This document shows, piece by piece, positions 1 through 64,000 of a DNA stretch of 64,000 nucleotides. Under the pieces are notes generated by a model. The model had not been told where the DNA came from. It saw nothing but the letters and a program-made list of their open reading frames with translations, and ran no database searches. Made by a program: the position numbers and the translations under genes. Positions within the stretch are counted from its first letter, which is position 1. Every line of letters begins with the position of its first letter. Origin of the DNA: Amphiura filiformis. Lineage: Eukaryota. The stretch is taken from assembly GCF_039555335.1 (NCBI RefSeq), contig NC_092633.1:21100334-21164333 (forward strand), read 5' to 3'.

Positions 1-69
1 TATGATTGCAGACATACACAGGTGATGAGTGTAACCTGCTTGTAGTGCATCGCGATATGTTCAAAATTG

Positions 70-115
70 TTTTCGCCTATTGCTATGGTAATTAATCCGA
101 TTAATTACGTAACTT
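70..115. mobile_element. Solo TIR-like fragment of the 52-bp-TIR MITE family (compare 11391-11711), truncated near the window edge
   Basis: The sequence attgctatggtaattaatcc matches the right TIR of the element at 11659-11711. No partner TIR is visible inside the window. Confidence 0.3.
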
Positions 116-870
116 CGCCAGCGTATTGATTTGTAATATGGTAACATTCTTATGTAGACAATAAAAACATTGCAGCATTATGTATGACTCTTTTCTTATA
201 TTCAAGATGTTGAAGTATCATTACATTTCCCGTTTATTACTCATATTTCACTATTATATAAAAGCAGCTAAGATAGCCTACAAGGACAATCAAGCAGATA
301 TTGCCCCAATCTGTGTAAACTGAAGCGCTCTTTAATAATATGGTATTATCCATTGAAGGAAACTAAACCGTATGAAGGGCAATAGATACTTTCAAGTAAT
401 TCCATAAATAGGTAATAGTAATGGATTTATGCATTATATACACTTCCATGATTTCAAAGTGTCATACTTAGATGAGTCACATCCTATCTTTATATACATT
501 TGATCATCATACTTATTTGGTTAATTAACTTACAAAAGCCGTAAACCTTTTTATCACTAACCGGCCATGTAAGGTGCATAAAAAATGAGTTAATATGTGC
601 ATATAGGCATATTAAATAGTAGCCTAGCTCACCAACTTGGTGCCAAGTCGGATTTTTTTTGGTTAACCTATATTTCAACATTATGCAATCTAGTACAAGT
701 GTCAGGTAATGCAATCCATTCTGCAACATTGATAGAAGTGTGTTTACATTTTTGCTATTCAAGGCGCATCTGTGGATACAAAGAATACATCTATTATGTG
801 ATTCAGTTGAAGAATAGCGTGTTTATTTGATCTGGTATTTTCATCTCTCTCTCTTACTTTCTTTTTATTT

Positions 871-997
871 CCATTCTTCCTCCATATCCCTTCTTCCTTT
901 CCACTCGTTTCTCTCTGCATCTTTCTTTTTATCTCCATTCAACCCTCCATATCCCTTCTTCCTTTCCACTCGTTTCTCTCTGCATCGTTCTTGCCCA
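871..997 (+). repeat. Two tandem copies of a ~63-bp CT-rich unit
   Basis: The unit ccattc..ccatatcccttcttcctttccactcgtttctctctgcatc is repeated head-to-tail at 871-934 and 935-997. Confidence 0.8.
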
Positions 998-1735
998 CTC
1001 ATATACTAAGTTTCAGTGGAACGGCTTTCGATAATTTCCTATTAACACACTAAAGGTTGGATTAAGTAAACACATATCATTACAGGCATCATTTACAGCG
1101 ACGGCAGTGTTCAGTACCTCCTTTAAACATAAATTGTATCTATTTATAGAAATAATGTTTAAAAAATAATTTATGTTGCTCTTTTTTTTCAATGAACCTG
1201 ATCTGCTTCATATTTAGTCTAACCAAACGTTACAACAGGTGATTCTATAATCATTAATGAACAGGTTTGCTATATGATGTGACAAATCAATACAGCAACA
1301 AGAAGAGAACAAGAATTGTTCATTTTGAATATCTGTTAGATAATCTACAGTACATCTTCTGTTTCAAGAATTTGCAAGTTGCAATAAATTCACCTGTCAA
1401 TCAAACCGTAAACTCGGTTATAATGCACTTTGTATTAACCTTCTGCACTACTAAAGCTACTATGAAATTGAAAACTTCTCATTAATGATATTTTTGGTTA
1501 TGCATTATGTAGAACAAATAACACTGTTGCTATTGAAGAGGTTCATTATAAATAACACTGTTTATGGCTGTAAAGTAACAGTAAGGCAAACTTAAAAATG
1601 TTGTTTTACTGGGTAGTACCAGGGATACTGAGTAGTACCAGGGAATGTTGCGTGGGTTTCAAAGAGGTTTTTCTTGCTTTTAAAAAGGATGACAGGGTAT
1701 TTAAAAATAAAATGTCAATATGATCTACACCCACA

Positions 1736-1800
1736 ATCATATAAATCCCCCGACATCAGCACCCTCCACCCCACACATACTACCACCGCCACAACAAAAT
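1736..1800. repeat. C/A-rich low-complexity patch (C-tracts, CACA, CCACC); macro-repeat landmark
   Basis: ccccgacatcagcaccctccaccccacacatactaccaccgccacaacaaa. Homologous patches occur at 12845-12962 and 25975-26050. Confidence 0.7.
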
Positions 1801-2309
1801 ACATAATATTCACAAACACCATTTTGTTTCATACTACTCGTCTTCTCGATCACTTATTTCTTCAGGCTGTGTACAAGTATGAGTAACTTACAACTTTAAT
1901 ACTAGCGTAGGCTTTCTATTAGCCTTTACACATACCAAACACAAAATGCAGACATGAGACCTTGTATAGAACAATGATATTGCTAAGAATTGTGTCCAGC
2001 ACTGAGAAAAACTCAATATCTAGCGTTTGTGGACACGATAAGAAGAAGAAGAAGAAGACCAACAAACACAAACACACATGATATTTTCTTATTCTTTTAA
2101 ATAGCCATTACATTTTTTTAAATGTAAAATAGGTTACTTTGGTTTACACGGAGAGAGCAATCAGAAATGTGGTCTATTAAGTAGGGAGGGATAAGTTGAC
2201 TAGATTAAGGAAAAGCACATACACCTGCTCATGAACACGCACAAACACACCCTACAATATTATAATCATGGATTGATAGAGTCAATGTGGGCTAAGTTTC
2301 TTTCTATTT

Positions 2310-2950
2310 CAGTGTCATTACGCAAGAACGTACAAAGTGATGTTAAAAGTAATACTTTCAGTTTAATAACGCAAAAGTTTACTAAGTGATGCTAAAAGTG
2401 ATGCTTTCAGTGTCAGTATGCAAAAGCTTACAAAGTGATGTTACATAAAAGTGATACTATTAGTGTGATTACGCAATAGGTTAAAAAGTGATGCTAAATG
2501 TGGTACTTTCAGGGTCATTATGCACAAGCTTACAAAGTGATGTTAAAAGTGGTATTTTCTTTGTAATTATGAAGGCTTACACACTGATACTAAAAGTGCT
2601 ATTTTCAGTGCCATTATGCAAATGAAAATTATTGATGCTTTCAGTGCAATTACTCAAAAAGGTTACAAAATGATGCTAAAAGTTATGCTTTCAGCGTCAT
2701 TATGCACAAGATTACAAAATGATGCTAAAAGTGGTGTTTTCTTTGTAATTGTGCATTATACTAATGCTAAAAGTGCTATTTTTAGTGTCATTATGCAAAA
2801 GCATATATATTGATGCTAAAAGTGCAACTTTCAGTTTAATTATGCAAAAGGCTTGCAAAGTGATGCTTAAAGTGATGCTTTCAGTGTCATTATGCAAAAG
2901 CTTACAAAGTGATGTTAAAAGTGATGCTTTCAGTGTCAATACATAAAGGC
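2310..2950 (+). repeat. 49-bp satellite array, about 13 units
   Basis: The unit is approximately gtgtcattatgcaaaagcttacaaagtgatgctaaaagtgatgctttca. The period of 49 was verified from gctttcagtg at 16112 and 16161 in the homologous array. Confidence 0.9.
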
Positions 2951-4190
2951 TTACACAAATTGATACCACAAGTCATCATGAGCTGACAGGTGTTAATGAA
3001 ATAGTAAGCTCGCAACCTCATACAAAGATCAAAAGGCAATAATACATGTATGATTGAATATTTTAGTGCAGGCAACCGTTCAAATTTCCTTGTCGTGTCT
3101 CGCCGAATATTGCCATTAGACTCAATATAAGGCGATATTCTTACAGGAGTTCGCATTTTTTTCTGACAATTCACCGTTTATTTTCCTAAATGTCTGTAAA
3201 AACACTTGACCATTTTGTGTGATTAATCACAAGCAGGACAAATACTACTTCATTTGGAAGTACTGTCTGCAATGATAAGGACTTTGGACGTCAATTTAAC
3301 GTTACGTTGCTATATTGATTTCTTATATATGGATGTGGTCAGTAGCCCGATATAATTTTTTTCTCTTTTATATTGAAAAACGGCTCAAGCTACATGCGTT
3401 ATATAAAAACCCTTTTAAATAATCGTGATGGTGTTAATATGATTTTAAGCAACATGTTTAGTGAAATGTAAGGAGACATTAATGTAAGGCATGTTAGGGT
3501 TACGATTGTTTCCCTAAATAACACTCTTCTTTATAGATAGGTTTATCTGTACTGTATACTTGACGATATTTTTCATCATATTATATTTCACCGCTTCTTT
3601 TCCACGTGTGTGGATTCATTACTCACGGGTTTGATTTTTAGCCAACACAAAAAAATAGCCATTGCGTTAGTTTAAAACCGGAGGGACTCAAAGTCGACCA
3701 AATTGTGCTTAACGAATGTTCCAAGCTATTTCAATATTTTGAATCATCACATAACTTTGTGTATACATCATGCTTTCAGGTTCCTACTGCTCCGACGTAC
3801 GTTTGTATTTTTACAGCAAAATCTCGGATTAAATTCGGTTAAAAATAACATATCTAAAATATGCACTACTTGTGTGCTTTGTTTCGTTATGTTATTTCTT
3901 ATATTCCTCCATACTCTTGGAGCTACTCAGCCCCAGGAATGCATCTGATCAATATTCTAAGCCTCATTGAGTGCCTTGGTAACCACTGAGAAGGCCTCCG
4001 GACATGCCTTAAGCATGCAAGCAAACTTACAAGTGGTCTTCAAAGTAGCCAATATACTCTGCATATTTTCACGTGTTTATTCAAGCAATTCAAACTTTCA
4101 AGCTCTTTCATGACGAACGTAAAGCATGATAAGGTTTCGTCATGGTATCTAGGCCTATAACGTCTGTATAAAATAAATTATATCAACATA

Positions 4191-6001
4191 CAGACTTGAC
4201 ATAAGTATGGGATAATTCTTCACGAAGTGCAAGGACTAATCTGAAAGGGGTCTGCATAAACCGCACGGGTTAAATATTTCATATTGGGGTGTGTCGGGAG
4301 ATGGTGGTGTCAAATAATTTTTTTATAGAAAATGTGCTTTCCATGACTACATTATGGTGCTCATAATGTAGTGAATTAGCCTAAAACGGCGGATTTAAGG
4401 AGACTGAATTTGAGTGGGAGAATTTTTAAATTTAACAAAATGGCTCTTAAAAGTAGTACGTACTCAGAAAGTTCAATCATAGAAGAAATTGGAACCCCTA
4501 AGGGTTCTTGGCCTTGTCTCGTATATGGAACCTCAAGGTTTCTTCCAAGGAACAGCGCCATCTACGTCTGCTACCAATAGGAGGCAACAGACGAGAAAGG
4601 TCAAAGCTGTTAGTAACTGGTCATATATGTGCGGAAGGAAGTACTTGTCACAATCCCTGTTGAGTGTTTCAAGCTACCCCTCTTTCTTATCCAAATTGAT
4701 TCCTTTATGTGTATTCTTTTCCTGCTGATTTTAATGTCTTATTTTGCTTCATCTCATTCAATTTGAGAAAGTGCTGTGTTACAGCACGGAACGTCATTGA
4801 GGTATGTCAATATCACCTATTTTTTATTATTTGTAAATAATTTCTCCAAAGAACCTTTGTTGAAGAACCCTATCACAAAGGTTCTTTAACATGTTTATTG
4901 AAGTCTAAAGGTTCTCCAATTTTGTCCAGTATATGGAACCCTACGGTTCATCAAAGAACCTTCATGATATCATGATATGGGTTCTTTGAATAACCCTATC
5001 AAAAAGGTTCTTTGTTGAACCTTTAAAGGTTCTTCTAGTTTGTCCCCATATATTGCACCCTATGATTCTTCAAAAAACCTTTGCAATAAGGTTCTTTGAA
5101 GTATGGTGACACGTACTCTAGAAATTGTCCTTAAAAGTACGGTCTTAAAGGTGAACGGCCAGAAAATTTTATATATTTGCTTGAAAATATAAAATCCGTG
5201 AAAATTTTATATATTTGCTTGAAAATATAGAATCCGTGGCTATTTAAAAATAGCGTTTTCCCTGCGTTTCAGTCGTATATGTAATACACTAGGAACCCTT
5301 TTCAAGTAAATTAGGGGTTCCTTGTGGAACTCAAAAGCCATAAAGAATCGTATTTTCACTGCGAGAACCCCATTGAGACTTCTAGCCTAGAGGTTCTTCA
5401 AGCGCACATGGTTCTTAAACGAATCCTATATCATTTTGAAGAACCCTTGAAGAACCCTTTTTCTAAGAGTGTTTGAATGGCCCCTAGGGGCAAATGTTAT
5501 AAACTTACTGTGCACAAAGAAACACGTGAGTTCATTGGACAACCAGAAATCCGCGCAGTTGTTTTTGTACCGTAAGTTTATAACATTTGACTTTTGACGC
5601 CGAGTACGTACCACGTTTAGGAAAAATATTTTAAGCTCCTCCCATTTAAAAGAAAATTGCGCATTGCAAGTACATTTCAGCTCTGATGAAAGCCAAAAAG
5701 GAAATATCACCTTAAACTCCAATGAATTTGATAATAACAATAACAATGTTGGATTAAGTCCGAAATTGTATCCCCCACAAAGATCAAATTCATTCCTTTA
5801 AATCCGCCATTTTAGGCAAATGCACTACATTTTGAGCACCATAATGTAATCTCATGGGGAAACACAATTTCTATAAAACAATTATTTTATACCATCTCCC
5901 GACACACCCCAATTAATATTAAGTCCGTGCGGTTTATGCTGACCCCTTCCAGATTAGTCTTGGCACTTCGTGAAGAAATAGTCCATACAATGTCAAGTCT
6001 G
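4191..6001. mobile_element. Foldback-type non-autonomous DNA transposon with ~245-bp terminal inverted repeats. Termini begin CAGACTTGAC (hAT-like CAG start, unproven).
   Basis: Left arm 4191-4435 is the reverse complement of right arm 5757-6001. The interior carries reiterated ggttct/agaacc sub-repeats and a 2x40-bp tandem repeat at 5161-5240. It is absent from the paralogous site in macro-repeat copy 2 (~17300, aataaattatgtagtttctgttcaag). Confidence 0.7.
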
Positions 6002-6394
6002 TAATGTACTTTCCGTTCAGTTCAAAACGAAACATTCGAGACATAATATTCCCCACACATGTCGCATTAAAAAAAAAATAAACACGTACTAATGAACTAG
6101 CCCCTACCAGCTAAACACTAAACTGTGTTTCATGTCAAGAGAAACAAATCATATTTCAAGAGTTGAATTGCTAAGGAGAAAAACGTGTTTTTGTGATTTT
6201 GCAATTCCCTTCGATTTGATTAATTTTGACTTGGGTTAAAGTTTCCATGGATAGAAACTAAAATAATAAGTTTGATGCAAATTTTCAGTCTTCAGTTTTA
6301 TTTTATTATTTCTTTTATTTCTTGGATTTTATGGATGTAAGCAGTTTTGCAATTCAACAAAATAACCACTTCTCTAGAAACCACCTTTGCAGTA

Positions 6395-7055
6395 CAATTT
6401 GATTCCAGCTTTGACGTCTACTTTATGCTTCTTGATCAATGCCTTTAAAATCAAAAGGGAAAATTGAAACTTGAAAATTGAAAAATTGAAAATTGAAAAC
6501 TTTAATTGACAAATTCCCGAAATTTCCCGAAAGGAAAAATAGCGATATCTCAGTAAGGGAAGGTGAAATGATAGTCAAACAAGCACCACAATGTGTATTG
6601 TGACCGACGTAATAACTCAATTTGATTCCAGCTTTGACGTCTACTTTATGCATCTTGATCAATGCCTTTAAAATCAAAAGAAAAAATTGAAAAATCTCAT
6701 TTTCTTTTTTAATTACGATTTTTTAATTAAATTCGTGAAAATGCCATTTTCCGTCATTTCAATAATCCAACTTTTGTTCATTAATTAATTAGTAATTCTT
6801 ACAATTATAATGGCCAAAAAAGTTCATTTTGATTTTAAACGTTAATGAACATTAAATGCTATCATAAAACTTCAAAACATTATAAGAAAAAATATTTTCT
6901 CTAGATTTTAGACAACTTTAATTGACATTTTCCAGAAATTCCCGAAATTTCCCGAAAGGGAAATAGCGATATCTCAGTAAAGGAAGGTGGTATAAAAGTC
7001 AAATAAGTACCAAAATATGTATTTTGACCGCCGTAATAACTCATTTTGACCAAAA
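6395..7055 (+). repeat. Local duplication of a ~223-bp unit with (GAAAATT)n and a tttcccgaaatttcccgaaagg motif; private to macro-repeat copy 1
   Basis: 6395-6462 repeats at 6618-6685 (caatttgattccagctttgacgtctactttatgc). 6502-6630 matches 6917-7050. The block 6130-7095 is missing from copy 2, where 17450 directly abuts the homolog of 7100. Confidence 0.6.
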
Positions 7056-8589
7056 GTGGACGTAAGCTGTTTTGCAAGTCAACTCTTCATGTATCCTATC
7101 TATGGCGGGCCATGGCGGTCATAAAAAAATTAGGTGCAAAAGGAGACGCGATCTCAAAGACGAGCATAACTTTTTCAGTCTTCTTCATATTTTGTCGACA
7201 TTTCTGAAACATAAATGGTTTAAGGGAATTCCTCCAATTTATCAATCATTTTAAGCAATTTATCAACCATTTTGGCCCTTGCCGAATATCTGAAATTGAT
7301 GTGACCCATCCTACAACCATGTCAAATTCTGACTTTTTGTATATTTAAACATAACTGTGAATTATATACAAGCAGTAAATAAGCTTTAAATGGCACCAAA
7401 TTTGCAGTTCTGTACCATAAAACCTATTTAATATTTATGAAGATGTGCTACAATTTGCTAAGAGTTATTTAAGTGTTAGTGTGATTTAAATTCTTAGATA
7501 TAAATAACTACATTTATTCTATTACGACCATGAAGAGGGATTAACAAAAGTCAAGATTCAATTGTTTGCTTTGTTCCATTAACTCTATATTATATTTTCT
7601 TTTATCTTAAATTGGATTTCATTACAAAACTACTAGGTCTACCAACATCACACTTGAATACTCGGATTAAACGATAAGTGAATTAATTAATAGTCCTTAA
7701 TTATTATTGGTTTAAGAAAAACAGAACAAACACATATACATCTTATAAGAAGACGCTGAGAAACATAAGAAATACATGATTCAATTAACTGATTTGAATA
7801 GCAAATATGACGAAAAATGTACATTTCAGATGTCATTCTGTTTTGACGCTCATTCATAATATAGTCATAGTAGATAACCCGGAAGTTGCACCTGTTACTT
7901 ATAAATTCGCGTAAAGTTTTGTACAATAAAGCCTTTGCCATATTGTGCACACATCAAAGAAGAGAATTCTCTGCCACCTGGCCATTGTTTTGACGTGGAC
8001 TTCATTCCAATGTTCAACGCTGGAGAAAAATAATATATCGCTGTAGGACTAAAGTAAACATGTTGTAGAATAAGGATTATTGTAAAACCTCTAGTAGGGT
8101 AAATATTCCGCAAAGGTAAAAGAAAAGGAAAAAGGGACAAGAAATGTTATAAATGGACACGTAGACGAGACATGCAAAATACATAAGGAAACAAACAGGA
8201 AGGAATTTCAGACGCGGATTAAGAAGTAAACTTTAGGAGACACACGGATATACTAGGCTTGGTTTATTGTGTAATGGTAAATGAATGGATAGTGACAATG
8301 CAGATAGGCAGGTGTTATAATACAGTTCCCTGTTGATGTGTACATGTATTACAGAGGTTCATCCCATTATTTCAAATGGGGTTATTCCAGATCTTTGAGA
8401 TCCTGAAACTGGATATTTATATTTATGACCAAAAAACGTAGTGGAATTAATATCATAATATGTCATGGTTTGATATTTTGACACTAGAAAGTCATACAAT
8501 GTTAAGATTTATGTCATCTTTCTAAAGCTTCACTAAAGAATGTTGTTGATTTGCGTTCACTGGAAATAACCTCAATGTAGTTCCATTTT

Positions 8590-9160
8590 GTTTTATTTAT
8601 TGACCAAATAGGTTTTGTCGTTGTTGGAATATGTAACTATTTTCTCATGCTAAGCGTAATTTAACACGTTCTTGTATAAATAATGTTTCCACAGGTTTTA
8701 TTTTTATTGTTGGTAACATTGGGTGACATTTCCGCCGCTGTATTCCAAATCGAGTTTTATTCAATGACGATTAAAAACAAAATGACCTATGATCATATTC
8801 TTTCATGTTCAAGAAATGAAAGACGGTTTGATGTTGTAATAGGTTACATCTAAGGCTTGACGCAATCACTTCTGAAGAAAATCCGCTACTCTGTTTCAAT
8901 TAGGTACTACATTTATACATATTAAGGTGTTCGAAACTTCTTACACAACACTTATGTCACACTGCCCCCATCGTTATCGTCTCATCAAGTACTAAGTGAG
9001 TGCATGGGTGTATTGAGTTCAATGTTTTCGGCGGTCGAGATGATCAGTATTCAGATTCAAAAAGAGTTTAGCTGATGTCGATAATTACGTACATGTACTT
9101 ATACTAACCTTTGCTTTCTTCTGCCAAGTACCAGTTAGTGTGTATGAGATCCCTGTAATA
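8590..9160 (+). repeat. About 570-bp dispersed repeat (copy 1 of 3)
   Basis: Homologous to 24110-24660 and 30110-30640, for example ctcatgctaagcgtaatttaacacgttcttgtataaataatgtttcc and gtactaagtgagtgcatgggtgtattgagtt. Confidence 0.6.
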
Positions 9161-9187
9161 GGATCTTTATTATGTTAGGGATGAAAT

Positions 9188-9310
9188 CAAAACTCGTCCT
9201 GTGGTCGACGGCCGGTTCCGTCCGCTTTGATCCGGTTTCTGTTGTTCTAAACAATGGAGCGCGGTTCAACCGCTGATAACTGCCGGTCAACCGGCCGTCG
9301 AGTTTTGATT
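9188..9310. repeat. GC-rich hairpin insertion (short palindromic element) in an otherwise AT-rich repeat
   Basis: atcaaaactcgtcctgtggtcgacggccggttc at 9190-9222 is the reverse complement of caaccggccgtcgagttttgat at 9285-9306. It is absent from the paralogs at 24660 and 30640. Confidence 0.5.
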
Positions 9311-9859
9311 GTATCGCTAACAGATTGAAATTAGATTTGCAGCATTAAAATAATTTCATCTATTTTATCAACAATATTTTCTCTGAATAATTTCCTTCAA
9401 ACATTCATTTGGCACTTACGTTTTATAGATTTTAAGCAGCCTCAGTTTTGGTTAAACCAAAGAGAGGTTGATAAGCTATTATATCATATTTACCAAGAAA
9501 ACAATAAACTATTCATTCAATTCGTAAAGAGCAAGATGTAGTAAACTATCGGTATAAACGACTTTGTTTTTAGTAGTACTCAAAAGTCAGACTTCACGTG
9601 ATAAAAGTCATTGCACTAACCTCGTCTGCCACCTGGTAAAAATAGAAACTTATTGAATATATACATCATTTGATTTCCAGGGGGCATGGGATTTGTTGTG
9701 AAAAAATAACTTCGACTAATAGTGAGCCGAAACAAAATCGCTCCACTGATGAGAAAAAATATTTCGCCGCCGTAATCCCACCACTGAGACCTTTTTGGAA
9801 TGAGGAACCAATTTAGGTCATTCATATCGGCTATTACAAACTTCTTCAAAAGCGTGGAA

Positions 9860-11020
9860 ATATCAGAAAAGAGGTGGTGTTCTCAATTACACGTATTCAG
9901 GCCAGTAAATATGGTGAATCCAGAGATTTACTAACTAGTCATATCTCGGTTTAATACAGCAAAGAGTAAGACGCCCAGACCATCTCATTTTGCTAATTTC
10001 AATATTGCTGGTGTGTTTTAAATATTACTAATGCATGTCACCGCTATTACAGGCTTTAATATAATAGGTATGATATCGTCTGCGATCGATATAACAGTGT
10101 AATAACATTACATATTTTTTAGAATAACTAAAAACAACCTCTTTTTAGCTCCTGAAGTCTTGTAACATTTCCGCTGTCACAATGTTATAAAAATTAATTT
10201 GGCCAGAATGAAAATGCACTTAAAAGCAAAGTAATAAAAAACCTATTGAAACTTGAAAAATAGACTCTTGACGGAAATGCAAACTGTATGAAATTTTAAA
10301 CGTAATTGCCTTGGGGTGATATCAATTTCAATATCTATCTAGACGTGAAGCTATGTCCAGAGCAAGGTCTCGTGTAGATAACTGAATATCGTGTGGGCAG
10401 CACATAAAGCTTCAATTGCTAAGAGACGCATCGACTTAACATCGATTTCGTTTATGGTGTTACAAAGTGGCGTGGTTTGGTTGTGACTTGGCAATTGGAG
10501 CAATAACAAGCATATGCTATTGGCCTCTGGCTATGTCATCATGTCCTAGTTACAGATAACCAATTATACAGGCCTCAGGATGTCAACAAACTACTCAATA
10601 GCAAAATTAACACTAGCGAAACATTGAACACCTTTTACATGGTTCATCAATACTAAATATATGAGCAGAAAAGAATTACATGAACTTATTTTAATGTTGT
10701 AAAATCAATTCTACTTGTTGTTACGCTTTATGAAAGACTTCGTGTTTATATTCACTCACGTAAGCGACCAAAGGTTCTTGGTACGTCTCTGGGATACCAC
10801 TGCACCATATGAGTATAGATATGATAACTTACAGCACTAATGAAAATACTTGTGACATACTCAAAATAACATTTTACATCGAGCTTTTAGATGATGGTAT
10901 CCTCATTATGGAAATTGGTATCGACTCCTCTTCCCACAAGATGTTGATTTAATATGCAGGTTGCTTGGTTCTATGGCTAATAAAGCAGTTGAGGACCCAC
11001 TCAACTTATAATTTGTCCCT
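9860..11020 (+). repeat. About 1.2-kb interspersed repeat family, class unknown (copy in macro-repeat 1)
   Basis: Homologous to 24890-25620, 35120-36545 and 41051-41760. Shared strings include ggtgttctcaatt, cttgaaaaatagactcttgacg and ggctatgtcatcatgtcctagttacagataac. Confidence 0.6.
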
Positions 11021-11390
11021 CCCAATTTATAATAGCCTTTCAGGATAGCCGTCTGATATTTCTCGTTTACTTGTTTGAGCCCTTATCGCGAAGTTGTAGC
11101 TCATCTCGGGGCTTCCTGGTTGATAACATAACATGGCCGGTTTAAGAAATATATAGAGGATTTTCTGGTTATCTGTGGATGTTTTTCATATATTATGGCT
11201 TTTACCGATCTTTTAAAAGAAACAATGCAGATTTACTTATTCTTTAAAGATACAGTTATATATGGCGCAGAGTCTATAAATAAACATCTACACTCCTCTT
11301 TATGAGCTAGCTTCGTGATATTGATGTGAGGCATTGATCACTCTATTCTATGGTTAATTTAAGGAACCTTTACTTTCTTTACATAGATCG

Positions 11391-11711
11391 GTAGAAGTAG
11401 TGATGTAACAGGTTTAATTACCATAGCAATGGGTTTACACTATTCTTTAATGTCCTGCACTATATGCAGGATGTACTAATCATCTGTGTATGTTTGCAAT
11501 GATAGATTGACTACGATACCGCTCTTTTCAAAGACATTAATCTTACAGGTGTTGGAGATCAGCATGATCTAATTCTAAATAATTACGATCCAGGTCTTTA
11601 TCCATGTACGGCATGAATGGCGTAACGCGACTTGCGCAGGCCAATACAATAAAAAAAAATAGTGTAAATCCATTGCTATGGTAATTAATCCTGTTACATC
11701 ACTACTTCTGC
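11391..11711. mobile_element. MITE, ~320 bp, with ~52-bp terminal inverted repeats
   Basis: gtagaagtagtgatgtaacaggtttaattaccatagcaatgggtttacactat at 11391-11443 is the reverse complement of 11659-11711. The internal region is shared with 59290-59400. Confidence 0.7.
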
Positions 11712-12844
11712 GACGAATTGATACTATTCCTTACATTGTTTTATTACTTACGCGTTATTAAAGCAGTATGCTATATAGTAGAATTTGTTATCCATTCTTG
11801 TTTCAGTACTGCTGCTTCAAATATTTTTGTTGTGCAGATAACCGTATTATATATAATATATACATACAGGTATTTCTCACATCTAAGTTCATTATTAATC
11901 CATAATTACTTCCTGTGAAGCCAAATTTGACAATATGTATACAAGGAAAGAAAAAGATAGAGATTTAATGGAACATTAAGAAAAAAGACAGAGTTCAGCA
12001 ATACATTCCGAACACATGCTGAACACATAATAATCACATGTGCCTGAAACTATTTATATAATAGCTATGGACAAATTGTGGGATATTTTTGTCACCTTCT
12101 TGCAATGACCTTACTTAATAATAACTCCAAAAATATGTAAAACCAACCTGCAGAAAGAAGGGTTTTGTGATGATTAGATCTAAAAAAGTGCTACAAAATA
12201 TTGGTTTTGAAATTGGTTTTCGAAATATGTTTACAAAACATGTCATTAAGACCTCGTTTTGGTCTTCCTAGTAACCATTTTTGTCTGATTTGGATTAAGT
12301 GCATGAACATATTTCATTGATATACAGGCATCATTTACAGCGACTGCAATGTGCATTACCTCCTTCAAACATAAACTGTATCGTCATAGAAATAATGATT
12401 TAAAAATAATTTGTGTTGATCTTTCTTCCCAATGAACCTGACCTGCTTCATATGTACTCTCTATTTGGTATAGTTGTGACAAATCAATAGAGCAACAATA
12501 TGAGTACAAGAATAGTTCGTTTCGAATATCTGTTAGATAATCTACTGTATGTCTGCTTCTATTTCAAGAATTTGCAAGTTGAAGAAATTCACCTGTCAGT
12601 CAGGCCGCAAACTCGGTTGCATTTTGTATTAACCTTCTGCACTACTAAAGCAACTATGAAATTGAAAACTTCTCTTTAAGGATATCTTTATTTATGCATT
12701 ATGTAAAACAATTAATTAATCTTACAAATGTGGTTTAACGCGTATTATACTGACAAATACTGAGTGGTACCAGAAAATATCGCGTGGATTTTCAAAGAGG
12801 AATTTTTTGCTGTCAGTATGTACAGCTATACAAAGGACAGACAC

Positions 12845-12962
12845 ACGAACCTCTCTACAACCACCACCACATCACCACCTTCCAACACACCCCACACACA
12901 CCACACACACCCCCATCCCCACCCCCCCCACACACACACCCACACCCACCACATATTTCATA
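12845..12962. repeat. C/A-rich low-complexity patch (expanded version)
   Basis: ccaccaccacatcaccaccttccaacacaccccacacacaccacacacacccccatccccaccccccccacacacacacccacacccacc. The His/Pro/Thr-rich ORFs reported in the track here are translation artefacts of this patch. Confidence 0.7.
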
Positions 12963-13419
12963 CTACCACTCTTCTTTACCACGACTTTAAGTAACAACTT
13001 TAGTACTAGCATAGGCATTCCGTTCCCTGAACAACCGTGCGAAATGTCAACCTTCTCCCCCAAACACAAAATGCAAAGCTGAGACATTGCAGAGAACAAT
13101 GACATTGCTAAGAATTGTGTCCAGCTCTGATTGAAACACAATATCTAGCGTGTGAAGACACGATAAGAAGAAGAAAGTCAACAAACACAAAAACACAAGA
13201 CATTTTCTTATTCTTTGGTTTACACGAAAAGCAATAAGGAATCTTGTGTTGTAATGTTCACAAGGAATGTGGTCTAATAACAGGGATGAATAAGTTGACT
13301 AAGTTGAGGAAAAGAACACAAACTTGCTCATAAACAAGCAAAAAAACACCCAATGATCTTATCATCAGGCCATAAAATGGATTGATAGAGTAAATTAAGG
13401 TCAAGTTTCTTTCTATTTC

Positions 13420-14655
13420 AGTGTCATTATGCAAAAGCTTGTAAAATGATGATAAAAGTGACGCTTTCAGCGTTATTATGCAAAAGCTTACAAAGGTTAC
13501 AAAGTGATTCTAAAAGTAATGCTTTCAGGGTCATTATATAAAAGTTTACAAAGCGATGTTAAAAGTTATGCTTTCAGTGTAATTATGCAAATGGCTCCAA
13601 AGTGATGCTAAAATTATGCATTCAGTGTTATTATGCAAATGGTTACAACGAGATGCTAAAAGTGATGCTTTCAGTGTAATTATACAAACAAAGTGATGCT
13701 AAAGCTGATGCATTCAGTGTAAGGCTTACAACGTGATGCTAACAATGATGTTTCAGTGTCATTATTTAAACTTTGACAAAGTTATGCTGATGCTAAAAGT
13801 GATGCTTCCAGTGTCATTATGCAAATAGTTACAATGAGATGATACATTCGGTGTAATTATGCAATGGTTTACAACGTGATGCTTTCAGGGTCACTATATA
13901 AAAGGTTACAAAGTGATGCTAAAAGTGATGCTTTCACTGTAATTAGGCAAATAGTTACAAAGTGATACTAAAATGATGCTTTCAGTGTAACTATGCAAAG
14001 GTTTACAACGTGGTGTTAAAAATGATGTTTTCAGTGTCAATATTTGAAAGCTAAAAGTGATGCTTTCAGTGTCATTATGCAAAGGCTTACAACGTGATGC
14101 TAAGAATGATGTTATCAGTTTCATTATTTAAAAGCTTACAAAGTAATGCTGATGCTAAACCTAATGCTTCCAATGTCATTATGCAAATTGTTACAACTAG
14201 ATGCTAAAAATGATACATTCAACGTAATTATGCAAAGGCTTACAACGTGATGCCAAAAATTATGTTTCCAGTGTCATTATTTTAAAGCTTACAAAGTGAT
14301 GCTGATGCTAAAGGTGATGCTTCCAGTGTCACTATGCAAATGGTTACAAGCAGATGCTAAAGATGATACATTCAGTGTAATTATGCAAAGGTTTACAACG
14401 TGATGCTAAAAATGATGTTATCAGTTAACAGTTTCATTATTTAAAAGCTTTCAAAGTAATGATGATGCTAAACGTAATGCTTCCAATGTCATTATGCAAA
14501 TTGTTACAACTAGATGCTAAAAATGATACATTCAGTGTAATTATGCAAAGGTTTACAACGTGATGCTAAAATAATGTTTTCAGTTTCATTATTTAAAAGT
14601 TTACAAAGTAATGCTGATGCTAAACGTAATGCTTCCAATGTCATTATGCAAATTG
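13420..14655 (+). repeat. 49-bp satellite array (copy 2, part a), interrupted at its 3' end by a MITE
   Basis: Same unit as 2310-2950. The MITE 14659-15237 sits inside a repeat unit. Confidence 0.9.
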
Positions 14656-14658
14656 TTA

Positions 14659-15237
14659 GGGAGGACAGTTTTTATGGTCTACTTAGCTCAGCAATTCTTT
14701 GCGTCTTCGATAGCGCATTGTATCGGAGAGGTACCTGGCTTTTATCAAAGCCCAAAACCATAAAAGCATGTAGCCAACTCTGTCAGGCTCCGCTCAATTG
14801 TCCACCCCGCTCCGATACGACACGTTGACCAAATATCAATCGAATCTATTTTACGACCCTGCTTGAATTAACCCCTTGAAACCTAATTGCACCACTTTTA
14901 ATTTTTATGTATTGGTCAGGCACAAACAAAATTAAACTTACACACATTATTGACTTTCTATTGACCACAAAACACGACCCCAGACATGCTTATTTAATGA
15001 CCACTTGAGTAGTTGATTTAAGTGGGTCGTTATGTACTTACTGAACACAAAGGAAATTGATTATGGTTTTACCATCGACCGTGTTTATAATCCTGCTGCT
15101 CTGCTGAACGCTCCGATAGATATCAGCAAACCCGTATACTATTCGCTTGTTCCTATCGAACGCTCTAGCGTACATGAACCATTATTGAAGACAGCAAAGC
15201 ATTGCTGAGCTAAGTAGACCATAAAAACTGTCCTCCC
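14659..15237. mobile_element. PIF/Harbinger-like MITE (579 bp) inserted into the 49-bp satellite
   Basis: Perfect 37-bp TIR gggaggacagtttttatggtctacttagctcagcaat. It is flanked by TTA at 14656-58 and 15238-40. The satellite unit reads through uninterrupted if the element plus one TTA is removed (tgcaaattgTTAcaactagatg). Confidence 0.7.
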
Positions 15238-15240
15238 TTA

Positions 15241-15790
15241 CAACTAGATGATAAAAATGATACAGTCAGTGTAATTATGCAAAGGTTTACAAGTGATGCT
15301 AAAATAATGTTTTCAGTGTCATTGTTTGAAAGCTTACAAAGTGCGGCTAAAGGGATGCTTTCAGCATTGTTATGCAAAAGCTTACAAATGGGTTAAGTGG
15401 TGCTAAAAGTGATGCTTTCAGTGTCACAGTGCAAAGGCTTACAACGTGGTGCTAAAAATGAAGTTTCAGTGTCATTATTTAAAAGCTTACAAAGTAATGC
15501 TGATGCTAAACGTAATGCTTCCAATGTCATTATGCACATTGTTACAACTAGATGCTAAAAATGATACATTCAGTGTAATTATGCAAAGGTTTACAAAGTG
15601 ATGCTAAAAATGATGTTTTCAGTGGCATTGTTTTAAAGCTAAAAGTAATGCTTCCCGTGTCACTATGCAAACGGTTACAAAGTGATGCTGATCAAATTGA
15701 TGCTGAAAGTGCTACTTTCAGTGCAAAGTGATGCTTAAAGTGATGCTTTTAGTGTCATTGTGTAAAGGCTTACAAAAATTGACACCAAAA
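15241..15790 (+). repeat. 49-bp satellite array (copy 2, part b)
   Basis: The array continues after the MITE. It ends in a truncated copy of the array 3' flank (15790-15895, cttacaaaaattgacaccaaaaatagtcatgtgctgacaggtgccaatg). Confidence 0.85.
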
Positions 15791-15895
15791 ATAGTCATGT
15801 GCTGACAGGTGCCAATGAAACTGTAAGTCCGCTTTTTCACGCCTCGCCGAATATTGCCAAGTTAGACTACTAAGGCGGTATTCTTCCATTTTCAA

Positions 15896-16240
15896 GAACA
15901 AAGGTTACAAAATGATGCTAAAAGTGATGCTTTCAGCGTCATTATGCACAAGATTAAAAATTGATGTTAAAAATGGTGTTTTCTTTGTAATTGTGCAAAG
16001 GCTTATATACTAATTTTCAGTGTCATTATGCAAAAGCATACATATTGATGATAAAAGTGCAACTTTCAGTGTAATTATGCAAAAAGCTGGCAAAGTATTG
16101 CTAAAACTGATGCTTTCAGTGTCATTATGCAAAAGCTTACAAAGTGATGCTAAAAGTGATGCTTTCAGTGTCATTATGCAAAAGCTTACAAAGTGATGTT
16201 AAAAGTGATGTTTTCAGTGTCAATATATAAAGGCTTACAC
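15896..16240 (+). repeat. 49-bp satellite array (copy 2, part c), followed by the complete 3' flank
   Basis: A second array block follows the internal flank copy. This implies an internal array-plus-flank duplication in copy 2. Confidence 0.85.
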
Positions 16241-17726
16241 AAATTGATACCACAAGTCATCATGAGCTGACAGGTGTTAATGAAATAGTAAGCTCGCAAC
16301 CTCATACAAAGATCAAAAGGCAATAATACATGTATGATTGAATATTTTAGTGCAAGCAACCGTTCAAATTTCCTTGTCGTGTCTCGCCGAATATTGCCAT
16401 TAGACTCATATAAGGCGATATTCTTACAGGAGTTCAATTCAACGTTTATTTTCCTTAATGTCTGTAAAATACTTCACCATTTTTTGTGATTAATAACAAG
16501 CAGTACAAATAATACTTCATTTGGAAGCACTGTCTGAATTGACAAGGACAAGGACGAAAATTTAACGTTACGCTGCCTTAATGATTCCCCATACAAGGAT
16601 GCGGTCAGTAGCCCGATATAGTTTTCTTTCTCTTTGACCTTGGAAAACGGCTCAAGCTACATGCGTTATATAAAAAACGATATTAAATAACCGTGATAAT
16701 GTTAATTATAATTTTAAGTATAAACATGTTTAGTGAAAGGGTTACGATTTTACCTTAACGACTCTTTTTAGATTTTTTTTATTTTTATTTTTTATTTGAA
16801 CTGTATACTTCTTGAAGATGTTTTATTTATTTTATATTTTACCGCCTCTTTTCCACGTGTGTGGATTTATTATTTAAGGTTTTTTTAAAAGGGTTTCATT
16901 TTTGCCCAACACAAAATAGCCATTGCGTTATTTTAAATCCACCGGGGCCAATAGTCCATGGTGCTTAACCAATATTTTGAATGGATCAACATCATATAAC
17001 GTTGTGTATACATCATGCTTTCAGCTTCCTACTGCTCCGACGTATGTCTGTATTTTTACAGCAAAGTCTCGGATTAAATTCAGTTAAAAATAACATACCT
17101 ACAATATGCACTTCTCGTGTGTTTTGTTTCGTTATGTTATTTTGTATATTCCTCCATACTCTTGGAGCTACTCAGCCCCAGGAATGCATCTGATCAATAT
17201 TTTAAACCTCATTTGTTAGTATCCACTGAGAAGGCCTCCGGACATGCCTTAAGCATGCAAGCAAACTTACAAGTGGTTTTCAAAGTAACTAATAATACTC
17301 TGTATACAATAAATTATGTAGTTTCTGTTCAAGTTAAAACAAAGTCGACACTCAGACATTCCCCACACATGTCGCTTTTTTAATACGTGCTAACGAAGTA
17401 ATCCCTACAATGAATCAGCTAAGCACTGTATTTTCAAAATCCTAAGTTCTCTAAGGCGGTCATAAGAAAAAATACGTACAAAGGGAGACGCGATCCCAAC
17501 GACGGACGGAGCCTGTCAGTTTTCTTCATATTTTGTCGACATTACTGAAATGAAAATGGTTTAAGAGCATTCCCCTAATTTATCAACCATTTTTAAGCAA
17601 TCGCAATGCAATGATCCGTGCCGGATCTCAGACATTAATATGACCATCCTACTACAACCCTGGACATGTCAACATTTTTGTATAATTTAAACATAACTGT
17701 GAATTACCAACAATAAATAACCTTAA

Positions 17727-18270
17727 GGGATCTGGAATGAGCGTTTTGAGCGTTTCGACAATATTTTTGTGGGACATGAGAGCACATCAGACATATCGAA
17801 TTGCATTCTGAATACGAAGAATGTCTTTCTGATATCAATTTTTTTTTTTTGAAATTCACGATATAAAACAAATTTTATGACAAATTATTAAATTTGATAT
17901 TTTTCACATTTTTGATATACATGTATAACAGTCCTCGAAGTAAATTTTATAAATCTAATGATATATTCTTAAAGTGTATGTAGCTAGGAGGTAAAGCCGA
18001 CGATCAATTGAAAATTTTGACCTTTCATCCCACCTACATACACTTTAAGTATAAATCATCAGATTTATAAAGTTTACTTCGAGTGCTGTTTCAACAAAAA
18101 TATCAATTTTCAATCATTTGCCATAAAATGTGTATTACATTGCGAATTTCAAAAAATCAAAATTATTTGATATCAGAAGGACATTCTTCGTATTCAGAAT
18201 GCAATTCGATATGTCTGATGTGCTCTAATGTCCCACAATAAATACTGTCTAAACGTTCATACCCCACCCC
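17727..18270. mobile_element. TTAA-flanked palindromic MITE (544 bp) with ~70-bp perfect subterminal inverted repeats and GGG...CCC termini
   Basis: TTAA at 17723-26 and 18271-74. 17762-17830 is the reverse complement of 18170-18237. The empty paralogous site at ~7388 (gcttTAAAtggcaccaaat) has a single TTAA. Confidence 0.7.
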
Positions 18271-19023
18271 TTAAGAATGGCACCAAATTTGCAGTTTTGT
18301 ACCATAAAACCTATAGTATATTTATGAGGATATGCTACAATTTGCTAAGGGTTTTTTAAGTGGTAATGTAATTTCAATTCTGAGGAATAAAGCAATACAT
18401 TTCTCCAATTACGCAGTCCTGAATAGGGATTAACAAAAGTCAAGATTCAATTGTGTGCTTTGTATTCACATGAGTATGACAAACCATTAACTCTAGATAT
18501 TCAATTACAAATATTTTACCTTATGATATGGTCGGTTCTTTTATCTTAAATTGTCTTCATCACAAAATTAGGCCTGCCTGCATCGCAATAAGTGAATTAT
18601 TTACTAATCCTTAATCATTATTGGTTTAAGAAACACAGACCAAACACATATAAATCTTATAAGAAAACCCTGAGAAATACAAGAAATATATACTAACTGT
18701 TTTGAATAGTAGATAAGACGAAAATAAACCAAGATTTGAGTTGTCATTGTGTTTCAATGCTCATTTATAAAGTCATAGTTGATAAGTCTGAAGTTGCACC
18801 TGTTCGTTACAAATTCGCGTAGAATTGTGTACAATAAACCCTTTGCTATTGTGCACACATCAAAGAAAAAGGTTCTGTGCAACTTTTTTTTTATCTTTCC
18901 ACAGAGCACACAAGGTGCCCTGTGTATTTATTTATCAAACATGATCTCAGTTATACATAGTTATAAAAGCCACAATTATACAGAATAATAACAATAATAT
19001 TACATTGATGAAAGTAACTGTTA

Positions 19024-19713
19024 TTACATATTTATAGAGTTCCATCTTTTATTCCATTCATACATTTTACCTTTATTGTTTGCAATGTGTTTTTCAGTCT
19101 CGGCGACAGTATTAAGCATACCTTTAAAACCTTGTATGTCCAGCTTATTTTTATTACATCTTGCATTATAAATAAACTTTTTCCCCTGAAGAACAACAAA
19201 ATTATAATGACAATAATCAACATCTAATATGCCCAACAGAACATCCTTCATGGTAAGAGTAACTCTTTTTTTAAAGATATTATCTTGAACCTTCTTCCAA
19301 AATTGAGCAGAAGTACCACATTGCCAAAATAAATGTGGGATATTTTCTAACTCCTGATTACAAAAAGTACAAAGATTTGAATCAACATAACCATATTTAA
19401 ATAGATTTTCATTTATACCTATAATTCTATGCAGAATTTTGAATTGAAAATACCTAAGTTTGGTTGATAGGGAGGAAGACAAGGAAATCCTGTAAATATC
19501 GTTCCAATTTAAATTCATATCATCAAAAAAGACAGCCCATTTGGCCTCGGCTTTGGGCGCAGTTAAACAACTTGTCAACGCAAATTTTGTGAACCAATTT
19601 GCAGACCTTCTTAGAGGAACAGATAAGAGCAAGCATATCATCATGATCATTCTGAACAGTTCCCAAGTCTTCCCCCCTCTCGACACTTCTGATCCATACA
19701 TTTGGAATGGCAT
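19024..19713 (-). pseudogene. L1-like ORF2 C-terminal region with Cys-rich motif and stop codon (copy B)
   Basis: ORF ends 19024. The ~130-bp 3'UTR then runs to the poly(A) at 18892. Confidence 0.7.
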
Positions 19714-21009
19714 AGATTAGAGCAAAATATTCCAGAAAGTTACATTGTAAATTATACTTGGTCTTCAAGATATCAAGGGGAAGAAAACTATCATCTTCAT
19801 TTAAAATATCAGAAATAAATTTAATACCTTTCTCATGCCAGACTTTTTTGTAAACAGTGTTTTGGGCGATAACAATAGATGAATTATTCCATAATATTTG
19901 ATGTCTAAAATGACTTGAAGGAGAATCATAAGTAATTGTACACCAAGCGTTGAGAATTTCACCAATAAACACATTCTTAATAAGCTTAATACATTTCTCC
20001 TCTGGTTTAGTGTTAAAAAAACAAAAAAGATTACCACCAATCTGTTTCATATAAAACATATAAAAACATTTCCATTTACCATTGTTGTTCACATCCAAGA
20101 GACGTTTAACCCAAGCCACTTTAAGCCCATTAATAACTGAGGGAATGTGAACCATCTTGAGGCCCCCTTTCTCATAGTCACCAATGATGGACTTTCTGCT
20201 GAGCTTATCTGGTTTTCCTGACCAAATAAATTTAAATATTATCGAGTCAACCTCCTTCAAAAAATTATCAGGTGGTTTAGGTAAAACAGAAAACAGAAAA
20301 ATTAATTGAGAAAGACCCAAGGATTTAACAATTGTAATTTTACCAATTGGACTTAAATCTCTCATCGACCAAATTCGCAAGATTTCCTTGAGTTTTTTGG
20401 AACGAAATTTAATTCAAAAATATTGCTCAGATCAGAACTAAAAACTACACCCAAAAGACGAACAGGATTGGCAGTAAAATGTAAATCATCATTGTTTAAA
20501 TCAGGAGGATTATCCTTAAACAAACCTAAAGGGAGTAACTCAGATTTATCCAAGTTAATTTTCAAGCCAGAATAAATTTGGAAAGTCTCAAGAATGTGAA
20601 CAACTCTGTGAAGGAGCCAACATCCTTTAAGTAAATAGTGGTATCATCCGCATAAGCACTAATAATAATTTCAGTATTCTCAACCATGATACCTTTAACA
20701 CTATTATCATTTCTGATGGCCAAATTCAAAATCTCACTACTAATTATATAAAGCAGCGGACTAAGTGGACAACCTTGACGAAGTCCACAAAACAATTAAA
20801 AAAATCAGAAGCATGTCCATTGTTCATAACACACGAGGTAATATCTGTATAGAAAACTTTCACCCAATTAATCAAATCATCACCAAAATTAAACAATTTT
20901 AATGCCCTAAACACAAAGGACCATTCAAGTTTGTCGAATGCCTTTTCAAAATCAATTAAAAACATAATACCAACAAAATTATTTTCTGTGCAACCTGATC
21001 ATTGGGTTT

Positions 21010-22714
21010 GAAGTACCACATTGCCAAAATAAATGTGGGATATTTTCTAACTCCTGATTACAAAAAGTACAAAGATTTGAATCAACATAACCATATTTAA
21101 ATAGATTTTCATTTATACCTATAATTCTATGCAGAATTTTGAATTGAAAATACCTAAGTTTGGTTGATAGGGAGGAAGACAAGGGAATCCTGTAAATATC
21201 GTTCCAATTTAAATTCATATCATCAAAAAAGACAGCCCATTTGGCCTCGGCTTTGGGCGTCTTAAACAACTTGTCAACGCAAATTTTGTGAACCAATTTG
21301 CAGACCTTCTTAGAGGAACAGATAAGAGCAAGCATATCATCATGATCATTCTGAACAGTTCCCAAGTCTTCCCCCCTCTCGACACTTCTGATCCATACAT
21401 TTGGAATGGCATAGATTAGAGCAAAATATTCCAGAAAGTTACATTGTAAATTATACTTGGTCTTCAAGATATCAAGGGGAAGAAAACTATCATCTTCATT
21501 TAAAATATCAGAAATAAATTTAATACCTTTCTCATGCCAGACTTTTTTGTAAACAGTGTTTTGGGCGATAACAATAGATGAATTATTCCATAATATTTGA
21601 TGTCTAAAATGACTTGAAGGAGAATCATAAGTAATTGTACACCAAGCGTTGAGAATTTCACCAATAAACACATTCTTAATATTAAAGCTTAATACATTTC
21701 TCCTCTGGTTTAGGGTTACATTCCCAAAAAAGATTACCACCAATCTGTTTCATATAAAACATATAAAAACATTTCCATTTACCATTGTTGTTCACATCCA
21801 AGAGACGTTTAACCCAAGCCACTTTAAGCCCATTAATAACTGAGGGAATGTGAACCATCTTGAGGCCCCCTTTCTCATAGTCACCAATGATGGACTTTCT
21901 GCTGAGCTTATCTGGTTTTCCTGACCAAATAAATTTAAATATTATCGAGTCAACCTCCTTCAAAAAATTATCAGGTGGTTTAGGTAAAACAGAAAACAGA
22001 AAAATTAATTGAGAAAGACCCAAGGATTTAACAATTGTAATTTTACCAATTGGACTTAAATCTCTCATCGACCAAATTCGCAAGATTTCCTTGAGTTTTT
22101 TGGAACGAAATTTAATTCAAAAATATTGCTCAGATCAGAACTAAAAACTACACCCAAAAGACGAACAGGATTGGCAGTAAAATGTAAATCATCATTGTTT
22201 AAATCAGGAGGATTATCCTTAAACAAACCTAAAGGGAGTAACTCAGATTTATCCAAGTTAATTTTCAAGCCAGAATAAATTTGGAAAGTCTCAAGAATGT
22301 GAACAACTCTGTGAAGGGAGCCAACATCCTTTAAGTAAATAGTGGTATCATCCGCATAAGCACTAATAATAATTTCAGTATTCTCAACCATGATACCTTT
22401 AACACTATTATCATTTCTGATGGCCAAATTCAAAATCTCACTACTAATTATATAAAGCAGCGGACTAAGTGGACAACCTTGACGAAGTCCACAAAACAAT
22501 TTTAAAAAATCAGAAGCATGTCCATTGTTCATAACACACGAGGTAATATCTGTATAGAAAACTTTCACCCAATTAATCAAATCATCACCAAAATTAAACA
22601 ATTTTAATGCCCTAAACACAAAGGACCATTCAAGTTTGTCGAATGCCTTTTCAAAATCAATTAAAAACATAATACCAACAAAATTATTTTCTGTGCAACC
22701 TGACCATTGGGTTT
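21010..22714 (-). repeat. Tandem duplicate of 19309-21009 (LINE 5' part plus TSD plus 15 bp of upstream flank)
   Basis: The junction at 20983-21011 reads ttctgtgcaacctgatcattgggttt|gaagtaccac. That is the TSD plus flank joined to internal LINE sequence (= 19309), with a 2-bp 'ga' microhomology. The two units are near-identical. Confidence 0.7.
22065..22670 (-). pseudogene. L1-like ORF2 reverse-transcriptase fragment (copy A)
   Basis: 201-aa ORF with FIDFEKAFD, RQGCPLSPLLY and YADDTTIY. The equivalent region in copy B (20362-20965) is broken into three frames by homopolymer indels. Confidence 0.8.
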
Positions 22715-22759
22715 GACGTGGACTTCATTCCAAATGCTCCAAGCTGGAGTAAAATAATA

Positions 22760-23220
22760 TATCGCCGTGGATAAGACAATGCAGACATAAACATGGTTTA
22801 TGTTCAAGATCAACAGGTTAACATCAACATAAATAATGCTACAAACTAAAAGCTAGATAAGTTGAAAGACTTCAAATATTATGGAGCAATGGATGGATAG
22901 TACAGATCATGATGTCAAACATATAAGACAGCAGCTTGGCGAGCATGAAACAACTTAAGCAAGATCTGGAAGTCTGCTTGACCTACCAAAGAAAACCTGC
23001 GTGTCTTCAGTACAACAGTGGCGTCTGTGTTAATGGATGTTAAGCCAGGACCACGAATCCAAAACTATCCAAGATCTGGATGCCTCTTACTATGAATGCC
23101 TAGAAATAACAATAACATGATAACGTACACGGGAAACAGCACATAAGTAGCAAAGAGCTGCACGGAGACCTTCCAAACCTCTCTGAAGATCCGAGCAAGA
23201 ACTACACTAGAACTGGCTAG
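22760..23220 (+). pseudogene. Decayed 3' end of a CR1/L2-type LINE ORF2 (older element into which the L1 and a MITE inserted)
   Basis: Homologous to 29513-29900, with stops and frameshifts. The LINE-tail homology continues at 23886-24100, after the MITE 23222-23885. Confidence 0.5.
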
Positions 23221-23221
23221 T

Positions 23222-23885
23222 CCGTACTTTAAATAAGTTGTATTTTGGGTTTTGGTTTAGGTAAAAACGTTTTAATAACATTAAAATGTCGGGTTATTAT
23301 AAAGGTCATGAAATCGTTTTAACACGTTTTGTATGAAAACACACTACAACAATATTTTTAAAATGTTTTTGAAATGTCATTGTAAACTATTTTTGCAAAC
23401 AATTTTAGCCAAATATTTTGTCAACACTTGAATAACATTATGTTAAAATATGTGCACCCAGCAAACACAGAAATGTTCTTAAAATGTTTTTTACAAAACG
23501 TTTTAATAACATTTAAATGTCGGGTTAAAGGTCGTGAAAACATTTTAAAAACGTTATTGTAAATATGTTGGGCAAACATTTTTTGCAAAATATTTTTCAA
23601 CCCCAAAATAACATTCTGTTTAGAATGATTTGTACCAAGTTTTCAAAAATGTTTTTGGAATGTTATTAAAACGTTTTTATACCCTTTATATAACCCGACA
23701 TTTAAATGTTTTCTGTAAAACATTTTTGTTTGCTGTGCAGTAAATTACCAACAAATGTTATTTAATGTTATGAAAATGTTTTATACCATTAATGTAGCCT
23801 TTATATAACCCGACATTTAAACGTTTTCTGACAACCTTTTGCGAATGATGTCGAAAACGTTTTGTGTTTGCTGGGTTCCAGCCGG
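23222..23885. mobile_element. MITE with internal palindromes, lacking its 5' TIR, inserted in a LINE tail
   Basis: Homologous to 62560-63360. The 3' TIR aaaacgttttgtgtttgctggg ends at 23885. Internal inverted repeats of the type ataacccgacattt / aaatgtcgggttat. Confidence 0.6.
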
Positions 23886-24109
23886 TACTGGTCACGACAC
23901 TGGGTACATGGCTAGAACTACACGTTTTGCTGTACACTGCTTCAGGAGTAAGAGCGAAGATGTCGACAAATGTAACTGATCAACTGGACACCCAGGCATG
24001 GAGGCAGAAATCCTGGTAGACCATTGTGGACCGCCTAATAACTATGTATATGAGTTCAGCATTCAATCATTCGTTATACGGCCAATTTCTGCTGACAATA
24101 ATTTGTTAA

Positions 24110-24660
24110 GTTACACCATTTTCTCATGCTAGGCGTAAATTAATTTAACACGTTCTTGTATAAATAATGTTTCAACGAATTTTTTTTATTGTCGGTAACA
24201 TTGGGTGACATTTCCGCCGCTGTATTACAGATCAAGTTTCATTTAATGACGACTAAAAACCAAATAACCTGTGATCCTATTCTTTCATGTTCAAGTAGTA
24301 AAAGGCGCTTTGATATTTTGATAGGTTACACCTCAGGCTTGAATTAAGCACTTTTGAAGAAAAACCGCTACTCTGTTTCAATTAGGTACTATATTTATAC
24401 ATATTGGGGTGTTCAAAAACTTCTTACATAACACTTATGTCACATTGACCTCATCGTTATCGTCTCATCAAGTACCAAGTGAGTGTATGGGTGTATTGAG
24501 TTTAAATGTTTTCGACGGACAAGATGGTCAATATTCAGATACATAAAGAGAGAGTTTAGCTTATATGTCAATAATTACGTACATGTTATACTTTACTACA
24601 CCTTGCTTTTTTGCCAATACCATTTAGTGTGTATGAGATGATAAGAACACTTTTATGTAA
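24110..24660 (+). repeat. About 570-bp dispersed repeat (copy 2 of 3)
   Basis: See 8590-9160. Confidence 0.6.
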
Positions 24661-24889
24661 GAGATTGGAATTAGATTAAATTTCATCTATTTTATCAACA
24701 ATATTTTCTTTGAATAATTTCCTTCAAACATTCATTTGGTACTTAAATCTTAAGTAGCCTCAATTTTGGTTAAACCAAAGACAGTAGCTCGTATATGAGA
24801 TGAAATATTTACCGTAAATATTTCAGGAAAACAATAAACTATTAAATAAAATTCGATTCGAATTATTTGTCACGGTGTACTGTGTGGAG

Positions 24890-25620
24890 ACTCTTCAGAA
24901 GAGTCGGACTAACAAGAAAAGATATGGTGTTCTCAATTGCTCGTATTCAGGCCAGTTAATAATATGGTGAATCCAGGGATTTACTAATTCGCCATATCTC
25001 GGTTTAATACAGATCATCTAACTTGTTAAATTCCAAATCGGTGGTGTGTTTTTAATGTTACTGATGCATATCACCGCTAATACCGGCCTTAATATTGTAG
25101 TTAAGAAAAAAAGAGTCCCTACATGACAGCGATCGATATCAATGCAAAATTGCATATTTTAAGAATAAAAAAACAAACTTAAATATATAAGCAACCTCTT
25201 TCCCGCTCCTTAGGTCTTCTAACATTTCCCGCAGTAAAATGTCACAATGCTTATAACATGAATTTTGCCAGAATGAAAATGCACCTAAAATAAACACAAA
25301 ATAGACTCTTGACGATAAAAGCAAACTGTGTGAAATTTGAAACATAATTACTCTGGGCTAATATCAATTTCAATCTATCTGGACATGCAGCTACGTCCAT
25401 GTCAATGTCTCGTGTAGATGACTGAATATCGTGTGGGCAGTACATAAGTTTCATTTGCTTAGTGCTGCATCGATCTAACGTTTCGTTTATGGTGTTACAA
25501 ACTGGCGTGGTTTAGTTGTGTGACTCGGCATTTGTCGCAATAAACCATGATAACAAGCATGTGCTATTGGCTTCTGGCTATGTCATCATGTCCTAGTTAC
25601 AAATAACCCATTATACAGGT
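24890..25620 (+). repeat. About 1.2-kb repeat family copy, 3' truncated at the copy2/copy3 junction
   Basis: See 9860-11020. Confidence 0.6.
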
Positions 25621-25974
25621 CTCAGTTTCAATAAATTCACCTGTTAATCAAGCCGCAAACTCGGTTATAATGCACTTTGTATTAATCTTTGGCACTACTT
25701 AAGCTACTATGATATTGAAAACTTAATTTCTTTTATGATATCTGTAGTTCATTTCGAAAGTATACATCGTGTGAAACAAACGACACTTTTGACGGTTATA
25801 AAGTAGCAATAAACTTACAAAGTTGTTTTATTATACTGACAGATAATATTGCGTATGTATTTCAAAGAGGATTTTACTTTTAAAATATATGACAGGGTAT
25901 AATGGCAGCGTATGTGTCGCTAAATTGCTACAGAGTACTGTTACGTACAAAAAAATGGACAGATACACGAACCT

Positions 25975-26050
25975 ATCTACAACCACAAGCATATAAACAT
26001 CCCACCTATCACAACTCCCCCCCCACACACACACCCCCACACACCATCAC
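25975..26050. repeat. C/A-rich low-complexity patch (copy 3)
   Basis: cccacctatcacaactccccccccacacacacacccccacacaccatcactaccacaaa. Confidence 0.7.
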
Positions 26051-26235
26051 TACCACAAATTTCAACAAATTCAACAAATGAAATAGAACATATATTTTTA
26101 CAATGTTCTCAATTTCAGTAAAATATCTTCAAGTTTAGAATAAATCTAGCAATCTAGTAAATTTTCTAAATGGCCTGCCAAAAAAATCGCTTCTCCCCTT
26201 GGTCCGCACAGCCCCTAATAAAAATACTGTTTTCC

Positions 26236-26310
26236 GTGTATTTATTATGCAAAAGCTTATAAAGTGATGCCACTTTCAGTGTAATTATGCCAATGTTTAA
26301 AGTGAACATG
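26236..26310 (+). repeat. Relic of the 49-bp satellite, about 1.5 units (copy 3)
   Basis: gtatttattatgcaaaagcttataaagtgatgccactttcagtgtaattatgccaatg, flanked by the usual array-flank homologs (26310-26560 vs 3225-3430). Confidence 0.6.
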
Positions 26311-28055
26311 TGCTGACAGGTGTTAGTAAAAATCACAACCCTTTCACCAAAAGCTGACAGTAACGTATCTAAAAAAACATAAACATTACAAACAATGCTT
26401 CATTTGGTAGCACTGTCTGCAATGACAAGGACTTTTGACATCAATTTAACGTTACGTTGCCTTAATGATTTCTCATCCGCGTATTATGGTTCTCTTTCAC
26501 TTTGACCTTGGGGAAAAAAGCTTAAACTACATGCGCTATATGAAAACCCTTTAATAATCATGATAGTGGTAATATGATTTTAAATAGCATCTTTAGTGAA
26601 ATTAAGGTGAGATGGAGTTGGTTGCCCAGCACTTGCATGTGGCGCCCAGCACTTGCCTGTTACAGTACAATGCAGTTAAGGTAGTGCCCCGTCAGGCAAC
26701 AGTCAACCACACGGTCAGAAAAAAGACGGGAACCGCCACAAACCAGATCACAGCTGTTTGCAAGAAATTTTGCACCGCGTATGTGGAAGTTCACTTTTCA
26801 AACGGCTACTTTACTTAAACAAAATTGCGACAAGAACTGTCACCCTTGCGAGGGAAAATACAGCTTCGTTAGCCATGTCACTGGGTCGTCAAGAAACAAA
26901 AATATTGAACTAACACCACAGCTGTGGTACATCACAATATAAAAGCAATGGAAAGAAAAATGCAAATGTTCGTCATTTTTCAGCACATATAATATTGGCA
27001 AAATTTTGCATATAGCCACCATTTCTTCAGCTAACTCGTCTATATCCAAGGGGTGCCCGTCATCTAGTTATTATCTATATCTATGTTATAGTACGGAACT
27101 GAAGATTGTGAAAGTGCCAGGTTTTGGCTATAAATTTACATTCCGAATCAAATTGATTATATATTTGTAATGTTTTTATTTAAAATGACTCTTGTGCCGA
27201 GAATAATCATTTTGATACGCAACGTCAGGCTTTTTGAATCTCAATCTCGCTTTAAAGGAAGTTATGTAAGGCTATCAGTTTCTGTTCACTTCAAAACTTA
27301 TTCGCTGTTTAAAGGGGACATTCAGACATTCCACAGATTACGTTTTTATTCCACTTTTAATACGCACTTATGTAAACCTAATATGAATTACTAACCCCTA
27401 TAATGAATAAGCTAGACACTGCGCTTTCATGTCAAGAAAGGCAATCTAAAATTGTATTGGCAGTCATAAGAAATTACGTGTAAATCAATTGGAATGCGAC
27501 GTGATCTTTCAGTTTTATTCATATTTTGTCGACAACTTCAGAACATTTTACAAATATATCTTTTTATATTTTGGGTCCTAGCTGGATCATGTGACCCATC
27601 CTACAACCCGTAACATGTAACGATTGGACTTTTTGTTTGATATTCAAACATAACTGCAAATCACAAATATTATATATATAAGCTTTAAAATATCACCAAA
27701 TATATGTAATTTTTTGCAGATATGCTACCGTGACAATTTGCCAAAAGTTCTTTATGTGTTCTAATGTAAGAGCAATTTGAGGAATAAACCAATATTTTTC
27801 TACAGTTACTCATTCCTGAACAGGGATTAACAAAAGTCAAGATTTAATTGTGCGCTTAGTATTACACAAGTATGACTCTAGAAATTGAAATGAAACTATT
27901 TGATCTTTTCAATGTATCATCTTTATATTATATTGGCCTTCATCACACTTTAAAGTGGGAACTCGGAGTTCTAGGTAAGAAATAAGTGAGTTATAACCGA
28001 ATCCTTAATTTGGAAATATAGAATGCAAGTAACTATCTCAAATAGTACAAATATG

Positions 28056-28640
28056 TGACCGTCCACGGCGAATGAGCCGTAAATTCCTCCCCGGTCAATT
28101 TTGTTTTATTTCGTGTTTAAAAATAAACATCATAAACTTAAAAATGGTATATCATTTGACTTCAAACGATATCCAGAAGCGGGGTTATGGTTTGATAAAC
28201 TTTGCTCCTTCAACAAAATTATAGCTTTTACGTTTTTACAAGTGTCTCTTTTTCCACATTGCTGGCAATAAATATCAAACAGTCATAATTGGCGGTCATT
28301 TCAAATCATCCCCAAGTCAACGAGGTTTAAGAAGGTTCTCTCATTGTTAATTGTTGGTTATGCATACCTATACAAAATACAATGCCTGGTAACCCACCAC
28401 TTGAAAAGGATTTAGCAAAAGCAAACAAAGACCAGAGCTATTAAAAGTTCTATAGCCATCTAAGGGAGAAGCTTATTATCCACTTCAATAATAGGATTAT
28501 TGATTGGTGTTGTGACTATCGAAATAAGACAGATGTCGCGCCAGCATAAGTGACCGATGAATACGACCTTCGTACACATTTTACACCATAACTCAGAATA
28601 CAATTTAGGGAATTTACGGCTCGTTTGTGCTGCCGGGTCA
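28056..28640. mobile_element. TIR element (~585 bp) private to macro-repeat copy 3, with an apparent 5-bp TSD (ATATG)
   Basis: Ends tgaccgtccacggcgaatgagccgtaaattcc and ggaatttacggctcgtttgtgctgccgggtca form an imperfect ~32-bp TIR. ATATG at 28051-55 and 28642-46. Paralogous empty sites ~7790 and ~18710 read ...caaatatgacgaaaaatg... Confidence 0.45.
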
Positions 28641-29512
28641 CATATGAAGAAAGCAAGAACATTTCAGTTGATGTCATTGTGTTTTGACGCTCATTCATAA
28701 AGTCATAGTTGATAAGGCGGAAGTTGCACCTGTTCGTTGCAAATTCCGCGTAGAATTGTGTACAATAAACCCTTTGTTATTATACACATATCAAAGAAGT
28801 GAATTCTTTACAACCTGACCATTGCTTTTGACGAGGACTTCATTCGAAATGCTCCAGGCTGGAGAAAAATAATATATCGCTGTATTAATGCAGACATGTT
28901 GTAGAATAAGGAATATGGTAAAATCTCTAGTACGATCATTTTCCACAAAGGTATAAGAAAAGGACAGGGGGCAAGAAAGGTGGTCAAAGGACACGTAGAC
29001 GATACATGAAAAATACAAAAAGATACAAGCAGGAAAGTATTTCTGACACGGATTCAGAAATATAGACGAATATATCTGGCTATGTTTATTATGTAATAGT
29101 CAATGAAATGGTAGTGGCAATGCAGAACGGTGAATATTGTAATGGCGTTTCCCTTTAATCTGTATTAAAGAGGGTTATCCCATTATTTAAAAAGTGGTAA
29201 TTTCCAGATATTTTGAAAACCTGACACTGTACAGGATATTTGATAGTCATAAATATCATAATAACTATTAATTTCGCTCGTAGTGGAATGTGTCATGTAC
29301 TGGAAAAACATCATTCGCCGTTTACCATGTTAACAACCATGTTATCAATCCCTCCCTAAACATGCTAAATAATGTGTATCCAAACATTGATGATTTGCGT
29401 TAAATAGAAATATCCTTAAATGATTTCCATATTATATTTATTTATTGACCAATTTGGTTTTGCCGTAGGATAGGATATGTCATTTTGGGTGTAATAACCT
29501 TAATCTGTTTTA

Positions 29513-30010
29513 TTGGTCATGTTGGTGAAAGACTTCAAATATCTTGGAGTATGGATGGCTAGCACAGCGCATGATGTCATAACACATAAGGTGGTAGCTT
29601 GGAGAGCATGTTACAACCTATGCAAGATCTGGAAGGCTGCTCAACCATCAAAAGAAAAACTGCGGGTCTCCAGTGCAACAATTAAATCTGTGTTAGAATA
29701 TGGGTGTGAAGCCTGGCCCATGACTCATAAATTATCTGAAGAGCTGGATGGCTCATACACCCGAAAGCTTAGGACGGATAGTGTACAATAACCACTGGAA
29801 ACAGCACATAAGTAACAAAGAATTACGGAGACCTTCCAAGACTCTCAGAAAAAGATCAGAGAAAGAAGGACACACTTCGTTGGATACTGCTTCAGGAGTA
29901 AAGATGAAAATCTCGTCAATTGGAGGCACATGGAGCCAGAAACCCTGGGGACTGCGATGCAGGACAGGATAATATGGAGAACTATCGTGGTTCGGGAAAA
30001 CCACTCGAAA
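29513..30010 (+). pseudogene. Decayed CR1/L2-type LINE ORF2 C-terminal region
   Basis: The 92-aa ORF MVMLVKDFKYLGVWMAS...KIWKAAQPSKEKLRVSSATIKSVLEYGCEAWPMT follows the conserved post-RT pattern FKYLG...W.S..L....K.R.....V.S.LLYG.E.W. It is followed by a ...NW..ME.E....DR..WR..V-type tail. Confidence 0.55.
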
Positions 30011-30109
30011 TAAGCAAGTAAGCAAGTTATTGCTAAGTGACTCTTCAAAATTGAAGTCAAAATAACAAATTGACTAGAGATTAGTTCTCAATCAATTTGT
30101 TATACAGAT

Positions 30110-30640
30110 ATTTTCTGCTGGTGATAATGGCATGTTGTCGTAAATTATTTTAGCACATTATTGTAAAAAAAATATGTTTCCACGATTGTTTTATTGATGT
30201 TACAATAGATAACATTTCCTCCCCTGTATTCCAGATCGAGTTTCTTTTAATAATGACTAGAAACCAGTGACCTCTTGAGCTTATTCTTCCGAGTTTAAGT
30301 AATGGAAGAGGCTTTGATGTTTTAATAGCTTACACCTTTGGCTTGAATCAATCACTTTTGAAAACAAACGCTACTCTGTTTCAATTTGGTACTATATTTA
30401 TACATATCAAGGTGTTAAAACCCTTCTTAAATAACACTTATGTCACATTGACCTTATCGTTATAGTCTCATCAAGTACTAAGTGAGTGCATGGGTGTATT
30501 GAGTTTAAATGTTTTCGGCGGACAAGATGATCAGTATTCAGAGTTTAGTTTATATGTCGATAATTACGTACATGTTATACTTAACAAAACCTTGCTTTCT
30601 TCTGTAAAATACCAGTTATCATGATTTCCACACCTTAGGG
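30110..30640 (+). repeat. About 570-bp dispersed repeat (copy 3 of 3)
   Basis: See 8590-9160. Confidence 0.6.
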
Positions 30641-30873
30641 TGTCTGAGGTATCTCAATACAAATACTACCGAATCATTTTCTGAACACGAGTTACAAAAT
30701 ATGATACGCCTATATATGCGTTACTTATTCAGTTGTTCATTGGACTGTCGTTCTTCAATGGAATCTGTCTAGCAAGTTTGGAACGGGTGTTACTAAAACG
30801 AAGACAGGAGACCGAAGACGTTTAGCGAAGGTCTGCAATTCTCTATTTTAAGCCCACGGTTGAATAAAACATA

Positions 30874-31466
30874 CGAGGGGTATCAAAAAGTTTTAGAAAT
30901 CGCACAGAAGTGAAAGAGCTATATCAATGAAATTTTGTCAGTGCAATCACTGGTCCTTATGTACACTATGGTGCAAAAATGGTCTCATAAGTATGTTTAC
31001 TTTTTTTACAGGAGCTAGATGTCACTACCTGCCTATGTAACCGCATAACCAGCAAAATGGAGAAAATTGAGCCATGCAGCATGATTAAGTTCCATTTTAA
31101 GGGTTACAGTGCCCAGAAAATCTGTGATGAAATAAAAATTCCTTTTCCAAAAAGTGACAGTGACATATCACAATCACCACCGAAGATAACTTTCATTTCA
31201 TCATCAATTTTCTAGGCACAGCAACCCTTCAAAAGCTGGATCTTAATAATGCTGCTTGCCTCAATTTTCTCAATCTTGCAGTTTATGCGCAGTAATTGGG
31301 GCAGCGGGTTATTGGCATCTAGTGCCACCTGTAAAAAAAGCAAACATACCTATGAGACCATTTTTGGACCATAATGTACATAAGAACCAGTGATTGCACT
31401 GACAAAATTTCATTAATATAGCTCTTTCACTTCTGTGCGATTTCTAAAACTTTTGATACCCCCTCG
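30874..31466. mobile_element. TA-flanked MITE (593 bp) with ~125-bp TIRs, likely Tc1/mariner-mobilised
   Basis: 30874-30990 is the reverse complement of 31340-31466 (cgaggggtatcaaaaagttttagaaatcgcacagaagtgaaagagctatat...). TA dinucleotides at 30872-73 and 31467-68. Confidence 0.7.
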
Positions 31467-33272
31467 TACGCACCCTATGTTGTTTTAAAAATAATAGTAT
31501 CCAAATTTATTTGGTATCTTTTACTTCATGAATATATAGACTTCTGAATTCTTATGATTAGAGAAGTAGACTAAGTTTGGTGTGATTTCAACATTTTTGA
31601 ATATTATTTGACCCCTGTATACACTTCGATGACCTACTCCCGTCATCATGCAAAGAAATTTTCGCTCTTAAACCAAATTTGTTAGCCATGTCAAATGCTT
31701 CATCTGTCAATTTCTGTGTTTTTCCGGTAAAATGAACACTGCTTTCAACATTCTGCAGGTATAAAAATGGTAATATTGGCTAAAGGTTTCAAGTAAACTA
31801 CACTAAGTTCAATTTGCTAAACAAGTTGGTTGACACATTAATGGTTGGATATGGATCTCTTACACAAAATTAACCAAGTAGAGACAAACCTCTTCAGAAG
31901 CAACGGGCCTACCAGAAAAGACGTGATGTTCTCAATTACTTCGCTATATGAAGAGCTTTGTTTTAAAAACCCTTGCATCCACTTTTGGCTGAAATTGAGT
32001 TATTGACATGACATATAGTGTGGGTAAAAATACACATTTTGTGTCATACCACTTTCCCTTCCGGAGATATGGTATATTTCCCGTTTGGGAAATCTTAGGG
32101 AATTTCCGGAAATCTGAACATAAAATGAATATAAAATTGTTTTGTTTTAATTTTTTGATGTATACTAGTAGCATGGAATGTTCTTTACCTATTAAAACCA
32201 AAGGGAATTGTTTTTGGGTCACTATTTTTGAAAAAATCATTTTAATCAACAAAAGGTGTAGCTTCGGAAATACTCAAAAAAGTAAATAAAAAAGTAAATG
32301 AGATATTTCAATTTTTCTTTTTGATTTTGAAAGCATTAGTCAAGTTACATAAAGTAGTGCAAACAAATGGGCTCAAATATGATTGCAAAGGTGGTTTCTA
32401 GAAAAGGGGTAAATTTGTTTTGTTGCAAAAGCCCTTACATCCACAAAAGGCGCGATATAAAAGATATAATAAAATAAATAGGAAGGCTTCAAAATTGTAC
32501 CAAACCTATTCTTTTAGTTTCTATTCATCAACACTTTATCCAAACCCAAATTGAATCAAATCGAACCAGTAATATTTGCACAATTTAAAAAAGCTGTTTT
32601 TCTCAAAAAGTCAAAAGTGGATGTAAGGGGTTTTGCAACAAAGCTCTTCATATATCGGTTTAATGCAGCAATGACGCCCAGATCATCTAGTTTGTTAACT
32701 TCAAAAACGTTAACTTCAAATTTTCTAGACATATCAAGCGCTTCATCTGAGCCCATTTCTATGCTTTTTCGGCAACAGAACACTGCTTTCACCATTCTGC
32801 AGCACCAATCGTGCAAGCTAAAATAAGGAAACTAATGTTATAGATTATGTAATTTGCAGTATCAAACTTCATCCAGTTTATCAACAATATTTTCTTTGGA
32901 TAATTTCATTCAAACATTTATTCGATATAAATTTTATAGATTTTGAGCAGTTACAATTTTGGTTAACCAAATTGATAAGCTAATATACTCGTATGAGATG
33001 AAATATTATTGTAAATATTTCAAGAAAACATAAACAATAAACTATTCATTAAATTGTAAACGTCATTCAGAGCAGGATATGGTAATCTATCGGAGATAAC
33101 GAGTTTTATATCATAATACTAAAAAGTAAGACTTTTCGTGTATAAAGCACCAACATCGTCTGCCACTCGAGGAAAATAGCAAGTTCTTGAATATTTAGAA
33201 TGTTATATTTAAATAAGCAATTCAATTTAATGATATAAATCAATTACTGGCGATGCATGCATGTGACTTTTT

Positions 33273-33470
33273 TAGTGACGTTTCACCACTACACTAGTTG
33301 TTTCATCAGACTTGCAACTCATCACATCTAAGTGCTTCCTTTTCTTAACAACATCTTTGACCAACTCATAACGCCCTCAACGGTTCCTGTTGCCTATAAA
33401 AGGAAGCAGTCAGATGTGATGAGTTGCCAGTCTGAAGAAACCACTAGTGTAGTGGTGAGACGTCACTAAA
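33273..33470. repeat. Hairpin element with ~70-bp stem and ~60-bp loop
   Basis: tttagtgacgtttcaccactacactagttgtttcatcagacttgcaactcatcacatctaagtgcttcc is the reverse complement of 33400-33470. It is absent from the paralogous repeat copy at ~34450-34500. Confidence 0.6.
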
Positions 33471-34824
33471 AATTTAAGTAGTTCAACATAATTTTTCACT
33501 TGAATTGTTCAAAACGAACCATATTTACAGATGTGGCTGACATTTTTGTACAAAATTACAGCTAATTTCAATCGTTGTTCACAAACTACTTTATGATTCC
33601 ATTGATCATCTGCTGGCCAATCAAATACGCTGAAACTATTACATCAGGTCACGTTTTTATTTTCTCTGAACTCAATAAACTCAATACCTAAAGCACTTGC
33701 ATAAACGGCTATTAATCTGTCATTTACGCCACTCAAACTCTTTTAGATTGGGAACCAATTTAGGTCATTGGCTAATTTCAAGTAAACTACATTAAGATCA
33801 ATTTTCTAAACAAGTTAGTTGACACACTAATCTATAGTTGACACTCAGAATAATTGGATATGGATCTCTTACACCGAATTATTAGTCAAATTCTGTGTCA
33901 CAGTGTACTGAGTAAAGACAAGCCTCTTCAGAAGCGTCGGACCTACCAGAAACAACATGGTGTTCTCAATAACACTTGTTTAGACTGGTTTATATTGTTA
34001 AGTCATAGATTTATTAATTCGCCATATCTCGGTCACTAGTCGTGCAAGCTAAAATAAGGTAACTAATGTTAGAGATTGTGGAATTATATTTGCATTATTA
34101 AATTTCATCCATTTTATCAACAATATTTTCTTTGGATAATTTCATTCAAACATTTATTCGATATAATTTTTACAGATTTTGAGCAGTTTCAATTTTGGTT
34201 AACCAAACACATATTGATAAGCTTTTATATGAGATGAAATATTTACCGTAAATATTATCAGGAAAACAAAAGCAATAAACTATTCATTAAATTCGTAAAC
34301 GTCGTTAAGAGCAGGATGCGGTAAACTATCGGATATAACGACTTTTAGATTATAATACTCAAACGTAAGTCTTCTCATGTTTAAAGCACCAATATCGTCT
34401 GCCATTTGAGAAAAAAATCAAATTCTTGAATATTTAGAATGTTATATTTAAATAAGCAGGTCAATAATATAACTCAATTACTTTTTGTACAAGATTACAG
34501 CTTCGTCTATTGCTTGGTAAAAATGACAATTTTTATTTTATCCAAGAGATATAGATTTCTTCAATCGACGTTCGCCAGCTACTTTATGTTTCCATTAACC
34601 ATCTGCTAGCCAATAAAATACGATTAAACCATTGTAAACTATTACATCAGGTCAAACACTTGCGTAAACGCCTAATAATCTGTCATTTGCGCCACTGAGA
34701 CTCTATTAAATGGGGAACAAATTCAGGTCATCAATATTGGCTTAAAGTTTCAAGTAAACTACACTAAGATCAATTTTGTAAACAAGTTAGTTCACACATT
34801 AATATATGGTTGACACTCAACACT

Positions 34825-35074
34825 CTAAGAAATAAAGGTTCTTAAAAGGTTCTAAAGTTGTCCTCTAAGGCGAACCCGTAGCGGTTCTCTAAAGAACCAA
34901 AAATGGTTCTAAAAACCATAGAAAATGGTCCCAAAAAGTAATACAGGGCCGTTTTCGGTTCTTTTAAGAACCTTCAAGGGTTTTCCATAATTAAAGAACT
35001 TTTTTAGAGGTTCCAGATGGAGGATTCTCGTGAGAGGACAAAAAAAGGTTCTATTTGGAACTTTTATTTCTTAG
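34825..35074. mobile_element. MITE (~250 bp) built from ggttct/agaacc sub-repeats with a 17-bp imperfect TIR
   Basis: ctaagaaataaaggttc at 34825-41 against ggaacttttatttcttag at 35057-74. The empty paralogous site is at ~33845 (gttgacactcagaataattgg). The same sub-repeats fill the foldback element 4191-6001, and a partial copy lies at 59020-59110. Confidence 0.5.
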
Positions 35075-35119
35075 AATGAAGATAATTGCATCTTTTGCAC
35101 CGAATTAACCGAATTCTAT

Positions 35120-36545
35120 GTAGAGACAACCCTCTTCAGAAGTGTCCGCATCAGACCTACCAGAAAAGACGTGGTGTTCTCAATTTACTTGTTCAGACTG
35201 GTTAAATAGATTGACTAATTCGCTATATCCCGATTTAATACAGCAGTGACACCCAGATCATCTAATTTGTTAACTTCAAAAACAGTGGTGTGTTTTTAAT
35301 GTTACTGATGCAAGTCACCGCTAATATAGGCTTTAAAGTTATGGTATCATAGTTAAGAAGATAAAATCAAGACAGCGGGTCTTTACAGGACAATAAACGA
35401 TAAAATGTAACATATTTTTAGAGTAACATAATCAACTGAAACATAAGGAACCTCTTGTAAATTGTCACAATCAAAATGAATTACGGCTACAATGGAAAGG
35501 CACTTAAAAGCAGTTGATACTTGAAAAATAGACTTCTGACGATAAATACTAAACTGCATGAAATTTTAAATGTAATTGCCCGGAGTAATATCAATTTAAA
35601 TATCTATATATGGACGTGAAGCTTCGTCCAGACCAAGGTCTCGTGTGGATGGCTGAATAACGTGTGGGCAGTGCATAAAGCTTCAATTGCTTTGAGCCGC
35701 TTTGACTTAACATCGATTTCGTTTATGGTGTTACAAAGTGGCGTGGTTTGGTTGTGTGACTCGGCATTTGGAGCAATAACAAGCATGTGCTATTGGCTTC
35801 TGGCTATGTCATCATGTCCTAGTTACAAATAACCAATTATACAGGCCTCAGGATGTCAACAGACTACTCAATAGCAATATTACCATTCTCCAACATTGAA
35901 TACCTTTTTACATGGCTCATCAATACTGAATATATAAGCTGAACAAACACCTACACGAACTTATTTTCAATGTTACAAAATCGATTCTACTTGTTGTTAC
36001 GCTTTATAGAAGACTCCATGACCAAAGGGTCCGAGGTACCCCTCTGGAAAACCACTTTCCCAGTTGCGTATGCTTATGAACGGGTGCAGATTCATATGAC
36101 AAAACATCAACGAACATTCTTAACATCAAGCTTTTTGGCCGATGGCTTCCTCATTATGACGATTGGTATCATTTGCTTTTCCCACATGATGTTGTTCTTA
36201 CATCTGCAGGTTGCTTGGTTCTAATAAAAATGATCATCTAATTTGTTAACTTCAAAATCACAGGTATGTTACCACTAAATATAGGCTTTAAAGTTTTTAA
36301 GCAGAACAAGACAGCTGGGTCCCTGCAAGACAGCGATCGATAACAATGTAACACATAATTTTATAATAACAAAATCAACTGAAATATAATTAACTTCTTT
36401 TCAGCTCTTGAGGTCTTCCAGCAGTAACTGTTAAAAGGCTTATAACAATGAATTTAGCTAGAATAAAAATGCACTTAAAAGCAAAGAAATAAAGACCCTG
36501 TTGAAACTTGAAAAATAGACTTTTGACGATAAATGTAAACTGTAT
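35120..36545 (+). repeat. About 1.2-kb repeat family copy, split by the L2 insertion (left part)
   Basis: Homology to 9860-10290 ends exactly at 36545 (aaactgtat) and resumes at 41051 (cgtatgaaattttaaac). Confidence 0.65.
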
Positions 36546-36995
36546 AATAATAATAATACAATAATACATGGGATTTATAAAGCGCCCTACGATGTAAAAA
36601 CAGCCTCAAGGCGCTGCACAGAATCTTAAAAACTACATACACTAATACAATATCAACTAGGGCCTACATGCTAAAACAAAATAGTATACATGAAAAATAA
36701 GCATGATAAACTCATTATACACACCATAATATACTAAAACATAAAATAATGTACAAGTTACACAATCAATAAAATACCGTAAGCTTGACCAGCAAACTAC
36801 TGGTATATAAAATTAGTCTACACTCTGAAGACACAAGTTTAAAAAGTAGCAAAATGAATAAGATTAAAAACGCTTTAAAAAGGCAGTATTTGCACAAACC
36901 ACATGCCATCTTATTTCACACTTCTAAAAACAATATAATTCAGAACCTTGCAGAAATGAAATTGCACAACTGAAATGAGATGACGATCATATTGT

Positions 36996-37301
36996 CTAAC
37001 AAGATACATTGAAAAGATGAGTTTTGAGTCCTTTTTTGAAAGAGTTTATGTTTGATACTGAACGAAGCTTGAAAGGCAACTTGTTCCATACCTTTGGTGC
37101 AGCTGCGGCAAATGATCTTTCGCCGTAGAACTTGGTTTTACACTTCTTTGGAGCGCGTGTACAAAGGAGAGCTTGTGAAGCCGATCGTAGAGTCCGCTGT
37201 GGCTTATACTCCTCAATAAGATCGCTAATATATCTAGGAGCCAACCCGTGCAATGCCTTATAGGTAAGCAATGCAATCTTGTATACAATCCGCTGTTGCA
37301 C
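36996..37301 (-). CDS. L2 ORF2 extreme C-terminus, displaced into another frame by a frameshift
   Basis: ALLTYKALHGLAPRYISDLIEEYKPQRTLRSAS...APKVWNKLPFKLR...FKKGLKTHLF is the canonical L2 tail. Confidence 0.8.
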   Translation of the reverse strand: MQQRIVYKIALLTYKALHGLAPRYISDLIEEYKPQRTLRSASQALLCTRAPKKCKTKFYGERSFAAAAPKVWNKLPFKLRSVSNINSFKKGLKTHLFNVSC

Positions 37302-38434
37302 GGGAAGCCAATGGAGGGCTCTAAGACTGCAGGCTTCATGTGCTCATCCTTTCTGCACTTGGTAACGAGGCGCGCCGCAGTGTTCTGCACTCTCTGTAAC
37401 TTTGCGATTTCATTTTCTTGAAGTCCGTACAAAACAGCATTACATGAGTCTAAACGCGAGGATACAAATGCATGTACCAACCTCTCCACAGATGACTTGT
37501 CAAGATAGCGACGCAGCTTTCCAATACGGTAGATTGCAAAAGAGGCTGCACGGACAACACTCTTAACATGGTCTTTCATGTCCATAGATGAATCGAAGAT
37601 GACGCCGAGATTCCTTGCGACCCGCGATACCTCAATTTCAGATGTATCAATGGTGAGTTTGGGAAAGGATGGAGTTTTCACAAATTTTGAACTTATGTGA
37701 ACCACCTCAGTTTTTGAGTCATTCAAGACAAGCCTGTTTCTGATTGTCCATGCTTTGATGTCGCGAAGACAGAGTTCTAGTCTCGGGATGGCGAAATTGC
37801 GTTCACTTGGGTGAAGAAGCATGTACAGCTGCGTATCATCAGCATATGTCATGAAGTTGATGTTATGGGCGTTAATAACATCACCGATGGGGGCTGAGAA
37901 CAGAGTACACAAAAGGGGACCATTGACCGAGCCTTGAGGGACCCCGTCATTAAGGTCGAGACTGTCCGATAATTCTCCATTGATAACAACCGACTGAGAT
38001 CTGTTTTGAAGATATGACTCATACCATTTCAGTGCCGTTCCTGTTATGCCGTAGCGTTCACGCAGACGTTGAAGTAAAGCTGGGTGGGAAAGCGTATCAA
38101 ACGCTGCGGAAAAGTCTAGAAGTACTAAGACAGCTTCAAGATGTTGGTCAGCGGCGTTGAGAATGTCATTGTGAATTCTGGTGAGTGCAGTCTCTGTGGA
38201 ATGGAATTTCCGGTAGGCAGATAGATTAGGAGCGTAGAGATCATTTGCAACAAGATAGTCTGATAGTTGTGCTGCAGAAACTCGTTCAATTGTCTTTGAT
38301 AAGAACTTCAAGTTTGAAATTGGCCGGTAATTCTTCAGCTCATTTCGGTCAGAGTTCGCTTTCTTTAAAAGTGGAGTCACTTTGGAGACACATTGACGAT
38401 GTTGGTTATCTATGGCAGCAGTGGATCCAAACAT
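37046..38434 (-). CDS. L2-type ORF2 reverse-transcriptase domain
   Basis: 462 aa with YRPISNL, AYRKFHSTETAL, LLDFSAAFDTLSH, GVPQGSVNGPLL, YADDTQLY, LNDSKTE, LVHAFVSSRLDSCNAVLYGL and LQRVQNTAARLV. These are diagnostic CR1/L2-clade motifs. Confidence 0.9.
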   Translation of the reverse strand: MFGSTAAIDNQHRQCVSKVTPLLKKANSDRNELKNYRPISNLKFLSKTIERVSAAQLSDYLVANDLYAPNLSAYRKFHSTETALTRIHNDILNAADQHLEAVLVLLDFSAAFDTLSHPALLQRLRERYGITGTALKWYESYLQNRSQSVVINGELSDSLDLNDGVPQGSVNGPLLCTLFSAPIGDVINAHNINFMTYADDTQLYMLLHPSERNFAIPRLELCLRDIKAWTIRNRLVLNDSKTEVVHISSKFVKTPSFPKLTIDTSEIEVSRVARNLGVIFDSSMDMKDHVKSVVRAASFAIYRIGKLRRYLDKSSVERLVHAFVSSRLDSCNAVLYGLQENEIAKLQRVQNTAARLVTKCRKDEHMKPAVLEPSIGFPCNSGLYTRLHCLPIRHCTGWLLDILAILLRSISHSGLYDRLHKLSFVHALQRSVKPSSTAKDHLPQLHQRYGTSCLSSFVQYQT

Positions 38435-40131
38435 TTCTTCAAAAGACTAGTTGGAATTGGATCCAATGGACAGGACTTTGTAGATGATTTCAACACAATC
38501 TGGCAAACATCCTCATCTGATACCTCACGAAATGCAGTGAACTCACTCTCACACGAATCAGTTATATCAACAGATAGTCCAGGTGGATTAATGTTGTCAA
38601 GCGTATCTAACAGTCTTTTCACTTTCTTCTTGAAGAATTCTCCAAAGCCATTCGCGAGATCTTTGCAACATGAGTGGTCAGGAAGCACACTTGACGAGGA
38701 GGACTTGCTCAATTTGTTGACAATCTTGAACAGTTGGCGGTCATCACATTGACTGATTTGTGCACGGTGGTATTCACATTTTGCTCCTTCAAGTTGTTTG
38801 CGATATTCTTGGCAGTGTTGGACATACAGCTGGTGATCCACTTCCAAACCAGATTTTAACCATTTACGCTCACATTTTCGCTTTTCACGCTTATATGATC
38901 GTAGCTTGTCATCATACCAGGGGGCATTAGGTCTGTGCACTATTGTCCGAGTTCTCATAGGGGCATGGGAATCAAGCAAGCTGGAGAGCACATGTTCATA
39001 TCGGTCAACTAGAATGGAAGGATCGCCATCGAGATGATCAAATTTGCTTTCAGATGAACCAAGGGTCGACGATGTAATGTCAGTTTTAAACTGTTCCAGA
39101 TCAATACTTCGTAGGTTCCGCGAGCAAACTTCAACTTTTACAGGAGCTGGTCTTTGCACATCCATAAGACATTTCAATGGTTTATGGTCTGATGGAAGAC
39201 CATTCAAAATGGCCACACCAGAGATAAGCTCATCAGATGAACGCGAGATAATAACATCCAATGTGTGACCGTCCTTGTGCGTTGGACCATGGACATGTTG
39301 ACAGAGTCCACATGAATCTAAGAGATCCATAAATGCAGTCGCTTTGCGATCAGAGGAATCATCAAGATGGAAGTTCATATCACCGGTGATCAAAAGATGG
39401 CCCGGGGCAATGGTCAAAGTTTCCAAACGCTGGGAAAACTCTGTCATGAACATTTTCACTGTAAGTTTGTTTTCAGTTGATGGTGGTGGGCGGTAGATGA
39501 TGACCAACCTGATTGATGAGGATCCATTTGACAACAGTACATCGAGATATTCGAATGACTGGAAGATATGAATGTCATTGAGTCTAACATTGAATCCCCT
39601 ATGAACAATCAAACAGACGCCGCCGCCTCTGCGGTTTACACGAGGAGCATGGTGAATGGCGAAATGGGGCAGAGTGTTGATAATATCTGCAAGAGGAACT
39701 TCATCACGATCGTCTCCATCCAGCCATGATTCAGTAACGGCTAGAACATCAAGTTTCTGATCAATTATAAAGTCAGCAATAGACGCCGTTTTCTTTTTAA
39801 TTGAACGCGCATTCCATGATCCGAGACAGGCTTTTGGCAATGATTTTGTCTTTTTTGGTTTCTGTCCAGCTCCGACTGGGGCTGCAGGTAGTTCAACAAG
39901 ATAGCGCCGCCGCGAAGGCGGTGGTTTCAAATCAAATGGCTTGGGCGTGATATGAACTTCGATTTTGCGTCCTTTCCCCTTTCCTCCACGGCAACCTCGT
40001 CTTGTTTTTCTGGCAATACCAAGGTTGCTCAACGTAGTCCAGATAGATGGTTCAATATTATAACAATGTTGTTGATCACACCTTTTGTTCAGATTAAGTA
40101 GGATATCCTCACTGTATATTCGTGGAGGCAT
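38410..40131 (-). CDS. L2-type ORF2 N-terminal part: apurinic-like endonuclease (APE) domain plus linker
   Basis: 573 aa with LDVLAVTESWL, GGGVCLIVHRGF, LITGDMNFHLD and SDHKPLKC (the EEP/APE catalytic motifs). It overlaps the next ORF by 25 nt in another frame, which indicates a frameshift. Confidence 0.85.
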   Translation of the reverse strand: MPPRIYSEDILLNLNKRCDQQHCYNIEPSIWTTLSNLGIARKTRRGCRGGKGKGRKIEVHITPKPFDLKPPPSRRRYLVELPAAPVGAGQKPKKTKSLPKACLGSWNARSIKKKTASIADFIIDQKLDVLAVTESWLDGDDRDEVPLADIINTLPHFAIHHAPRVNRRGGGVCLIVHRGFNVRLNDIHIFQSFEYLDVLLSNGSSSIRLVIIYRPPPSTENKLTVKMFMTEFSQRLETLTIAPGHLLITGDMNFHLDDSSDRKATAFMDLLDSCGLCQHVHGPTHKDGHTLDVIISRSSDELISGVAILNGLPSDHKPLKCLMDVQRPAPVKVEVCSRNLRSIDLEQFKTDITSSTLGSSESKFDHLDGDPSILVDRYEHVLSSLLDSHAPMRTRTIVHRPNAPWYDDKLRSYKREKRKCERKWLKSGLEVDHQLYVQHCQEYRKQLEGAKCEYHRAQISQCDDRQLFKIVNKLSKSSSSSVLPDHSCCKDLANGFGEFFKKKVKRLLDTLDNINPPGLSVDITDSCESEFTAFREVSDEDVCQIVLKSSTKSCPLDPIPTSLLKKCLDPLLP

Positions 40132-41050
40132 AGTGTGAAAAAGTTAAAGTACAATAAACTGTCAATGCACTATGTTAGAGAATTGCTTCCAAATTCTGCA
40201 TTTGTATAATACACAAGAGATAACGCTGATCGTCAGACAGGGTCTAATTCTGCATAAAACCGGGCAACGTTATTTCTATAGATCTGCTGCGCATTCAAAT
40301 TGCATTGTATTGCATCGTAATTTCATTTGTGTCTATGCTAATTATGTTTACACAACATGAACTCACGTGTTTTCAAGCAAATTCGCCGATGATAGGTGAT
40401 CAAAAGCGATCGGAATGTTACAAAAGTACAGATCGCATTCAGTTTACTTCATATGAGATGATCTTTGGAAAAATACGGCATAATTTGTCTTGGTGTTTGC
40501 GGAATGCCATGCAGTAAAATATTAATACGTTGCGGCAATTCATGATTGACAACTAACAATCGGCGTGTCCTTCGTATCCTCCACTGTCAATTTCTTATCC
40601 ACTCACTAATCCTCACAAAAGCTTTGTGTTGATTACGTAATGTGTGGAGGCAAATTGCAATAAGTACAATGAAATAATGAGTAGGGCGGGCTCCGAGGCG
40701 GGTTTCTTCTTCATCTTACGTAACAGTATTGTTCTCCAAAAATACCCGGAAGCTTGTCGTTTGGAGCTCTAGCTGAAATACAGCAAGATAATGTAAGATA
40801 GTAAATGTAAACCTGTATTTTAGCTAGAGTATCTCGAGCTACTGATCATTGAGATTCAAAAATAAGACAAAATAGCACAATTGCTGATTCCAAAAATTCA
40901 ATCAAGTTCTGTTATCCATTATAAAATGTACTCACGCAATTCCTATATTGACGAAAAATACACAAAAACGGCTTTAAAATATCAAATTTGATGAAACATT
41001 TACAGAGCGAAAGTGACATGCAGCCAATCATCAAAGAGGGCGCTATCTAA

Positions 41051-41760
41051 CGTATGAAATTTTAAACATAATTGCCCTGGGGTAATATCAATTTCGATAT
41101 CTATATCTGGACATGAACCTGCGTCCATGGCAAGGTTTTGTGTAACGTGTGGGTAGACATACAGCTTCAGTTGCGTAGAACCGCATCGACTTATATCGAT
41201 TTCGTTTAAGATGTTACAAAGTGGCGTGGTTTTGGTTGTGACTTAGCATTTGGAGCAATAACAATATTGGATTCAGGCTATGTCATCATGTCCTAGTAAC
41301 AGATAACCAATTATTCAGGCCTCATGCAGGATGTCAACAAACTACTCAATAGCAACATTAACACTTGCGAAACATTGAGTACCTTTTACATGGCTCATTA
41401 ATGCTAAATATACAAGCTGAAAAAACAGCTACATGAGCTTTATTTACAATGTTGCAAAATTATTTTTATACGCTTTATGAAAGACTTCGGGTTTATATTC
41501 ACTTACGTAAGTGACCAAAAGTTCTAGGTACGTACGTCACTGGAAAACCACTGCCCCAGATAAAGCATACTTATGAAAACTTACTGCACTGAATTCATAT
41601 GGCAGCCTAAAAACAACATTTTACATCAAGCTTTTGGATGATGACTTCCTCATTGTGGCAATTGATATCCACTGATTTTCCCACAAGATGTTGGTCTTTT
41701 GTATATCTGTACCTTGCTTGGTTCTATGATATGCTAATGCAGTTGAGGCTGGTTTGTGCC
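41051..41760 (+). repeat. About 1.2-kb repeat family copy, right part after the L2 insertion
   Basis: Matches 10290-11020. Confidence 0.65.
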
Positions 41761-42062
41761 ATTCTCGTGAAGTTGTAAGTCATCTCTGAGCTTCCTAGTT
41801 GCTGTCATGACTATGGATGACTTAAGGGAGCATGTGCAGTATTTTCTAATTGTCTGTCGGTTTTTTATTGTATAATTTTTAGCTTATCGTTGTTGCTCCT
41901 TTAATATGGTTCAAAGAGGTCTTTCTGCCTCTGCAATATAGAACAATCCACATTTCTTGGTGGTTATGCACCAAAACTCTTTTCATTGTTTTATTTGTGC
42001 CATTGCTTGATAGAAACTACGAAGAAAATGTTGTAAAACTTTATGTATACGTACCCAAGTAA

Positions 42063-42190
42063 TCCATGTGCTTAGAGGTTAATAACTGCGCATCGGTTAT
42101 TTGGAGGGCATTGTGAAAAATCTAAACATTTTGTTTAGATTTTTCACAATGCCCGACATATAACCGATGCAAAGTTATTAACCTCATTCA
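42063..42190. repeat. Perfect 54-bp-arm hairpin (palindrome)
   Basis: gaggttaataactgcgcatcggttatttggagggcattgtgaaaaatctaaaca is the exact reverse complement of tgtttagatttttcacaatgcccgacatataaccgatgcaaagttattaacctc. Confidence 0.7.
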
Positions 42191-42339
42191 TAACCGTCAC
42201 TTTGATCTTTTAACTTTACAAAATAACACAAAATTTTCCTCAAAAGTTTGTAAAAATAAAACAATTTTTACATCTTCCCTTTCCCAAAATCGATCAGGCT
42301 AAAACAAAACGACCAATAACAAAAGTGCGTATCAGAATC

Positions 42340-42520
42340 TGTGCAAATATGGTAGCGCGCAATCCAAATACGGCAGCCAGCGCGCGCGCAGTTCGTTGGA
42401 CGCACAATACGGCGCACGCAGAAGTCAATTGTGTGCGACATTGGAACAACTACGCATTTTGCGGTCAATTGTGAGATATTAATGACCTCGATTTGCGTTC
42501 GCGTTTTCACAAATAATAAG
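42340..42520. other. CpG-rich, GC-rich island in AT-rich context
   Basis: cagcgcgcgcgcagttcgttggacgcacaatacggcgcacgcag..., with gcgttcgcgtt nearby. Confidence 0.4.
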
Positions 42521-44877
42521 ATATGATTGGATCTCACGCATCGCGTTTATTAATGAGGTTATGAATTGTTTTTAATCACTCGTCTTTTCTTTCTTTTACT
42601 AATGCGGTACTTGCGGCCCATTTGAAAGGTTAATTCCGGTTTAATAGACCGGTCAATTAAGTAATCTCAATATAACGTGTAGTAAGTGAATAATTAAATA
42701 TTGTATCAATGAAAATTAAATACTAATATATGTATATTAACTATTATACTGAGGTAATTATATAAATGAATATGGTTAAAAGTGTATTCTTACACATACA
42801 CTCCCTAAACTAGTGTCCCAAGAAGAGGTTGTATTGTACCAAGATGCTTTAAAGGCCCGTTCACAGATTTGGTCATTGGGAGGATCATAAAAATCATAAA
42901 AAATCAAGTTTTGGAACCTTTGTTAGTGTCCTGTACCGCCTGGAAAGATGTACCGGATATAGTCTGGATAATATAATAAAATATTGATCATTTTATTCAT
43001 ATTCTGTTTAATCATAAAGCATTCTCGCTTACTTCCATTGTTTAATGCATAATTCTAAATGTGCATATTATGTTCTGTTTAATGCATATATCGTGTTTTA
43101 ATGTACCACTTATATTTCAAGAGAAGACGGCGAACTTACTCTCATTGAGAAGATATCATTATGAGCGAACCAAATCTTCCGTAATGATAAATAGGGAAAC
43201 TCATGCTGTTTGTTGTGGAGAGTTAAGATTGCCTTCTATCTCCATATCTCTTTAATCAATTTCTTCCTCGAATTGGTCGTGAGTGGAGTACAAAACCGCG
43301 GCTTTGGAATCCAAGTGGAGGGCGATGAAAATCAACAACATCCGTAATGCTAATGACAAAGCCCTAATGGAAATGGTCTTCGAAAAGTTACAGCTATCCA
43401 CAGATATACTGGATAAAGTATGCGTCAAAACTAGGGAATGAAGATCAACCCAACTATAAACTGCAAACTCGTGATGACAGAAGACCTACGAGATATCACC
43501 TTTAACCAGGCGCCCGCGCCCATTGACAAAGTGATTGACTGTCTTCCTTAGTACTATAGTAACTTTCAATCAGTTAAGAAGAATATCAAGAGCCGTACTA
43601 TCTGGACCAAGTACCAATTATGACATCATAAGACCACTTAAAATGAGAATTTACCTGTCTCTTGCCACCTATATGGAACAGCGACGAGGGTGTACCTCGG
43701 TCTGCCAAAAACTATAATAAGAAATGATGAACTTATACAGGTCTTAACATCCCAAGCACTATCACAGAAGTAATTACCAGAAGTCTATTTAAAAGGGTTT
43801 GGATGGACAGGTTCCCAAACCAAGCCTAATGTAAGACTTTAGTTCTAGTAGGGGTAAGCAACCAGGATGTCCTCAAATAAAATGGTAGACTAGATCACAA
43901 TGGACACAGAGGCATGGATCTCTAACAGACCCAATATCAGGCAACGGGAAGACAATGATTATCTGGCAGGTGACAATGGGACACTCTGTTCTAATCAGCT
44001 AAGTCTTAAGTCAAGAGATAGCGGTGATATGAACACAACAATATTCATGCAAACACAATATCTTGATAAGAATCTCCAAAGAATTACTTACACGTATTCA
44101 ATAATTTTAAAGTTTAAAACCTTTGATCCAAACACAAGAAAGTTATTTCTCCCTCTCGGAATTTCCAGATGCTTTATACTCCATCTTTCATCAGCGAGAA
44201 TGAGATTGTGATTCATTATAATAAAACATCGGTCTTATTTATAACCTGAAATGAATTTCCATCATCCTCAATCAAGTGCACTTCTATCGACCTTTAGAGA
44301 TAGTTCTTGCTTAATGGGTTTGTTTAAAGTAGGTGTAGATTATGTAATTCATTATGTAACCGACCGTTGTAAACCCCTTCATATAGCAACGATCTTGTAT
44401 TGCCGGCGCCTTTCAAGACTAATGAAGCTTCCAATGACACTTAAAGTAGGTCATTTTGACCATGTTGACAGAATTTAAGGATCTCTACAGACTCCGAGTT
44501 ATCGACGTGGAATATTCGATGTAATATGAATTCGTTATATGTTTTAATACTATTTCCATTCTATTTTCAGTCATCTTTAAAAGGGCATTTCGTGATCCAC
44601 AGCCTCATCCTCCACTTTTCTCAAATTTTTTTTATACCACTGGAAACCTCTGGCTACATAATATTTACGGTACCCAAAAATTTCTTCCAGATTAATTCTG
44701 GTATACCAGAACGAAATTACAACAGTGGCGCGGCCTATGGAGCAGTGTAATACACATAATCAAGCATAACTCGCAAACGCAAAATCGGAATTAACTGAAA
44801 TTTTGGGAGTAAGCTGGATATCTACTGAAAAATGTCATAAAAAGAGGATGCTAGGATCACGAAATCCTCCTTTAAGT

Positions 44878-44975
44878 TCTAACGAATGTTTCATGATGTG
44901 AAATCGATAATATGTTGCATATAATATCTGGTGGAAATATATTATCGATTTTACGCCATCAAACATTCGTTAGAA
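44878..44975. repeat. Hairpin with ~35-bp perfect arms
   Basis: ctaacgaatgtttcatgatgtgaaatcgataatat against atattatcgattttacgccatcaaacattcgttag. Confidence 0.6.
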
Positions 44976-45059
44976 GTAAAACATAACTGGAAATAGACCG
45001 GAATAAATTAAATAACGAAGACATGTTACATCGAATATTCTACGTCCACTAAAATACCC

Positions 45060-45290
45060 GTGCGGCTTTAATGCAGTTGGTATGGTTGAACTGGTGTATG
45101 ATTTCTTCAGCAGTGGCGGCGTCACGGGGGGCATGAGGGGGCAAATCCCCCCAGTTAGAACTCTTTCCCCCCTGTTTCCCCCAGTAAAAACTGGTAATTT
45201 TGCGCAAAATTGGTTAATTTTGCCCCCCTGAAATTCATTTTGCCCCCTCAATGCCCCATCCCCGGAAAAAAGTCCCGCCATTGTTCTTCA
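45060..45290. repeat. Poly-C-tract dispersed repeat (family member 1 of 4)
   Basis: Motifs gcaaaat..ttgcccccc and cccccctg/ggcctg are shared with 48285-48500, 60095-60350 and 63385-63485. Confidence 0.4.
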
Positions 45291-46156
45291 GTCCATTATT
45301 CATTATTGTAATCAATTCATTACTTCATTAGTTGTAAAAGTAGAGCAACCTTCATATTGTTTGTGAAAATGCGGTTGATGCTATGTATAATGCATCCATC
45401 ATACGATTGACATAAGTTGCAGTGCTGAATTGAACTAATAATATAGATGTTGAATCGGATGCAAGTGTTAGCAAACGTGTTAAGCATCAAGTTTAAATAA
45501 AAGCCAGACACTGTCAATTGCATATGCCTACTTAATAAGTTCTAAGTTAAGAAAAGTTTTAGATACACACCACTCTTAATGTTACAAAAGTGGATAGTCG
45601 CTCTTTCTATGTGTCATTTTTAGGGAATTGTTTAGGAGAAACAAGCCTCAGCACACTGTATAAAAACGTGTATACCCCTTAGAATAAATACTTTCTGCTT
45701 CTGATTCTGATTCTGCTTAATTACTCCTCAACGCTACAATCGTAACCAGGCGAGGAGGGATTAGTGCGCGATGCGATGCGTAGATGTTTAACTTAGTGAC
45801 GTTGATAATGTTTCAGGATCTCTTGTTTGAATTGCTTATTTTCTTCAATGCTGACAATGTTCTGTAGTATTAAATTCCAGTCTCTTATTGTGTTTGGGAA
45901 GAAAGAATAAACCCAGCAATCCTTCCTCCCTGACGGTCTTTGGTATGCTTTGTTGTTTGTGTTGCGAGTAAGGCGTTTAACCGGCTGGAATGGCTGCCTG
46001 ATGATATGCGATCTTGTGCATTAGTGATACTCTGTTTACTTTCCTTCTGAGTTGCAACTTATCCCATCCAAGGGATGTCAACATGTCGGCGGAACTACTG
46101 TATCGGCTGTAATCTCGTTTCACAAATCTTGCCGCTCTTCTTTGGGTTGATTCAAC

Positions 46157-46183
46157 TTTTTTTTTTTTTTTTTTTTTTTTTTT
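46157..46183 (-). repeat. 27-nt poly(T) run, equal to poly(A) on the minus strand; possible retroposon tail
   Basis: Homopolymer tttt...t followed by ctgtgttttttattttaac. No recognisable ORF is adjacent. Confidence 0.6.
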
Positions 46184-47204
46184 CTGTGTTTTTTATTTTA
46201 ACAAGATATCACACAAAAAAGAATTAAGCTCCCCATTGTTTGTGTCCCATACTGAGGAGGAGTACTCCAAGAGTGGTCTGACTAATGTTGTGTAAGCAAG
46301 GGCTTTAAGCTCTTGCAGACATGATAGTAGATTTCGGTGGGGTTTACAACTTTTTATCATGGTTTTTGGTCACACAATTTAAGAAAAACATATCTCGGCC
46401 GTAAATGTTTCCCGGGGAATAATGAACAAAAAAGAGCTTTCTTCTGATATCAAAATCTCACCTTTGATGAGCGAAAGTGGGGGAGGGTGAAGCTGGCGAT
46501 CTGGTCAGATACCTTCAAAAATAAAAGAAAGAAAAAAATCACATTGGATATATGTCATTATAGGATACATTAAAAGATGAATATAATTTACTTGCCATGA
46601 AGGTAAGATAAAATTACATCTTAATCAAAAATCGGGCAATATGTGAAAAACAGTTCATAAATTATATTGATATAAATGAAACATGAAGTACTAAACTCTC
46701 CGTCAAATGATATCTGTTCAGAAAGTTGTTCGGATTAATCTCATATTACATTTTATGCGTTACTGGCTATAATCAGGAAATAATAATCCAAATTCAAAGT
46801 GACAAGCTCTTCACAATAGATTTGTCACCAAAGTTTTATCATTATAATGGCATCGCATCACATTATATTGCTATAGATTAATGCCTCCTTTGGGATATAA
46901 ATTGAACCTTTTTGTAAAATTAAGACTTTCAATAATTCTAACAAGACGCGAAAACAGATTAACTAGTTTTTAGTGCACAATAGATTTTTGAGCTTGTCAA
47001 GTTTCAATTCTGATGAATTATTCAAGTAAATCAAGGTCTCGGTTACTTTTCTTTAAATAAAACCATTCCTGGGGGCATGATTTTCCCAATTTACCTGATG
47101 GAATATGTTTTATTGTATGACGTCTAACTAGAAACAACGACATTTATCAGAGGCTCTTCGGAAGCAACTTTCTTTTCTGTCCACTTTTGAATATCTTTTA
47201 TGCT

Positions 47205-47290
47205 TTCAAGTATTTGTATCATACAACGTGCCGTGTGTGGGAGGAGTGTGGGGTGGGTGGGTTTTTGGGGTGGGTGTGTAGCGTTCTTGA
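47205..47290. repeat. G-rich low-complexity patch (GGG/GTG runs), inverse-strand analogue of the C/A-rich patches
   Basis: gtgtgggaggagtgtggggtgggtgggtttttggggtgggtgtgtagcg. Similar patches at 47500-47545 and 47690-47705. Confidence 0.5.
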
Positions 47291-48284
47291 TAATGTAATA
47301 TCAAGGTTCATAATTTAATTTAATGTATATAATTTTATTTGCATGGAGATCCGTGTTAAGGAAAGTCTTTAACTTTACTTTACTCTCGACTTGACGGTTT
47401 AGCCAGGCAAAGCCCAATACATAGTGCTCAGAGGCTACTAAATTAAAGGAATGCCAAGGAATCGGTAGTCCAATTTTAGGTTGATCCTTACTTCCGGTCT
47501 GCCAGAAGAGAGTGTGGGTGTAGAGTGGGCGCGTGGGGTGTGTGCAACTATAATTTGTGCATAAGTCATACATTAAGTGAATAGACAAAGCAGATATTAA
47601 CGTAGCCTTAACAAATAAAGTATGGAATGTAATTCTCTGGAGAATCTCTTTCTCCCTTATGCTGGAGTGCGCGCATAGGAGCGTCTCATAGGTGGGGTTT
47701 GGGGGTATGTACTTATTTATTTGATTTATGTCCATGCATGCGGCTGTGGACCCATTACATCTTTGCTTGATAATTGTTATTAAAGCAAGAAAATAGCTTT
47801 TAGTGTGACTAAATAGCTAAATACCCTTTTCTTATTTGTTCATTTTTCAGTATTTGAAGAAATAAGCATGTGTACATGCTGTAACAACTTTTTCATCTGT
47901 CGACTAATTTTGCATGGTCACTGTCAAATGGAACAAAACTTATTGAATTAATTTTTACCTTTTTTTCTTTCTCATGCAAATTACCTGCTTATCACCAATA
48001 CTCACAAACAAGGGAAGGGCGGTAAGTTAGTTTCATGTTACTACTTTTACATAAAATGTTTAATTCAGTGTCGTAATTGTCAATATCAATATCGATTAGT
48101 GTTAACAAAATATGCATTGACATTATCAGTAATGTAATTGAATTGCATTTTTTGATATACTTATTTTCTCCTCTTACATTGCTTTATCTTTGTGGAACAC
48201 AGCGGGTAAGTCACATATTTAATGTTAAATATGGTATCAGGGGCTATGCAATAATTATGAACCCCGGGTAACAATTCCAAACGA

Positions 48285-48500
48285 CATGCCAAAAATACCC
48301 CCCCCTCGGCCTGTCACCCCCCCCTTTGCACATGCCAAATTTTTGGGATCCCAATTTGCAAACCTTAAATTGTTTACGTACTGTTTTCCTGACCTTTTAT
48401 TTAAAAGGCGCACCATTAATTTGTGCCAAAATCGCTAAAAATTCTTAACCCCTCGTCCAATTTTACCCCCAGGGCTCGTAACTATCGCACAGCTCCTTAC
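48285..48500. repeat. Poly-C-tract dispersed repeat (member 2)
   Basis: atgccaaaaataccccccccctcggcctgtcaccccccccctttgcacatgccaaat... 48450-48500 is homologous to 63435-63480 (ccccaggcttgataactattgcgcagcc). Confidence 0.45.
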
Positions 48501-48559
48501 GTAATAGCCAATGTTATTCCAGATTTGTAACTAATATAAAAGTATACCTGGTCAAATTG

Positions 48560-48900
48560 AGTAAATTGCAGCTCTCCTTTTTCTTTTACTCGATTTTTCT
48601 CTTCATTGATTCTCTTTCTACTTCACCTTCTCTCTTTTTTTTACTACCTATTTCATCTGTTCCGTGCTTTCTCTCTGCTGCATCAGCTGATATTAGCTGT
48701 AGCAAATTGTTATCACATCATAAAATACTTGAAAATGCTTTATTCTTATGATGTAAGTCAACCAAGTTTTCCGACTTCTTCTACACCATAATCGTGTTCT
48801 CCTGTCCTCTCCTTTTTTTTCCTTTCTTTCTTTCTTCTTCCTCCTTTTAATCTTTTTTCTTTTTTAAACTCTTCTACTTCTGTTCTTTCTTTGTTTCTGG
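48560..48900 (+). repeat. CT-rich low-complexity region
   Basis: ctctcctttttcttttactcgatttttctcttcattgattctctttctacttcaccttctctc... and ...cctttctttctttcttcttcctcc. Confidence 0.7.
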
Positions 48901-49553
48901 TGTCATTCAAGGTCATTATACTCTCGATTCCCTGTTCCATAAATCGAAGGCAATGCTCTAAAAAAGCCCCCGTAAAATGAAAGAAATGCCAGTTTCGGGA
49001 AAACCGTGTCCTCAAAGACCTCGAATGGTATGTCAGAATATGTCACGATATTATTCGAGTGGAAACGAGCGAATAACAAAGAAAGCCTTTTAAAATATTG
49101 AAACCTAGCTTTAATGGCGTCAATCACATAATAACTACTCTGACAACTTCATTGAAAGAGTTGGCCTTGAGCACTAACTGGGTAATCCATCGGTGTATTC
49201 TATCGCATTTCATTCAGTAAAAGTGAAATCATGTCCGTAAATGGTGATTATCACTAATGTATGTGTCTTCAATAATATTTCTAATGCCACTCATGTTTGT
49301 ATAACTTCTCATCTTGAATAGAATGTGTTATGTGTAGCGGTGATCTAAAAGTATGTCAATGTCATTATTTATATGTTCATTGTGTACAATTTGAATCGTA
49401 ACACTTGTTTTTATTCTTTAATTTTACCTTGCTTTTCAAACTAGATGTGCGATGTAAGTATACCAGCTCTAATACATTGAAAATACTGCGCAAAAATCTA
49501 TATCGACAAACATAACAAAAATAGAACGATTCGAACCAGGTATACCAACTTAA

Positions 49554-49904
49554 GGGGGTACTACACCTCTGGCCAATTTTTTGCCTATTTGTGCAAAAAA
49601 AAAAAAATTATAGCACATTGGTGACAAGTAAGATATGTATATTATAGGGGCAAGGACTACAACTACTGCACTGAAAATTCAGCAACTCGAGGCAAGTAGT
49701 TATTGATTTATTGATCAAATATTGGTTTTCCCTCATTTTTGACTGTAACCCCACAACTGTTGTCTGTGCTGAAATAAAATTTCCAGTGCAGTAGTTGTAG
49801 TCATTGCCCCTATAATATATATATCTTACTTGTCCCCAATGCACTATAATTTTTGAGAAAAATGCAAAAATAGGCACAAAATTGGGCAGGGGTGTAGTAC
49901 CCCC
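49554..49904. mobile_element. TTAA-flanked MITE (351 bp) with ~125-bp near-perfect TIRs and GGGGG...CCCCC termini
   Basis: TTAA at 49550-53 and 49905-08. gggggtactacacctctggccaattttttgcctatttgtgc... is the reverse complement of the right arm. A paralogous near-empty site on the opposite strand at 50875-50915 reads gattcaaaccaggtataccaacTTGAtgtggggaacaagaca. Confidence 0.75.
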
Positions 49905-52900
49905 TTAATGTGGGAACAAGACAAAGACGAAATTAGATAAAAACTAGTGCAGTATGTAAACCATGGTGGTGTACACTGACACTGTACCAGCAAAAAAATC
50001 CAAAACCATGAGTAGCAGGCACAAATTACAGATAATAATAATTAAACTAAGGTAGCAAGCAAAAAATATATCAAAACCACAGAGGTAGAGAGCTAGCTTG
50101 TACCTGAAGAAGGGCAGTTTATCTACCCGAAACATCGATTGTAATTTTGTTTACTTTTGTCTACCATCCCTGTGTTTTTGGAACTTTTATTAGTGCAATG
50201 TCAGCCGGTCGTTTCAAATAATAAGTTTTAGTATTGGTTTTGGTTTTGATCACGGGTTTCAAGAAGTCCTAAGCTCTTGACTGACATCATTACCAATACA
50301 TTTGGCTGTACCTTTTGTTAGAAGGTTGAAAATTGTAGAAAACAGTTTTGGTTTTCATTTCAATTTGTTACATAATCGTGTGACCGCAGATTATCAGGTT
50401 TGAAGTTACCTTGATCAAAGTATTTTAATATTTCGCAGTGCAATTTTTACGAGCAGAAATGTCGAACAAGTCAATCTACGGCTTATTTCCACCTAAAAAA
50501 TATAGATCATCGAAATATTTCCACTGAGATTACAAAAGAATAGACACTCGAGTGGTATAAACACATCTATTCATGTGATAATCGCATGCATGAGGTTATA
50601 GCATATACGTATGGTCCTCTCAACACTATAAAAGTTGAATTTATCACTGAGCGAAAAGCGGTTGGTACTTGACCAATGAGGTAGTGGCGCTTTTCCCAAC
50701 GCAAGAAAAGGCGATCTACCGCATTGGGTAAAAACCAATCGCTGTCGATCACTATGTAGTATAAATTTAGCTTTAGATGTTATGATGCAGACAAGTGCTG
50801 CCCCTCTTTTAAATCCGCTGATTTTTGGTTTCTGAACAAAGGAGAAATGAAAACTTATAGGTAGCGTATACCTTGTCTTGTTCCCCACATCAAGTTGGTA
50901 TACCTGGTTTGAATCTTTCTGTTTTTATATATTCTAGGTATCCTCTTGTATCATCCTTGGATACCTTGGTGTGTTTTGTACCTCGTCCGTTGGAGACACT
51001 ATTAACTACTTTGATTAAATAAAACATTACAATATTATTAAACATAAATGGATAAGTATAGTTTTAATAGTTAATAAAAATTTACCTCTAACGGAAAACC
51101 TATAGTGTGTTTCTAATTCAATTATTTTTATTCTCGTTATTTTTCCTTTCGTCTTTGGATCTCACAGTATCATGCAGCAGTAAGTACATTACCAAACAAA
51201 CGCTTTTTCAAATGTTATAAGTATATTTTCACAGTTACTTTAAATAACTTTACTTGGTTATGCAATATGCATGTAATGTTACTGTGTATACTCATTTTTG
51301 TACTCAACTTCCTGTGTTATGTTTAATCGCATTCAAGTATTACACTATCCAATGTCAGTGTATGTCCTTGTAACCGTGCATAAACACAAATGTTATTCTT
51401 TGGAAAACACGATTATACATATCAATGGTAATTTGTCTGAGAGCCGATGAAATACTGTAACAACAGCCGTTGATCTAGAAACGATCCTCATCCCACGATA
51501 AATATTGTTTCTTACATCAAACGGTTACAAAAACCCCTTCTGGTTATTTCGATTAACAATCATTCTTATTATTTGCTTCACACTTGTATTGCTATTCTTA
51601 AAGTCTCCTCAATTATATACCGATCCAAAATGCCTACGCTTCGTCGAATTAAACATTTTGACATTTTTAAATAAGCATCGTAGACATAGATCTTGAACAT
51701 GCGAAAGCCAGTAGAAATAACATAAGGATAAATACAAAGGAATTCATTGTATATTATCCACGATATTAATCATGACTGCTCTATACTTGGCCTAAGAATA
51801 TATTCTCAAATATATTTAAGTGCACTTTTTTCCGTGTATTTCTCTGAAAATTAAAAAAACGAAAGAGTGTCTCTGATTGTGTTTATTACAAAACTTATAT
51901 TAAAGTTGTTCCCTATTCCTTCCCTTTAATAATACCTGTAAGTGGTATAGCCATATAAGTACACGCAAACAAAAATGGGGAAAAATTCTGTCTTTAAATA
52001 AACAATATATATTTTCAGACTTACATATGAACGTCAGATGTATACTTTTGATACTTTACTTTACTGATTATAAATTTCAGTATAATTGATACTAATATAA
52101 TATCTTAACTCTTTTTCTTAACTTTTTTTCTGTTCTATTCTCGCATCCATAGAATTGTAGAGGGGTAAGTTATTTATGTTGAAACTTTCAAGTTTTAAAA
52201 TGATGTGACTTCGAAAGTATCACGACAAAATCCATGAGAACTACCTGCCGATTGACCAAAAAGAAGTTTTCATTATCAATTGGACCAATCAGCAACATTG
52301 TTAGACTAATTTCACCACACATAAAATTGGGGTTAATTATTTGCAAAGCTCCATTCTGATTGGTGATTAAAGTGAAGATATCACGTAATTGACCAATCAG
52401 AGGCAATGTTAGATCGGCAGGTAGTGCTCAGGGGGTTAAGCTAATAATAAATGTCTGGTTCACGTCAAAAATACGTTCGTGACGAATACCCGTTAAGATA
52501 AAATATAGAGGGCGCCTGTCAATAATGCCCAATTGATTATGTAAAGGGACTTTTTCAGAGATCCGTATCAAATATATCTGTGAAATTTTCTAAATTCGCT
52601 TTAAAATTGCCCTGAAACAATTTTATTTTCAGAAATATCGACAAAATATGGTTATACGTAAGTCTTTGAGATCGCTTCCTCTATTGGATCCGCACAGAAT
52701 GCCCGGTCATAAAGAATTAAGATTAATCTCTCTTTATCTGAATCGCAGTGTCTAACTTATTCAACATCAGTCTCTTGATAATGCAGTTTCTAGCTAATTG
52801 TTCAATGTGAAGTGCCCAGCTAATTATTCAATGTGGTTACTATATATATTATGATTAAGTATTTTAAAAGTGCAAAATAATTGTCATGCATGATTATTAT

Positions 52901-53017
52901 GTAAGTTATGCCTTGACCATATAAGGCAAGTTTCCGCAATTGACTGATCTCTGAATGTCCCGTTAATGATTTAACAGTCTCAACGTTTAGCGTTTTACAT
53001 CTATAATAACTGTATAA

Positions 53018-53020
53018 TAA

Positions 53021-53113
<93 letters not shown>

Positions 53114-53135
53114 ACTATTATTATTATTATTACTA
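53018..53135 (+). repeat. (ATT)n microsatellite, about 38 units with a few interruptions
   Basis: attattattatt... The poly-Ile ORF reported at 52987..53172 (-) is its translation artefact. Confidence 0.95.
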
Positions 53136-53369
53136 TTTCTGCAGATCTGGTCATCTGGTGGTAGTAGAACAAATAAACGAACAGATACAGTAAGTTTGCT
53201 TTTAAAGTGATATCACATTAACATGATTAAGAACTCTGTAACCCACCTTTGCACCGTATTTTTAGTGGGACCGTAGAGCATATCACACACATATATCCTT
53301 TTGATATCAAATAATATTTGAAATTCGCCTAATAATACAAAATGTATGGAAAATTAAACTTTATAAACC

Positions 53370-53560
53370 AAATGATACCGGTATGTACTTAAAGTGTATG
53401 TAGCTGGGAGGAAAAGCTGTTTAGACCTTTCTTATTGAGGATATAATTGTGGGAAACTTCAATATAAAAGGTCAACATTTTCATATGATGGTCGACTTTT
53501 CATTCCAGCTACATACAAGTACGTAGGATTACATTTCTATAAAGTCTACCTAGTTTAGTT
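53370..53560. mobile_element. Fragment related to the 17727-18270 MITE family
   Basis: cttaaagtgtatgtagctgggagg...ccagctacatacaagtac resembles 17975-18050. Confidence 0.4.
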
Positions 53561-53576
53561 TGAGGACTGAAAAATG

Positions 53577-53990
53577 CCATCAAATTTGTATTATATCGTG
53601 AAAAATCCAATATCAGAAGGACATTTCTCATAATCAGAATGTAATTTGGTGTGTTTGATGTACTCCCAGATCCCACAAAAACACTATGCAAAGGTGGGTG
53701 ACCGAGTCCTTAAATCAAATTTTGATTTTGTTGCCACAGAAAACACAAGCACTGAAAAATGTCAAATATGCCAATTTTTGCCATCAAATTTGTATCATAT
53801 CGGGAATTTCAAAAAATCAAAATTATTTGATATCAGAAGGACATTCCTCTTATTCAGAATGTAATTTAGTGTGTCCGATGTGCTCTCAGGTCTCACAAAA
53901 ATACTGTGCAACGGTGGGTGACCGAGCCCTTAAATCAAACTTTGATGCCACAGAAAACAGAAGCAACCCCAAAAAAACCGGAGCCTCTTC
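53577..53990 (+). repeat. 2 x ~204-bp tandem duplication derived from the 17727-family MITE arm
   Basis: ccatcaaatttgta...tatcagaaggacatt...attcagaatgtaattt.gtgtgt..gatgt.ctc..ag.tc.cacaaaaa..ctatgcaa.ggtgggtgaccgag.ccttaaatcaaa occurs at 53577 and again at 53781. Confidence 0.6.
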
Positions 53991-54469
53991 CATTTATCGA
54001 GATTCTGAAAATAGCCAATATCATAATATGATAATATACTATCAGATTTCTGTGATATTTGGAACGACTTCCGGTTTTTTAATATCGGTTCCATTAAACA
54101 ATTCGTGTTTATAGTTGTATTCCATTTATCTCGAGTCATTTAAAGTGCATCGATATGTTGCATTTCGATGTGACCATTAATATCAGTCCAAAGTATTAAG
54201 TGGTTGCCAATTATTTAGAAACGGGTTATAATGTACGAAAGGTATCTTTAACGGAAACGCTAATTATAGCCAGACTATGGTTCAAATATAAAAAAAATAA
54301 TTATTGTCGATTAGAGTGAATTAAGTGACCTTGAAAAATGACACGGACAGTATAAGCCTTAAGTACTGTAAGTTTTATATAAGAACCCAGTGTGTAAAAT
54401 GGTATAGAATCGACTACAAAAATCCCCATGTGATAGCTTTGAATGTTACTTTAATATAGATATTTTTGT

Positions 54470-56170
54470 GGCTGTTTTGTTTTTGTTTTTGTTTGTTATG
54501 TTTCATTACTATTATTTTTTAGTTAAAAAAAAGAACTTACATATGATATTTATGTGATACGGCATGGCTAAGATCTGAGGTAACATGTTGAAATCAGTTT
54601 TGTCGCTAGCATAGTGTGACACAGACATAACTAATACTTTTGAGCGTACATTTAAAGGTTGATATATCGGGTGAAGTAGGTCATATAGCTGTATAACGGG
54701 TAAGAGGATGTTGATAACAGAGGTAAGAGCCTGTAAAACGTCACAATACAGAATGAGTAAACTTTCTCTGTGTAGTTTTCTATTACCTGTCGAAAGCTTA
54801 CCCTTTAGAGTGCTTATAGGTTTATTATTTCATGTCGCTAGAACTGGTACTGGGACTTGGAAGCCTATGTAATACAAATCTCGCCATTATAAAAACAAAA
54901 TTCTGGTTTTATCGCTCATTCAATCTGTTGCTTTGAGAAACGTGTAGATATAGGAAGCGTAAACTATACGGCAACCGATGTGTAAATGTATTTTATATAA
55001 GCACTAAATACAAAAAATAAGAAGAATTATTATACATCTCGTGATAATAAACGTATATCTAAGCCGCACATCTCGTTAGCCAATCTAATAGTGGACATTA
55101 ATATTCCTTTGTATGCATTATTTCGCATCATTTGAATTTGTAATATTAAACATTAATACAGCTGGATCTAATTTGATCAGTAATGATTATTTTGTTAGTT
55201 ATGCCTTGACTGGGATTATAAGGCAATGTTCCGCTTTGTGGACAACTGGAGGAACCATATGCATGATATGACGTATTGAAAGTTTTAGTTGGCAGTGATC
55301 ATGTTAAACGTGATAAAGCAATAATTAGTTATCCATTCTAAATGTTAGTTGGACTTTAGGTGTTTCCGACTCAACTCTAATCTAAATTTTATTTCAACAT
55401 CAAATTAATTTTCATTTGAGCTGTTGTTTCACGCGGCTTAATCCAACGCAAGAAACAACCTTGACATTAATAACGCAAGCTTGAGTTTCCTTACCTTGCT
55501 TACGTGTGTTGAAGGGAACTAGTTAACATTATATTTTATTTATGTGTTTTTTAAAATATATGATAGTCAACATTTATTTAAGCTTATCATTGAAGGTGAA
55601 AGAGTTTGGGTAAAGCCACTCAAACAGTGTGCTTCACCACAGGACTGTGCGATAGAGGTGAATGTGAAGCTATAGAATACTGTGATTTTCAAAACAAAAG
55701 TAACTTTATATTAGTATGCTGTTTTAGATTTCTAATAAAATGATATGACACTTGATATTAAGCCAATACAATGTCCATAAGCAGTACGTCTCAATAGTTC
55801 CAAATGTTTTTTCTGTGTATTTGTTCGAACCTAAGATATGGTTGTATAAAAGTATTAATACACATACATAAATTTACTCCAAGCAAGTCATCCAATGTAT
55901 AACAAAGAGTTATGATGTATCGACTGCTCAGTGCCAGAAGTGTGTATGTACAATAGCTGCTATGTGTAGATGAGTGCAATATACTGTGAATTGTCATATG
56001 TTCATAAGGCAGCTATTGCACTTACCCACTTGTGGTACTGATCAGTCGGTATGGTTATCTTTGTTGTGACTTAATTTGCAGTGGCATATGTGTTTGCTCA
56101 TTGACTTAACTTGACTTGAGTTAATAATAATTTGAGTAGTTTTCTTAAACGACTTTCCACAGCTTCCTGT
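54470..56170 (+). repeat. Segmental tandem duplication, unit 1 (~2.05-kb period)
   Basis: 54470-55650 vs 56520-57690, 55700-55870 vs 57700-57870 and 56100-56170 vs 57925-57990 are all colinear at ~85-90% identity by eye. Confidence 0.65.
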
Positions 56171-56199
56171 CCTGCATAGATATTTCCCCAAAACACCAC

Positions 56200-56480
56200 A
56201 AAAAATGTGATATTTTTGGAAAATATCTTCAATAAGAAAGGTCAAAATTTTCAATTGATCGTCGGCTTTTCATCACAGCTACATACACTTCAAGTACATA
56301 CCATTACATTTATACAAAAGACTATTAAATTAAAAAAATATCAATTTTTAATCATTTGCCATAAAATCAGAATTATTTGATATCGGAAGGACATTCCTCG
56401 TATTCAAAATGCAATTCGATATGTCTGGTGTGCTCTCAGGTACCACAAAAAAATATTTGACAACGTCGCTTTCCGAGCCC
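56200..56480. mobile_element. Fragment related to the 17727-18270 MITE family
   Basis: tatcggaaggacattcctcgtattcaaaatgcaattcgatatgtctggtgtgctctcagg matches 18170-18237. Confidence 0.45.
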
Positions 56481-56519
56481 TTAATGTATGTATGTATATT
56501 ATTATTGTTTTTTGCGGCT

Positions 56520-57990
56520 TCTTTGTTTTGTTTTTGTTTGTTATATGTTTTCATTACTATTATTTTTTTAATAAAAAGAGAAGTTACATACGATATTTAT
56601 GTTGAAACGGCATGGTTACGATCTGAGGCACAGGTTGAAATTAGTTTTTGCTAACACAGACATAGCTAGAACTTTTCAGCGTACATTTAAAGGTTGATTT
56701 ATCGGGTGAAGTAGGTCATATAGCTGTATATCGGGTAAGAGGATGTTGATAACAGAGGTAAGAGCCTGCAAAACGTCACAATACAGAATGAGTAAACTTT
56801 CTCTGTGTAGTTTTCTATTACCTGTCGAAAGATTACCCTTAGAGTGCTTAGGTTTATTCCATGACGCTAGAACTGGTACTGGGGCATTGGAAGCCTATGT
56901 AATACAAATATCGCCATTATAAAAACAAAATTCTAGTTTTATCGCTCATTCAATCTGTTGCTTTGAGAAACGTGTAGATATAGGAAGCGTAAAACTCTAC
57001 GGCAACCGATGTGTAATGTATTTTACATAAGCACTAAATACAAAAAATAAGAAGAATTATTATACATCTCGTGATAATAAACGTATATCTAAGCCGCACA
57101 TCTCGTTAGCCAATCTAATAGTGTACATTAACATTTCTTTGTATGCATTATTTCGCATCATTTGAATTTGAAATATTAAACATCAAATTTGATCAGTAAT
57201 GATTATTTTGTTAGTTAATGTCTTGACTGGAATTATAAGGCAATGTACCGCTTTGGGCATTTGTAGGTAGCCTACCATAATACATGATATGACGTATTGG
57301 AAGTTTTACTTAGCCATACTTTTGGCAGTGATCATGTTAAACATGATAAAGCAATAATTTGTCATTCAGTCTTGGACTTTAGTCTTCAGGTCTTTCCGAC
57401 TTAACTTTATTCTAAAATTAATTTCAACATCAAATTAATTTTCTTTTGAGCTGTTGTTTTACGAGGCTTAATAATCCAACGCAAGAAACAACCTTGCCAT
57501 TAATAACGTAAGCATGAGTTTCCTTACTCTGCTTAAGTGCGTTGAAGGGAACTAATTAACATTATGTTTTATTTATGTTTTTTTAAATATGATATTCAAC
57601 TTTTATTCAAGCTTGATGGTGAAAGAGTTTGGATAAATGCACTCAAGTAGCGTCATATAAGACATTCTTCACCACACGACAATACTTTTAGTAGTATGTT
57701 GTTTTAGAGTTCTAATACAAAAATGATATGACACTTGATAAGTCAATTGCTATTACATGTACAATGTATGTACAGAACGTCCCAATATGGTTTTTCTATG
57801 TATTTGTTCGAACCTAAGAAATGGTTGTATAAAACATTGAATATATACATACGCCAAGTGAATCATCCAATGTATAACGTCCACTGAGGTTGTTCGGACA
57901 CTATGGTCTGTGTGTTTTTCTCAAACTTGACTGAGTTAATAATAATTTGAGTAGTTTTCTCGAACGACTTTCCACAGCTTCCTGTCCTGC
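56520..57990 (+). repeat. Segmental tandem duplication, unit 2
   Basis: See 54470-56170. Confidence 0.65.
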
Positions 57991-59195
57991 ATTGCTGTCT
58001 CAAGGTATAATTTATGAAGTCCAGTGTCTTGTTGTAGAACATCGAAGTGTTTTGATACTGGACTGTCCTCACTCCTGAATCAGTGACCAGCAAATCATGC
58101 CATTTTCCTGGTCTACTTAATTATCTTAAGAGATCCCCATACAACTCTACACAGAAAGACGGTTCGAATCATTCTGGTGCAAAATCCATTCTACTATTTG
58201 GTCAGTTTTTTGGCGTGATTGTCCATCCCTTGCAACCGCCACAGGCTTACCAACATAGCGGGCCATGTAGCATACTTTCCATGCTCCAAGGTACTCGAAG
58301 TCCTCATTATATTAACATGTTTTATCAGTTGAACATTCACGAACCCCCGGCACGTATTAGACATACAGAAGAGGAAATGTGGACAATAGTATCATTGAAA
58401 ACGTTTCCTTGAATAAAATAAAATGTAATAATTTTGTTTGCACACCTTTAAAATTAATTCCCTTTCCGGATTCAAATAGTCGGGGTGATTGTATTTGACA
58501 CCATTTGAAGTCGTCGAGTTGTCACTGTGGTGTCATTATATCTGAAGATATTAACTATCGGCACATGCCACAACCTGTTCAATGATATTTCAGTATCGGC
58601 ATAACATTGAGGTTCTGTGTTGAGTTGTTGAAAACTAAATTATTAGCATAGGTGGCTCTTGTGTTGTGCAAGATCATGATTGTATCCTTATATACCTGTT
58701 GGACTAGTAAAACTTATGGATTGGCCAATTAATAATTTTGGGACACCCTAATTAAAACTTCTTTGCCTCACTACATTGTATTGTTTTTATCTTTCTAGAA
58801 TTTAAATGAACAGATTCGGGAACACTTTAGAGGACTTTTACAGAAAGCAGCCGAAAGAAGATTACAAAATACACTACAACAGGTAACTTGTAATTATTTG
58901 AATATAGTAGAATATCAGTGCATCAATTACGTAATCAATTATTGCTTTTGTATACAATTCAGTGTCTCCTTAAAAAAACAATAGATATAGAAAAAATATC
59001 CGTTGTTCAGGACTTATCTAGACATACACTCTCAGAAATAAAGGTTCTAAAACGGCTTAAAGAACTTTTTGCCATATACAAATCACAAGAAAGAAGTTCT
59101 TTAAACTGAAAGAGCCCTTAGAAGTTAAAAAAAGTGTTTGCAGAACCATATTTGGTCTTCATAGTTGTTGGTTCGTTAATTGCCATAGAAGTGAT

Positions 59196-59745
59196 GTAAT
59201 TATCGGATTAACTACCATAGCAATAGGTTAAAATTATTTTTGAATATATCGCCCTGCACTCCTCATCACCTGTTTATGTCTACTCTGCAATCATAGATTG
59301 AATACAATACCGCCCTTTTCAAAGATACTAATCTTACAGGTGCGAGAGATCAGCATGATATGAATATTCTATAGAATTACGATCCAGGTATTTATCTCTG
59401 TTCTTTGACATCTATCTCTCAATGCAGAGATACCGCGTGAATGTAATAATGCAGTGCGACATATTCAAAAATTGTTTTAACCTATAGAGGTTATCCACTT
59501 TACTCATGCGTGATTTCTAACAAAAGGCACTGATTCCCGTATTCCTCATTCAAACCAATTCAATACACGACCTCGGAGTTACCTGCATGACTTTGGCGGG
59601 CTATTTTGAAGCATTCATGGTTGCACATGCAGGTACTTCTTTTGAAAGTCCTAAACAAGGTATAGCAGTCGCTGATAGGATTATGCAACTTATAGAACAC
59701 GGATAACCTCTATTGCTATTATTACACCACTTCTACGGCAAATAG
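59196..59745. mobile_element. Longer member (~550 bp) of the same MITE family
   Basis: TIR-like ends ccatagaagtgatgtaattatcggattaactaccatagcaatagg (left) and ctattgctattattacaccacttctacgg (right). Internal homology gattgaatacaataccgcccttttcaaagatactaatcttacaggtg. Confidence 0.5.
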
Positions 59746-60094
59746 GACCGTTGAAGTTTCCACATAGACGACAGATTTTAGAACCATTATTCTGAGAGTG
59801 TATCTCTACAAATCTGCATCAAACCTTAAAAACTTTCATTTTAACTGCAATTTGTATGTTGCAAGTATAAAAGTACGTTAAACTTTGCAATCAAAATTAC
59901 AGTCAGCATTAGAAGTCAAATCAGAATTCAGAACACATCAGAATTGTATCCGCAGCCTTTATTACAATCCAGGATTACGATACACACCCGATAGAAACCC
60001 AACGTGCCCCATCCCAACTCCACTATACTAACAGTCCACCCAGCCCCATAATCCTCACACACATTCCCATACGTGGAAGTCCATTGAAAGCGAG

Positions 60095-60350
60095 TCCCCA
60101 ATTTTCCAAATGGTGTGCCAACGATTGCTTGCCCCCCCTCTCGGCCTGCCAAAAATCGCTTGCTTCCCCCCCCCTCCCTCTTGGCCTGCCAATAAAATTT
60201 CCCCTACCCCCTTTGCTTTGAGCGCAGCGAGCGAGAAAACTTGCATATTTAAGCGTTTCCGTACTGTTCTGTGGGAGGCCTTTTTTTTATAATTTTAGCC
60301 CATTTTTTACCATTTGCGTCAAAGCCCCTCCCCCTCCCCCCACTGAATTA
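60095..60350. repeat. Poly-C-tract dispersed repeat (member 3)
   Basis: gccaacgattgcttgccccccctctcggcctgccaaaaatcgcttgcttccccccccctccctcttggcctgcc. Confidence 0.45.
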
Positions 60351-61996
60351 TCCTGGCTACGCCATTGCTGTTAAACGGGGAATTTGTCCTGCTGATACAG
60401 TATAAATTTGTTTTAGTTCCTATAGTTAACCGGGGGCAGTTTTTAATCACGGATATGGTAGGTACTACTCGTACTAGTACTGTGGAGTCAATATCTCAGC
60501 CCATTGAACATATTTCCAACTGGGGATGTCCCGAGTTTGAATGTGAGATTTCACGTGTGTGTCCCGTTTGCAGTAAATTATGCGTACCCCATCCACACCC
60601 ACATAATGTGTATATAATGAATATAAAATATTATTAAATGACATTTAGGGTTCGAAAACTTGATCTTTATTAAAATTTGAAGCTAGTAATTTATACAAAA
60701 TACATCATACGCACATTCAAAAACTCTCTCATTTCAGAGATCTACGTAATCAATATTTTTAACTGAATTATCTTCTAATCTTGATGCACGCAATTGTCAG
60801 ATGGTTATTGAATATTTCTTTAATATTCAGTTTATCTATATGAAAGTCATTTGTTTTACAAGTGGTCTGGACGTTCTAGTTACTTTGAAAGAGAATATGA
60901 ATATGTCTGGACTTGAACACACACAAAAAGATGTCTATGCGCAATACAATGTCAATGAAGTCTTAAAAGAAATTTCAATAAAGAAACACTAAACCAAGAG
61001 CCCGAAATGCAATACGCGGACAATAAAGGAATGTTTATTCTCATGTGGCCTGCCTAGGTATATGGTTTCTTGTTTCTTAATTTGCTCAGGTTGTACTGAA
61101 ATCATTTTGTATTATAATAATATTCAAAGTGGCAGAACTTGAATATTTTTCTAAAAATAGGTGATTCAACGATAAATTAGTTGGGTTCTAAACGTAATAG
61201 CTCTTAATTAAAAGTTTTAAACATTACAAATGAGCTAAAAATTGCAGTTATACGTTGTGCCCTATAATTGTTACAGTGTTGATATAATTGTAGGAACCTT
61301 AAAGTATATTCATTATCTCGCAGAAACTGAGATAATTTGGAGCTAATCATGCTATAAAGAGGGACATTTTAATATAATATATTTGTCGTAATAAAAAGTG
61401 TTATTCACATGTGCATTAAATTTAAAGCAATTTAAAAGAATTGGTCACCATTACTATGATTGCTTTAATTCCCAACACGGCAAATATAAAATGGCTTTCG
61501 TTTCTTCTCAATCCCCTAGATTACTTCTTAATTGTTATAAACATGACCATGATGACTGCATAGGTATACAGAGTGTATCGGAAAAAATTGTACGGTCAAA
61601 CAAAATTGCTGATAAGATCTTGCCCTCAAAAATAAATGTCCTGGACCATGTGGACCGGTTTAAGAAATTGTGTCTGCAGTGCGTGCTACTCTGACTACAA
61701 TACATTTATTGCTATTTAATTTCAATCAGTGGAACGGATTGGAAATGAGGTATTTCCGTAAAATTCATATATCTCAATAATGAGATGATATATGAAAGCT
61801 GATTTAATGTGCCAATGCATAAAGTATTCCGTCATGTTTGATTCCAGCATTAAAATACCCAAAAATGTAAATTTCTGGCGGTGCTTGTGTTACTTGTGTT
61901 GTGAAATCAACACATTTTAGTCGAGTAGATAACCATAAAATATCATGTGTAAAGTTGGGTATGACCATCATAGTCACTTTAAATGATAGTTTAAAT

Positions 61997-62152
61997 GTCA
62001 GTTGTGTAGATGAAGAATTTGACGGGTGCCCATTGGGTACCCTTGAGGATTTCGAGATATTCTGAAACACACATGTCAGTTGTGTAGATGAAGATTTTGA
62101 CGGGTGCCCATTGGATACCCTTGAGGATTTCGAGATATTCTGAAACACAGAG
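61997..62152 (+). repeat. 2 x 78-bp tandem duplication followed by a G10-12 run
   Basis: gtcagttgtgtagatgaaga.tttgacgggtgcccattgg.tacccttgaggatttcgagatattctgaaacaca at 61997 and 62075, then agggggggggggtc at 62153. The 123-aa minus-strand ORF with the repeated VFQNISKSSRV.NGHPS.SSSTQLT is its translation. Confidence 0.8.
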
Positions 62153-62559
62153 AGGGGGGGGGGGTCAAAATTCAAAATTGCTCAAATTGTGTTGAAATCA
62201 ATTCCACAATATTCCTCTAGCAATAAGAATTCAGAAAATATATAATCTGACATATCTACTACATATCAGTCTTGAGTTACTAGTGGAAAAGATCGAAGGT
62301 CATGCTACATTTGGGCTTCACGGGCTTGACATGGGTCAAAACAGAAAATATCCTTTGATTTTGACGAATATGGCCTCAAACTGTTTATCTTGTTATAACA
62401 ATCCAAAACTAATAGTTTGCACTACGTAGGACATTTTGTTATCAATGAAACACAGCATAGATCACAGTCAGAGGAATCAATGGGTACTGACCCATTTCGC
62501 TGCGTTACCTAACTAATAAAATGCCATAGTAAAAACTATTCTTTTTCAATTGTTATAAT

Positions 62560-63360
62560 ATCCCAGCAAACACAAAAACGTTTTAAAAACGTTTTTAATA
62601 AGTCATATTTTGGCTTTTGGTTTACATAAAAACGTTTTAATAACATTAAAATGTCGGGTTATTTAAAGGTCATGAAAACGTTTTTAAAACGTTGTTGCAA
62701 ATATTTTAGGCAAACATTTTTCGCAAAATATTTTTTCAACCACAAAATAACATTCTGTTTAGAATGTTTTGTATCAAGTTTTCAAAAATGTTTTAAAACG
62801 TTTTGTATGAAAACACACTACAACAATATTTTTAAAATGTTTTCAAAAATGTTATTGTAAACTATTTTTGCAAACATTTTTTGCAAATATTTTGTCAACA
62901 CTTAAATAACATTATGTTAAAATATTTGCACCCAGCAAACACAGAAATGTTCTTAAAATGTATTTTTGAAAACGTTTTAATAACATTTTAAAAATGTCGG
63001 GCTATATAAAGGTCATGAAAATGTTTTTAAAACGTTGTTGCAAATATTTTAGGCAAACATTTTTCGCAAAATATTTTTTCAACCACAAAATAACATTCTG
63101 TTTAGAATGTTTTGTATAAAGAATACAAAAATGTTTTTGGAATGTTATTAAAACGTTTTTATACCCTTTATATAACCCGGCATTTCAACATTTTCTGTAA
63201 AACATTTTTTGTTTGCGCAGCAGTACATTATCAAAAAATGATTTTTAATGGTATGAAAACGTTTTATACCCTTTATATAACCCGACATTTAAACGTTTTT
63301 TGACAACCTTTTATAACCTTTTGCGAATGATGTCGAAAACGTTTTGTGTTTGCTGGGATA
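62560..63360. mobile_element. Full-length member of the same MITE family (TIR cccagcaaacac...gtgtttgctggg) with an internal ~340-bp tandem duplication
   Basis: 5' end atcccagcaaacacaaaaacgtttt at 62562. 3' end aaaacgttttgtgtttgctggg at 63335-63357. 62620-62760 repeats at 62960-63110. Confidence 0.6.
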
Positions 63361-63384
63361 ACAGGATAAACAAGTTTTAACAAT

Positions 63385-63485
63385 TTTCATCAAAATCGGA
63401 TATTTTCTATTCGACCTTTTTGCTAATTATTCCTCCTAATACCCTCTTACCCCAGGCTTGATAACTATTGCGCAGCCATTTATTT
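63385..63485. repeat. Poly-C-tract dispersed repeat (member 4, partial)
   Basis: See 48450-48500. Confidence 0.4.
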
Positions 63486-63730
63486 CAGCGCCATCAGTTT
63501 TGACGACTATGTATCTTCACAACTGATGGCAGTACCGCGAAATTCTGCGGGTGCGAATAACGTGCAACTTGGATCATGCTTGGATTAAGCCATTACTGCG
63601 GAAACATTTTTTAAAGGCACAGGTTGAAAATCCTCATTTCCCATAGAAATGGGCAGACTATATTAACAAAAGTAGGTGTAAATTGGACCTTATTCGCCAC
63701 GATGTGACTTTATATTATATGCGATGCAAG

Positions 63731-63793
63731 GAAGAAGAAGAAGAAGAAGAAGAAGAAGAAGAAGAAGAAGAAGAAGAAGAAGAAGAAGAGGAA
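63731..63793 (+). repeat. (GAA)n microsatellite, about 21 units
   Basis: gaagaagaag... The poly-Arg ORF at 63724.. is an artefact. Confidence 0.95.
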
Positions 63794-64000
63794 ATCGCCT
63801 TGATCGAAGGATGAAATGTAAAAATTTGTCACTTTTGAAAGGAGGAACAGTAGCGGGCCGAGGACTGTGGCCTGGGGCACACCTGATAAAACTTTGGCTG
63901 ATGTAGAACGTTCTTCTTCAAGAACAACTGTCTGCGAGCGTGATTTAATGTAAGGAACCCTGAGATCCAGTAAATATTTCCAGTAATACCAAAATGTCTC

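Follow-up and report, generated by a model that had tools for sequence, protein, structure and literature searches.

Probable ancient tandem triplication of a non-coding, repeat-rich segment in the genome of Amphiura filiformis

A 64,000-nt stretch of Amphiura filiformis DNA (the window) carries long blocks that recur in the same order, which raises the question of whether they are copies of a single unit and, if so, how these copies arose. The GC content of the window is 34.8% (36.67% for the whole genome, PMC11310086), and it has no N gaps.

Results

Three colinear copies of one unit

Self-BLAST combined with colinear chaining revealed three head-to-tail copies on the same strand between 1036 and 36080, with one unit of about 9-10 kb (Table 1). 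With the satellite masked, the chain scores were 3285 for copies 1 and 2 (9 blocks), 2250 for copies 1 and 3 (10 blocks) and 2044 for copies 2 and 3 (13 blocks). Reversed-sequence controls scored 0, and permutations in which 400-bp blocks of one copy were shuffled, keeping the matches but destroying their order, gave 1406±232, 992±206 and 889±111 for the same pairs; the real chain exceeded 25 of 25 permutations in every pair. Chains between the copies and the remaining window scored 40-764, and inverted chains 0-256. The colinear macro-repeat described in the first-pass annotation is thus confirmed: the self-comparison yielded ordered same-strand chains of 9-13 blocks, not scattered matches, with lower scores in the controls. 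All of its landmarks that are listed in Table 1 (the 49-bp satellite, the ~1.1-kb flank, the block at 7100 and the ~570-bp and ~1.2-kb repeats) were recovered. Its start coordinates were accurate to ~10-30 nt (1036/1057 of copy 1 aligns with 12265/12290 of copy 2, 68% over 1284 columns, E = 2e-156), and its boundary between copies 2 and 3, 25620/25621, was exact. Copy 3 had been ended near 30640, but it runs to ~36.1 kb: 30619-32787 is extra DNA, and the unit resumes at 34037-36080 beyond ~3.4 kb of additional DNA, where it aligns with copy 2 (24625-24855 with 34037-34295, 24891-25619 with 35132-35845) and copy 1 (9836-10724 with 35126-36000). Behind it lies one more partial copy, the fourth, which comprises the terminal block alone and is split by a LINE.

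Table 1. Coordinates of the repeat copies and associated features in the window (TIR, terminal inverted repeat; TSD, target-site duplication).
Feature	Position	Strand	Details
Copy 1	1036-11200	+	~10.2 kb; end 11196 aligns with 41876
Copy 2	12265-25620	+	~13.4 kb
Copy 3	25621-36080	+	~10.5 kb; starts at copy 1-equivalent position 1378
Fourth, partial copy	36214-41876 (36214-36562 + 41056-41876)	+	terminal ~1.2-kb block only
Right flank of satellite, ~1.1 kb	2956-4065; 16240-17306		copies 1 and 2
7100 block	7100-7977		confirmed landmark
~570-bp block	8636-9182; 24115-24665; 30131-30618		copies 1, 2 and 3
Terminal block, ~1.2 kb	9836-11196; 24891-25619; 35126-36080		copies 1, 2 and 3
49-bp satellite, copy 1	2307-2976	+	13.6 units; TRF array 2307-2955
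49-bp satellite, copy 2	13416-14658, 15237-15762, 15900-16239		TRF arrays 13416-14658, 15237-15652, 16015-16239
49-bp satellite remnant, copy 3	26219-26305		~87 nt
Private element, copy 1	4191-6001		1.8 kb; Tc1/mariner-like; ~230-nt TIRs (CAGACTTGACAT...), TA flanks; empty site 17306-17316 (copy 2)
Block, copy 1	6127-7113		earlier 6130-7095; missing at the colinear sites of copies 2 and 3
Private MITE in satellite, copy 2	14659-15237		PIF/Harbinger-like; 50-nt TIRs (GGGAGGACAGTTTTTATGG...), TTA TSD
Private palindromic MITE, copy 2	17727-18270		TTAA on both sides, piggyBac-like target; empty site 7386-7389 (copy 1); relative 53755-53933
Private 5'-truncated LINE, copy 2	18884-22688	-	RVT_1 and zf-RVT domains; poly-T tail at left end; 11-nt duplication TTCTGTGCAAC; empty sites 7967-7977 (copy 1), 28804-28814 (copy 3)
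Private insertion, copy 2	23208-23913		10-nt duplication AGAACTACAC; empty site 29864-29873 (copy 3); relative 62759-63357 (85%)
Private insertion, copy 3	~28056-28640		short TIRs TGACC.../...GGTCA; 5-8-nt direct repeat, ATATG core; empty site 7802-7815 (copy 1)
Young LINE in fourth copy	36563-41055	-	EN and RT open frames of 573 and 462 aa; (AAT)n tail; GTAT flanks
Copy 2/copy 3 junction	25619-25625	+	head-to-tail; both sides aligned to copies 1 and 2
Copy 1/copy 2 spacer	11201-12264		~1.07 kb; no counterpart at other junctions
Palindromic MITE-like repeat in spacer	11393-11709		relatives at 1-130 and 59187-59401
1.7-kb tandem duplication	19310-22716 (19310-21010 / 21011-22716)		98.9% identical
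Nested 1.23-kb tandem duplication, copy 3	32788-34033 / 34018-35232
Near-identical tract, copies 1 and 2	2869-3151; 16153-16434	+	98.6%; 4 differences in 283 nt

Differences between the copies

Copy 2 is enlarged by four transposable element (TE) insertions, a satellite expansion and the 1.7-kb duplication. In each copy conserved arms (1935-2306 and 2956-4065 in copy 1) border the 49-bp array on both sides, and the array measures about 2.1 kb in copy 2 vs 0.65 kb in copy 1. Part of the excess first described as a ~3.5-fold expansion is a nested duplication in which the satellite was copied again together with the start of the flanking arm. The reported collapse of the satellite in copy 3 is borne out by the short remnant found there.

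Every large difference between the copies had been attributed to a discrete event. This holds for most of those listed: they are true insertions, marked by a target-site duplication, by an empty site in a sister copy, or by both. The foldback element of copy 1, the PIF-like and TTAA MITEs, the LINE and the MITE at 23208-23913 in copy 2, and the TIR element of copy 3 were all found to be private, as proposed. The block at 6127-7113 was private in part: it is missing at the colinear sites of copy 2 (27 nt there) and copy 3, but the extra DNA of copy 3 has a relative in inverted orientation (31945-32604), so the block is a dispersed repeat; no TIRs were found in it. One LINE reverse transcriptase in the window shares 97-98% identity with proteins of Amphiura filiformis. 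The 1.7-kb duplication, previously assigned to the LINE itself, arose after the LINE had inserted. It takes in the LINE 5' junction together with 28 host nucleotides (the target-site duplication plus 17 nt of flank); its junction, between GGGTTTGA and AGTACCAC, shows 1-2 nt of microhomology.

Junctions between the copies

At the junction of copies 2 and 3, unit position ~10577 is joined to ~1378 with a 2-nt (AG) microhomology, and this precise join suggests that the tandem duplication took a non-homologous or replication-based route. The boundary between copies 1 and 2 has no clean junction, and the breakpoint of the first event is blurred because the unmatched DNA of the spacer interrupts it. 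Upstream of copy 1, positions 1-1035 have no repeat counterpart, and 131-1035 compared with 11723-12264 scored no better than shuffles. The two sets of breakpoints differ, in that copy 2 has ~340 nt of upstream sequence absent from copy 3, and ~620 nt of the terminal block are retained in copy 1 but not in copy 2. The array therefore goes back to two or more distinct events and not to one fixed unit that was amplified.

Divergence and gene conversion

The copies are 73-87% identical, with K2P distances of 0.22-0.27. A three-way comparison of 2492 columns (K2P 0.217/0.269/0.259, site patterns 286/209/192) was nearly star-like, with site patterns mosaic from block to block, and the four terminal-block copies (K2P 0.19-0.24, splits 5/5/4) did not separate into a tree order. 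By block, three-way K2P ran from ~0.12-0.14 (~0.01 in the near-identical tract of copies 1 and 2) up to 0.36-0.49; identity in 100-nt windows along the unit ranged from 46% to 100%, and some blocks stayed at 81-87% in all three copies. This spread is larger than a single neutral clock predicts and has to be put down to gene conversion, to alignment difficulty in low-complexity patches or to local constraint.

The near-identical tract sits in a background of 80-88% identity and is read as a probable recent gene conversion. It shows no excess RNA structure and no Rfam match, and in copy 3 no more than ~35 nt of the tract survive, at ~82% identity. Copies 1 and 2 are slightly the closest pair overall, whereas a history with the copy 2-copy 3 duplication as the youngest predicts that pair to be closest; conversion can, though not provably, account for this. 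Because of the star-like divergence and the conversion tract, which breaks the clock, no clean duplication order is readable. The earlier proposal of a relative chronology is consequently not supported for the duplications. With the neutral rate of 1.885e-9 per site per year published for A. filiformis (PMC11310086), these K2P values would place the triplication roughly 55-70 Myr ago; the 1.7-kb duplication, like the conversion tract, would be roughly 2-4 Myr old.

Discussion

The best reading of the locus, in our view (probability about 0.8), is that a ~9-10-kb segment, non-coding and already rich in repeats, was triplicated locally and in tandem long ago, with a partial fourth terminal block after copy 3. 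On this reading the starting segment carried the 49-bp satellite, an old 3' fragment of a LINE and further unclassified blocks. It would have been duplicated in tandem at least twice, in separate events closely spaced in time and by a non-homologous or replication-based process (NHEJ, or FoSTeS/MMBIR-type template switching), the simplest order being [a-U-R-r] x 2 first and then duplication of [U-R] within the second copy. A long neutral decay would then have set in, during which substitutions and deletions accumulated, the satellite grew and shrank, at least six TEs inserted independently, smaller stretches were duplicated in tandem and ectopic gene conversion occasionally took place. Some observations speak against this reading: divergence differs strongly between blocks, the boundary of copies 1 and 2 is interrupted, and copies 1 and 2 are a slightly closer pair than copies 2 and 3. 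Local segmental duplications formed by NHEJ or FoSTeS/MMBIR are known among human and Drosophila copy-number variants. The present array resembles them in its head-to-tail, same-strand order, in the 1-2 nt of microhomology at the copy 2/copy 3 and 1.7-kb duplicate junctions, in breakpoints that differ by event and in duplications nested on several scales. Unlike those cases, it is a very old, decayed relic whose first junction is obscured and whose mechanism can be read only from the junction sequence.

A macrosatellite-type array, resized by unequal homologous crossing-over (NAHR) with ongoing concerted evolution and copy-number variation, is an unlikely alternative. The conversion tract, the somewhat greater closeness of copies 1 and 2 with its block-wise mosaicism, and the variable size of the satellite arrays would suit it, and human D4Z4, DXZ4 and RS447 likewise have kb-scale head-to-tail units with a shorter embedded satellite. 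But in macrosatellites concerted evolution keeps a large number of units highly similar, and copy number is polymorphic, whereas the three copies here are not homogenised over most of the unit, and the private insertions present in every copy have not spread to the others. Furthermore, NAHR expansion would copy a single junction type, while the breakpoints here differ and the copy 2/copy 3 junction has a mere 2 nt of microhomology. The earlier framing as a macro-satellite hotspot of structural variation, usually mis-assembled, is therefore not upheld, since divergence between copies lies far past the 3.2% heterozygosity of A. filiformis (PMC11310086).

Each unit might also be a copy of one large composite TE (for instance a Helitron/Helentron-like, CACTA-like or LTR element with a satellite inside), which would have inserted or formed multimers three times in tandem. 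TEs with internal tandem repeats include the Helitron/Helentron-associated satellites of bivalves and MITE-derived satellites, and the present unit recalls them in its repeat-like blocks, in the satellite held between conserved arms and in the re-duplication of satellite and arm start in copy 2; the star-like divergence of the four terminal-block copies is also what a transposition burst would give. This reading is nevertheless quite improbable. Self-comparison found no LTRs or TIRs at the unit ends and no flanking target-site duplications; no element termini or hairpin were detected, and the satellite is embedded in a far longer colinear unit. Copies start and stop at different unit positions, copies 2 and 3 being joined at internal, truncated ones. 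The remaining 22 kb of the window and a related echinoderm-like contig of 22 kb contain no further copy of any shared block, and three independent adjacent insertions in the same orientation are improbable in themselves.

Similarly, there is very little to recommend a functional unit (gene-family exons, an ncRNA gene or a cis-regulatory module) duplicated in tandem under selection, with 2869-3151, 3735-4065 and 8636-9182 as its functional patches. The very uneven identity and the blocks well conserved in all copies would fit it, but the longest open frame in the shared blocks of copy 1 is 99 aa, with no Pfam match at E<=1, open frames of >=50 aa in the unit contain no Pfam domain, and no Rfam family occurs in the unit. 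The best-conserved tract shows no excess RNA structure and is largely deleted in copy 3, and all copies are riddled with TE insertions and deletions. We infer that the unit is non-coding, with no function indicated, and that it behaves as neutrally evolving DNA.

False expansion of a single copy, from uncollapsed haplotypes or mis-joined long reads, is scarcely credible: although R9.4 Nanopore reads of this heterozygous animal were assembled as diploid with flye and cut down by purge_dups, and the assembly (1.57 Gb) exceeds the k-mer estimate (1.33 Gb), copies that differ by 13-27% and by kb-scale insertions with their own target-site duplications, in a gap-free window, exceed by far what alleles or read errors could produce. 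It is thus implausible that the three copies were collapsed or falsely expanded, and only the 1.7-kb duplicate, whose 98.9% identity is within the range of haplotype divergence, carries any risk of being an artefact; even there the microhomology junction is clean, and the duplicate is short enough for single reads to span.

Read as a local tandem triplication, the locus would be a clean but ordinary case of old local duplication, a process whose biology is well documented. Tandemly duplicated clusters of phb, luciferase-like and Gsx genes occur in the same genome (PMC11310086); those are protein-coding, whereas neither coding nor RNA-gene content was found in the triplicated unit, but the general mode, local tandem duplication, is the same.

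Organization of the tandem array

The locus is best explained as neutral DNA, rich in repeats from the outset, that was triplicated locally and in tandem long ago; three same-strand copies of a ~10-kb unit, c1 (1036-11200), c2 (12265-25620) and c3 (25621-36080), lie one after another. Self-BLAST of the window matched the segments at 1-12 kb, 12-26 kb and 26-36 kb to one another over long direct stretches, and colinear chaining joined 8-15 ordered same-strand blocks per pair of copies, covering 3.6-4.5 kb, while chains against the remaining window scored only 40-764. After masking of the satellite, the chain scores were 3285 for c1-c2, 2250 for c1-c3 and 2044 for c2-c3, with 9-13 ordered blocks per pair. 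As an order control, 400-bp blocks of one partner were permuted in 25 trials, by which the matches are kept and their order is lost; the permuted chains scored 1406±232, 992±206 and 889±111, and the observed score exceeded all 25 in each pair (z about 6-10). Reversed-sequence controls gave a chain score of 0. Because the observed chains beat both kinds of control, the three parallel broken diagonals expected by the first-pass annotation, which had described a three-copy macro-repeat at 1067-30640, are real. The copies are adjacent and in the same orientation (direct scores 2044-3285 versus inverted scores 0-256), and colinearity extends over several unrelated blocks, not one repeat family.

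The c1/c2 alignment begins at 1036/1057 and 12265/12290 (68% over 1284 columns, E 2e-156), which places the copy starts within 10-30 nt of those first proposed, 1067 and 12299. Copy 3 had been ended near 30640, but it continues to 36080, with counterparts of c1 9326-9676 and R, the terminal ~1.2-kb block of the unit (Table). Unmatched DNA of 1.07 kb separates c1 from c2. The c2/c3 junction is exact and head-to-tail, end to start, at 25620/25621: the c1-equivalent position ~10577, where R of c2 ends, is joined to ~1378, with AG in both parents. Outside the array the flanks (131-1035 and 41877-43500) are single-copy, and 41877-43500 gave no match to 11197-12400. A leftward extension of the unit, by homology of 131-1035 to the spacer segment 11723-12264, was rejected (score 22 vs. 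19.7±2.9 for shuffles). A 65-bp CT-rich tandem repeat (2.1 copies, 857-992) is located just 5' of c1. A palindromic MITE-like repeat occurs three times (1-130, 11393-11709 and 59187-59401), and two such palindromes lie a few hundred bases 5' of the c1 and c2 starts, with unrelated DNA in between.

Coordinates of satellites, insertions, junction elements and LINEs of the array
Feature	Position	Strand	Description
49-bp satellite, c1	2307-2955		13.6 units (TRF)
49-bp satellite, c2	13416-14658, 15237-15652, 16015-16239		~25 units in the first array (TRF)
49-bp satellite remnant, c3	26219-26305		~87 nt
c1 insertion, Tc1/mariner-like	4191-6001		~230-nt TIRs, TA flanks; empty site c2 17306-17316
c1 block without TIRs	6127-7113		27 nt at c2 site
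c2 insertion, PIF/Harbinger-like	14659-15237		50-nt TIRs, TTA duplication; inside satellite, no empty site
c2 palindromic insertion	17727-18270		TTAA on both sides; empty site c1 7386-7389
c2 LINE, 5'-truncated	18884-22688	minus	poly-T, 11-nt duplication TTCTGTGCAAC; empty sites in c1 and c3
c2 insertion	23208-23913		10-nt duplication AGAACTACAC; empty site in c3; relative at 62759-63357
c3 insertion	~28056-28640		short TIRs, ATATG-core direct repeat; empty site in c1
R in c1	ends at 11196		end matches 41876
c1/c2 spacer	11201-12264		~1.07 kb; no counterpart at other junctions
c3 extra DNA	after 30618		~2.2 kb
Palindrome in c3 extra DNA	30872-31468		597 nt
Inverted relative of c1 block 6176-7093	31945-32604		inside c3 extra DNA
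Nested tandem duplication in c3	32788-34033 / 34018-35232		1.23 kb, ~84%; duplicates homologue of c1 9326-9950
R homologue in c3	35126-36080		preceded by homologue of c1 9326-9676
Fourth partial R copy	36214-36562 and 41056-41876		split by 4.5-kb LINE
Jockey/CR1-like LINE	36563-41055	minus	EN (573 aa) and RT (462 aa) ORFs overlapping, (AAT)n 3' tail, GTAT flanks

Shared landmarks and private insertions

The landmarks described as shared, namely a C/A-rich patch, the right flank, the 7100-7977 block, a 570-bp block and R, were recovered in the same order. The 49-bp satellite occupies ~2.1 kb in c2 versus 0.65 kb in c1, and the excess includes 152/153-bp higher-order units. Two satellite arrays of c2 enclose 15763-15888, which repeats the beginning of the right flank in truncated form at ~80%; the size excess noted earlier is confirmed, and it owes something to an old nested duplication that took in both satellite and flank. 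A literature search for brittle-star satellites returned nothing relevant, and the commonest satellite 19-mer gave only chance matches of 20-28 nt, in four metagenome contigs. In c3, 26614-27242 (~630 nt) has no counterpart, and c1 and c2 share ~590 nt at that place.

Another landmark, an "old LINE tail", is present in c2 (22861-23207) and c3 (29520-30010) and reads as a decayed ORF2 C-terminus (FKYLG...LEYGCEAW...). It is deleted from c1, and c2 lacks ~590 nt that are common to c1 and c3. Both copies matched DUF6451 below threshold (E 0.06-0.09), and no similarity was found to the LINEs of the window or to 120 jockey-like RT proteins by tblastn, blastx and phmmer. Since database matches are sub-threshold or absent, the identity of this segment rests on motif inspection, which tentatively suggests derivation from a LINE.

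The list of private differences among the copies was essentially right, as judged from target-site duplications and empty sites, and where internal controls had been claimed for at least five insertions, at least six transposable element insertions were proven base by base. The block at 6130-7095, considered private to c1, is indeed absent at the c2 site, but c3 carries an inverted relative of it. The copies serve as mutual empty-site controls that give target sites of TA, TTA, TTAA and LINE-type duplications of 10-11 nt, and such base-level controls, available for several unannotated elements, are useful for curating transposable element families in an echinoderm genome whose annotation is poor. 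In the relative of the c2 insertion 23208-23913, there is a 184-bp tandem repeat (1.8 copies, 62834-63163).

Divergence, gene conversion and proposed history

Over 2492 three-way columns, the K2P distances were 0.217 for c1-c2, 0.269 for c1-c3 and 0.259 for c2-c3. Sites at which two copies agree against the third numbered 286 for c1=c2, 209 for c2=c3 and 192 for c1=c3, and the closest pair varies by block. Distances among the four copies of R were 0.19-0.24, and their splits numbered 5/5/4. The near-equal divergence, the block-wise mosaic and the R splits together indicate that the copies are near-simultaneous and that their order is unrecoverable, so the relative chronology of duplications anticipated by the first-pass annotation is not borne out by the site patterns and R copies.

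Identity between c1 and c2 ranges from about 50% to 100% per 100-nt window. In one tract (2869-3151 vs. 16153-16434) there are 4 differences in 283 nt (98.6%), against a background of 80-88% and ~12% divergence on each side; c3 keeps ~35 nt of the tract at ~82%, and the rest is deleted. From these sequence patterns, the tract is read as a recent ectopic gene conversion over 13 kb. A non-coding RNA reading was rejected because RNA structure was not in excess there (z -0.9 and +0.16) and Rfam gave nothing credible. BLAST with strict penalties for further near-identical tracts missed the known one, so its outcome cannot be relied on as a negative for c1-c3 and c2-c3.

The triplication would have taken two or more distinct events, non-homologous or replication-based. 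With a, U, R and r as segments of the unit, a-U-R-r would have been duplicated to give c1 and the ancestor of c2 and c3, where the 1.07-kb spacer would have been added or retained; U-R would then have been duplicated inside the second copy, creating the 25620/25621 junction, after which R was duplicated (~1 kb) and every copy decayed on its own. This history is the simplest, and it predicts c2-c3 as the closest pair, which overall is not so; we infer that conversion between c1 and c2 is responsible. Assuming neutrality and the species assignment, and with a neutral rate for A. filiformis of 1.885e-9 per site per year (PMC11310086), the triplication is roughly ~55-70 Myr old, and the conversion tract and a 1.7-kb duplication inside c2 are roughly ~2-4 Myr old. 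The locus is a warning not to date duplicates by one block only.

The locus behaves like the tandem duplications with microhomology junctions known from copy-number-variant studies, and it represents an instance of a well-known kind, revealing no new kind of element and no function. It also shows two processes at work in this genome: tandem duplication of kilobase segments, with microhomology at the junctions, and ectopic gene conversion over short tracts.

Alternative explanations for the repeated unit

A functional unit maintained by selection gained no support from coding, RNA and structure tests. All open frames of at least 50 aa from the shared blocks, concatenated and searched together, yielded no Pfam match (the longest frame is 99 aa), no Rfam family reached its gathering threshold in the window, and the long ORFs of the window belong only to two LINE elements. 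GC content is 34.8% in the AT-rich window and 36.67% in the published A. filiformis genome (PMC11310086).

A concertedly evolving macrosatellite is contradicted by the array; the first-pass annotation had spoken of macro-satellite or segmental arrays. Instead of many units of high identity there are only three and a fragment, 73-87% identical; the c1/c2 and c2/c3 boundaries fall at different positions of the unit; and the private insertions are unshared among copies. As the defining features tested are lacking, the locus falls outside the macrosatellite class. A composite or single large transposable element in three copies is contradicted as well. Self-BLAST found no direct or inverted match between the unit ends, the copies start and stop at different positions of the unit, no target-site duplication surrounds the units, c2 and c3 abut at truncated internal positions, and no further copies were found in the window at 42-64 kb or in L005, a metagenome-assembly contig (ENA ERZ25070167). 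False duplication in the assembly, which had been a concern, is contradicted for the macro-copies by their private kilobase insertions and their divergence of 13-27%, far above the allelic level (about 3%) and four- to eight-fold above the reported heterozygosity of 3.22% (PMC11310086), and only the 1.7-kb duplicate is conceivably artefactual.

LINEs and further tandem duplications

The 1.7-kb tandem duplicate (19310-22716) is 98.9% identical, with 11 mismatches. At its end the repeated segment takes in the 5' junction of the LINE, its target-site duplication and a further 17 nt of host sequence (20983-21010 = 22689-22716), and it rejoins LINE-internal sequence between GGGTTTGA and AGTACCAC at 21010/21011 with 1-2 nt of microhomology. 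Because it contains the junction, the target-site duplication and host flank, the segment was duplicated after LINE insertion and not by retrotransposition; the "L1 tandem duplication" described before is thus not a feature of the element. Its identity suggests a very recent event, at about 2 Myr, and at such identity a small assembly artefact is conceivable.

The LINE at 36563-41055 is apparently young and near-intact, with EN and RT ORFs that look intact. Its RT ORF (37046-38434, minus strand) is 97-98% identical over the matched part to an "uncharacterized protein [Amphiura filiformis]", and the remaining named matches are jockey-like RTs of echinoderms and cnidarians. These matches make A. 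filiformis or a very close relative the most likely source, and a plant origin, to which a zf-RVT domain in a LINE of the window had pointed, was rejected. An RT remnant at the window end (63839-63952, minus strand) shows 50% identity over 38 aa to the LINE RT. L005 (67 kb) contains a related LINE (72-75%) and an SRCR-domain gene; it shares no macro-unit blocks and is probably DNA of another echinoderm-like animal.

At least seven tandem duplications of differing age were counted within the 64 kb: the two macro events, R3/R4 (~1 kb), 32788/34018 (1.23 kb), the c2 satellite plus flank, 54463/56509 (2 kb) and 19310/21011 (1.7 kb). The ~2-kb duplication is separate and lies beyond the array (54463-55903 and 56509-57878, 81.8%); 56108-56186 and 57924-58001 (91%) are part of it, within 54463-58001. 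These counts hint that local duplication is frequent in the A. filiformis genome. On a reading that seems unlikely, the locus records recurrent microhomology-mediated tandem duplication of many scales and ages. Were such a density typical of the A. filiformis genome, or a mark of specific fragile regions, local duplication by replication would count among the major drivers, active to this day, of the unusual structural instability reported for that genome, and internally dated relics could serve to measure its rate. Short repeats in the window include a 78-bp tandem repeat (2 copies, 61995-62149) within a 123-aa ORF and the microsatellites (ATT)39 at 53021-53137 and (GAA)21 at 63731-63793.

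Follow-up and report, generated by a model that had tools for sequence, protein, structure and literature searches.

A 1.8-kb segment with long inverted ends, very probably a non-autonomous DNA transposon gained by one copy of a tandem macro-repeat in the brittle star Amphiura filiformis

The 1811-bp segment at positions 4191-6001 of the 64-kb window (the whole stretch of Amphiura filiformis DNA analysed here, in whose coordinates all positions are given) is very probably the fossil of a transposon that copy 1 of a tandem macro-repeat acquired. The segment has inverted repeats at both ends, and two paralogs have empty sites with homology breaks near the tips of these terminal inverted repeats (TIRs), the attributes of a class II TIR element. 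The reading that best accounts for the locus as a whole is that of a dead, non-autonomous TIR transposon inserted in copy 1, with a Tc1/mariner transposase as its most likely mobiliser; we regard it as likely, with the gain itself on firmer ground. At the TIRs, of about 223 bp each, a transposase encoded by an autonomous relative elsewhere in the genome and acting in trans would have bound and cut the DNA. The element would have entered copy 1 of a tandem duplication of ~11-13 kb as a single unit, after the separation of copies 1 and 2, and would have decayed afterwards, with at least one fragment of a miniature element (MITE) inserted or recombined into its interior. We infer from the pattern described below that the insertion was transposase-mediated, to which superfamily it belongs and in which order the interior events took place.

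The element is bounded by the inverted ends CAGACTTGAC...GTCAAGTCTG and is organised as follows.

4189-4190: TA, candidate left copy of the target-site duplication (TSD), adjoining the TIR tip
4191-4413, plus strand: left TIR, starting CAGACTTGACAT, matching 5784-6001 in reverse complement at 84-87% identity
4346-4372: small conserved hairpin within the left TIR, ACTACATTATG-n5-CATAATGTAGT
4414-4839: left interior, unique and non-coding, with short ORFs only, matching nothing in Pfam or the databases
4840-5104: ggttct/agaacc palindromic units in a block that includes local palindromes at 4848-4887, 4942-5021 and 5065-5104
5104-5146, minus strand: stretch resembling the 5' domain of U3 snoRNA (GAC/A'/A boxes), borderline
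5162-5237: tandem duplication, 2 x 38 bp, 97% identity
5290-5474, minus strand: second ggttct/agaacc block, ending in a MITE-family terminus, probably a nested, partial MITE
5491-5589: internal hairpin with 31-nt arms (87% complementary) and a 37-nt loop
5590-5783: right interior, unique and non-coding
5784-6001, minus strand: right TIR, ending ATGTCAAGTCTG
6002-6003: TA, candidate right copy of the TSD, adjoining the TIR tip

When the element is compared with the window by BLAST, 4191-4413 and 5784-6001 align in inverted orientation at 84.1% identity over 226 columns (E = 1.9e-61); a Smith-Waterman alignment of the arm pair gives 197 identities in 233 columns (84.5%), 14 of them gapped, and the Kimura two-parameter (K2P) distance between the arms is 0.144 over 215 ungapped sites. 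The inverted ends announced in the preliminary description of this DNA are thus real, but they measure about 223 bp and not 245 bp, the alignment stopping at 4413 and 5784. Outside these limits inverted symmetry is confined to scattered patches, for example a 21-nt match between 4445-4465 and 5602-5622, and the element as a full palindrome is rejected, a single symmetric patch of 21 nt being found past the 223 bp. The suspected hairpin potential was amply confirmed: with a short loop between them, the arms have a folding energy of -174.3 kcal/mol, compared with -44.3 +/- 4.2 kcal/mol in shuffled sequences (z = -30.9). An assembly foldback artefact is ruled out because the arms are only 84% identical. 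Neither tandem sub-repeats nor direct repeats of at least 10 nt (seed 6) were found inside either arm, so that the arms hold no pair of the IR/DR type. BLAST and nhmmer detect no second copy of the TIR in the 64-kb window, where the element matches only itself and its own inverted ends.

The interior is a patchwork that contains ggttct/agaacc palindromic units, as had been noticed from the outset: 15 of the window's 40 GGTTCT/AGAACC hexamers lie within 4480-5480, and the 16-mer GGTTCTTYRAAGAACC, allowing up to two mismatches, occurs six times where 0.04 occurrences are expected, with four of them in 4945-5079 and two in 34883-34972. The latter interval belongs to a standalone MITE at 34821-35078, said earlier to be built of the same sub-repeats. 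This claim holds for the shared motif and for one 22-nt terminus at 5452-5474, but it does not extend to any alignable homology overall, the comparison of the MITE with the interior being non-significant (nhmmer E = 0.15-0.33). Read in reverse complement, 5452-5474 is ACACTCTTAGAAAAAGGGTTCT, which aligns with the MITE termini at 34820, at 35078 (reverse complement) and at 59026; the interior therefore holds a genuine end of that MITE family. Taken together, the family (34821-35078; 59026 onwards) has palindromic GGTTCT..AGAACC units and the terminus ACACTCTNAGAAA.A..GGTTCT in common with the element at 5452-5474, but it is a separate family, with other tips and a length of 258 bp, nested in or recombined into the 1.8-kb element without defining it. 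To present the ggttct sub-repeats as the element's own building blocks was thus an overstatement; they seem to stem from a partial MITE, or more than one, nested in the element, and the blocks are probably best read as nested or recombined MITE material.

The element is non-autonomous, since no coding match was found in its ORFs or in its six frames. Its longest ORF spans 106 aa, and neither the ORFs nor all six frames with stops masked give a Pfam match at E <= 1, leaving no transposase remnant. To detect other copies of the element through spurious ORFs predicted on them, the six-frame translations of the arms and the unique interior were joined into 2311 aa; this query returns nothing at E <= 1e-3 from 5.8 billion proteins. 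The interior is hence non-coding, as initially described, with only short ORFs and no Pfam or database homolog. Searched as exact patterns, the conserved TIR blocks give one chance match in a metagenome scan, on a GC-rich contig of bacterial type, and none among genome contigs and viral contigs; a metagenome contig in ENA that comes from another species, with a LINE of ~70% nucleotide identity, bears no trace of the element.

Evidence for mobility comes from the macro-repeat in which the element lies. By self-BLAST, 2308-4065 matches 15569-17306, and 7114-7977 matches 17455-17724 and 18276-18883. Copy 1 and copy 2 were chained through short-word BLAST anchors, and a three-way alignment was made with the element taken out, the third sequence being a more diverged paralog at about 26375-27860. 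The anchors and the empty sites are the following.

17145-17287 in copy 2, matching 3900-4047 in copy 1: anchor, 93% identity
17299-17317 in copy 2, matching 4163-4181 in copy 1: anchor, 18 of 19 positions
17309-17334, plus strand: empty site in copy 2, AATAAATTATGTAGTTTCTGTTCAAG, bracketed by the anchors 17299-17317 and 17358-17375
17358-17375 in copy 2, matching 6048-6065 in copy 1: anchor, 18 of 18 positions
17455-17601 in copy 2, matching 7114-7259 in copy 1: anchor, 82-87% identity, two overlapping alignments
27258-27297, plus strand: empty site in copy 3 (more diverged), ..AGTTATGTAAGGCTATCAGTTTCTGTTCAC..

Copy 2 reads straight through the site at 17309-17334, in agreement with the preliminary description, and the third paralog reads through it as well. 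The element is indeed absent from copy 2, but its absence is not the sole difference between the two copies: the surplus of copy 1 over copy 2 is made of three separate indels, one of ~105 bp (4068-4172), one of 1824 bp (4182-6005) and one of ~940 bp (6150-7100), the last of which is missing from the third paralog too. The 1824-bp piece comprises the 1811-bp element and 13 further bases (ATCAACATA on the left and TAAT on the right), such that homology breaks 9 bp from the TIR tip on the left and 4 bp from it on the right. A ragged deletion in copy 2, the outcome that would have spoken against an insertion, is not what these near-terminal breaks look like. The remaining raggedness of ~10-11 bp at the junction is probably for the most part a small deletion specific to copy 2, because the spacing from TTAT to TTTC is 15 nt in copy 1 (minus the element and one TA), 13 nt in copy 3 and 4 nt in copy 2.

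Which transposase might have mobilised the element is a question addressed by its target site. Every boundary pair within a few bases of the tips was scanned for direct repeats of 2-11 bp, and TA is the only one found at TIR-symmetric boundaries; the paralogs carry a TA within TTATGTA at the insertion site. As TA is palindromic, these flanks could also be two extra bases of the TIRs, and an identical TA on both sides would arise by chance in about 1% of cases in DNA this rich in AT, so that the duplication is suggested but not proven. No duplication of 3, 4, 8 or 9 bp is present at any TIR-symmetric boundary. The TSD had been thought blurred by divergence; the junction is indeed ragged with respect to copy 2, but a candidate TA duplication is still in place, with no duplication longer than it. 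Flanking TA and CAG tips are a hallmark of elements of the Tc1/mariner/pogo type, several of which have inverted repeats of 200-460 bp. Because TA stands on both sides and the tips read CAG, a transposase of the Tc1/mariner superfamily, which targets TA and duplicates these 2 bp, is our best guess for the mobiliser, a guess to which we give an even chance and in which tips, TSD and family consensus all rest on a single old insertion.

Within the IS630-Tc1-mariner group, elements with long inverted repeats such as Minos, S, Tc3 and those of the Sleeping Beauty type have inverted repeats of a couple of hundred base pairs, move by cut-and-paste and give rise to internal deletion derivatives that use transposase in trans; the element resembles them and their derivatives in its TA flanks and CAG tips. 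In comparison with these elements, however, it has no transposase remnant and no IR/DR pair in either arm, and its interior is made of unrelated MITE-like material. Long-IR Tc1-like elements such as Sleeping Beauty carry two transposase-binding direct repeats per inverted repeat, and the arms described here, devoid of direct repeats of 10 nt or more, do not place the element in that IR/DR subgroup. Assignments to piggyBac/Kolobok (TTAA) and to PIF/Harbinger (TWA) fail in that the 3- and 4-bp flanks never repeat at symmetric boundaries.

The CAG start had first been taken as a hint of hAT-like ends. In that alternative, the element would be a non-autonomous hAT element with CAG tips whose 8-bp duplication was erased by mutation and indels. 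Its tip CAGAC fits four of the five positions of YARNG and resembles CAGAG, the tip of hobo, Hermes and Tol2; indels at the junction are evident, copy 2 being short by ~10 bp; and hAT MITEs and other non-autonomous hAT elements likewise combine CAG-type tips, a non-coding sequence and presence/absence between paralogs. However, the hint is not supported by the flanks: the 8-bp sequences TCAACATA and TAATGTAC match at two of eight positions and shifted boundaries do not rescue them, whereas at ~7% divergence per lineage roughly seven of the eight duplicated positions should survive, and TA is all that repeats. The TIRs are moreover far longer than is typical: hAT TIRs usually span 10-25 bp, and those of 223 bp are about ten times that length. 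TA-type, Tc1/mariner-like ends are thus more likely than hAT-like ones, and a hAT origin, although the best placed of the alternatives, seems unlikely.

Whether the element was gained by copy 1 or lost by the others depends on the relationship between the three copies. The K2P distances at two anchor regions are as follows.

copy 1 to copy 2: 0.156 at anchor 1, 0.261 at anchor 2
copy 1 to copy 3: 0.241 at anchor 1, 0.391 at anchor 2
copy 2 to copy 3: 0.212 at anchor 1, 0.341 at anchor 2

These distances yield the tree ((c1,c2),c3). As neither copy 2 nor copy 3 has the element, one gain explains the pattern, and a single gain by copy 1 is the most parsimonious history. The mobility that had been proposed from the presence of the element in copy 1 and its absence from copy 2 is thereby strengthened, the third, equally empty paralog polarising the difference as a gain. 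An insertion at or after the duplication also fits the divergence of the flanks between copies 1 and 2 (K2P 0.145 for the left flank, 0.26-0.27 for the right), which the arm-to-arm distance does not exceed; the arm divergence by itself would be compatible with an older element.

It is against this background that an ancestral presence has to be weighed, in which the element would predate the duplication and would have been lost later from copies 2 and 3, either by transposase-mediated excision, together with a little flanking sequence, or by hairpin-promoted deletion of the long inverted repeat. Long palindromes are prone to deletion, a small deletion in copy 2 lies exactly at the site, and the near-equality of the arm distance and the left-flank distance gives no clear sign that the element postdates the duplication. 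On the other hand, this history requires two independent, near-precise losses instead of one gain, the divergence of the right flank is well above that of the arms, and copy 3, whose empty site is in itself an argument against ancestral presence, shows no footprint of the TIR tips. We consider it improbable, slightly more so than a hAT origin. For the preferred history, a gain by copy 1, an age can be proposed: the neutral rate published for A. filiformis is 1.885e-9 per bp per year (PMC11310086), and at K = 0.144 the insertion would be at most ~38 Myr old if the arms were identical at the time of insertion; at the same rate, the divergence of the flanks of copies 1 and 2 corresponds to roughly 38-70 Myr.

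The preliminary label of foldback element deserves a comment of its own. Long TIRs and a hairpin are features of such elements, but the label is generous for an element whose arms, free of tandem sub-repeats, make up 25% of its length. Taken literally, it would place the element among transposons of the Foldback/Mutator type, such as Drosophila FB, Tetris and the sea-urchin TU elements, whose TIRs are long and whose target duplication is 8-10 bp. Sea urchin is known to have Foldback elements, a class of which the majority seems to fall within Mutator (PMC4079207); the echinoderm precedent, according to the passage that mentions it there, was found by comparing repeated units (Liebermann et al. 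1983, cited in PMC4079207). The element shares with the Foldback elements (Drosophila FB, Galileo and Tetris, and sea-urchin TU) the long TIRs, the non-coding middle domain and the strong hairpin potential, but differs from them by its lack of tandem-repeat domains in arms that are a minority of its length and by the absence of any 8-, 9- or 10-bp duplication, which makes this assignment very doubtful. Least plausible of all is that the segment is no transposon, being instead a local inverted duplication caused by a replication or repair error, or two opposite insertions of a 223-bp repeat: the arm pair is found in a single instance in the 64-kb window, as such an origin would have it, but both paralogs lack the 1.8 kb in full, arms and interior alike, with homology broken at the outer ends of the arms, no source copy of arm or interior lies nearby, and the CAG...CTG tips and TA flanks are transposon-like.

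The surroundings of the element are those of a repeat-rich locus. The A. filiformis genome spans 1.57 Gb, with 36.67% GC, 59.3% repeats and bursts of DNA transposons (PMC11310086). The window is AT-rich (GC 31-44%, mostly 33-37%) and contains LINE ORFs encoding endonuclease and reverse-transcriptase domains, among which the reverse-transcriptase ORF at 37046-38434 on the minus strand is 97-98% identical to A. filiformis proteins and 45-70% identical to LINEs of other echinoderms and of cnidarians; a search for SINE heads finds no tRNA in the window. It is also packed with other TIR elements, three of which are placed here, the first and the last having a clean empty site in a paralog.

17727-18270: foldback MITE in copy 2, 544 bp, flanked by TTAA at both ends, where the empty site of copy 1 has TTAA once (7386-7389)
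about 30870-31470: TA-flanked element with long TIRs
34821-35078: the ggttct MITE, which its own paralog at about 33847-33912 lacks

In this window, DNA transposons have thus routinely inserted after duplication, and with insertions of this kind commonplace the ordinary reading of the 1.8-kb element as one of them is a safe one.

One interior stretch resembles a known RNA. The Rfam model of U3 snoRNA (RF00012) matches 4980-5146 on the minus strand with 26 bits, below its gathering score of 34; the E-value of the match rises with the length searched, from 0.001 (0.8 kb) through 0.004 (3.5 kb) to 0.077 (whole window). The good match is confined to the first 40-45 nt, which are identical to the model consensus at 30 of 39 positions (Smith-Waterman score 21, compared with 15.5 +/- 1.0 and a maximum of 20 in 60 Markov shuffles), and ggttct repeats stand in for the 3' domain. 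A U3 gene at 4980-5146 is therefore rejected, given the score below gathering and the absence of the 3' domain and of boxes C and D; the stretch may be a chance resemblance or a degenerate fragment. On the same strand, TATATAAAA occupies positions -29 to -21 relative to the start of the U3-like stretch, inside the duplicated 38-mer. The standalone MITE at 34821-35078 has no U3 match in Rfam. The termini of the ggttct MITEs weakly resemble the same U3 stretch. It would be a long shot to see in 5104-5237 (minus strand) a snoRNA-derived, promoter-bearing cassette, its TATA box at -29 lying in the duplicated 38-mer, captured and spread by an ophiuroid DNA transposon or MITE family. If true, this would be a novel way for sequences complementary to pre-rRNA to be dispersed, or else an snRNA-headed mobile element; to our knowledge, the latter have so far been described only as U1- and U2-headed SINEs.

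On the ordinary reading, the element adds one to the decayed, non-autonomous DNA transposons of this genome and matters little beyond annotation. Its value is that of a dated marker in a locus where a macro-duplication of ~11-13 kb was followed by several independent transposable-element insertions in each copy, and that of a worked example in which a third paralog is used to polarise an insertion. A genome-wide consensus of its family could join the ophiuroid repeat library.

The 1811-bp TA-flanked element at 4191-6001, a non-coding long-TIR DNA transposon fossil, occupies copy 1 of a set of tandem paralogous macro-units and has the following features around and within it, in window coordinates:

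~1057-30600: three tandem paralogous macro-units of ~11-13 kb each
2307-2955 and 13416-16239: satellite-like arrays, repeat period ~100 bp
4068-4172: 105-bp segment confined to copy 1 and placed 18 bp upstream of the element
4980-5237, minus strand: look-alike of the U3 snoRNA 5' domain
6150-7100: second insertion specific to copy 1, ~940 bp
17727-18270: 544-bp foldback MITE in copy 2
19310-22719: 1.7-kb tandem duplication (units 19310-21014 and 21010-22719, 98.9% identity)
~30870-31470: 600-bp TA-flanked long-TIR element
34821-35078: 258-bp ggttct MITE, built of ggttct/agaacc palindromic units, with 57-nt arms at 72%
37046-40131, minus strand: nearly intact LINE (endonuclease ORF of 573 aa, RT ORF of 462 aa)
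49545-49913: MITE with tips GGGGGTACTACACC...GGTGTAGTACCCCC, TTAA at each flank

The copy-2 MITE at 17727-18270 has arms of at least 83 nt that match at 93%, with the tips GGGATC...CACCCC; it is flanked on each side by TTAA, and the homologous point of copy 1 holds a single TTAA (7386-7389). This MITE is a clean insertion of piggyBac/Kolobok type, with TTAA duplication, that post-dates the duplication of the macro-units. Relatives are present in the window at 53575-53965 and 56210-56484, and the MITE at 49545-49913 shares its TTAA/GGG style.

Two segments close to the element are likewise specific to copy 1. The ~940-bp segment is missing in copies 2 and 3. In reverse orientation it resembles a TIR element with 56-nt arms at 31935-32664, and parts of it are duplicated internally (6395-6469/6618-6692 and 6495-6625/6911-7049). 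A pair of near-identical 9-mers, CTCTGCATA and GTCTGTATA, flanks the 105-bp segment, which holds a hairpin with a 9-bp stem (CATGACGAA..TTCGTCATG); its presence in copy 1 alone may reflect either an insertion that left an 8-9-bp duplication or a slippage deletion in copy 2.

The element at ~30870-31470 has 141-nt arms that match at 92%, and its tips, CGAGGGGTATC...GATACCCCCTCG, are set between TA dinucleotides. It shares the TA flanks and long TIRs with the element at 4191-6001, but the two sequences are unrelated. The ggttct MITE lies in one unit only of a local tandem duplication (32803-34031/34034-35232), the site corresponding to it in the other unit being at ~33847-33912, and any TSD would span no more than 2-3 bp.

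Inside the element, the U3-like stretch scores 26 bits against an Rfam gathering score of 34, with a consensus identity of 30/39 and a window-wide E of 0.077, of borderline significance; TATATAAAA stands at -29 to -21, within a 2 x 38-bp tandem duplication, and the U3 3' domain is absent from the stretch.

The GC content of the window peaks (44%) at the LINE, whose RT ORF matches A. filiformis proteins at 97-98% identity over its C-terminal 38%, a match that marks this species as very likely the host. The 1.7-kb duplication falls within a LINE reverse-transcriptase region and is much younger than all its surroundings. Among the macro-units, copy 3 has diverged further than the others and is also shorter; the satellite-like arrays are common to copies 1 and 2 and greatly expanded in copy 2. 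Divergence between these two copies is uneven, with a K2P of 0.105-0.145 to the left of the element versus 0.26-0.27 to its right, which may stem from gene conversion or a mosaic origin.

Follow-up and report, generated by a model that had tools for sequence, protein, structure and literature searches.

The classical hypervariable minisatellites of humans are GC-rich. In general, minisatellites are tandem repeats with units of 10–100 bp (PMC5615363), and those of animals (VNTR) are the closest described counterparts of a repeat that we analyzed in a 64-kb stretch of the genome of the brittle star Amphiura filiformis (the window). Shared with them are a 49-bp unit arranged head-to-tail, arrays of 0.07 to 2.2 kb in a non-satellite context, internal variant monomers, and a large change in length between related copies that is consistent with slippage, unequal exchange and conversion. 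In contrast, the length variation described here lies between paralogous copies of one haplotype and not between alleles, and the 49-bp unit is not GC-rich.

In satellite higher-order repeats such as primate alpha satellite, diverged neighboring monomers are amplified jointly (definition: PMC5615363), as is a 153-bp unit in one of the arrays of the window. However, this unit is present in only ∼6–7 higher-order copies, its monomers are of 49 bp rather than nucleosome-sized, and of the three paralogous arrays only one has it. A sharply delimited patch of 93–99% identity within paralogues that are otherwise 81–88% identical recalls the interlocus gene conversion known from tandem segmental duplicates, although here the patch was added beside the recipient's flank, which was not replaced but left in truncated form. 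Finally, Tourist-like MITEs of the PIF/Harbinger superfamily share with a 579-bp insert in the longest array the small size, the lack of coding capacity, the foldback, the long terminal inverted repeats starting with GGG and the TTA duplication.

Our analysis indicates that the locus is probably a locus-bound (within the window), non-coding 49-bp minisatellite in a tandemly duplicated segment of ∼11–13 kb, which was later modified by array turnover, insertion of the MITE and exchange between copies. Taken alone this is of little importance, since expansion, contraction, higher-order units, transposon uptake and ectopic conversion are textbook repeat biology. It nevertheless provides a worked example in which three paralogous copies of known relative age display three states of an array (1.5, 14, and 44 units).

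Arrays of a 49-bp unit within a macro-repeat

Tandem Repeats Finder (TRF) returned the dominant period of 49 that had been proposed in an earlier note on this DNA. It did so at 2307–2955 (13.6 copies), 13416–14615 (24.8), 15395–15629 (4.7), and 16015–16239 (4.6). An iterated nhmmer profile run over the 64-kb window yielded 63 monomer matches, all on the + strand and in register, with 14 in macro-repeat copy 1, 47 in copy 2, and 2 in copy 3. By length, the arrays amount to 13.6, 44.0 (25.3 + 11.3 + 7.4), and 1.5 unit-equivalents, respectively, in good agreement with the ∼13, ∼45, and ∼1.5 units counted before. The repeat length per array ranges from 74 bp to 2.2 kb, the array region of copy 2 spans positions 13417–16259, and the longest unbroken run in the window comprises 26 monomers (Table 1). 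In the remaining ∼58 kb of the window the monomer profile gave no credible match to further arrays. The 19-nt core TTCAGTGTMATTATGCAAA, with at most one mismatch, occurs 21 times, always on the + strand and within the three loci, and was not encountered in 100 shuffles.

Table 1. Positions of the arrays and associated features in the window, with the evidence for each.
Feature	Start	End	Strand	Description and evidence
Head-to-tail macro-repeat with arrays	1057	36223	+	self-BLAST, K2P
Copy-1 array	2308	2975	+	14 generic "G"-type monomers, degenerate terminal monomer; TRF, nhmmer, monomer list
Copy-1 partner of exchange tract (array tail and 3' flank)	2657	3200	+	sliding identity
Copy-2 proximal array	13417	14658	+	26 monomers; TRF, nhmmer, type assignment
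MITE-like insertion	14659	15237		579 bp, 41% GC; terminal repeats, foldback, junctions
Copy-2 middle array	15238	15792	+	A/B/C units, then degenerate; nhmmer, type assignment; TRF period 152 at 15237–15652
Truncated 3' flank (c2a)	15793	15895	+	alignment, distances
Copy-2 distal array (c2d)	15896	16259	+	8 monomers of copy-1 type; alignment, type assignment
Distal full 3' flank (c2b)	16260	16470	+	98.7% identical to copy-1 flank 2956–3200
Copy-3 array	26232	26305	+	1.5 units, first unit with a single GTGATGC sub-repeat; nhmmer, monomer list

The consensus of the unit is TTCAGTGTCATTATGCAAAAGCTTACAAAGTGATGCTAAAAGTGATGCT. Its GC content of 34.7% is practically that of the window (34.8%), so that the unit, which had been described as AT-rich, is no richer in AT than its surroundings. 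Likewise, the conserved cores reported before barely rise above the rest of the unit, as nearly all 49 positions are 70–99% conserved among the monomers. The identity from monomer to monomer is ∼70%. The copy-1 array contains an old internal duplication of ∼200 bp, corresponding to four monomers (2307–2741 versus 2507–2931 at 76% in self-BLAST), while the copy-3 array may be a proto-repeat that never expanded or the remainder of an array that collapsed.

The unit falls into the range of 10–100 bp, is repeated head-to-tail, and forms short arrays amid unique or low-copy macro-repeat sequence. Unit length and array size therefore define a minisatellite, and the term satellite used earlier is too generous. 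It is very unlikely that the arrays are local outposts, be they seeds or remnants, of a genome-wide, e.g., pericentromeric, satellite family. Short dispersed euchromatic arrays of true satellites are known in many animals (PMC5615363), and a higher-order organization, as found in copy 2, is typical of satellites. However, the arrays are short with diverged monomers, they have syntenic flanks and are surrounded by non-satellite sequence, the unit is in the minisatellite range, and only one paralogous copy possesses the higher-order unit. In addition, no brittle-star or echinoderm satellite of this kind was found described in the literature searched. The core and a two-core tandem pattern had no match in JGI metagenome contigs, a result that is uninformative for an echinoderm, and neither the 49-bp repeat nor the MITE is present in the one related ENA contig inspected (a 72% LINE relative). 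Since no described brittle-star satellite was found, the consensus could seed an entry in a repeat library. Moreover, the locus could serve as a VNTR marker and help to judge assembly quality in a genome that consists of 59% repeats.

The arrays are embedded in a macro-repeat whose copies extend over ∼1057–10994 (copy 1), ∼12290–25635 (copy 2), and ∼25624–36223 (copy 3), with an extra copy of the end block at 41052–41866; further macro-repeat copies may be located before position 1. Copy 2 is interrupted by a LINE at ∼19.0–22.7 kb. A LINE ORF in the window is identical in 173 of 176 aa (98%) to an Amphiura filiformis protein, and a zf-RVT domain is carried by the LINE. A nearby tandem duplication of 1.7 kb is 99.5% identical. 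The macro-repeat copies diverge by K2P distances of 0.12–0.20, copies 1 and 2 being slightly nearer to each other than to copy 3. With the published neutral rate of 1.885e-9 per bp per year (PMC11310086), we infer that the duplications may be roughly 30–50 My old.

As proposed before, the arrays occupy the same position in each macro-repeat copy in spite of their very different sizes. The flanks of copies 1 and 2 align on both sides, the 5' flank with 84% identity, and on the 3' side the alignment of copy 3 starts right where the array ends (CATGTGCTGACAGGTG) and is resumed at 26375–26613. The earlier claim of orthologous flanks on both sides of every copy holds to this extent, but fails for ∼170 bp adjoining the copy-3 array on its 5' side, which are unaligned; colinear blocks are found only further upstream (25627–25749 and 25954–26045).

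The shared flanks could alternatively be the arms of a non-autonomous transposable element that carries the 49-bp array as its central tandem-repeat region. We consider this quite unlikely, even though the literature documents well both transposons with internal tandem repeats and satellites that arose from MITE-like elements (PMC5615363), the genome has experienced a recent burst of DNA transposons, at 10–15 Ma, besides its high repeat content (PMC11310086), the 5' homology of copy 3 ends close to the array, and the 3' flank includes a short motif, GAATATTGCC...GGCGATATTC, that could form a hairpin. With the MITE-like and Helentron-associated elements of bivalves and Drosophila (DINE-1), the locus has in common a short-unit tandem array that adjoins recognizably conserved sequence on both sides, in a marine invertebrate genome rich in DNA transposons. 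In contrast to these elements, no terminal structures were found around the arrays of the window, and the flanks continue as the macro-repeat, in which homology between copies runs colinearly for ∼10 kb on both sides in self-BLAST without stopping near the array. Furthermore, the inverted repeats around the arrays measure only 14–17 nt at 76–86% complementarity, which is the level expected by chance, each macro-repeat copy has one array with none elsewhere in the 64 kb, and the divergence of the 3' flank follows that of the macro-repeat. A Helitron-like end was also considered for the 10-bp hairpin in the 3' flank and rejected, as a hairpin of this size is expected by chance (a rough estimate) and nothing else fits.

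Higher-order unit and MITE-like insertion in the copy-2 array

The region 13420–16240 does not form a continuous array but is interrupted by a foreign element of 579 bp (14659–15237), which had been overlooked before, and by a flank fragment of 103 bp. Moreover, the actual mode of expansion of copy 2 is a higher-order unit that the earlier note had missed. From ∼13981 onward, the monomers of the proximal array are ordered A (49 bp), B (55 bp), and C (49 bp), giving units of 153 bp, and TRF accordingly reports a period of 153 with 86% matches. Among copy-2 monomers 15–25, identity reaches 0.86 at lag 3 and 0.90 at lag 6, versus 0.67–0.69 at other lags, i.e., monomers three apart are far more alike than neighbors, as is expected of a higher-order organization. 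The ∼6–7 higher-order copies are 86–96% identical, the youngest units differing by K ≈ 0.04, while A, B, and C are ∼68% identical to one another. The B and C types, and likewise the strings specific to them, are restricted to 13752–15568, and the A-B-C unit is absent from the copy-1 array. Its restriction to one paralogous copy indicates that homogenization has been local and not family-wide.

The last C monomer of the proximal array is cut at model position 24 by the 579-bp element, and the middle array takes up the interrupted monomer at model position 22, ending with a degenerate monomer at 15748–15792. The element begins and ends with terminal inverted repeats of ∼44 nt with one mismatch, starting with GGGAGGACAGTTTTTATGGTCTACTTAGCTCAGCAAT, and weaker pairing extends to ∼54 nt. 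It folds back on itself (z = –9.8) and contains no ORF of at least 90 aa. The target-site duplication TTA is present on both sides; at the filled junctions (14652 and 15232), ATTGTTA adjoins GGGAGG and CCTCCC adjoins TTACAACTAG. Three intact paralogous empty sites, ATTGTTACAACTAG, each with a single TTA, were found at 14187, 14500, and 15538, and their existence confirms the insertion. One copy of the element is present in the window.

A TWA target-site duplication is a hallmark of the PIF/Harbinger superfamily. Together with the terminal inverted repeats and the small non-coding body, the 3-bp duplication of this type makes the insert a Tourist/PIF-Harbinger-like MITE by its sequence features. 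An alternative reading as a 2-bp (TA) duplication of the Tc1/mariner type is just as compatible with the empty site, at the cost of termini that are asymmetric by one base. The insertion can be dated against the higher-order copies.

Coding potential, structure, and candidate motifs

The 49-bp consensus has stops in every frame, and the six-frame ORFs of the macro-repeat revealed nothing protein-like. No Pfam family was detected in the ORFs flanking the arrays of copies 1 to 3, domains being confined to the LINE ORFs, and the substitutions between paralogues showed no signal of codon phase in 40 comparisons (minimum uncorrected p = 0.024). No Rfam family matched across the 64-kb window at gathering thresholds. 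A hairpin or cruciform formed by the unit was rejected, as the dimer folds worse than its shuffles (z = +1.84). A scan for bacterial promoters and terminators gave an excess of sigma-70-like hits, but this is due to a single weak match that recurs from monomer to monomer and has no bearing on an animal genome. Judged by the absence of such signals, the arrays are most likely non-coding, neutral, and without function.

The unit does contain candidate motifs, namely ATTATGCAAA, which we take to resemble a bZIP/C/EBP site, and, in C-type monomers, ATGCAAAT, presumably a POU octamer. The arrays might thus be clusters of functional cis-elements whose copy number tunes a nearby gene or non-coding transcript. 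The conservation of nearly every unit position across monomers and the recurrence of the exact octamer in C-type monomers would agree with such a role. However, recent amplification alone yields conservation between monomers without selection, the number of units varies from 1.5 to 44 among paralogues, the array tolerates both the MITE and the flank fragment, and the macro-repeat yielded neither a gene nor a Pfam domain or coding signal. A regulatory function is accordingly highly improbable.

In a wider form, it is unlikely that the unit belongs to an undescribed brittle-star family that either was dispersed by a mobile element or has long arrays at other sites, or that the arrays are copy-number-variable clusters of bZIP/POU-like motifs. 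If either reading were true, the locus would be a dated record of the birth of a repeat family, leading from a 1.5-unit proto-repeat through a monomeric to a higher-order array, together with transposon capture and conversion.

Probable exchange between copies 1 and 2 and proposed history of the locus

The truncated flank copy, second array, and full flank that had been noticed in copy 2 are real. Both the copy-1 flank and the distal flank of copy 2 contain ∼80 bp that the truncated flank lacks. The K2P distance of the truncated flank is 0.173 to the full flank, which lies 345 bp downstream, and 0.182 to the copy-1 flank, whereas the full flank differs from that of copy 1, located 13 kb away, by only 0.013. 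The stretch from 15896 to ∼16470 is 92–99% identical to copy 1; in a sliding analysis, its identity to the copy-1 partner is 93–99%, compared with 78–88% for the neighboring macro-repeat (K2P of 0.15–0.18 for the adjacent sequence). Past ∼16500 the identity drops to 81–89%, marking the right end of the exchange tract.

The monomers of the distal array are positionally orthologous to copy-1 monomers 8–14, plus one extra unit. Identities are 0.94 for copy-1 monomer 11 and distal monomer 4, 0.98 for monomer 13 and distal monomers 6/7, and 0.98 for monomer 14 and distal monomer 8. The rare variant TTCTTTGTAATT occurs twice in copy 1, one of these occurrences lying outside the exchange tract, and once in the distal array, while it is lacking in the rest of copy 2. 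Within the tract, the array tail (K = 0.081) is more diverged than the flank (K = 0.013), a gap whose explanation would require two nested events or, alternatively, a higher rate of change within the array.

This arrangement had been put forward as direct evidence of unequal exchange. Unequal or ectopic exchange is indeed the right class of mechanism, but not a recent event within the copy-2 array, as the truncated flank is diverged at the level of paralogues (K ≈ 0.17–0.18). Since, at the same time, the distal part is nearly identical to copy 1, the order of array, flank, array, and flank in copy 2 is better explained by conversion or exchange of a non-allelic kind between copies 1 and 2. The evidence thus favors templated repair or non-allelic gene conversion involving these two copies, the truncated fragment probably being copy 2's native flank. 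The addition of the patch beside this flank implies that one junction was non-homologous or formed at microhomology; this would be expected of templated insertion or break-induced repair rather than of a classical two-ended conversion. A transfer from copy 1 to copy 2 is mildly favored. The distances agree just as well with an old duplication within copy 2 and a later, recent conversion in which copy 1 received sequence from copy 2.

We propose that the 49-bp minisatellite was inherited along with the segment of ∼11–13 kb when the latter was duplicated in tandem. After the duplication, the paralogous arrays would have evolved separately by replication slippage and by unequal sister-chromatid or intra-array exchange, which together with conversion are the standard mechanisms for tandem repeats (PMC5615363), leading to ∼14 generic monomers in copy 1, 1.5 in copy 3, and ∼44 in copy 2. 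The growth of copy 2 would be due mainly to repeated amplification of the three-monomer A-B-C unit, after which the Tourist/PIF-Harbinger-like MITE would have entered one C monomer, duplicating TTA. Separately, ∼570 bp, comprising the last ∼7 monomers and ∼240 bp of 3' flank, may have been exchanged between the first two copies, either in a non-allelic gene conversion or in the templated repair of a break. The left junction would lie at 15895/15896 within the 3' flank native to copy 2, where a few bases of microhomology may have been involved, while the right end would fade out in homologous flank, producing the succession of array, truncated flank, array, and full flank.

It is extremely improbable that mis-joined reads in the assembly gave rise to the MITE, to the flank fragment, or to the lengths of the arrays. 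Although tandem repeats, such as this one of 2.8 kb, are prone to mis-assembly and the nearby 99.5%-identical duplication is of a kind that assemblers sometimes create, the MITE has a clean target-site duplication, and the monomer interrupted by it resumes in register. Likewise, the difference of 17% between the two flank copies implies that they are not duplicated reads or haplotypes and argues against a collapse, and the monomers are diverged enough (∼70–90%) for unique placement by long reads.

Beyond the exchange tract, a second, weaker patch of high identity between copies 1 and 2 was observed at 3745–4065 and 16990–17306 (K = 0.074).

The 49-bp unit and its arrays

Tandem Repeats Finder returned a period of 49 at 2307-2955 (13.6 copies), 13416-14615 (24.8 copies) and, likewise, 15395-15629 and 16015-16239, and this period was dominant at all four intervals. 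An nhmmer profile search, iterated from the consensus, gave 63 monomer matches in the window, all on the plus strand and confined to the three arrays, one in each macro-repeat copy; outside them, a single minus-strand match was at chance level (E=0.86). Allowing up to one mismatch, a 19-nt core occurred 21 times, compared to 0 in shuffles. By length, the arrays of copies 1, 2 and 3 hold 13.6, 44.0 (25.3+11.3+7.4) and 1.5 unit-equivalents. Therefore, the period, coordinates and unit counts that the earlier note had read from the sequence are right.

The consensus, TTCAGTGTCATTATGCAAAAGCTTACAAAGTGATGCTAAAAGTGATGCT, holds a ~12-bp internal sub-repeat (AAAGTGATGCT, twice) and is conserved to 70-99% across monomers at nearly all positions. 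Its GC content equals that of the window (34.7 and 34.8%), and the same degenerate terminal monomer closes every array. Judged by unit length and array size, the repeat would be a minisatellite rather than a classical satellite. A literature search turned up no brittle-star satellite on record, so this family probably has no name yet; the kind of repeat is thoroughly known. Less probably, the array could belong to a genome-wide satellite; metagenome scans gave no match to the 49-bp repeat and are uninformative here, and both the repeat and the MITE of copy 2 are absent from one related contig.

Features of the macro-repeat region
Feature	Position	Strand	Evidence or content
Macro-repeat copy 1	~1057-10994		self-comparison
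Copy-1 array monomers	2308-2975	+	14 nhmmer matches
Macro-repeat copy 2	~12290-25635		self-comparison; LINE-interrupted
Copy-2 array monomers	13417-16259	+	47 nhmmer matches
Candidate MITE	14659-15237		579-bp insert
Truncated flank	15793-15895
Distal full 3' flank	16260-16470
Animal-type LINE remnant	19024-22670	-	RVT_1, zf-RVT
Macro-repeat copy 3	~25624-36223		self-comparison
Copy-3 array monomers	26233-26305	+	2 nhmmer matches
Animal-type LINE remnant	37046-40131	-	RVT_1, Exo_endo_phos
Extra copy of macro-repeat terminal block	41052-41866		self-comparison

The macro-repeat and its flanks

Self-comparison of the window showed the macro-repeat to be colinear and head-to-tail. Its paralogues differ by K2P 0.12-0.20, with copy 3 slightly more distant from copies 1 and 2 than these are from each other; at the neutral rate applied for Amphiura filiformis (1.885e-9 per bp per year; PMC11310086), they would be roughly 33-53 My old. 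Substitutions between paralogues lack codon phase, no Pfam domain was found in the ORFs flanking the arrays, there was no Rfam match, and the macro-repeat behaves as non-coding DNA.

Orthologous flanks had been claimed for every copy. This holds for copies 1 and 2, whose alignment extends to either side of the array, and for the 3' side of copy 3, which aligns at the array boundary (CATGTGCTGACAGGTG) and then anew from 26375. However, ~170 bp directly 5' of the 1.5 units of copy 3 are unalignable, and 5' synteny consists of colinear blocks farther upstream. A transposon-borne array is disfavoured, since homology runs kilobases past the array, which is not bracketed by termini.

A CA/CCAC-rich low-complexity tract at 12890-12953 (copy 2) and ~25990-26050 (copy 3), ~400 and ~200 bp upstream of the respective array, is a further synteny marker. 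Copy 3 carries local duplications (32788-33248 and 34018-34482, 85% identity; 35256-35559 and 36232-36545, ~70%), by which the macro-repeat has continued to rearrange internally.

Amplification, insertion and probable exchange in copy 2

A period of ~153 was found by Tandem Repeats Finder at 14050-14658 and 15237-15652, with 86% matches versus 66-71% at period 49. At about 13981-15617, three monomer types follow in A-B-C order: A (49 bp), B (55 bp, with an additional GATGCT) and C (49 bp, containing GCAAATTGTTACAACTAGATGC). At lags 3 and 6, monomer identity reached 0.86 and 0.90, respectively, compared to 0.67-0.69 at other lags, with K≈0.04 among higher-order copies 1, 3 and 4. Since B- and C-specific strings are absent from copy 1 and from the distal copy-2 array, copy 2 owes most of its size to amplification of the 153-bp trimer after the macro-duplication.

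The interval 13420-16240, described as a 49-bp array, does have that period, but it is split by an overlooked 579-bp stretch of unrelated sequence with a higher GC content (41%). This insert occurs once in the window, has near-perfect terminal inverted repeats of ~44 nt and forms a nearly complete foldback (z=-9.8). The cut monomer ends at profile position 24 and picks up at 22; the empty site ATTGTTACAACTAG is intact in three sister monomers (14187, 14500, 15538), and the filled site runs from ATTGTTA through the insert (GGGAGG...CCTCCC) to TTACAACTAG. The insert is a textbook MITE insertion, whose putative TTA target duplication points to the PIF/Harbinger (Tourist-like) group, and it has the structural hallmarks of a Tourist-like MITE; alternatively, the duplication may be TA, with a terminus asymmetric by one base. 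Because the MITE lies in the fourth trimer and is missing from the sister trimers, it probably arrived after the amplification.

An internal duplication of array and flank in copy 2 had been taken as direct evidence of unequal exchange. Truncated flank, array and full flank are indeed present, but they form a mosaic. The truncated flank differs by K2P 0.182 from the copy-1 flank and by 0.173 from the full flank that follows downstream, on par with the macro-repeat paralogues, whereas the distal full flank differs from the copy-1 flank by only 0.013. Sliding identity between 2640-3200 and 15896-16470 is 93-99% and drops to 81-89% past about 3230/16500, and the 5' flanks of copies 1 and 2 share 78-92% (84% overall). 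All eight monomers of the distal array belong to the copy-1 type; they pair one to one with copy-1 monomers 8-14 (identity up to 0.98), plus one extra unit. Copy 1 has two instances of the rare variant TTCTTTGTAATT, one of them outside the tract; in copy 2, the variant is present in the distal array and absent elsewhere. Over the short stretch that can be aligned to copy 3, the truncated and copy-1-type flanks show separate sets of derived changes. The clean target duplication and the 17% divergence of the flank copies make an assembly artefact unlikely.

On the simplest reading, 13417-15895 would be copy 2's own array with a stump of its own flank, and 15896-~16470 a copy-1-type patch acquired by non-allelic conversion or templated repair, its left junction formed non-homologously or by microhomology and its right end homologously. 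The distances fit equally well with the reverse history, in which copy 2 underwent an old internal duplication and later, in a recent event, converted copy 1; copy 1 is mildly favoured as donor. Under either history, the recent event would be an exchange across 13 kb, from one macro-repeat copy to another, rather than slippage inside a single array. Identity is raised in a second patch (3745-4065 and 16990-17306; K2P 0.074 versus 0.15-0.18 around it), which suggests that such exchange or conversion recurs. The mosaic is reminiscent of interlocus gene conversion between segmentally duplicated regions, except that the patch lies beside the recipient's flank instead of replacing it.

Slippage or unequal exchange would shift array copy number, neighbouring monomers would be co-amplified into higher-order units, and paralogous arrays would exchange sequence by conversion, which together constitute neutral tandem-repeat turnover (PMC5615363). 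All features seen match its predictions, and the array shows higher-order organisation in miniature. Since the array also varies 30-fold in size and accommodates both a transposon and a flank fragment, and the fold of the unit is nothing special, it is quite likely a non-functional minisatellite, locus-bound within the 64-kb window. An unlikely reading as a regulatory array, with unit motifs as putative binding sites, would draw on motif resemblances such as that of ATGCAAAT in C monomers. This exact POU-octamer string recurs in C-type monomers at 14181, 14334, 14494 and 14646 (and at 13585, 13633 and 13819), probably by coincidence.

Other repeats in the window

The Amphiura filiformis genome (1.57 Gb, 59.3% repeats, 36.67% GC) experienced a DNA-transposon burst at 10-15 Ma (PMC11310086). 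The minus-strand LINE at 36900-40200 is nearly intact, with an endonuclease ORF (38410-40131) and a reverse-transcriptase ORF (37046-38434) separated by one frameshift; its GC content is ~44%, compared to a background of 35%, and the reverse-transcriptase ORF is identical to a RefSeq protein of the brittle star Amphiura filiformis at 173/176 amino acids, which assigns the window to this species or a very close relative. Within the minus-strand remnant that breaks copy 2 (RVT_1, zf-RVT), two neighbouring segments of 1.7 kb (19310-21011 and 21010-22716) share 99.5% identity (K2P 0.005), owing either to tandem duplication in the very recent past or to misassembly.

Copy 2 also contains a foldback element of ~480 bp (17764-18241; arms 17764-17994 and 18023-18241, 85-93% complementarity), probably another MITE or foldback family, with related sequence at 53575-53907 and 56236-56454. 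Outside the macro-repeat, a local ~1.2-kb duplication (54463-55623 and 56509-57646) shows 87% identity at ~2 kb spacing. A dispersed repeat (23311-23875 and 62786-63357, 87% identity) includes a ~184-bp tandem repeat (62834-63163). Long microsatellites comprise (ATT)39 at 53021-53137, (GAA)21 at 63731-63793 and a T-rich run of 43 at 46157-46199, which adjoins RT-like ORFs (45796-46369) and may be the poly-A tail of a minus-strand LINE.

Follow-up and report, generated by a model that had tools for sequence, protein, structure and literature searches.

A 579-bp MITE, probably of the PIF/Harbinger type, inserted at a TTA in a 49-bp tandem array of Amphiura filiformis

Results

Boundaries and inverted repeats of the element

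The window, the whole 64-kb stretch of Amphiura filiformis DNA that was analyzed, contains a 579-bp MITE at 14659-15237 that inserted into a tandem array with a target-site duplication (TSD) of 3 bp, TTA. This insertion is close to certain: terminal inverted repeats (TIRs), a TSD read against empty sites, and a short, non-coding body were all found. The full statement, that the element is a non-autonomous MITE of the PIF/Harbinger type, is given a probability of about 0.6.

Direct reading was used to confirm the coordinates, length and sequence of the element, and pattern search was used to locate its ends. The left TIR (14659-14695, + strand) is GGGAGGACAGTTTTTATGGTCTACTTAGCTCAGCAAT and the right TIR (15201-15237, - strand) is the reverse complement of GGGAGGACAGTTTTTATGGTCTACTTAGCTCAGCAAT. 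The two sites pair at 37/37 positions with 0 mismatches. The 579-bp length and the perfect 37-bp TIR given by the sequence-only reading were exact by both methods. A TIR match of 37 bp was obtained in 0/100 dinucleotide-preserving shuffles. Pairing extends imperfectly beyond the perfect repeat, over 44 nt at 98% (left arm to 14702) and, at longer reach, over ~55 nt at 94.5% (left arm to ~14712). An apparent inverted repeat of 50 nt is an artifact of the near-palindromic target TTGTTACAA only. The TIR starts GGGAGG. Long TIRs are frequent among MITEs. The 579-bp size is inside the usual MITE range, which lies below 600-800 bp (PMC3579700, PMC5199201).

Empty sites and the TTA duplication

The element is flanked by TTA at 14656-14658 on the left and at 15238-15240 on the right. 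Both flanks had been proposed and both were found by direct reading; the left position is a single TTA in the paralogous uninterrupted units, and the right one was also seen in the junction alignment. The bases beyond and within the flanking TTA differ (g/c and g/c), and the TSD is therefore exactly 3 bp when the element is taken as a symmetric inverted repeat.

The host DNA is a tandem array, so the neighboring array units are paralogous empty sites. In the empty-site test, 14560-14658 was joined to 15241-15340, which removes the element together with one TTA. The reconstructed site of 199 bp aligns end to end, at 90-92% identity, with units 14400-14607, 14094-14295 and 15446-15640. When the junction was aligned jointly with 14465-14560, 14155-14250 and 15503-15598, no gap appeared, and every row reads ...ATGCA(A/C)ATTGTTACAACTAGATG... 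with one TTA. The three paralogous empty units each carry a single ...GCAAATTGTTACAACTAGATG..., and each of the three neighboring repeat-unit copies has one TTGTTACAA. The earlier proposal that a repeat unit is repaired by removing the element and one TTA thus agrees with three paralogous units across a gap-free junction. The target TTGTTACAA is a 9-bp palindrome except for its central base and is centered on TTA, as read at a single site (n = 1). The adjacent repeat units act as built-in empty sites that fix the element boundaries and the 3-bp TTA duplication to the base.

The host array lies within a duplicated segment

Repeat search and alignments place the host tandem array at 13416-16239; its 49-bp monomers are arranged in higher-order units of ~153 bp. 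The insertion postdates the formation of the local repeat units and interrupts one unit of a pre-existing array. The MITE is single within the array, which means that it was not copied in later array amplification. The insertion provides a relative date, after array formation and uncopied in the later expansion of the array.

A larger segment of the window (1057-7977) is paralogous to 12290-18883 at ~72-77% identity. The flanks of the array are conserved on both sides between the two segment copies, which makes the array an internal part of a repeated segment. The array measures ~0.65 kb in the first copy (2307-2955) versus ~2.8 kb in the second (13416-16239). On these alignments, the array is tandem-repeat DNA internal to a duplicated segment, or to a large dispersed repeat, and it has expanded in one copy. 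The term satellite, which had been applied to it, is loose: the array forms no stand-alone satellite block and sits inside a segment present twice. The MITE is found in the second segment copy only, so it probably inserted after the divergence of the two copies. The first segment copy may instead have lost it by precise excision.

The interior is non-coding and carries subterminal copies of a TIR motif

The interior of the element (14696-15200) is non-coding. Its longest ORF encodes 58 aa, and no protein, Rfam or tRNA match was obtained. A 1179-aa six-frame pseudo-protein of the element was searched against 5.8 billion proteins and gave no homologue at E ≤ 0.01. Neither the 58-aa nor the 45-aa internal ORF had an exact match among recorded proteins. 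An RNA or tRNA origin of the interior was rejected on the absence of matches in Rfam and ARAGORN. Comparison by blastn within the 64-kb window detected no likeness of the interior to other window sequence. The G+C content of the whole element is 41% versus ~35% in the surroundings.

The heptamer TTATGGT, which is part of each TIR, occurs at 14672-14678, 14757-14763 (- strand), 15061-15067 (+ strand) and 15218-15224. Each half of the element thereby holds one further copy in inverted orientation relative to its TIR copy. In the left half, the subterminal copy TTTTATGGT (14757-14765, - strand) runs opposite to the left TIR copy at 14670-14678; in the right half, TTATGGTTTT (15061-15070, + strand) likewise runs opposite to the right TIR copy at 15218-15226. 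The heptamer is present 4 times in 579 bp versus a density of ~0.27 per kb over the remaining window sequence. Two extra copies in ~500 bp are mildly unexpected (p ~ 0.01, rough Poisson estimate). The arrangement is suggestive, and the subterminal TTATGGT copies may be additional putative protein-binding sites.

Searches for other copies and for a partner

No other copy of the element was found in the 64-kb window when the TIR was searched with up to 3 mismatches allowed over 19 or 37 nt. Searches of the window with the terminal 13-mer at 2 mismatches and with blastn at word size 7 returned the element itself alone. The pattern searches and blastn agree with the earlier observation that the window holds no second copy. 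With no second TIR match in the window, there is no same-ended partner within it, and the identified window ORFs of at least 120 aa are LINE-type only.

Outside the window, the TIR 20-mer had one match in JGI metagenomes, and a 19-mer had two matches in bacterial MAGs among GTDB genomes. These matches were confined to 20 and 19 bases, respectively, and were rejected as chance. Two TIR patterns gave no match in viral contigs. Literature searches with terminal 11- to 19-mers returned unrelated primers only. In the literature, no paper was found that links A. filiformis with Harbinger, and no described ophiuroid Harbinger MITE was found.

Other repeats in the window

A LINE-type retrotransposon is located at 37046-40131 (- strand) with adjacent ORFs of 573 aa (endonuclease domains) and 462 aa (reverse-transcriptase-like). 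The 573-aa ORF (38410-40131, - strand) is identical over its full length (100%) to an NCBI 'uncharacterized protein [Amphiura filiformis]'. Further matches to this ORF belong to A. filiformis as well, and on these matches the window is brittle-star DNA. This ORF is a LINE ORF, so the annotated A. filiformis gene model is a transposon ORF. A second retrotransposon-like region at 19024-22670 (- strand) contains near-identical ORF segments twice: 19523-20380 repeats in 21682-22083 and 20979-21743, and 19024-19713 repeats in the end of 20979-21743. This pattern points to a tandem duplication within the region or to a pair of copies, nested or side by side.

A MITE-like element at 49545-49913 has inverted ends GGGGGTACTACACC... 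and TTAA on both sides (CTTAA|GGGGG ... CCCCC|TTAAT). It differs from the 579-bp element in TSD signature and shares no sequence similarity with it. The window holds 59 long inverted-repeat pairs in total, with arms of up to 141 nt at 92%; they include 30872-31468, 17764-18241, 33269-33472, 11393-11709, 42075-42185 and 4205-5988. These pairs look like further MITEs or foldback elements, which fits a DNA-transposon-rich genome. Simple repeats are (ATT)39 at 53021-53137, (GAA)21 at 63731-63793 and a 43-nt T-rich run at 46157-46199.

The ENA metagenome assembly ERZ25070167 has contigs of 31-144 kb that carry LINEs 77-83% identical at the nucleotide level to the window LINE. Their source was probably a related animal, possibly another brittle star, sequenced as by-catch. 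In 41 kb of two LINE-bearing contigs of this assembly, the MITE and the 49-bp repeat were both absent.

Assignment to a superfamily

Non-coding elements with a 3-bp TAA/TTA TSD are classed as PIF/Harbinger (PMC3579700, PMC3014272), and 3-bp TSDs are made by PIF/Harbinger and IS5 (PMC4122938). An extended target of 9-15 bp around the TSD is preferred by PIF/Harbinger (PMC2836001). The Repbase rule for non-autonomous elements uses positions 1-11 of the termini, with ≤1 mismatch, and the same TSD length (PMC4455052). Prolific PIF/Harbinger (Tourist) MITEs are described mainly from plants (PMC3579700), and the Harbinger TIR is quoted as 14-25 bp (PMC3014272). The element carries the 3-bp TTA/TAA TSD of PIF/Harbinger as TTA, at one site, and the 9-bp near-palindromic TTGTTACAA is compatible with the PIF/Harbinger target preference (n = 1). 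The termini 5'-GGG...CCC-3' presumably resemble PIF/Tourist/mPing ends (GGGC.../GGCC...). The TSD, the copy number and the target preference of the element are all drawn from n = 1. The sequence-only reading had named a PIF/Harbinger MITE with a clean TTA TSD. The MITE and its TSD are established by the TIR, the TTA flanks and the empty sites; the superfamily is plausible and fits the standard rule.

The same reading took a TWA TSD as the hallmark of PIF/Harbinger, which is too strong, as Zator also makes 3-bp TAA/TTA TSDs. A TWA TSD is a good, non-exclusive indicator of PIF/Harbinger. The element could be a Zator MITE, mobilized by a single Zator transposase that integrates with a 3-bp duplication, and this is the foremost alternative, though an unlikely one. 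Zator has relatives in IS630-Tc1-mariner and in bacterial TP36/ISAzo13, and both Zator and ISAzo13 generate 3-bp TSDs (PMC10045372). Zator-1 of amphioxus, also an invertebrate deuterostome, has 33-bp TIRs, with a TAA duplication reported at one site and a TTA duplication at a second (PMC12905397), a signature shared by the element down to its long TIR. At 37-55 bp, the TIR is longer than the 14-25 bp of Harbinger and close to the 33 bp of Zator-1. A 3-bp TAA/TTA TSD with TIRs, as found here, does not discriminate Zator from PIF/Harbinger. Rarity counts against Zator, which Bao et al. reportedly described in 2009 as relatively rare in eukaryotes, and low Zator counts are reported in fungi. The weighting was made by judgement, not measurement: PIF/Harbinger receives the value given above, and the remainder is divided about equally between Zator and everything else. 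It was set in this way because Zator counts are low in fungi, PIF/Harbinger MITEs are prolific and Zator is said to be rare.

A related proposal concerns the age and the partner of the element. On this proposal, the element would belong to the recent A. filiformis DNA-transposon burst, be young and perhaps still capable of moving, and have a partner that is Zator-type or otherwise unusual and shares the TWA target. We consider this combination doubtful. If true, a Zator-type partner would make this a second deuterostome case of a Zator-driven MITE family and a caution against TWA as a Harbinger diagnostic.

It is improbable that the element belongs to another TIR superfamily with 3-bp duplications, such as Academ (3-4 bp), Tc4/Tc5-like Tc1/mariner (TNA), CACTA/CMC (3 bp) or an undescribed group. 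Academ MITEs are given with 3-bp TSDs (PMC5199201), and Tc4 duplicates TNA within CTNAG (PMC11071193); the element target is GTTAC, not CTNAG, which rejects TcMar-Tc4. CACTA/EnSpm (CMC) needs a CACTA/CACTG start (PMC3579700) and was rejected on the GGGAGG start of the TIR. A single random 3-bp TSD at ~35% G+C would be TTA or TAA in ~7% of cases by a base-composition estimate, but a random TSD would be TWA ~14 times less often than one made by a TWA-specific enzyme, and the palindromic surroundings of the target agree with a sequence-specific integrase. piggyBac/Kolobok was also rejected: the flanks are TTA|G and C|TTA|C, with no TTAA duplication.

Less probable still is a 2-bp TA duplication made by a Tc1/mariner (Stowaway-like) MITE with an extra T at the right end. 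The parse ttgt-TA-[GGG...CCCT]-TA-caa leaves the same empty site and is arithmetically consistent with the sequence and the paralogues. It needs asymmetric ends with an unpaired right-end T, but the two arms of the inverted repeat mirror each other exactly, from the initial G to the final C, and symmetric ends give a 3-bp duplication. Tc1/mariner ends usually begin CA, CC or TAC and are usually not GGG. The chance that there is no transposon, and that a chance inverted repeat or an assembly artifact in repetitive DNA was read as one, is negligible: tandem arrays are prone to mis-assembly and a single copy is seen in the window, but by shuffling the expectation for a perfect 37-bp inverted repeat is zero, the boundaries match the 3-bp duplication and the repeat-unit restoration to the base, and the interior has no relation to the array and is of different composition.

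Discussion

The A. filiformis genome is 1.57 Gb with 59.3% repeats, and it has undergone a recent 10-15 Myr burst, mostly of DNA transposons, at ~2% divergence (PMC11310086). The undamaged TIR and intact TSD fit a fairly young DNA-transposon insertion, and one copy gives no date. The element is one more MITE, ordinary for a transposon-rich genome, and matters little by itself. Its assignment illustrates that, in invertebrate deuterostomes, PIF/Harbinger and Zator are not told apart by TWA duplications alone.

The proposed mechanism starts with one insertion, made after the local units had formed, into the TTA at the center of the near-palindrome TTGTTACAA. The element encodes nothing, and its mobilization in trans, by a transposase encoded at another genomic locus, is inferred, as are the superfamily and the role of the repeated motif in binding. 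The transposase would bind the 37-bp inverted ends, perhaps also the two subterminal TTATGGT motifs, and excise the element. Joining to a target cut with a 3-nt stagger, followed by gap repair, would then produce the TTA duplication. The likeliest source would be a PIF/Harbinger-type system, made up of a DDE transposase and, as a second protein, a Myb/SANT-like DNA-binding factor that attaches to the ends. In the PIF/Harbinger-type case, the Myb-like protein would recruit the transposase to the element ends. Such systems target TTA/TAA within an extended palindromic site. Their excision is usually precise, and removal of the element with one TSD copy would restore TTGTTACAA exactly.

The element is likened to known systems by their features. 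Tourist-like MITEs such as rice mPing, maize mPIF and zebrafish Harbinger3N_DR are, like the element, short, non-coding and bounded by TIRs. Tourist-like PIF/Harbinger MITEs and the element share a 3-bp TTA/TAA TSD at the center of a ~9-bp palindromic A/T-rich target and termini of the form 5'-GG...CC-3', a likeness of features and not of sequence alignment. The element differs in its TIR (37 bp perfect, ~55 bp imperfect), which exceeds the 14-25 bp of Harbinger, and in its host, an ophiuroid echinoderm. Zator-1 of amphioxus and the element have in common a 3-bp TAA/TTA TSD, a long TIR (33 versus 37 bp) and an invertebrate deuterostome host. Zator-1, compared here by description and not by terminal sequence, has palindromic arms flanking cargo, unlike the element. 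Among bacterial insertion sequences, IS5 is the prokaryotic relative of PIF/Harbinger and ISAzo13 that of Zator, and both make 3-bp duplications like that of the element. IS5 and ISAzo13 are autonomous with their own transposase, whereas the element is non-coding and resides in an animal genome.

What the first reader, a model, noticed from the sequence alone, without database searches (positions are those of the whole stretch)
17723..18274. TTAA-flanked palindromic MITE with GGG...CCC termini and an internal empty-site control
The 544-bp element (17727-18270) is bounded by TTAA on both sides. The paralogous sequence in macro-repeat copy 1 (about 7388, gctTTAAatggcacc) carries a single TTAA and no element. 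TTAA targeting is the signature of piggyBac-superfamily transposition, but canonical piggyBac ends read CCC...GGG whereas this element reads GGG...CCC. The 70-bp perfect subterminal inverted repeats make it an extreme hairpin. Related fragments at 53370-53990 and 56200-56480 show the family is multi-copy and has undergone local tandem duplication.
Basis: partly seen in the sequence, partly recalled or inferred. Interest (0 to 1): 0.55.

Follow-up and report, generated by a model that had tools for sequence, protein, structure and literature searches.

The report
Kolobok-type hairpin MITE in brittle star
This is a 544-bp non-coding, hairpin-shaped relic of a cut-and-paste transposon inserted at a TTAA site in the brittle star Amphiura filiformis; TTAA duplication plus GG...CC ends is the published signature of the Kolobok superfamily, not piggyBac, so it is a tidy but ordinary repeat.

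Summary
A 544-bp element (17727-18270) lies between two TTAA copies. The paralogous segment at 7386-7389 has one TTAA and no element, and the flanks align seamlessly once the element and one TTAA are removed. The whole element is a near-palindrome: arms about 89% identical, DNA fold -162 kcal/mol, z = -27.8. The "70-bp perfect" repeat is really 47 bp perfect, or 72 bp with 2 mismatches.

Two more copies are in the window: 53231-53929, with a tandem duplication of one arm plus flank, and a half copy ending at 56480. All five independent termini abut TTAA.

The window is Amphiura filiformis; a LINE ORF is 100% identical to an annotated protein of that species.

Kolobok transposons make TTAA duplications and, unlike piggyBac, end 5'-RR...YY-3'. 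Xenopus T2-MITEs are the known non-autonomous analogue.

Two other TTAA-flanked MITE families with purine-purine ends are in the same window. One carries the T2-type AGGRR end.

No autonomous partner could be retrieved, so the superfamily call rests on duplication plus termini only. Verdict: an old, non-autonomous, Kolobok-type MITE. It is a new family of a known kind, of low interest.

The parts
17723..17726 (.). Left TTAA target-site duplication
   Evidence: Sequence read. The paralogous site has a single TTAA.
17727..18270 (.). 544-bp palindromic MITE (GGGATCTGG...CCCCACCCC), full copy
   Evidence: It is absent from the paralogous segment.
17727..17994 (+). Left arm of the hairpin; the terminal inverted repeat extends through the whole arm
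   Evidence: Inverted-repeat pairs I1-I4. Global arm alignment gives 89% identity.
17995..18022 (.). 28-nt asymmetric central loop (AAGCCGACGATCAATTGAAAATTTTGAC region). It gives the element an orientation.
   Evidence: There are 28 nt between the innermost arms 17927-17994 and 18023-18090. Fold.
18023..18270 (-). Right arm of the hairpin
17779..17825 (.). Longest perfect inverted-repeat segment (47 bp); its partner is 18180-18226
18271..18274 (.). Right TTAA target-site duplication
7386..7389 (.). Empty site: a single TTAA in the paralogous segment (macro-repeat copy 1)
53227..53933 (.). Second family copy: TTAA | 53231-53929 | TTAA. Ends read GAACTCTGTAACCCACC... and ...GGTGGGTGACCGAGCCC.
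53610..53946 (.). Post-insertion tandem duplication (about 220-bp unit, 87% identical) spanning the right arm, the TTAA and host flank of the second copy. The inner duplicated end is GAGTCC|TTAA at 53704-53713.
   Evidence: Direct repeats D1-D3; sequence
56209..56484 (-). Third copy: half element (centre plus one arm) ending GAGCCC | TTAA (56481-56484). The other arm is missing.

Best explanation
The element is an old, non-autonomous cut-and-paste DNA transposon (a MITE) of the Kolobok type in the brittle star Amphiura filiformis.

Inferred mechanism: a transposase supplied in trans by an autonomous Kolobok element bound the inverted termini (family consensus about GGGCTCGGTCACCCACCGTTGCACAGTATTTTTGTGGGAC). 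It excised the element and integrated it at a TTAA, and staggered cleavage and repair duplicated that TTAA.

The element carries no coding capacity. It consists of two about 250-bp arms that are inverted copies of each other around a 28-nt loop, so either strand can fold into a long hairpin.

Shown here: the insertion, the TTAA duplication, the purine-purine ends, the hairpin anatomy, the multiple copies and the later tandem duplication.

Inferred: the identity of the mobilising transposase, and the order of events. The insertion into segment copy 2 probably came after the segmental duplication. Arm divergence is K2P 0.09-0.12 and flank divergence is 0.14-0.17, which corresponds to roughly 25-32 versus 38-45 Myr at the published 1.885e-9 per bp per year.
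For: 1. TTAA lies on both sides, and a single TTAA with no remnant lies at the paralogous site.
2. Five independent termini from three insertions all abut TTAA (17723, 18271, 53227, 53930, 56481). P is about 1e-10 by TTAA frequency.
3. Termini read GG (four) or GA (one) inward from the TTAA, that is RR...YY. [quoted passage not shown]
4. Repbase classifies non-autonomous DNA transposons by terminal sequence, TSD and TIR (PMC4455052).
5. Two unrelated TTAA-flanked TIR families with purine-purine ends lie in the same window. One is 49550-49908 (GGGGGTAC...). The other is 44577-44875 (AGGAGG..., the T2-type AGGRR end). TTAA-bounded TIR pairs number 9 observed against 0.07 expected. Relatives of both end at TTAA in contigs of ENA sample ERZ25070167 (organism not identified), which share the window's LINE family.
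6. The host is identified as A. filiformis. Kolobok is reported from echinoderms (PMC9587614).
7. The element has no long ORF, and the hairpin z-score is -27.8.
Against: - No autonomous element sharing these termini was found, so no transposase links the family to Kolobok.
- The Kolobok catalytic-core profile search returned no hit named Amphiura among the 120 listed, and the window has no Kolobok fragment. Both results are uninformative rather than negative, because the A. filiformis genome could not be searched as DNA.
- The ends do not carry the exact Xenopus T2 motif AGGRR; they read GGGCT/GGGAT/GGGGT.
- Only three insertions could be examined.
- RR...YY is a weak, two-base criterion.
- The target and terminus rules of the Sola groups could not be checked in the held literature.
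Confidence: 0.7

Rival explanations
1. A piggyBac-superfamily MITE with atypical termini. A piggyBac-like DDD transposase recognises GGG...CCC ends, inserts at TTAA and could excise precisely.
For: TTAA duplication and a clean single-TTAA empty site. This is compatible with piggyBac's precise excision and insertion chemistry (established knowledge).
Against: All observed termini begin with purine-purine (GG or GA), never CCC/CCY. The literature uses exactly this difference to separate Kolobok from piggyBac (PMC9587614). CCC...GGG reads the same on both strands, so this is not a strand artefact.
Confidence: 0.08
2. A MITE of another or undescribed superfamily that makes 4-bp duplications at TTAA, such as a Sola group or an unknown transposase.
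For: The assignment rests only on the duplication and two terminal bases. From my own recollection, unverified here, Sola elements make 4-bp duplications with group-specific target preferences.
Against: The held literature names only piggyBac and Kolobok as TTAA-specific. A T2-type AGGRR family co-occurs in the same window, which points to Kolobok activity in this lineage.
Confidence: 0.12
3. A Tc1/mariner-type (TA duplication, element AGGG...CCCT) or PIF/Harbinger-type (TWA duplication) MITE that happened to land in TTAA contexts.
For: Any of these readings reconstructs the same empty site, ACCTTAAGAATGG, so the empty site alone cannot distinguish them (reasoning).
Against: - Under the TA reading, the outer T/A is host sequence yet is conserved at 5 of 5 termini (P about 0.004).
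- Under a 3-bp reading, the two termini become asymmetric (GGG... vs AGGGG...).
- The termini do not resemble the CAGT/CTCCCTCC-type or GGCC-type ends (own knowledge).
- A genuine TA|CAG... element in the window (4191-6001) shows what the TA type looks like here.
Confidence: 0.05
4. Not a mobile element: a palindrome generated in place by inverted duplication or replication error, with the TTAAs coincidental.
For: Long palindromes can arise locally. The window is rich in segmental and tandem duplications.
Against: Three dispersed copies lie in different flanks, all ending precisely at TTAA. The paralogous site is cleanly empty. Terminal sequences are shared across copies.
Confidence: 0.02

Closest known systems
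Xenopus T2-MITE families (e.g. Xmix), non-autonomous Kolobok elements
   Same: Short non-coding elements with inverted termini. They have a TTAA target duplication, purine-rich termini immediately inside the TTAA, are multi-copy, are long-lived, and are prone to internal or adjacent tandem amplification (PMC6004289).
   Different: The T2 ends read AGGRR. This family reads GGGCT/GGGAT/GGGGT, with no leading A. The host is an echinoderm rather than a frog. Here the inverted repeat spans the whole element. No partner transposase has been identified.
Kolobok superfamily autonomous transposons (Kol0 / XKol elements)
   Same: TTAA-specific 4-bp duplication and 5'-RR...YY-3' termini (PMC9587614; XKol table).
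   Different: Autonomous elements are 7-14 kb and encode a THAP/DDE transposase. This element is 544 bp with no ORF.
piggyBac superfamily and its MITEs
   Same: TTAA target duplication; the clean empty site is compatible with precise excision.
   Different: piggyBac ends are CCC...GGG. Here they are GGG...CCC, and this defining feature was tested and not met.
Zebrafish ANGEL palindromic repeat
   Same: A repeat that is an approximate palindrome able to fold on itself into a long duplex (PMC8096273). Izsvak et al. 1999, which from my recollection is the paper describing ANGEL, is one of the two sources PMC6004289 cites for the T2 definition.
   Different: No sequence similarity was tested. PMC8096273 labels ANGEL as hAT, so its superfamily is reported inconsistently. 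RNA editing of this brittle-star element is unknown.
Solo LTDRs of KolobokP (echinoderms, molluscs)
   Same: Short non-autonomous Kolobok-derived units of about 450-660 bp with their own short TIRs, found in Echinodermata.
   Different: KolobokP units have only short TIRs (up to 18 bp) and 3-5 bp duplications, and occur as direct repeats around an internal region. This element is a full-length palindrome with a TTAA duplication.

Membership tests
Kolobok superfamily (non-autonomous member) | [quoted passage not shown] | tested here: met
   TTAA lies on both sides of two full copies and at the intact end of the half copy. There is a single TTAA at the paralogous empty site.
Kolobok superfamily (non-autonomous member) | Termini 5'-RR ... 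YY-3' | tested here: met
   The termini read GG, GG, GA, GG and GG inward from the TTAA. The criterion comes from PMC9587614 and PMC6004289.
Kolobok superfamily (non-autonomous member) | Terminal sequence shared with an autonomous element encoding a Kolobok DDE (C/DxxH signature) and THAP transposase. Repbase rule: positions 1-11 with at most 1 mismatch and the same TSD. | not testable with these tools
   - A. filiformis loci are not retrievable.
- The profile search gave no Amphiura-named hit in the 120 listed.
- There is no Kolobok fragment in the window.
T2-MITE family (Xenopus/teleost) | Terminal AGGRR motif directly after the TTAA | tested here: not met
   This family reads GGGCT/GGGAT/GGGGT/GAACT. 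A different element in the window, 44577-44875, does read AGGAGG.
piggyBac superfamily | TTAA target-site duplication | tested here: met
piggyBac superfamily | Termini 5'-CCC...GGG-3' | tested here: not met
   All termini start with G. None of the TTAA-bounded TIR pairs found in the window starts with CCC.
piggyBac superfamily | Autonomous partner with a DDD transposase (Pfam DDE_Tnp_1_7) | not tested
MITE (generic) | Short (under about 800 bp), no coding capacity, terminal inverted repeats, target-site duplication, multiple copies | tested here: met
   The element is 544 bp with no ORF of 110 aa or more. It has TIRs and a TSD. There are three loci and six arms in 64 kb. The genome-wide copy number was not measurable.
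Tc1/mariner or PIF/Harbinger MITEs | TA or TWA duplication with symmetric termini | tested here: not met
   The outer T/A is conserved at 5 of 5 termini (P about 0.004). A 3-bp reading makes the termini asymmetric.

The most novel reading that the evidence does not exclude
The GGG...CCC hairpin families at 17.7 kb and 49.5 kb are mobilised in ophiuroids by a TTAA-specific transposase lineage that is neither canonical piggyBac nor described Kolobok. Alternatively, the near-perfect hairpins have been co-opted as sources of double-stranded or small RNAs.
Probability: 0.07. Interest if true: 0.5.

Novelty: new member of a known kind. Interest (0 to 1): 0.15.

Why it matters
It matters little beyond annotation.

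It gives a clean, internally controlled example of a TTAA-duplicating, purine-ended palindromic MITE in a brittle star, with filled and empty paralogous sites in one window.

It shows that several such families coexist in Amphiura filiformis, a genome noted for DNA-transposon activity and extensive rearrangement (PMC11310086).

Practically, it warns that TTAA flanks alone should not be read as piggyBac. The family could seed a proper Kolobok/MITE library for ophiuroid genomes.

The long hairpin and the tandem duplication at the 53-kb copy hint, but do not show, that such palindromes contribute to local instability.

Tried and rejected
1. Fetching more A. filiformis DNA. Exact-product look-ups for the window's LINE ORF and two other A. 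filiformis proteins found no indexed loci.
2. ENA contigs from sample ERZ25070167 that carry related LINEs (L001-L003, 64 kb in total). They hold no copy of this family by blastn or nhmmer. They do hold relatives of two other TTAA MITE families.
3. Fishing for spurious ORFs of other copies with a profile of the translated arm (A1). There were 11 candidates and none scored.
4. An exact degenerate 26-mer of the arm against the JGI metagenome, IMG/VR and prokaryote genome collections. There were 0 hits in each, as expected for an animal repeat.
5. A Kolobok catalytic-core profile (A2), built from Data S5 of PMC9587614. It gave 165 hits, but none labelled Amphiura among the 120 listed and only 1389 candidates were scored. 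This is inconclusive. Two hit loci from other ENA samples (L004, L005) share nothing with the window.
6. tblastn of 128 Kolobok-like proteins against the window gave only noise.
7. Rfam. There were only sub-threshold matches to the long-hairpin plant miRNA models MIR7993 and MIR7996 on both strands (58.9 bits against a gathering score of 100). I judged this a generic hairpin effect, not homology.
8. k-mer enrichment. TTAAGGG is not enriched (9 observed vs 7.6 expected). TTAAAGG appears enriched (28 vs 15.1), but this is partly because duplicated segments are counted twice, so I did not use it as evidence.
9. The Xenopus CDS alignment supplement (PMC6004289, file 4) was machine-read with dropped letters and was unusable as a query.
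10. The target and terminus rules of the Sola groups could not be found in the held papers. The original Sola paper is not held.

Full report
**What is there**

The sequence at 17723-18274 reads ...aaataacc TTAA GGGATCTGGAATGAGCG ... CGTTCATACCCCACCCC TTAA gaatggcacc.... The 544 bp between the two TTAAs are almost entirely an inverted repeat.
- The element matches its own reverse complement over positions 25-537.
- Four nested inverted-repeat blocks bring the arms to within 28 nt of each other, at 17927-17994 and 18023-18090.
- A global alignment of the two halves gives 219 matches, 27 mismatches and a few indels, which is 89% identity.
- Folded as single-stranded DNA it forms one long hairpin of -162.2 kcal/mol, against -45.7 +/- 4.2 for dinucleotide shuffles (z = -27.8).
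- The longest perfect stretch is 47 bp (17779-17825 with 18180-18226). It becomes 72 bp if two mismatches are allowed.

**The empty site**

A self-comparison of the window shows a colinear, diverged segmental duplication, roughly 1057-7977 against 12290-18883. Its alignment breaks exactly at the element:
- 7114-7386 pairs with 17455-17724;
- 7389-7977 pairs with 18276-18883.

Deleting the element and one TTAA from copy 2 gives a sequence that aligns straight through the junction with copy 1. The junction reads AAATAAGCTTTA-AATGGCACC against AAATAACCTTAAGAATGGCACC, and local identity is 88%. Copy 1 has one TTAA (7386-7389) and no trace of the element. This is a valid filled/empty comparison.

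It does not by itself fix the length of the duplication. A TA, TAA/TTA or TTAA duplication would all reconstruct the same empty site.

**The family and its ends**

A profile of the arms finds six arms in the window and nothing else.
- Two arms belong to the 17.7-kb copy.
- Three belong to a copy at 53231-53929: a left arm and a right arm present twice.
- One belongs to a half copy ending at 56480.

Read inward, the ends are TTAA|GGGATCTGG, TTAA|GGGGTGGGG, TTAA|GAACTCTGT, TTAA|GGGCTCGGT (with its duplicate TTAA|GGACTCGGT) and TTAA|GGGCTCGGA. The flanks outside them are unrelated.

TTAA occupies 1.0% of window positions, so five independent termini all abutting it is not chance (about 1e-10). 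If the true duplication were only the central TA, the outer T/A would be host sequence, yet it is conserved at 5 of 5 termini (P about 0.004). A 3-bp reading makes the two ends unequal. The 4-bp TTAA duplication with GG...CC (RR...YY) ends is therefore the only symmetric, fully consistent reading.

At the 53-kb copy, a unit of about 220 bp is tandemly duplicated at 87% identity. The unit holds the right arm, the TTAA and about 35 bp of host flank.

**Host and context**

The window is animal DNA with 34% G+C, LINE reverse-transcriptase/endonuclease ORFs and a 49-bp satellite. The 573-aa LINE ORF at 38410-40131 is 100% identical, end to end, to an NCBI "uncharacterized protein [Amphiura filiformis]" on a 78.6-Mb sequence. 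The window is therefore a brittle-star chromosome.

The published genome paper reports 59% repeats and a recent DNA-transposon burst, but names no superfamilies (PMC11310086).

The element sits in repeat-rich, apparently non-coding DNA. No ORF of 110 aa or more lies between 12 kb and 19 kb, and a LINE fragment starts about 750 bp downstream.

**What it is**

The literature resolves this directly.
[quoted passage not shown] - Repbase curators classify non-autonomous DNA transposons on exactly these features: termini, duplication and inverted repeats (PMC4455052).
- Kolobok is documented in echinoderms.

By those criteria this is a Kolobok-type MITE. It is not a T2 family member in the strict sense, because its ends read GGGCT/GGGAT rather than AGGRR.

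**Supporting context from the same window**

I scanned for TTAA...TTAA pairs 80-1500 bp apart whose inner 16 nt are inverted repeats (at least 13 of 16 matching). The scan returned 9 pairs against 0.07 expected from first-order Markov simulations. Two of them are further families.
- 49550-49908 reads TTAA|GGGGGTACTACACC... with 15 of 16 matching. It is itself palindromic over its full length (76%).
- 44577-44875 reads TTAA|AAGGGC.../AGGAGGATTTCGTGATCC, which is the T2-type AGGRR end.

Neither is similar in sequence to the 17.7-kb family. The three families share only the TTAA and the purine-purine start. That argues the TTAA is target-derived and that a Kolobok-like activity operated repeatedly in this lineage.

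Relatives of both families end at TTAA in contigs of ENA sample ERZ25070167: L001 reads caaacTTAA|AGGAATATTCAG and L003 reads cttgtTTAA|GGGGGTACTACACCCC. Those contigs also carry LINEs 77-83% identical to the window's. The sample's organism was not identified, and a related ophiuroid is my guess.

**Mechanism and timing (inferred)**

The element has no coding capacity, so it must have been moved in trans by a transposase recognising its ends. It integrated at TTAA with a 4-bp staggered cut.

The two arms differ by K2P 0.09-0.12. The flanks of the two segmental copies differ by 0.14-0.17. With the published neutral rate of 1.885e-9 per bp per year, and assuming identical arms at insertion, this gives roughly 25-32 Myr for the insertion and 38-45 Myr for the duplication. 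That order fits insertion into copy 2 after the duplication. The margins overlap, however, and insertion before duplication followed by precise excision from copy 1 cannot be excluded.

Copies differ from each other by K2P 0.14-0.40. The family is therefore old and is not part of the 2%-divergence burst.

**What could not be done**

The decisive test is an autonomous element with the same ends and a Kolobok transposase. It needs the A. filiformis assembly as searchable DNA, which these tools do not provide.
- Peptide fishing for other copies found nothing.
- Exact-word scans of the metagenome, viral and prokaryote collections found nothing.
- A Kolobok catalytic-core profile search listed no Amphiura protein. 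It scored only 1389 word-sharing candidates, so it says nothing about absence.
- The window has no Kolobok fragment.
- I could not verify the target and terminus rules of the Sola groups, so a non-Kolobok, non-piggyBac source keeps some probability.
- Sub-threshold Rfam matches to plant MIR7993/MIR7996 at the hairpin centre, on both strands, are best read as a generic long-hairpin effect.

**Verdict**

The interpretation needs one correction: Kolobok-type, not an aberrant piggyBac.

This is a new family of a well-known kind of element, of low general interest. Its value is mainly for repeat annotation of ophiuroid genomes, and as a reminder that TTAA flanks are not diagnostic of piggyBac.

My confidence that it is a TTAA-duplicating MITE is about 0.95. 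My confidence that the mobilising superfamily is Kolobok is about 0.7.

Noticed in passing
window 49550-49908: A second, unrelated TTAA-flanked MITE of 351 bp with GGG...CCC ends (TTAA|GGGGGTACTACACCTC / GGGGGTACTACACCCC, 15 of 16 matching). It is itself a full-length palindrome (76% self reverse-complement). A similar terminus next to TTAA occurs in ENA locus L003 at 1122, with a nearby duplicated copy at 1176 reading TCAA.
   Followed up: partly
window 44577-44875; L001:3809-3958: A 291-bp TTAA-flanked element whose ends read AAGGGCATTTCGTGATCC / AGGAGGATTTCGTGATCC, the Xenopus T2-MITE type AGGRR end. A 75%-identical relative in an ENA contig ends caaacTTAA|AGGAATATTCAG.
   Followed up: partly
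whole window: TTAA-bounded inverted-repeat pairs (80-1500 bp apart, at least 13 of 16 matching) number 9 observed against 0.07 expected. Besides the families above, they include 11414-11688 (related to 59208-59396) and a 95-bp mini-palindrome at 42083-42177. In both of these the inverted repeat continues outside the TTAA, so the TTAA there is probably internal.
   Followed up: partly
window 4191-6001: A 1.8-kb element with about 225-bp terminal inverted repeats (84%) starting CAGACTTGACAT and flanked by TA on both sides, so Tc1/mariner-like. It lies inside the about 3-kb segment (4066-7113) that macro-repeat copy 1 has and copy 2 lacks.
   Followed up: partly
window 19310-22719: A head-to-tail duplication of a 1.7-kb LINE reverse-transcriptase fragment (19310-21014 vs 21010-22719) at 98.9% identity. 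It is much younger than the other duplications in the window.
   Followed up: no
window 2307-2955, 13416-14658, 15237-16239: Arrays of a 49-bp satellite (TTTCAGTGTCATTATGCAAAAGCTTACAAAGTGATGCTAAAAGTGATGC), with higher-order periods of about 100 and 153 bp. They are carried in both copies of the macro-repeat.
   Followed up: no
window 17928-18091: Sub-threshold Rfam hits to the plant miRNA precursor models MIR7993 (58.9 bits, gathering score 100) and MIR7996 on both strands at the centre of the hairpin. This is most likely a generic long AT-rich hairpin effect.
   Followed up: partly
window 38410-40131 (-) and 37046-38434 (-): The LINE endonuclease and reverse-transcriptase ORFs are split by a frame break. 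The first is annotated in NCBI as an ordinary 'uncharacterized protein' of Amphiura filiformis, so a transposon ORF sits in the gene set.
   Followed up: partly
L001, L002, L003 (ENA ERZ25070167): Contigs filed in a metagenome-assembly accession carry LINEs 70-83% identical to the window's and relatives of two of its MITE families. They look like echinoderm DNA, possibly from a related ophiuroid, rather than microbial DNA.
   Followed up: no
window 54463-55903 vs 56509-57878: A 1.4-kb direct duplication at 82% identity. The half MITE copy (about 56209-56480) sits 25 bp upstream of the second unit, whereas the full copy at 53231-53929 is 530 bp upstream of the first. It is unclear whether truncation of the half copy is linked to this duplication.
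   Followed up: no

Follow-up and report, generated by a model that had tools for sequence, protein, structure and literature searches.

A 5′-truncated L1-like retrotransposon insertion with a probable later tandem duplication in the brittle star Amphiura filiformis

The closest described systems are L1 and its relatives. Human L1 ORF2p (PDB 8SXT/8UW3/8C8J) carries an APE endonuclease, a reverse transcriptase (RT) and a C-terminal CCHC motif, the same plan as in the brittle-star family described here, and the likeness extends over about 870 collinear residues. Insertions of the L1 clade and of this family also have in common a short poly(A) tail, a target-site duplication (TSD) of variable length, 5′ truncation with microhomology at the junction and insertion that is not site-specific. 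The Tx1 group (Xenopus Tx1L and others) stands close to L1 and shares this domain plan; its targets are typically sequence-specific, and invertebrate L1-like elements are often labelled 'L1-Tx1' in RepeatMasker style. Rearrangements coupled to L1 integration, namely twin priming, 5′ inversions and chimeric insertions, involve RT switching over short microhomologies, and L1 chimeras and twin priming show that LINE RTs can switch templates. A further comparison is offered by microhomology tandem duplications, ascribed to NHEJ or alt-EJ between sister chromatids or to FoSTeS/MMBIR. The duplication reported here resembles them in being head-to-tail, kilobase-scale and filler-free, with 2 bp of junction identity and breakpoints in unrelated sequence; its sole special feature is a transposable-element boundary inside the unit, which time-stamps the event.

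The window analyzed is a 64-kb stretch (64,000 nucleotides) of A. filiformis contig NC_092633.1. It contains a 2,100-bp, 5′-truncated non-LTR retrotransposon on the minus strand, originally corresponding to 18884-20983 (Table 1). The 11-bp repeat TTCTGTGCAAC brackets the insertion exactly at both element ends and occurs exactly three times on the + strand of the window, whereas about 0.015 occurrences per strand would be expected by chance for a given 11-mer. The position of the poly(A) tail beside the 3′-side TSD is fixed by four outgroup family copies. At the other end, GAA (22689-91), the last three nucleotides of the 5′-side TSD in element sense, also matches the LINE, and outgroup homology extends to 20986/22691 in 4/4 copies; judged from the sequence, GAA is 5′-junction microhomology and the true TSD measures 8–11 bp. 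The retained part of ORF2, which is 98% identical to P0001, comprises the RT from motif A, the thumb/wrist and the CCHC domain, and the 3′ UTR is about 98% identical to family copies L001-L004. The Pfam RVT_1 match begins at profile position 71/205, six residues before motif A. The truncation reported in the initial annotation is thereby confirmed, with the correction that it lies about 72 residues into the RT and not at the start of that domain.

Table 1. Positions of the insertion, the duplicated units and neighboring features within the window
Feature	Position	Strand	Remarks
TSD, element 3′ side	18873..18883	.	exact TTCTGTGCAAC (+ strand), directly after poly(A)
Poly(A) tail, A9	18884..18892	-	T9 on + strand
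3′ UTR, 131 nt	18893..19023	-	between stop codon 19024-26 and poly(A)
ORF2 remnant, original insertion	19024..20983	-	C-terminal ~653 codons, frameshifted
Duplication unit A	19310..21009	-	LINE 5′ part + TSD + 15 bp flank
CCHC motif CTFCNQELENIPHLFWQC (CX2CX8HX4C), unit A	19318..19371	-	twin at 21018-71, unit B
RT motif C (SAYADDTT), unit A	20637..20660	-	twin at 22341-64, unit B
Internal TSD copy	20984..20994	.	11-mer carried along by duplication
15-bp upstream-flank copy CTGATCATTGGGTTT	20995..21009	.	ends at duplication junction
GA microhomology	21010..21011	.	also at 19310-11 and 22715-16
Duplication unit B	21010..22714	-	LINE 5′ part + TSD + 15 bp flank
TSD, element 5′ side	22689..22699	.	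11-mer TTCTGTGCAAC
Older decayed non-LTR remnant	22793..23211	+	RT motif E, thumb, C-terminus; continues 23914-24023
Paralogous unoccupied target site TTCTTTACAAC	28804..28814	.	flank homologues contiguous, single target copy

Four independent copies of the family, 98% identical to the LINE, end at the same 3′ base, with CTGTGGAAAGAT followed by A6-A10 and then by unrelated flanks. The 3′ flanks of all five copies examined, a small sample, were unrelated to one another, indicating no site specificity, unlike the typical targeting of the Tx1 group. The environmental and metagenomic outgroup copies differ from one another by just 0.1–0.4%, which suggests very recent activity of the LINE family in an ophiuroid. 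One metagenomic copy adjoins another fragment from the same family. Within the window, both flanks of the insertion have contiguous homologues at a paralogous unoccupied site, the left flank (18731-18867) matching 28658-28798 at 88% and the right flank (22689-22788) matching 28804-28897 at 84%. Together with the repeat at both element ends, this single copy of the target bears out the 11-bp TSD proposed earlier, while the short 3′ UTR ending in A9 is confirmed by the terminus common to the four other copies. An insertion by target-primed reverse transcription (TPRT), likewise proposed, is supported by the poly(A) tail, TSD and 5′ truncation, by the four copies with the same terminus and by the empty-site paralogue.

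To place the element, its frame-corrected translation was searched against Pfam, yielding RVT_1 (E=5.6e-23, profile 71-204) and zf-RVT (E=6e-9). In a PDB search, the window consensus matched human L1 ORF2p at E=2e-37 versus 1e-9 for R2, a comparison confined to these two clades, as the PDB RTs comprise L1 and R2 only. The full-length relative P0300 aligned collinearly with human L1 ORF2p (375 bits, residues 3-873 versus 6-878); the non-L1 LINE control P0155 reached 101 bits, in the RT core only. Full-length relatives display the APE + RT + CCHC architecture: P0300, P0302 and P0306 match Exo_endo_phos at E~1e-11, and P0300 matches L1 EN structures at E=9e-23. The endonuclease is absent from the truncated window copy. 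Family contigs extend upstream of the truncation point into the C-terminal half of APE and the RT N-terminus; contig L002, from the LINE's own family, encodes the C-terminal half of APE (GDFN ... DHS) and aligns with P0300 residues 139-649 at 65% identity. The family is seen from within ORF2 onward, the window copy being 5′-truncated and the metagenomic contigs ending inside ORF2.

The domain architecture, the collinear ORF2p match and the TPRT hallmarks support the earlier designation as an L1-type LINE, and we classify the element as putatively L1-like (L1/Tx1 group), leaving L1 proper and Tx1 undivided. In contrast to mammalian L1, this is an echinoderm family, distantly related in sequence. 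The cysteine spacing is CX2CX8HX4C in the brittle-star LINE and CX3CX7HX4C in human L1, and the nick at the window LINE, GCAAC/CTGAC, differs from the T-rich TTTT/AA type of mammalian L1.

A repeat search and pairwise alignment defined the tandem duplication of the LINE 5′ part. Units A (1700 bp) and B (1705 bp) are arranged head-to-tail with no spacer and are 98.9% identical, in agreement with the identity above 98% that had been expected. Tandem Repeats Finder did not report the duplication, its period limit of 500 bp being shorter than the unit. The repeat recognized in the initial annotation is real, with 19310 instead of 19309 as the first base of its first unit, and that annotation's description of the unit as LINE 5′ part, TSD and 15 bp of flank was correct, as was that of a junction sharing 'ga', which recurs at both outer breakpoints. 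The flank copy in unit A has one mismatch to 22700-14, and the paralogue identifies the C of unit B at this site as the ancestral state. The junction reads GGGTTT followed directly by GAAGTACC, and the breakpoint lies 8 nt downstream of the unit A CCHC motif in element sense. By our own calculation, about 16% of random joins would have at least 2 bp of microhomology, so that the 2-bp GA cannot identify the repair pathway.

The two units differ by 10 substitutions, five of them within one 6-bp cluster, and at five indel sites, only two of which fall in homopolymer or low-complexity runs; the claim that they differ by just a few homopolymer indels therefore does not hold. Polarization by the four outgroup copies, and by the paralogue in the flank, assigned private derived changes to unit A at 20796-99, 20615, 20016-21, 19560-62, 19485 and 20999, including three frameshifts (20796-99, 20615, 19560-62). 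Private to unit B are a single frameshift, caused by 4 bp inserted outside any homopolymer at 21682-85, and a substitution at 21714. The longest RT ORF (22065-22670, 201 aa, motifs A-E) is found in unit B, which reverses the earlier statement that indels break the RT ORF in this copy: unit A is the more broken, and unit B keeps the RT core open. Common to both units and missing from the four outgroup copies are 12 substitutions and a frameshifting 7-bp deletion. These shared and private changes point to a common ancestor of the units that was distinct from other copies, followed by divergence.

The divergence between A and B amounts to 0.36–0.60% versus 0.72% for the shared-derived changes, and these sequence distances support a duplication that is young relative to the insertion, consistent with the recent event originally proposed. 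The shared-derived changes could, however, come from the source element, in which case the time gap between insertion and duplication would be shorter. The source assembly has a QV of 31.6, from which about 2.3 base errors are expected over both units. Not every A/B difference need be a mutation: some, chiefly the 1-bp changes within runs, may be errors.

We consider it likely that the locus arose through an L1-type insertion by TPRT and a later non-homologous head-to-tail duplication of 1,700 bp. The boundaries, TSD, poly(A) tail, empty site, family membership, and the duplication with its content are shown, and the order and mechanism of the events are what we infer from them. A young L1-type non-LTR retrotransposon would have integrated on the minus strand via target-primed reverse transcription, the + strand being nicked at GCAAC/CTGAC and the 3′-OH serving as primer for cDNA made from the poly(A) RNA. 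Copying or joining would have halted immediately ahead of RT motif A, at about codon 588 of ORF2, the 5′ end would have been joined through the 3-nt microhomology GAA, and staggered second-strand cleavage would have produced the TSD of 8–11 bp. Lacking ORF1, the endonuclease and the opening third of its RT, the LINE copy was dead on arrival. Subsequently, a non-homologous event, either a template switch in replication or the end-joining of sister chromatids out of register, would have duplicated 1,700 bp head-to-tail with only GA (2 bp) in common at the junction. The duplicated segment would have consisted of the 5′ 1,674 bp of the LINE, the TSD and 15 bp of flank, after which units A and B would have decayed independently.

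Because the unit includes the TSD and flank, the duplication occurred after completion of the 5′ junction or, at the earliest, with it. The content of the unit thus agrees with the view that the duplication followed integration; the claim that it could 'only' have done so was too strong, template switching during integration being conceivable. Homologous unequal crossing-over was rejected, as breakpoints 19310 and 21010 share only GA. Twin priming was also rejected, as it yields inversions, and so was endonuclease-independent insertion, given that the element has a TSD and a poly(A) tail.

Insertion followed by duplication also presupposes a correct assembly, which is likewise our inference. 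An animal with a single unit, falsely expanded by Flye/Racon through, for example, a heterozygous bubble or a chimeric read, seems unlikely. The source, a purged diploid assembly, was built with Flye from R9.4.1 Nanopore reads; heterozygosity in this genome is 3.2%, and the structural QV given by Inspector is only 26.9. For the cluster at 20016-21 (five substitutions, GGAATGT -> TTTTTTT beside a T-run) a consensus error seems likelier than mutation. Both points would suit an artefact. Against it, the window has no N or gaps, and the junction joins non-homologous sequence with 2 bp of identity, a kind of join for which overlap-based assemblers need supporting reads. Nanopore coverage is reported as about 100x, in reads that far exceed the 3.8 kb of the structure. 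Units A and B can be told apart at about 9 sites, and each has derived states of its own, unlike a stutter copy. Tandem units that are 99% identical are usually collapsed by assemblers, not expanded, and an expansion would run opposite to this tendency. A false tandem joining of two haplotypes was rejected, the divergence being 5-fold below the reported heterozygosity of 3.2% and no gap being present. Five ORFs of the window, including a 254-aa ORF spanning the junction, had no exact matches in a collection of 15 billion proteins. JGI metagenome contigs contained no exact match to 26-mers representing the duplication junction or the hypothetical empty allele, a result that is uninformative.

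That the duplication was made during integration, with RT switching templates between the truncated RNA and target DNA, is very unlikely. RT would have to pass from the RNA 5′ end to the target DNA (GAA), copy the TSD and 15 nt of flank, return to an internal RNA position (GA), reach the RNA 5′ end again and rejoin the target. Both units do stop at one and the same LINE nucleotide and share its 3-nt microhomology, short microhomologies would serve both switches, and the source RNA could already have carried the 7-bp deletion and all 12 shared-derived substitutions. The identical unit ends, however, are trivially explained by an ordinary tandem duplication, and three successive template switches are needed, including 26 nt of DNA-templated copying and then a return to RNA, a sequence of steps that to our knowledge has not been described. 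Where L1 integration is known to rearrange the insert, the usual outcome is an inversion or a deletion and not a direct duplication with target DNA; such inversions, deletions and chimeras differ from the present case in that none has a direct repeat holding TSD and flank. An origin of the direct duplication in retrotransposition itself, through repeated RT switching between 5′-truncated RNA and target DNA, is accordingly rated as highly improbable; if true, it would add to the integration-coupled rearrangements a class not described before, in which target DNA is copied mid-insert.

Two separate LINE copies, produced by independent insertions or by unequal homologous exchange between neighbors, can be practically dismissed: the family is multi-copy and young, with outgroups 0.1–0.4% apart and one copy abutting a same-family fragment, but unit B lacks a 3′ terminus and a poly(A) tail of its own, the breakpoints share 2 bp only, which excludes homologous exchange, and the truncation point, TSD, 15-bp flank, 12 substitutions and 7-bp deletion are common to both units, such that the common TSD, flank and private mutations effectively refute two independent insertions.

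Next to the insertion lies an older decayed LINE, whose ORF runs rightwards on the + strand from 22793 to about 24023 and is interrupted by an unrelated repeat insertion of about 650 bp. Pfam detected only DUF6451 in this fragment, below threshold (E=0.19, 0.024), and a word-indexed search with the stop-riddled fragment found no homologues; its relatives were recovered by an exhaustive HMMER search with a cleaner paralogous ORF. Matches by tblastn included P0126 (E=3e-22) as well as P0155 and P0129 (E=1e-6 to 1e-7), and the family has the architecture Exo_endo_phos (APE) + RVT_1 + DUF6451. The single ORF of about 900-1000 aa with APE and RT in these relatives resembles the RTE clade (BovB, RTE-1), a comparison in which the remnant itself covers just ~180 codons. 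The family motifs, DLDFADDIALLS ... FKYLG ... IWKS ... YGCE.W ... HISN.EL ... GH ... GRP ... DR..W, presumably match the BovB/RTE C-terminal pattern. In a paralogue, a short 8-bp direct repeat (x2) follows almost directly after the ORF stop, which fits RTE or CR1/L2. The CR1/L2-style thumb LQRVQNTAARL is present in an intact LINE at 37-40 kb and absent from the remnant.

Taken on these motifs and relatives, the remnant looks RTE-like rather than CR1/L2. The insertion point (22700) lies upstream of its RT motif D/E and outside the 3′ tail, so that insertion into a CR1/L2-type LINE tail, as first suggested, is not upheld. Significant homology to the old LINE begins 95 bp from the insertion point, and no significant similarity to it was found spanning that point or left of 18873. 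Neither Rfam families nor tRNAs were detected in the window.

For annotation, frameshifts in Nanopore-derived sequence such as this should not be over-read, and repeat annotators may split the locus into two LINE fragments and an apparently orphan flank. Both processes are routine, and the locus represents ordinary genome wear with little import beyond annotation. Its empty-site paralogue makes it a tidy textbook case. On the history we favor, it would be a clean, internally time-stamped case of TPRT with 5′-junction microhomology and then a small tandem duplication by a non-homologous route.

The 64-kb window contains three plus-strand copies of TTCTGTGCAAC and no more (18873-18883, 20984-20994 and 22689-22699), and the first copy is directly followed by T9, i.e., A9 in the sense of the element. 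The 11-bp target-site duplication (TSD) and poly(A) bracket of the initial annotation were found at its positions. Four other copies of this young LINE family, located on metagenomic contigs (L001-L004), all end in CTGTGGAAAGAT, then A6-A10 and unrelated DNA, which sets the element's 3' end at 18893 and its tail at 18884-18892. All four are homologous to the window as far as 20986/22691, 3 nt (GAA, element sense) inside the 11-bp repeat; a microhomology of 3 nt thus marks the 5' junction, and the actual TSD is 8-11 bp long. A paralogue in the same window matches the left flank (18731-18867 with 28658-28798, 88% identity) and the right flank (22689-22788 with 28804-28897, 84% identity); its flanks are collinear with those of the insertion and contiguous, with TTCTTTACAAC present between them only once. 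This unoccupied site independently confirms both boundaries and the TSD. Paralogy between 16100-25600 and 26200-35900, in collinear blocks of 70-88% identity, reaches well past the neighbouring old LINE on both sides, which suggests that ~10 kb was segmentally duplicated in tandem long ago. Only the first segment copy contains the young element, leaving an empty site at 28804-28814 in the second. The best-conserved blocks surround the insertion point (84-88%).

The frame-corrected minus-strand translation (653 codons) matched Pfam RVT_1 (E=5.6e-23, profile positions 71-204 of 205) and zf-RVT (E=6e-9) and contains the CCHC motif CTFCNQELENIPHLFWQC. A database search with the element retrieved a 599-aa protein at 98% identity and its cluster mates, encoded on the four marine metagenome contigs (two labelled SOLA), which are independent insertions of the family. 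The five family copies lie in five unrelated flanks, so the family is not site-specific. Upstream sequence in L002 encodes the C-terminal half of the APE endonuclease and the RT N-terminus; its alignment to residues 139-649 of P0300, a full-length relative of 1,242 aa (65% identity), places the start of the window copy at about ORF2 residue 588. Together with the RVT_1 profile, this puts the truncation inside the RT domain, ~72 residues in and six residues before motif A, rather than at the domain's start as initially annotated. P0300 and two further full-length relatives (P0302, P0306) carry Exo_endo_phos, RVT_1 and zf-RVT domains. P0300 aligned with human L1 ORF2p in one collinear stretch (residues 3-873 vs 6-878, E=8e-111, 375 bits); its match to the L1 endonuclease by itself had E=9e-23. 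R2 proteins reached 107 bits, and the internal control P0155, full-length and related to the locus's other LINE, scored only 101 bits against L1, confined to the RT core. The proposed L1-type name is borne out in the broad sense, by protein similarity, that spans L1 proper and the Tx1 group.

The near-identical copies indicate that metazoan (probably ophiuroid) DNA is present in 'microbial' coastal assemblies, where it was gene-called as if prokaryotic. In L003, an inverted same-family fragment (2591-2726, matching window 19085-19220 in reverse) directly follows the poly(A), reflecting either self-nesting or chimeric assembly.

The segment 19310-21009 (unit A, 1,700 bp) recurs head-to-tail, without spacer, as 21010-22714 (unit B, 1,705 bp) at 98.9% identity; the repeat and its anticipated identity of >98% stand, and only the start, previously set at 19309, shifts. 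The junction reads CTGATCATTGGGTTT/GAAGTACC. The GA reported as common to the junction ends was seen at the starts of both units and directly after unit B, leaving the breakpoint ambiguous by 2 bp. Since at least 2 bp of microhomology would arise in ~16% of random joins by our calculation, end-joining and replicative template switching are indistinguishable here. Tandem Repeats Finder did not report the array, solely owing to its 500-bp period limit.

Most likely, insertion by TPRT and 5' joining preceded the duplication: TPRT would have been primed at the plus-strand nick GCAAC/CTGAC and would have ended prematurely, 5' joining through microhomology would have produced the 8-11-bp TSD, and a later non-homologous tandem duplication would have copied 1.7 kb. 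The earlier view that the duplication arose only after integration is sound as to the later duplication but slightly too strong in its 'only', as three template switches in the course of integration would yield identical sequence; being unprecedented and unparsimonious, that route is improbable. The window is very probably part of the published brittle-star assembly, built from ~100x Nanopore R9.4.1 reads with Flye in diploid mode, Racon polishing and purge_dups (QV 31.6, 6.8e-4 errors per base; Inspector structural QV 26.9; heterozygosity 3.22%; PMC11310086). An assembly artefact as the source of the later duplication is opposed by Nanopore reads far longer than 3.8 kb, zero Ns in the window, a junction uniting non-homologous DNA with identity over only 2 bp, and unit divergence five-fold below haplotype divergence. 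Homologous unequal exchange is ruled out, since the breakpoints have only GA in common. Exact look-ups of five window ORFs in the protein collection gave no match, nor did exact junction scans of JGI metagenome contigs, the latter an uninformative result.

The four outgroup copies served to polarise the differences between the units. Common to both are 12 derived substitutions, an altered T/A run and a frameshifting 7-bp deletion (AAAACTT, about 20399/22102). Of the private frameshifts, three fall in unit A and one in unit B, and the longest RT reading frame (22065-22670, 201 aa, spanning motifs A-E) lies in unit B; the claim that a few homopolymer indels break the RT ORF of copy B erred in both kind and direction. 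At QV 31.6, the two units together should contain about 2.3 base errors, so 1-bp run changes, and perhaps the T-cluster of unit A, may be consensus errors. This cluster sits directly after a TTTTTTG run and could reflect either templated slippage or an error in the Nanopore/Racon consensus. Between RT motifs A and B lies a hypervariable T/A run; in its T8A3 state, ORF2 of metagenomic copies that otherwise look intact is broken into two overlapping ORFs. From comparison with the in-frame relative P0002, we infer T7A3 as the functional state.

With the neutral rate given in PMC11310086 (1.885e-9 per bp per year), the substitution divergence between units (0.36% if the cluster counts once, 0.60% raw) translates into about 1-1.6 Myr, an age that gene conversion between units would make too young and assembly errors too old. 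The shared derived divergence of 0.72% gives an earlier history of no more than about 3.8 Myr, an upper bound because shared changes were possibly inherited from the source element. Outgroup copies differ by 0.12-0.37%, indicating very recent activity of the family.

Directly right of the insertion lies an old non-LTR remnant on the plus strand. Its paralogous ORF (29513-29791) has 1,671 relatives, 285 at E<=1e-10; the long ones (~900-1000 aa, one from Mnemiopsis leidyi) carry Exo_endo_phos, RVT_1 and DUF6451. In the window copy, significant old-LINE similarity is limited to 22793-23211 and 23914-24023, so this similarity sets in near RT motif D/E, 95 bp to the right of where the element inserted; left of 18873, no significant old-LINE similarity was found. 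Insertion into an older CR1/L2-type LINE tail is thus unsupported as stated, and nested retrotransposition is, at the very point of insertion, no more than plausible. The closest relative of the remnant has the motifs DLDFADDIALLS ... FKYLG ... IWKS ... YGCEAW ... HISNKEL ... GRP, which we take, as a lead only, to resemble RTE/BovB rather than CR1/L2.

Several further repeats were observed in the window. An AT-rich repeat of ~650 bp, probably non-autonomous, whether MITE-like or of another type, interrupts the old remnant and is absent from the paralogue. A second type of LINE, almost intact and CR1/L2-like in appearance, has a 462-aa RT ORF (GVPQGS ... YADD ... LQRVQNTAARLVT) overlapped by its APE ORF by 25 nt in a different frame; LQRVQNTAARLVT is presumably a CR1/L2-style thumb, and ORF2 appears split by one frameshift.

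Coordinates of sequence features, unit-specific changes and metagenomic copies (window positions unless a contig is named)
Feature	Position	Strand	Observation
RT motif A	20933-20962	-	FLIDFEKAFD
Unit A private	20796-20799		T7A2, -1 frame
Unit A private	20615		-1 in C-run
Unit A private (T-cluster)	20016-20021		five substitutions, GGAATGT to TTTTTTT
Unit A private	19560-19562		complex +1 change
Unit A private	19485		
Unit A private	20999		in copied flank; paralogue agrees with unit B
Unit B private	21682-21685		4-bp insertion
Unit B private	21714		one substitution
T/A run	20796-20799 / 22500-22504; L001 ~1425; L002 ~1539		unit A T7A2; unit B T6A4; L001 and L002 T8A3; L003 11-bp deletion
L001-L004	ENA ERZ1764467, ERZ1764478, ERZ23498373, ERZ23498428		coastal marine metagenome assemblies; two labelled SOLA22-1
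AT-rich repeat	23228-23875		many internal direct and inverted repeats (AAAACGTTTTAATAACATT ... AAATGTCGGGTTA)
AT-rich repeat, second copy	62593-63357		near window end; 87-90% identity
RTE-like host family, further decayed remnant	57951-58237	-	tblastn with P0126, a relative of the old remnant: 36% identity, E=7e-11
Different LINE	37046-40131	-	GC-rich island, 44% vs ~34% background
Its APE ORF	38410-40131		573 aa, Exo_endo_phos; verbatim A. filiformis XP_072033073.1
MITE-like foldback	17764-18241		nested long inverted repeats, 83-nt arms 93% and 68-nt arms 85% complementary; ~650 bp left of insertion
Foldback, related copies	53352-53907, 56236-56454		
Degenerate minisatellite	15237-16239		~49-bp unit, higher-order periods 105 and 152 bp, 66-84% matching, two blocks
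Minisatellite fragments	26219-26601		in paralogous segment

Together, the main structure originally proposed holds, and three subsidiary claims needed correction. The locus holds a dead L1-like insertion that later underwent a small tandem duplication, within an echinoderm genome rich in repeats; the finding has good support and is real, but it is an ordinary one.
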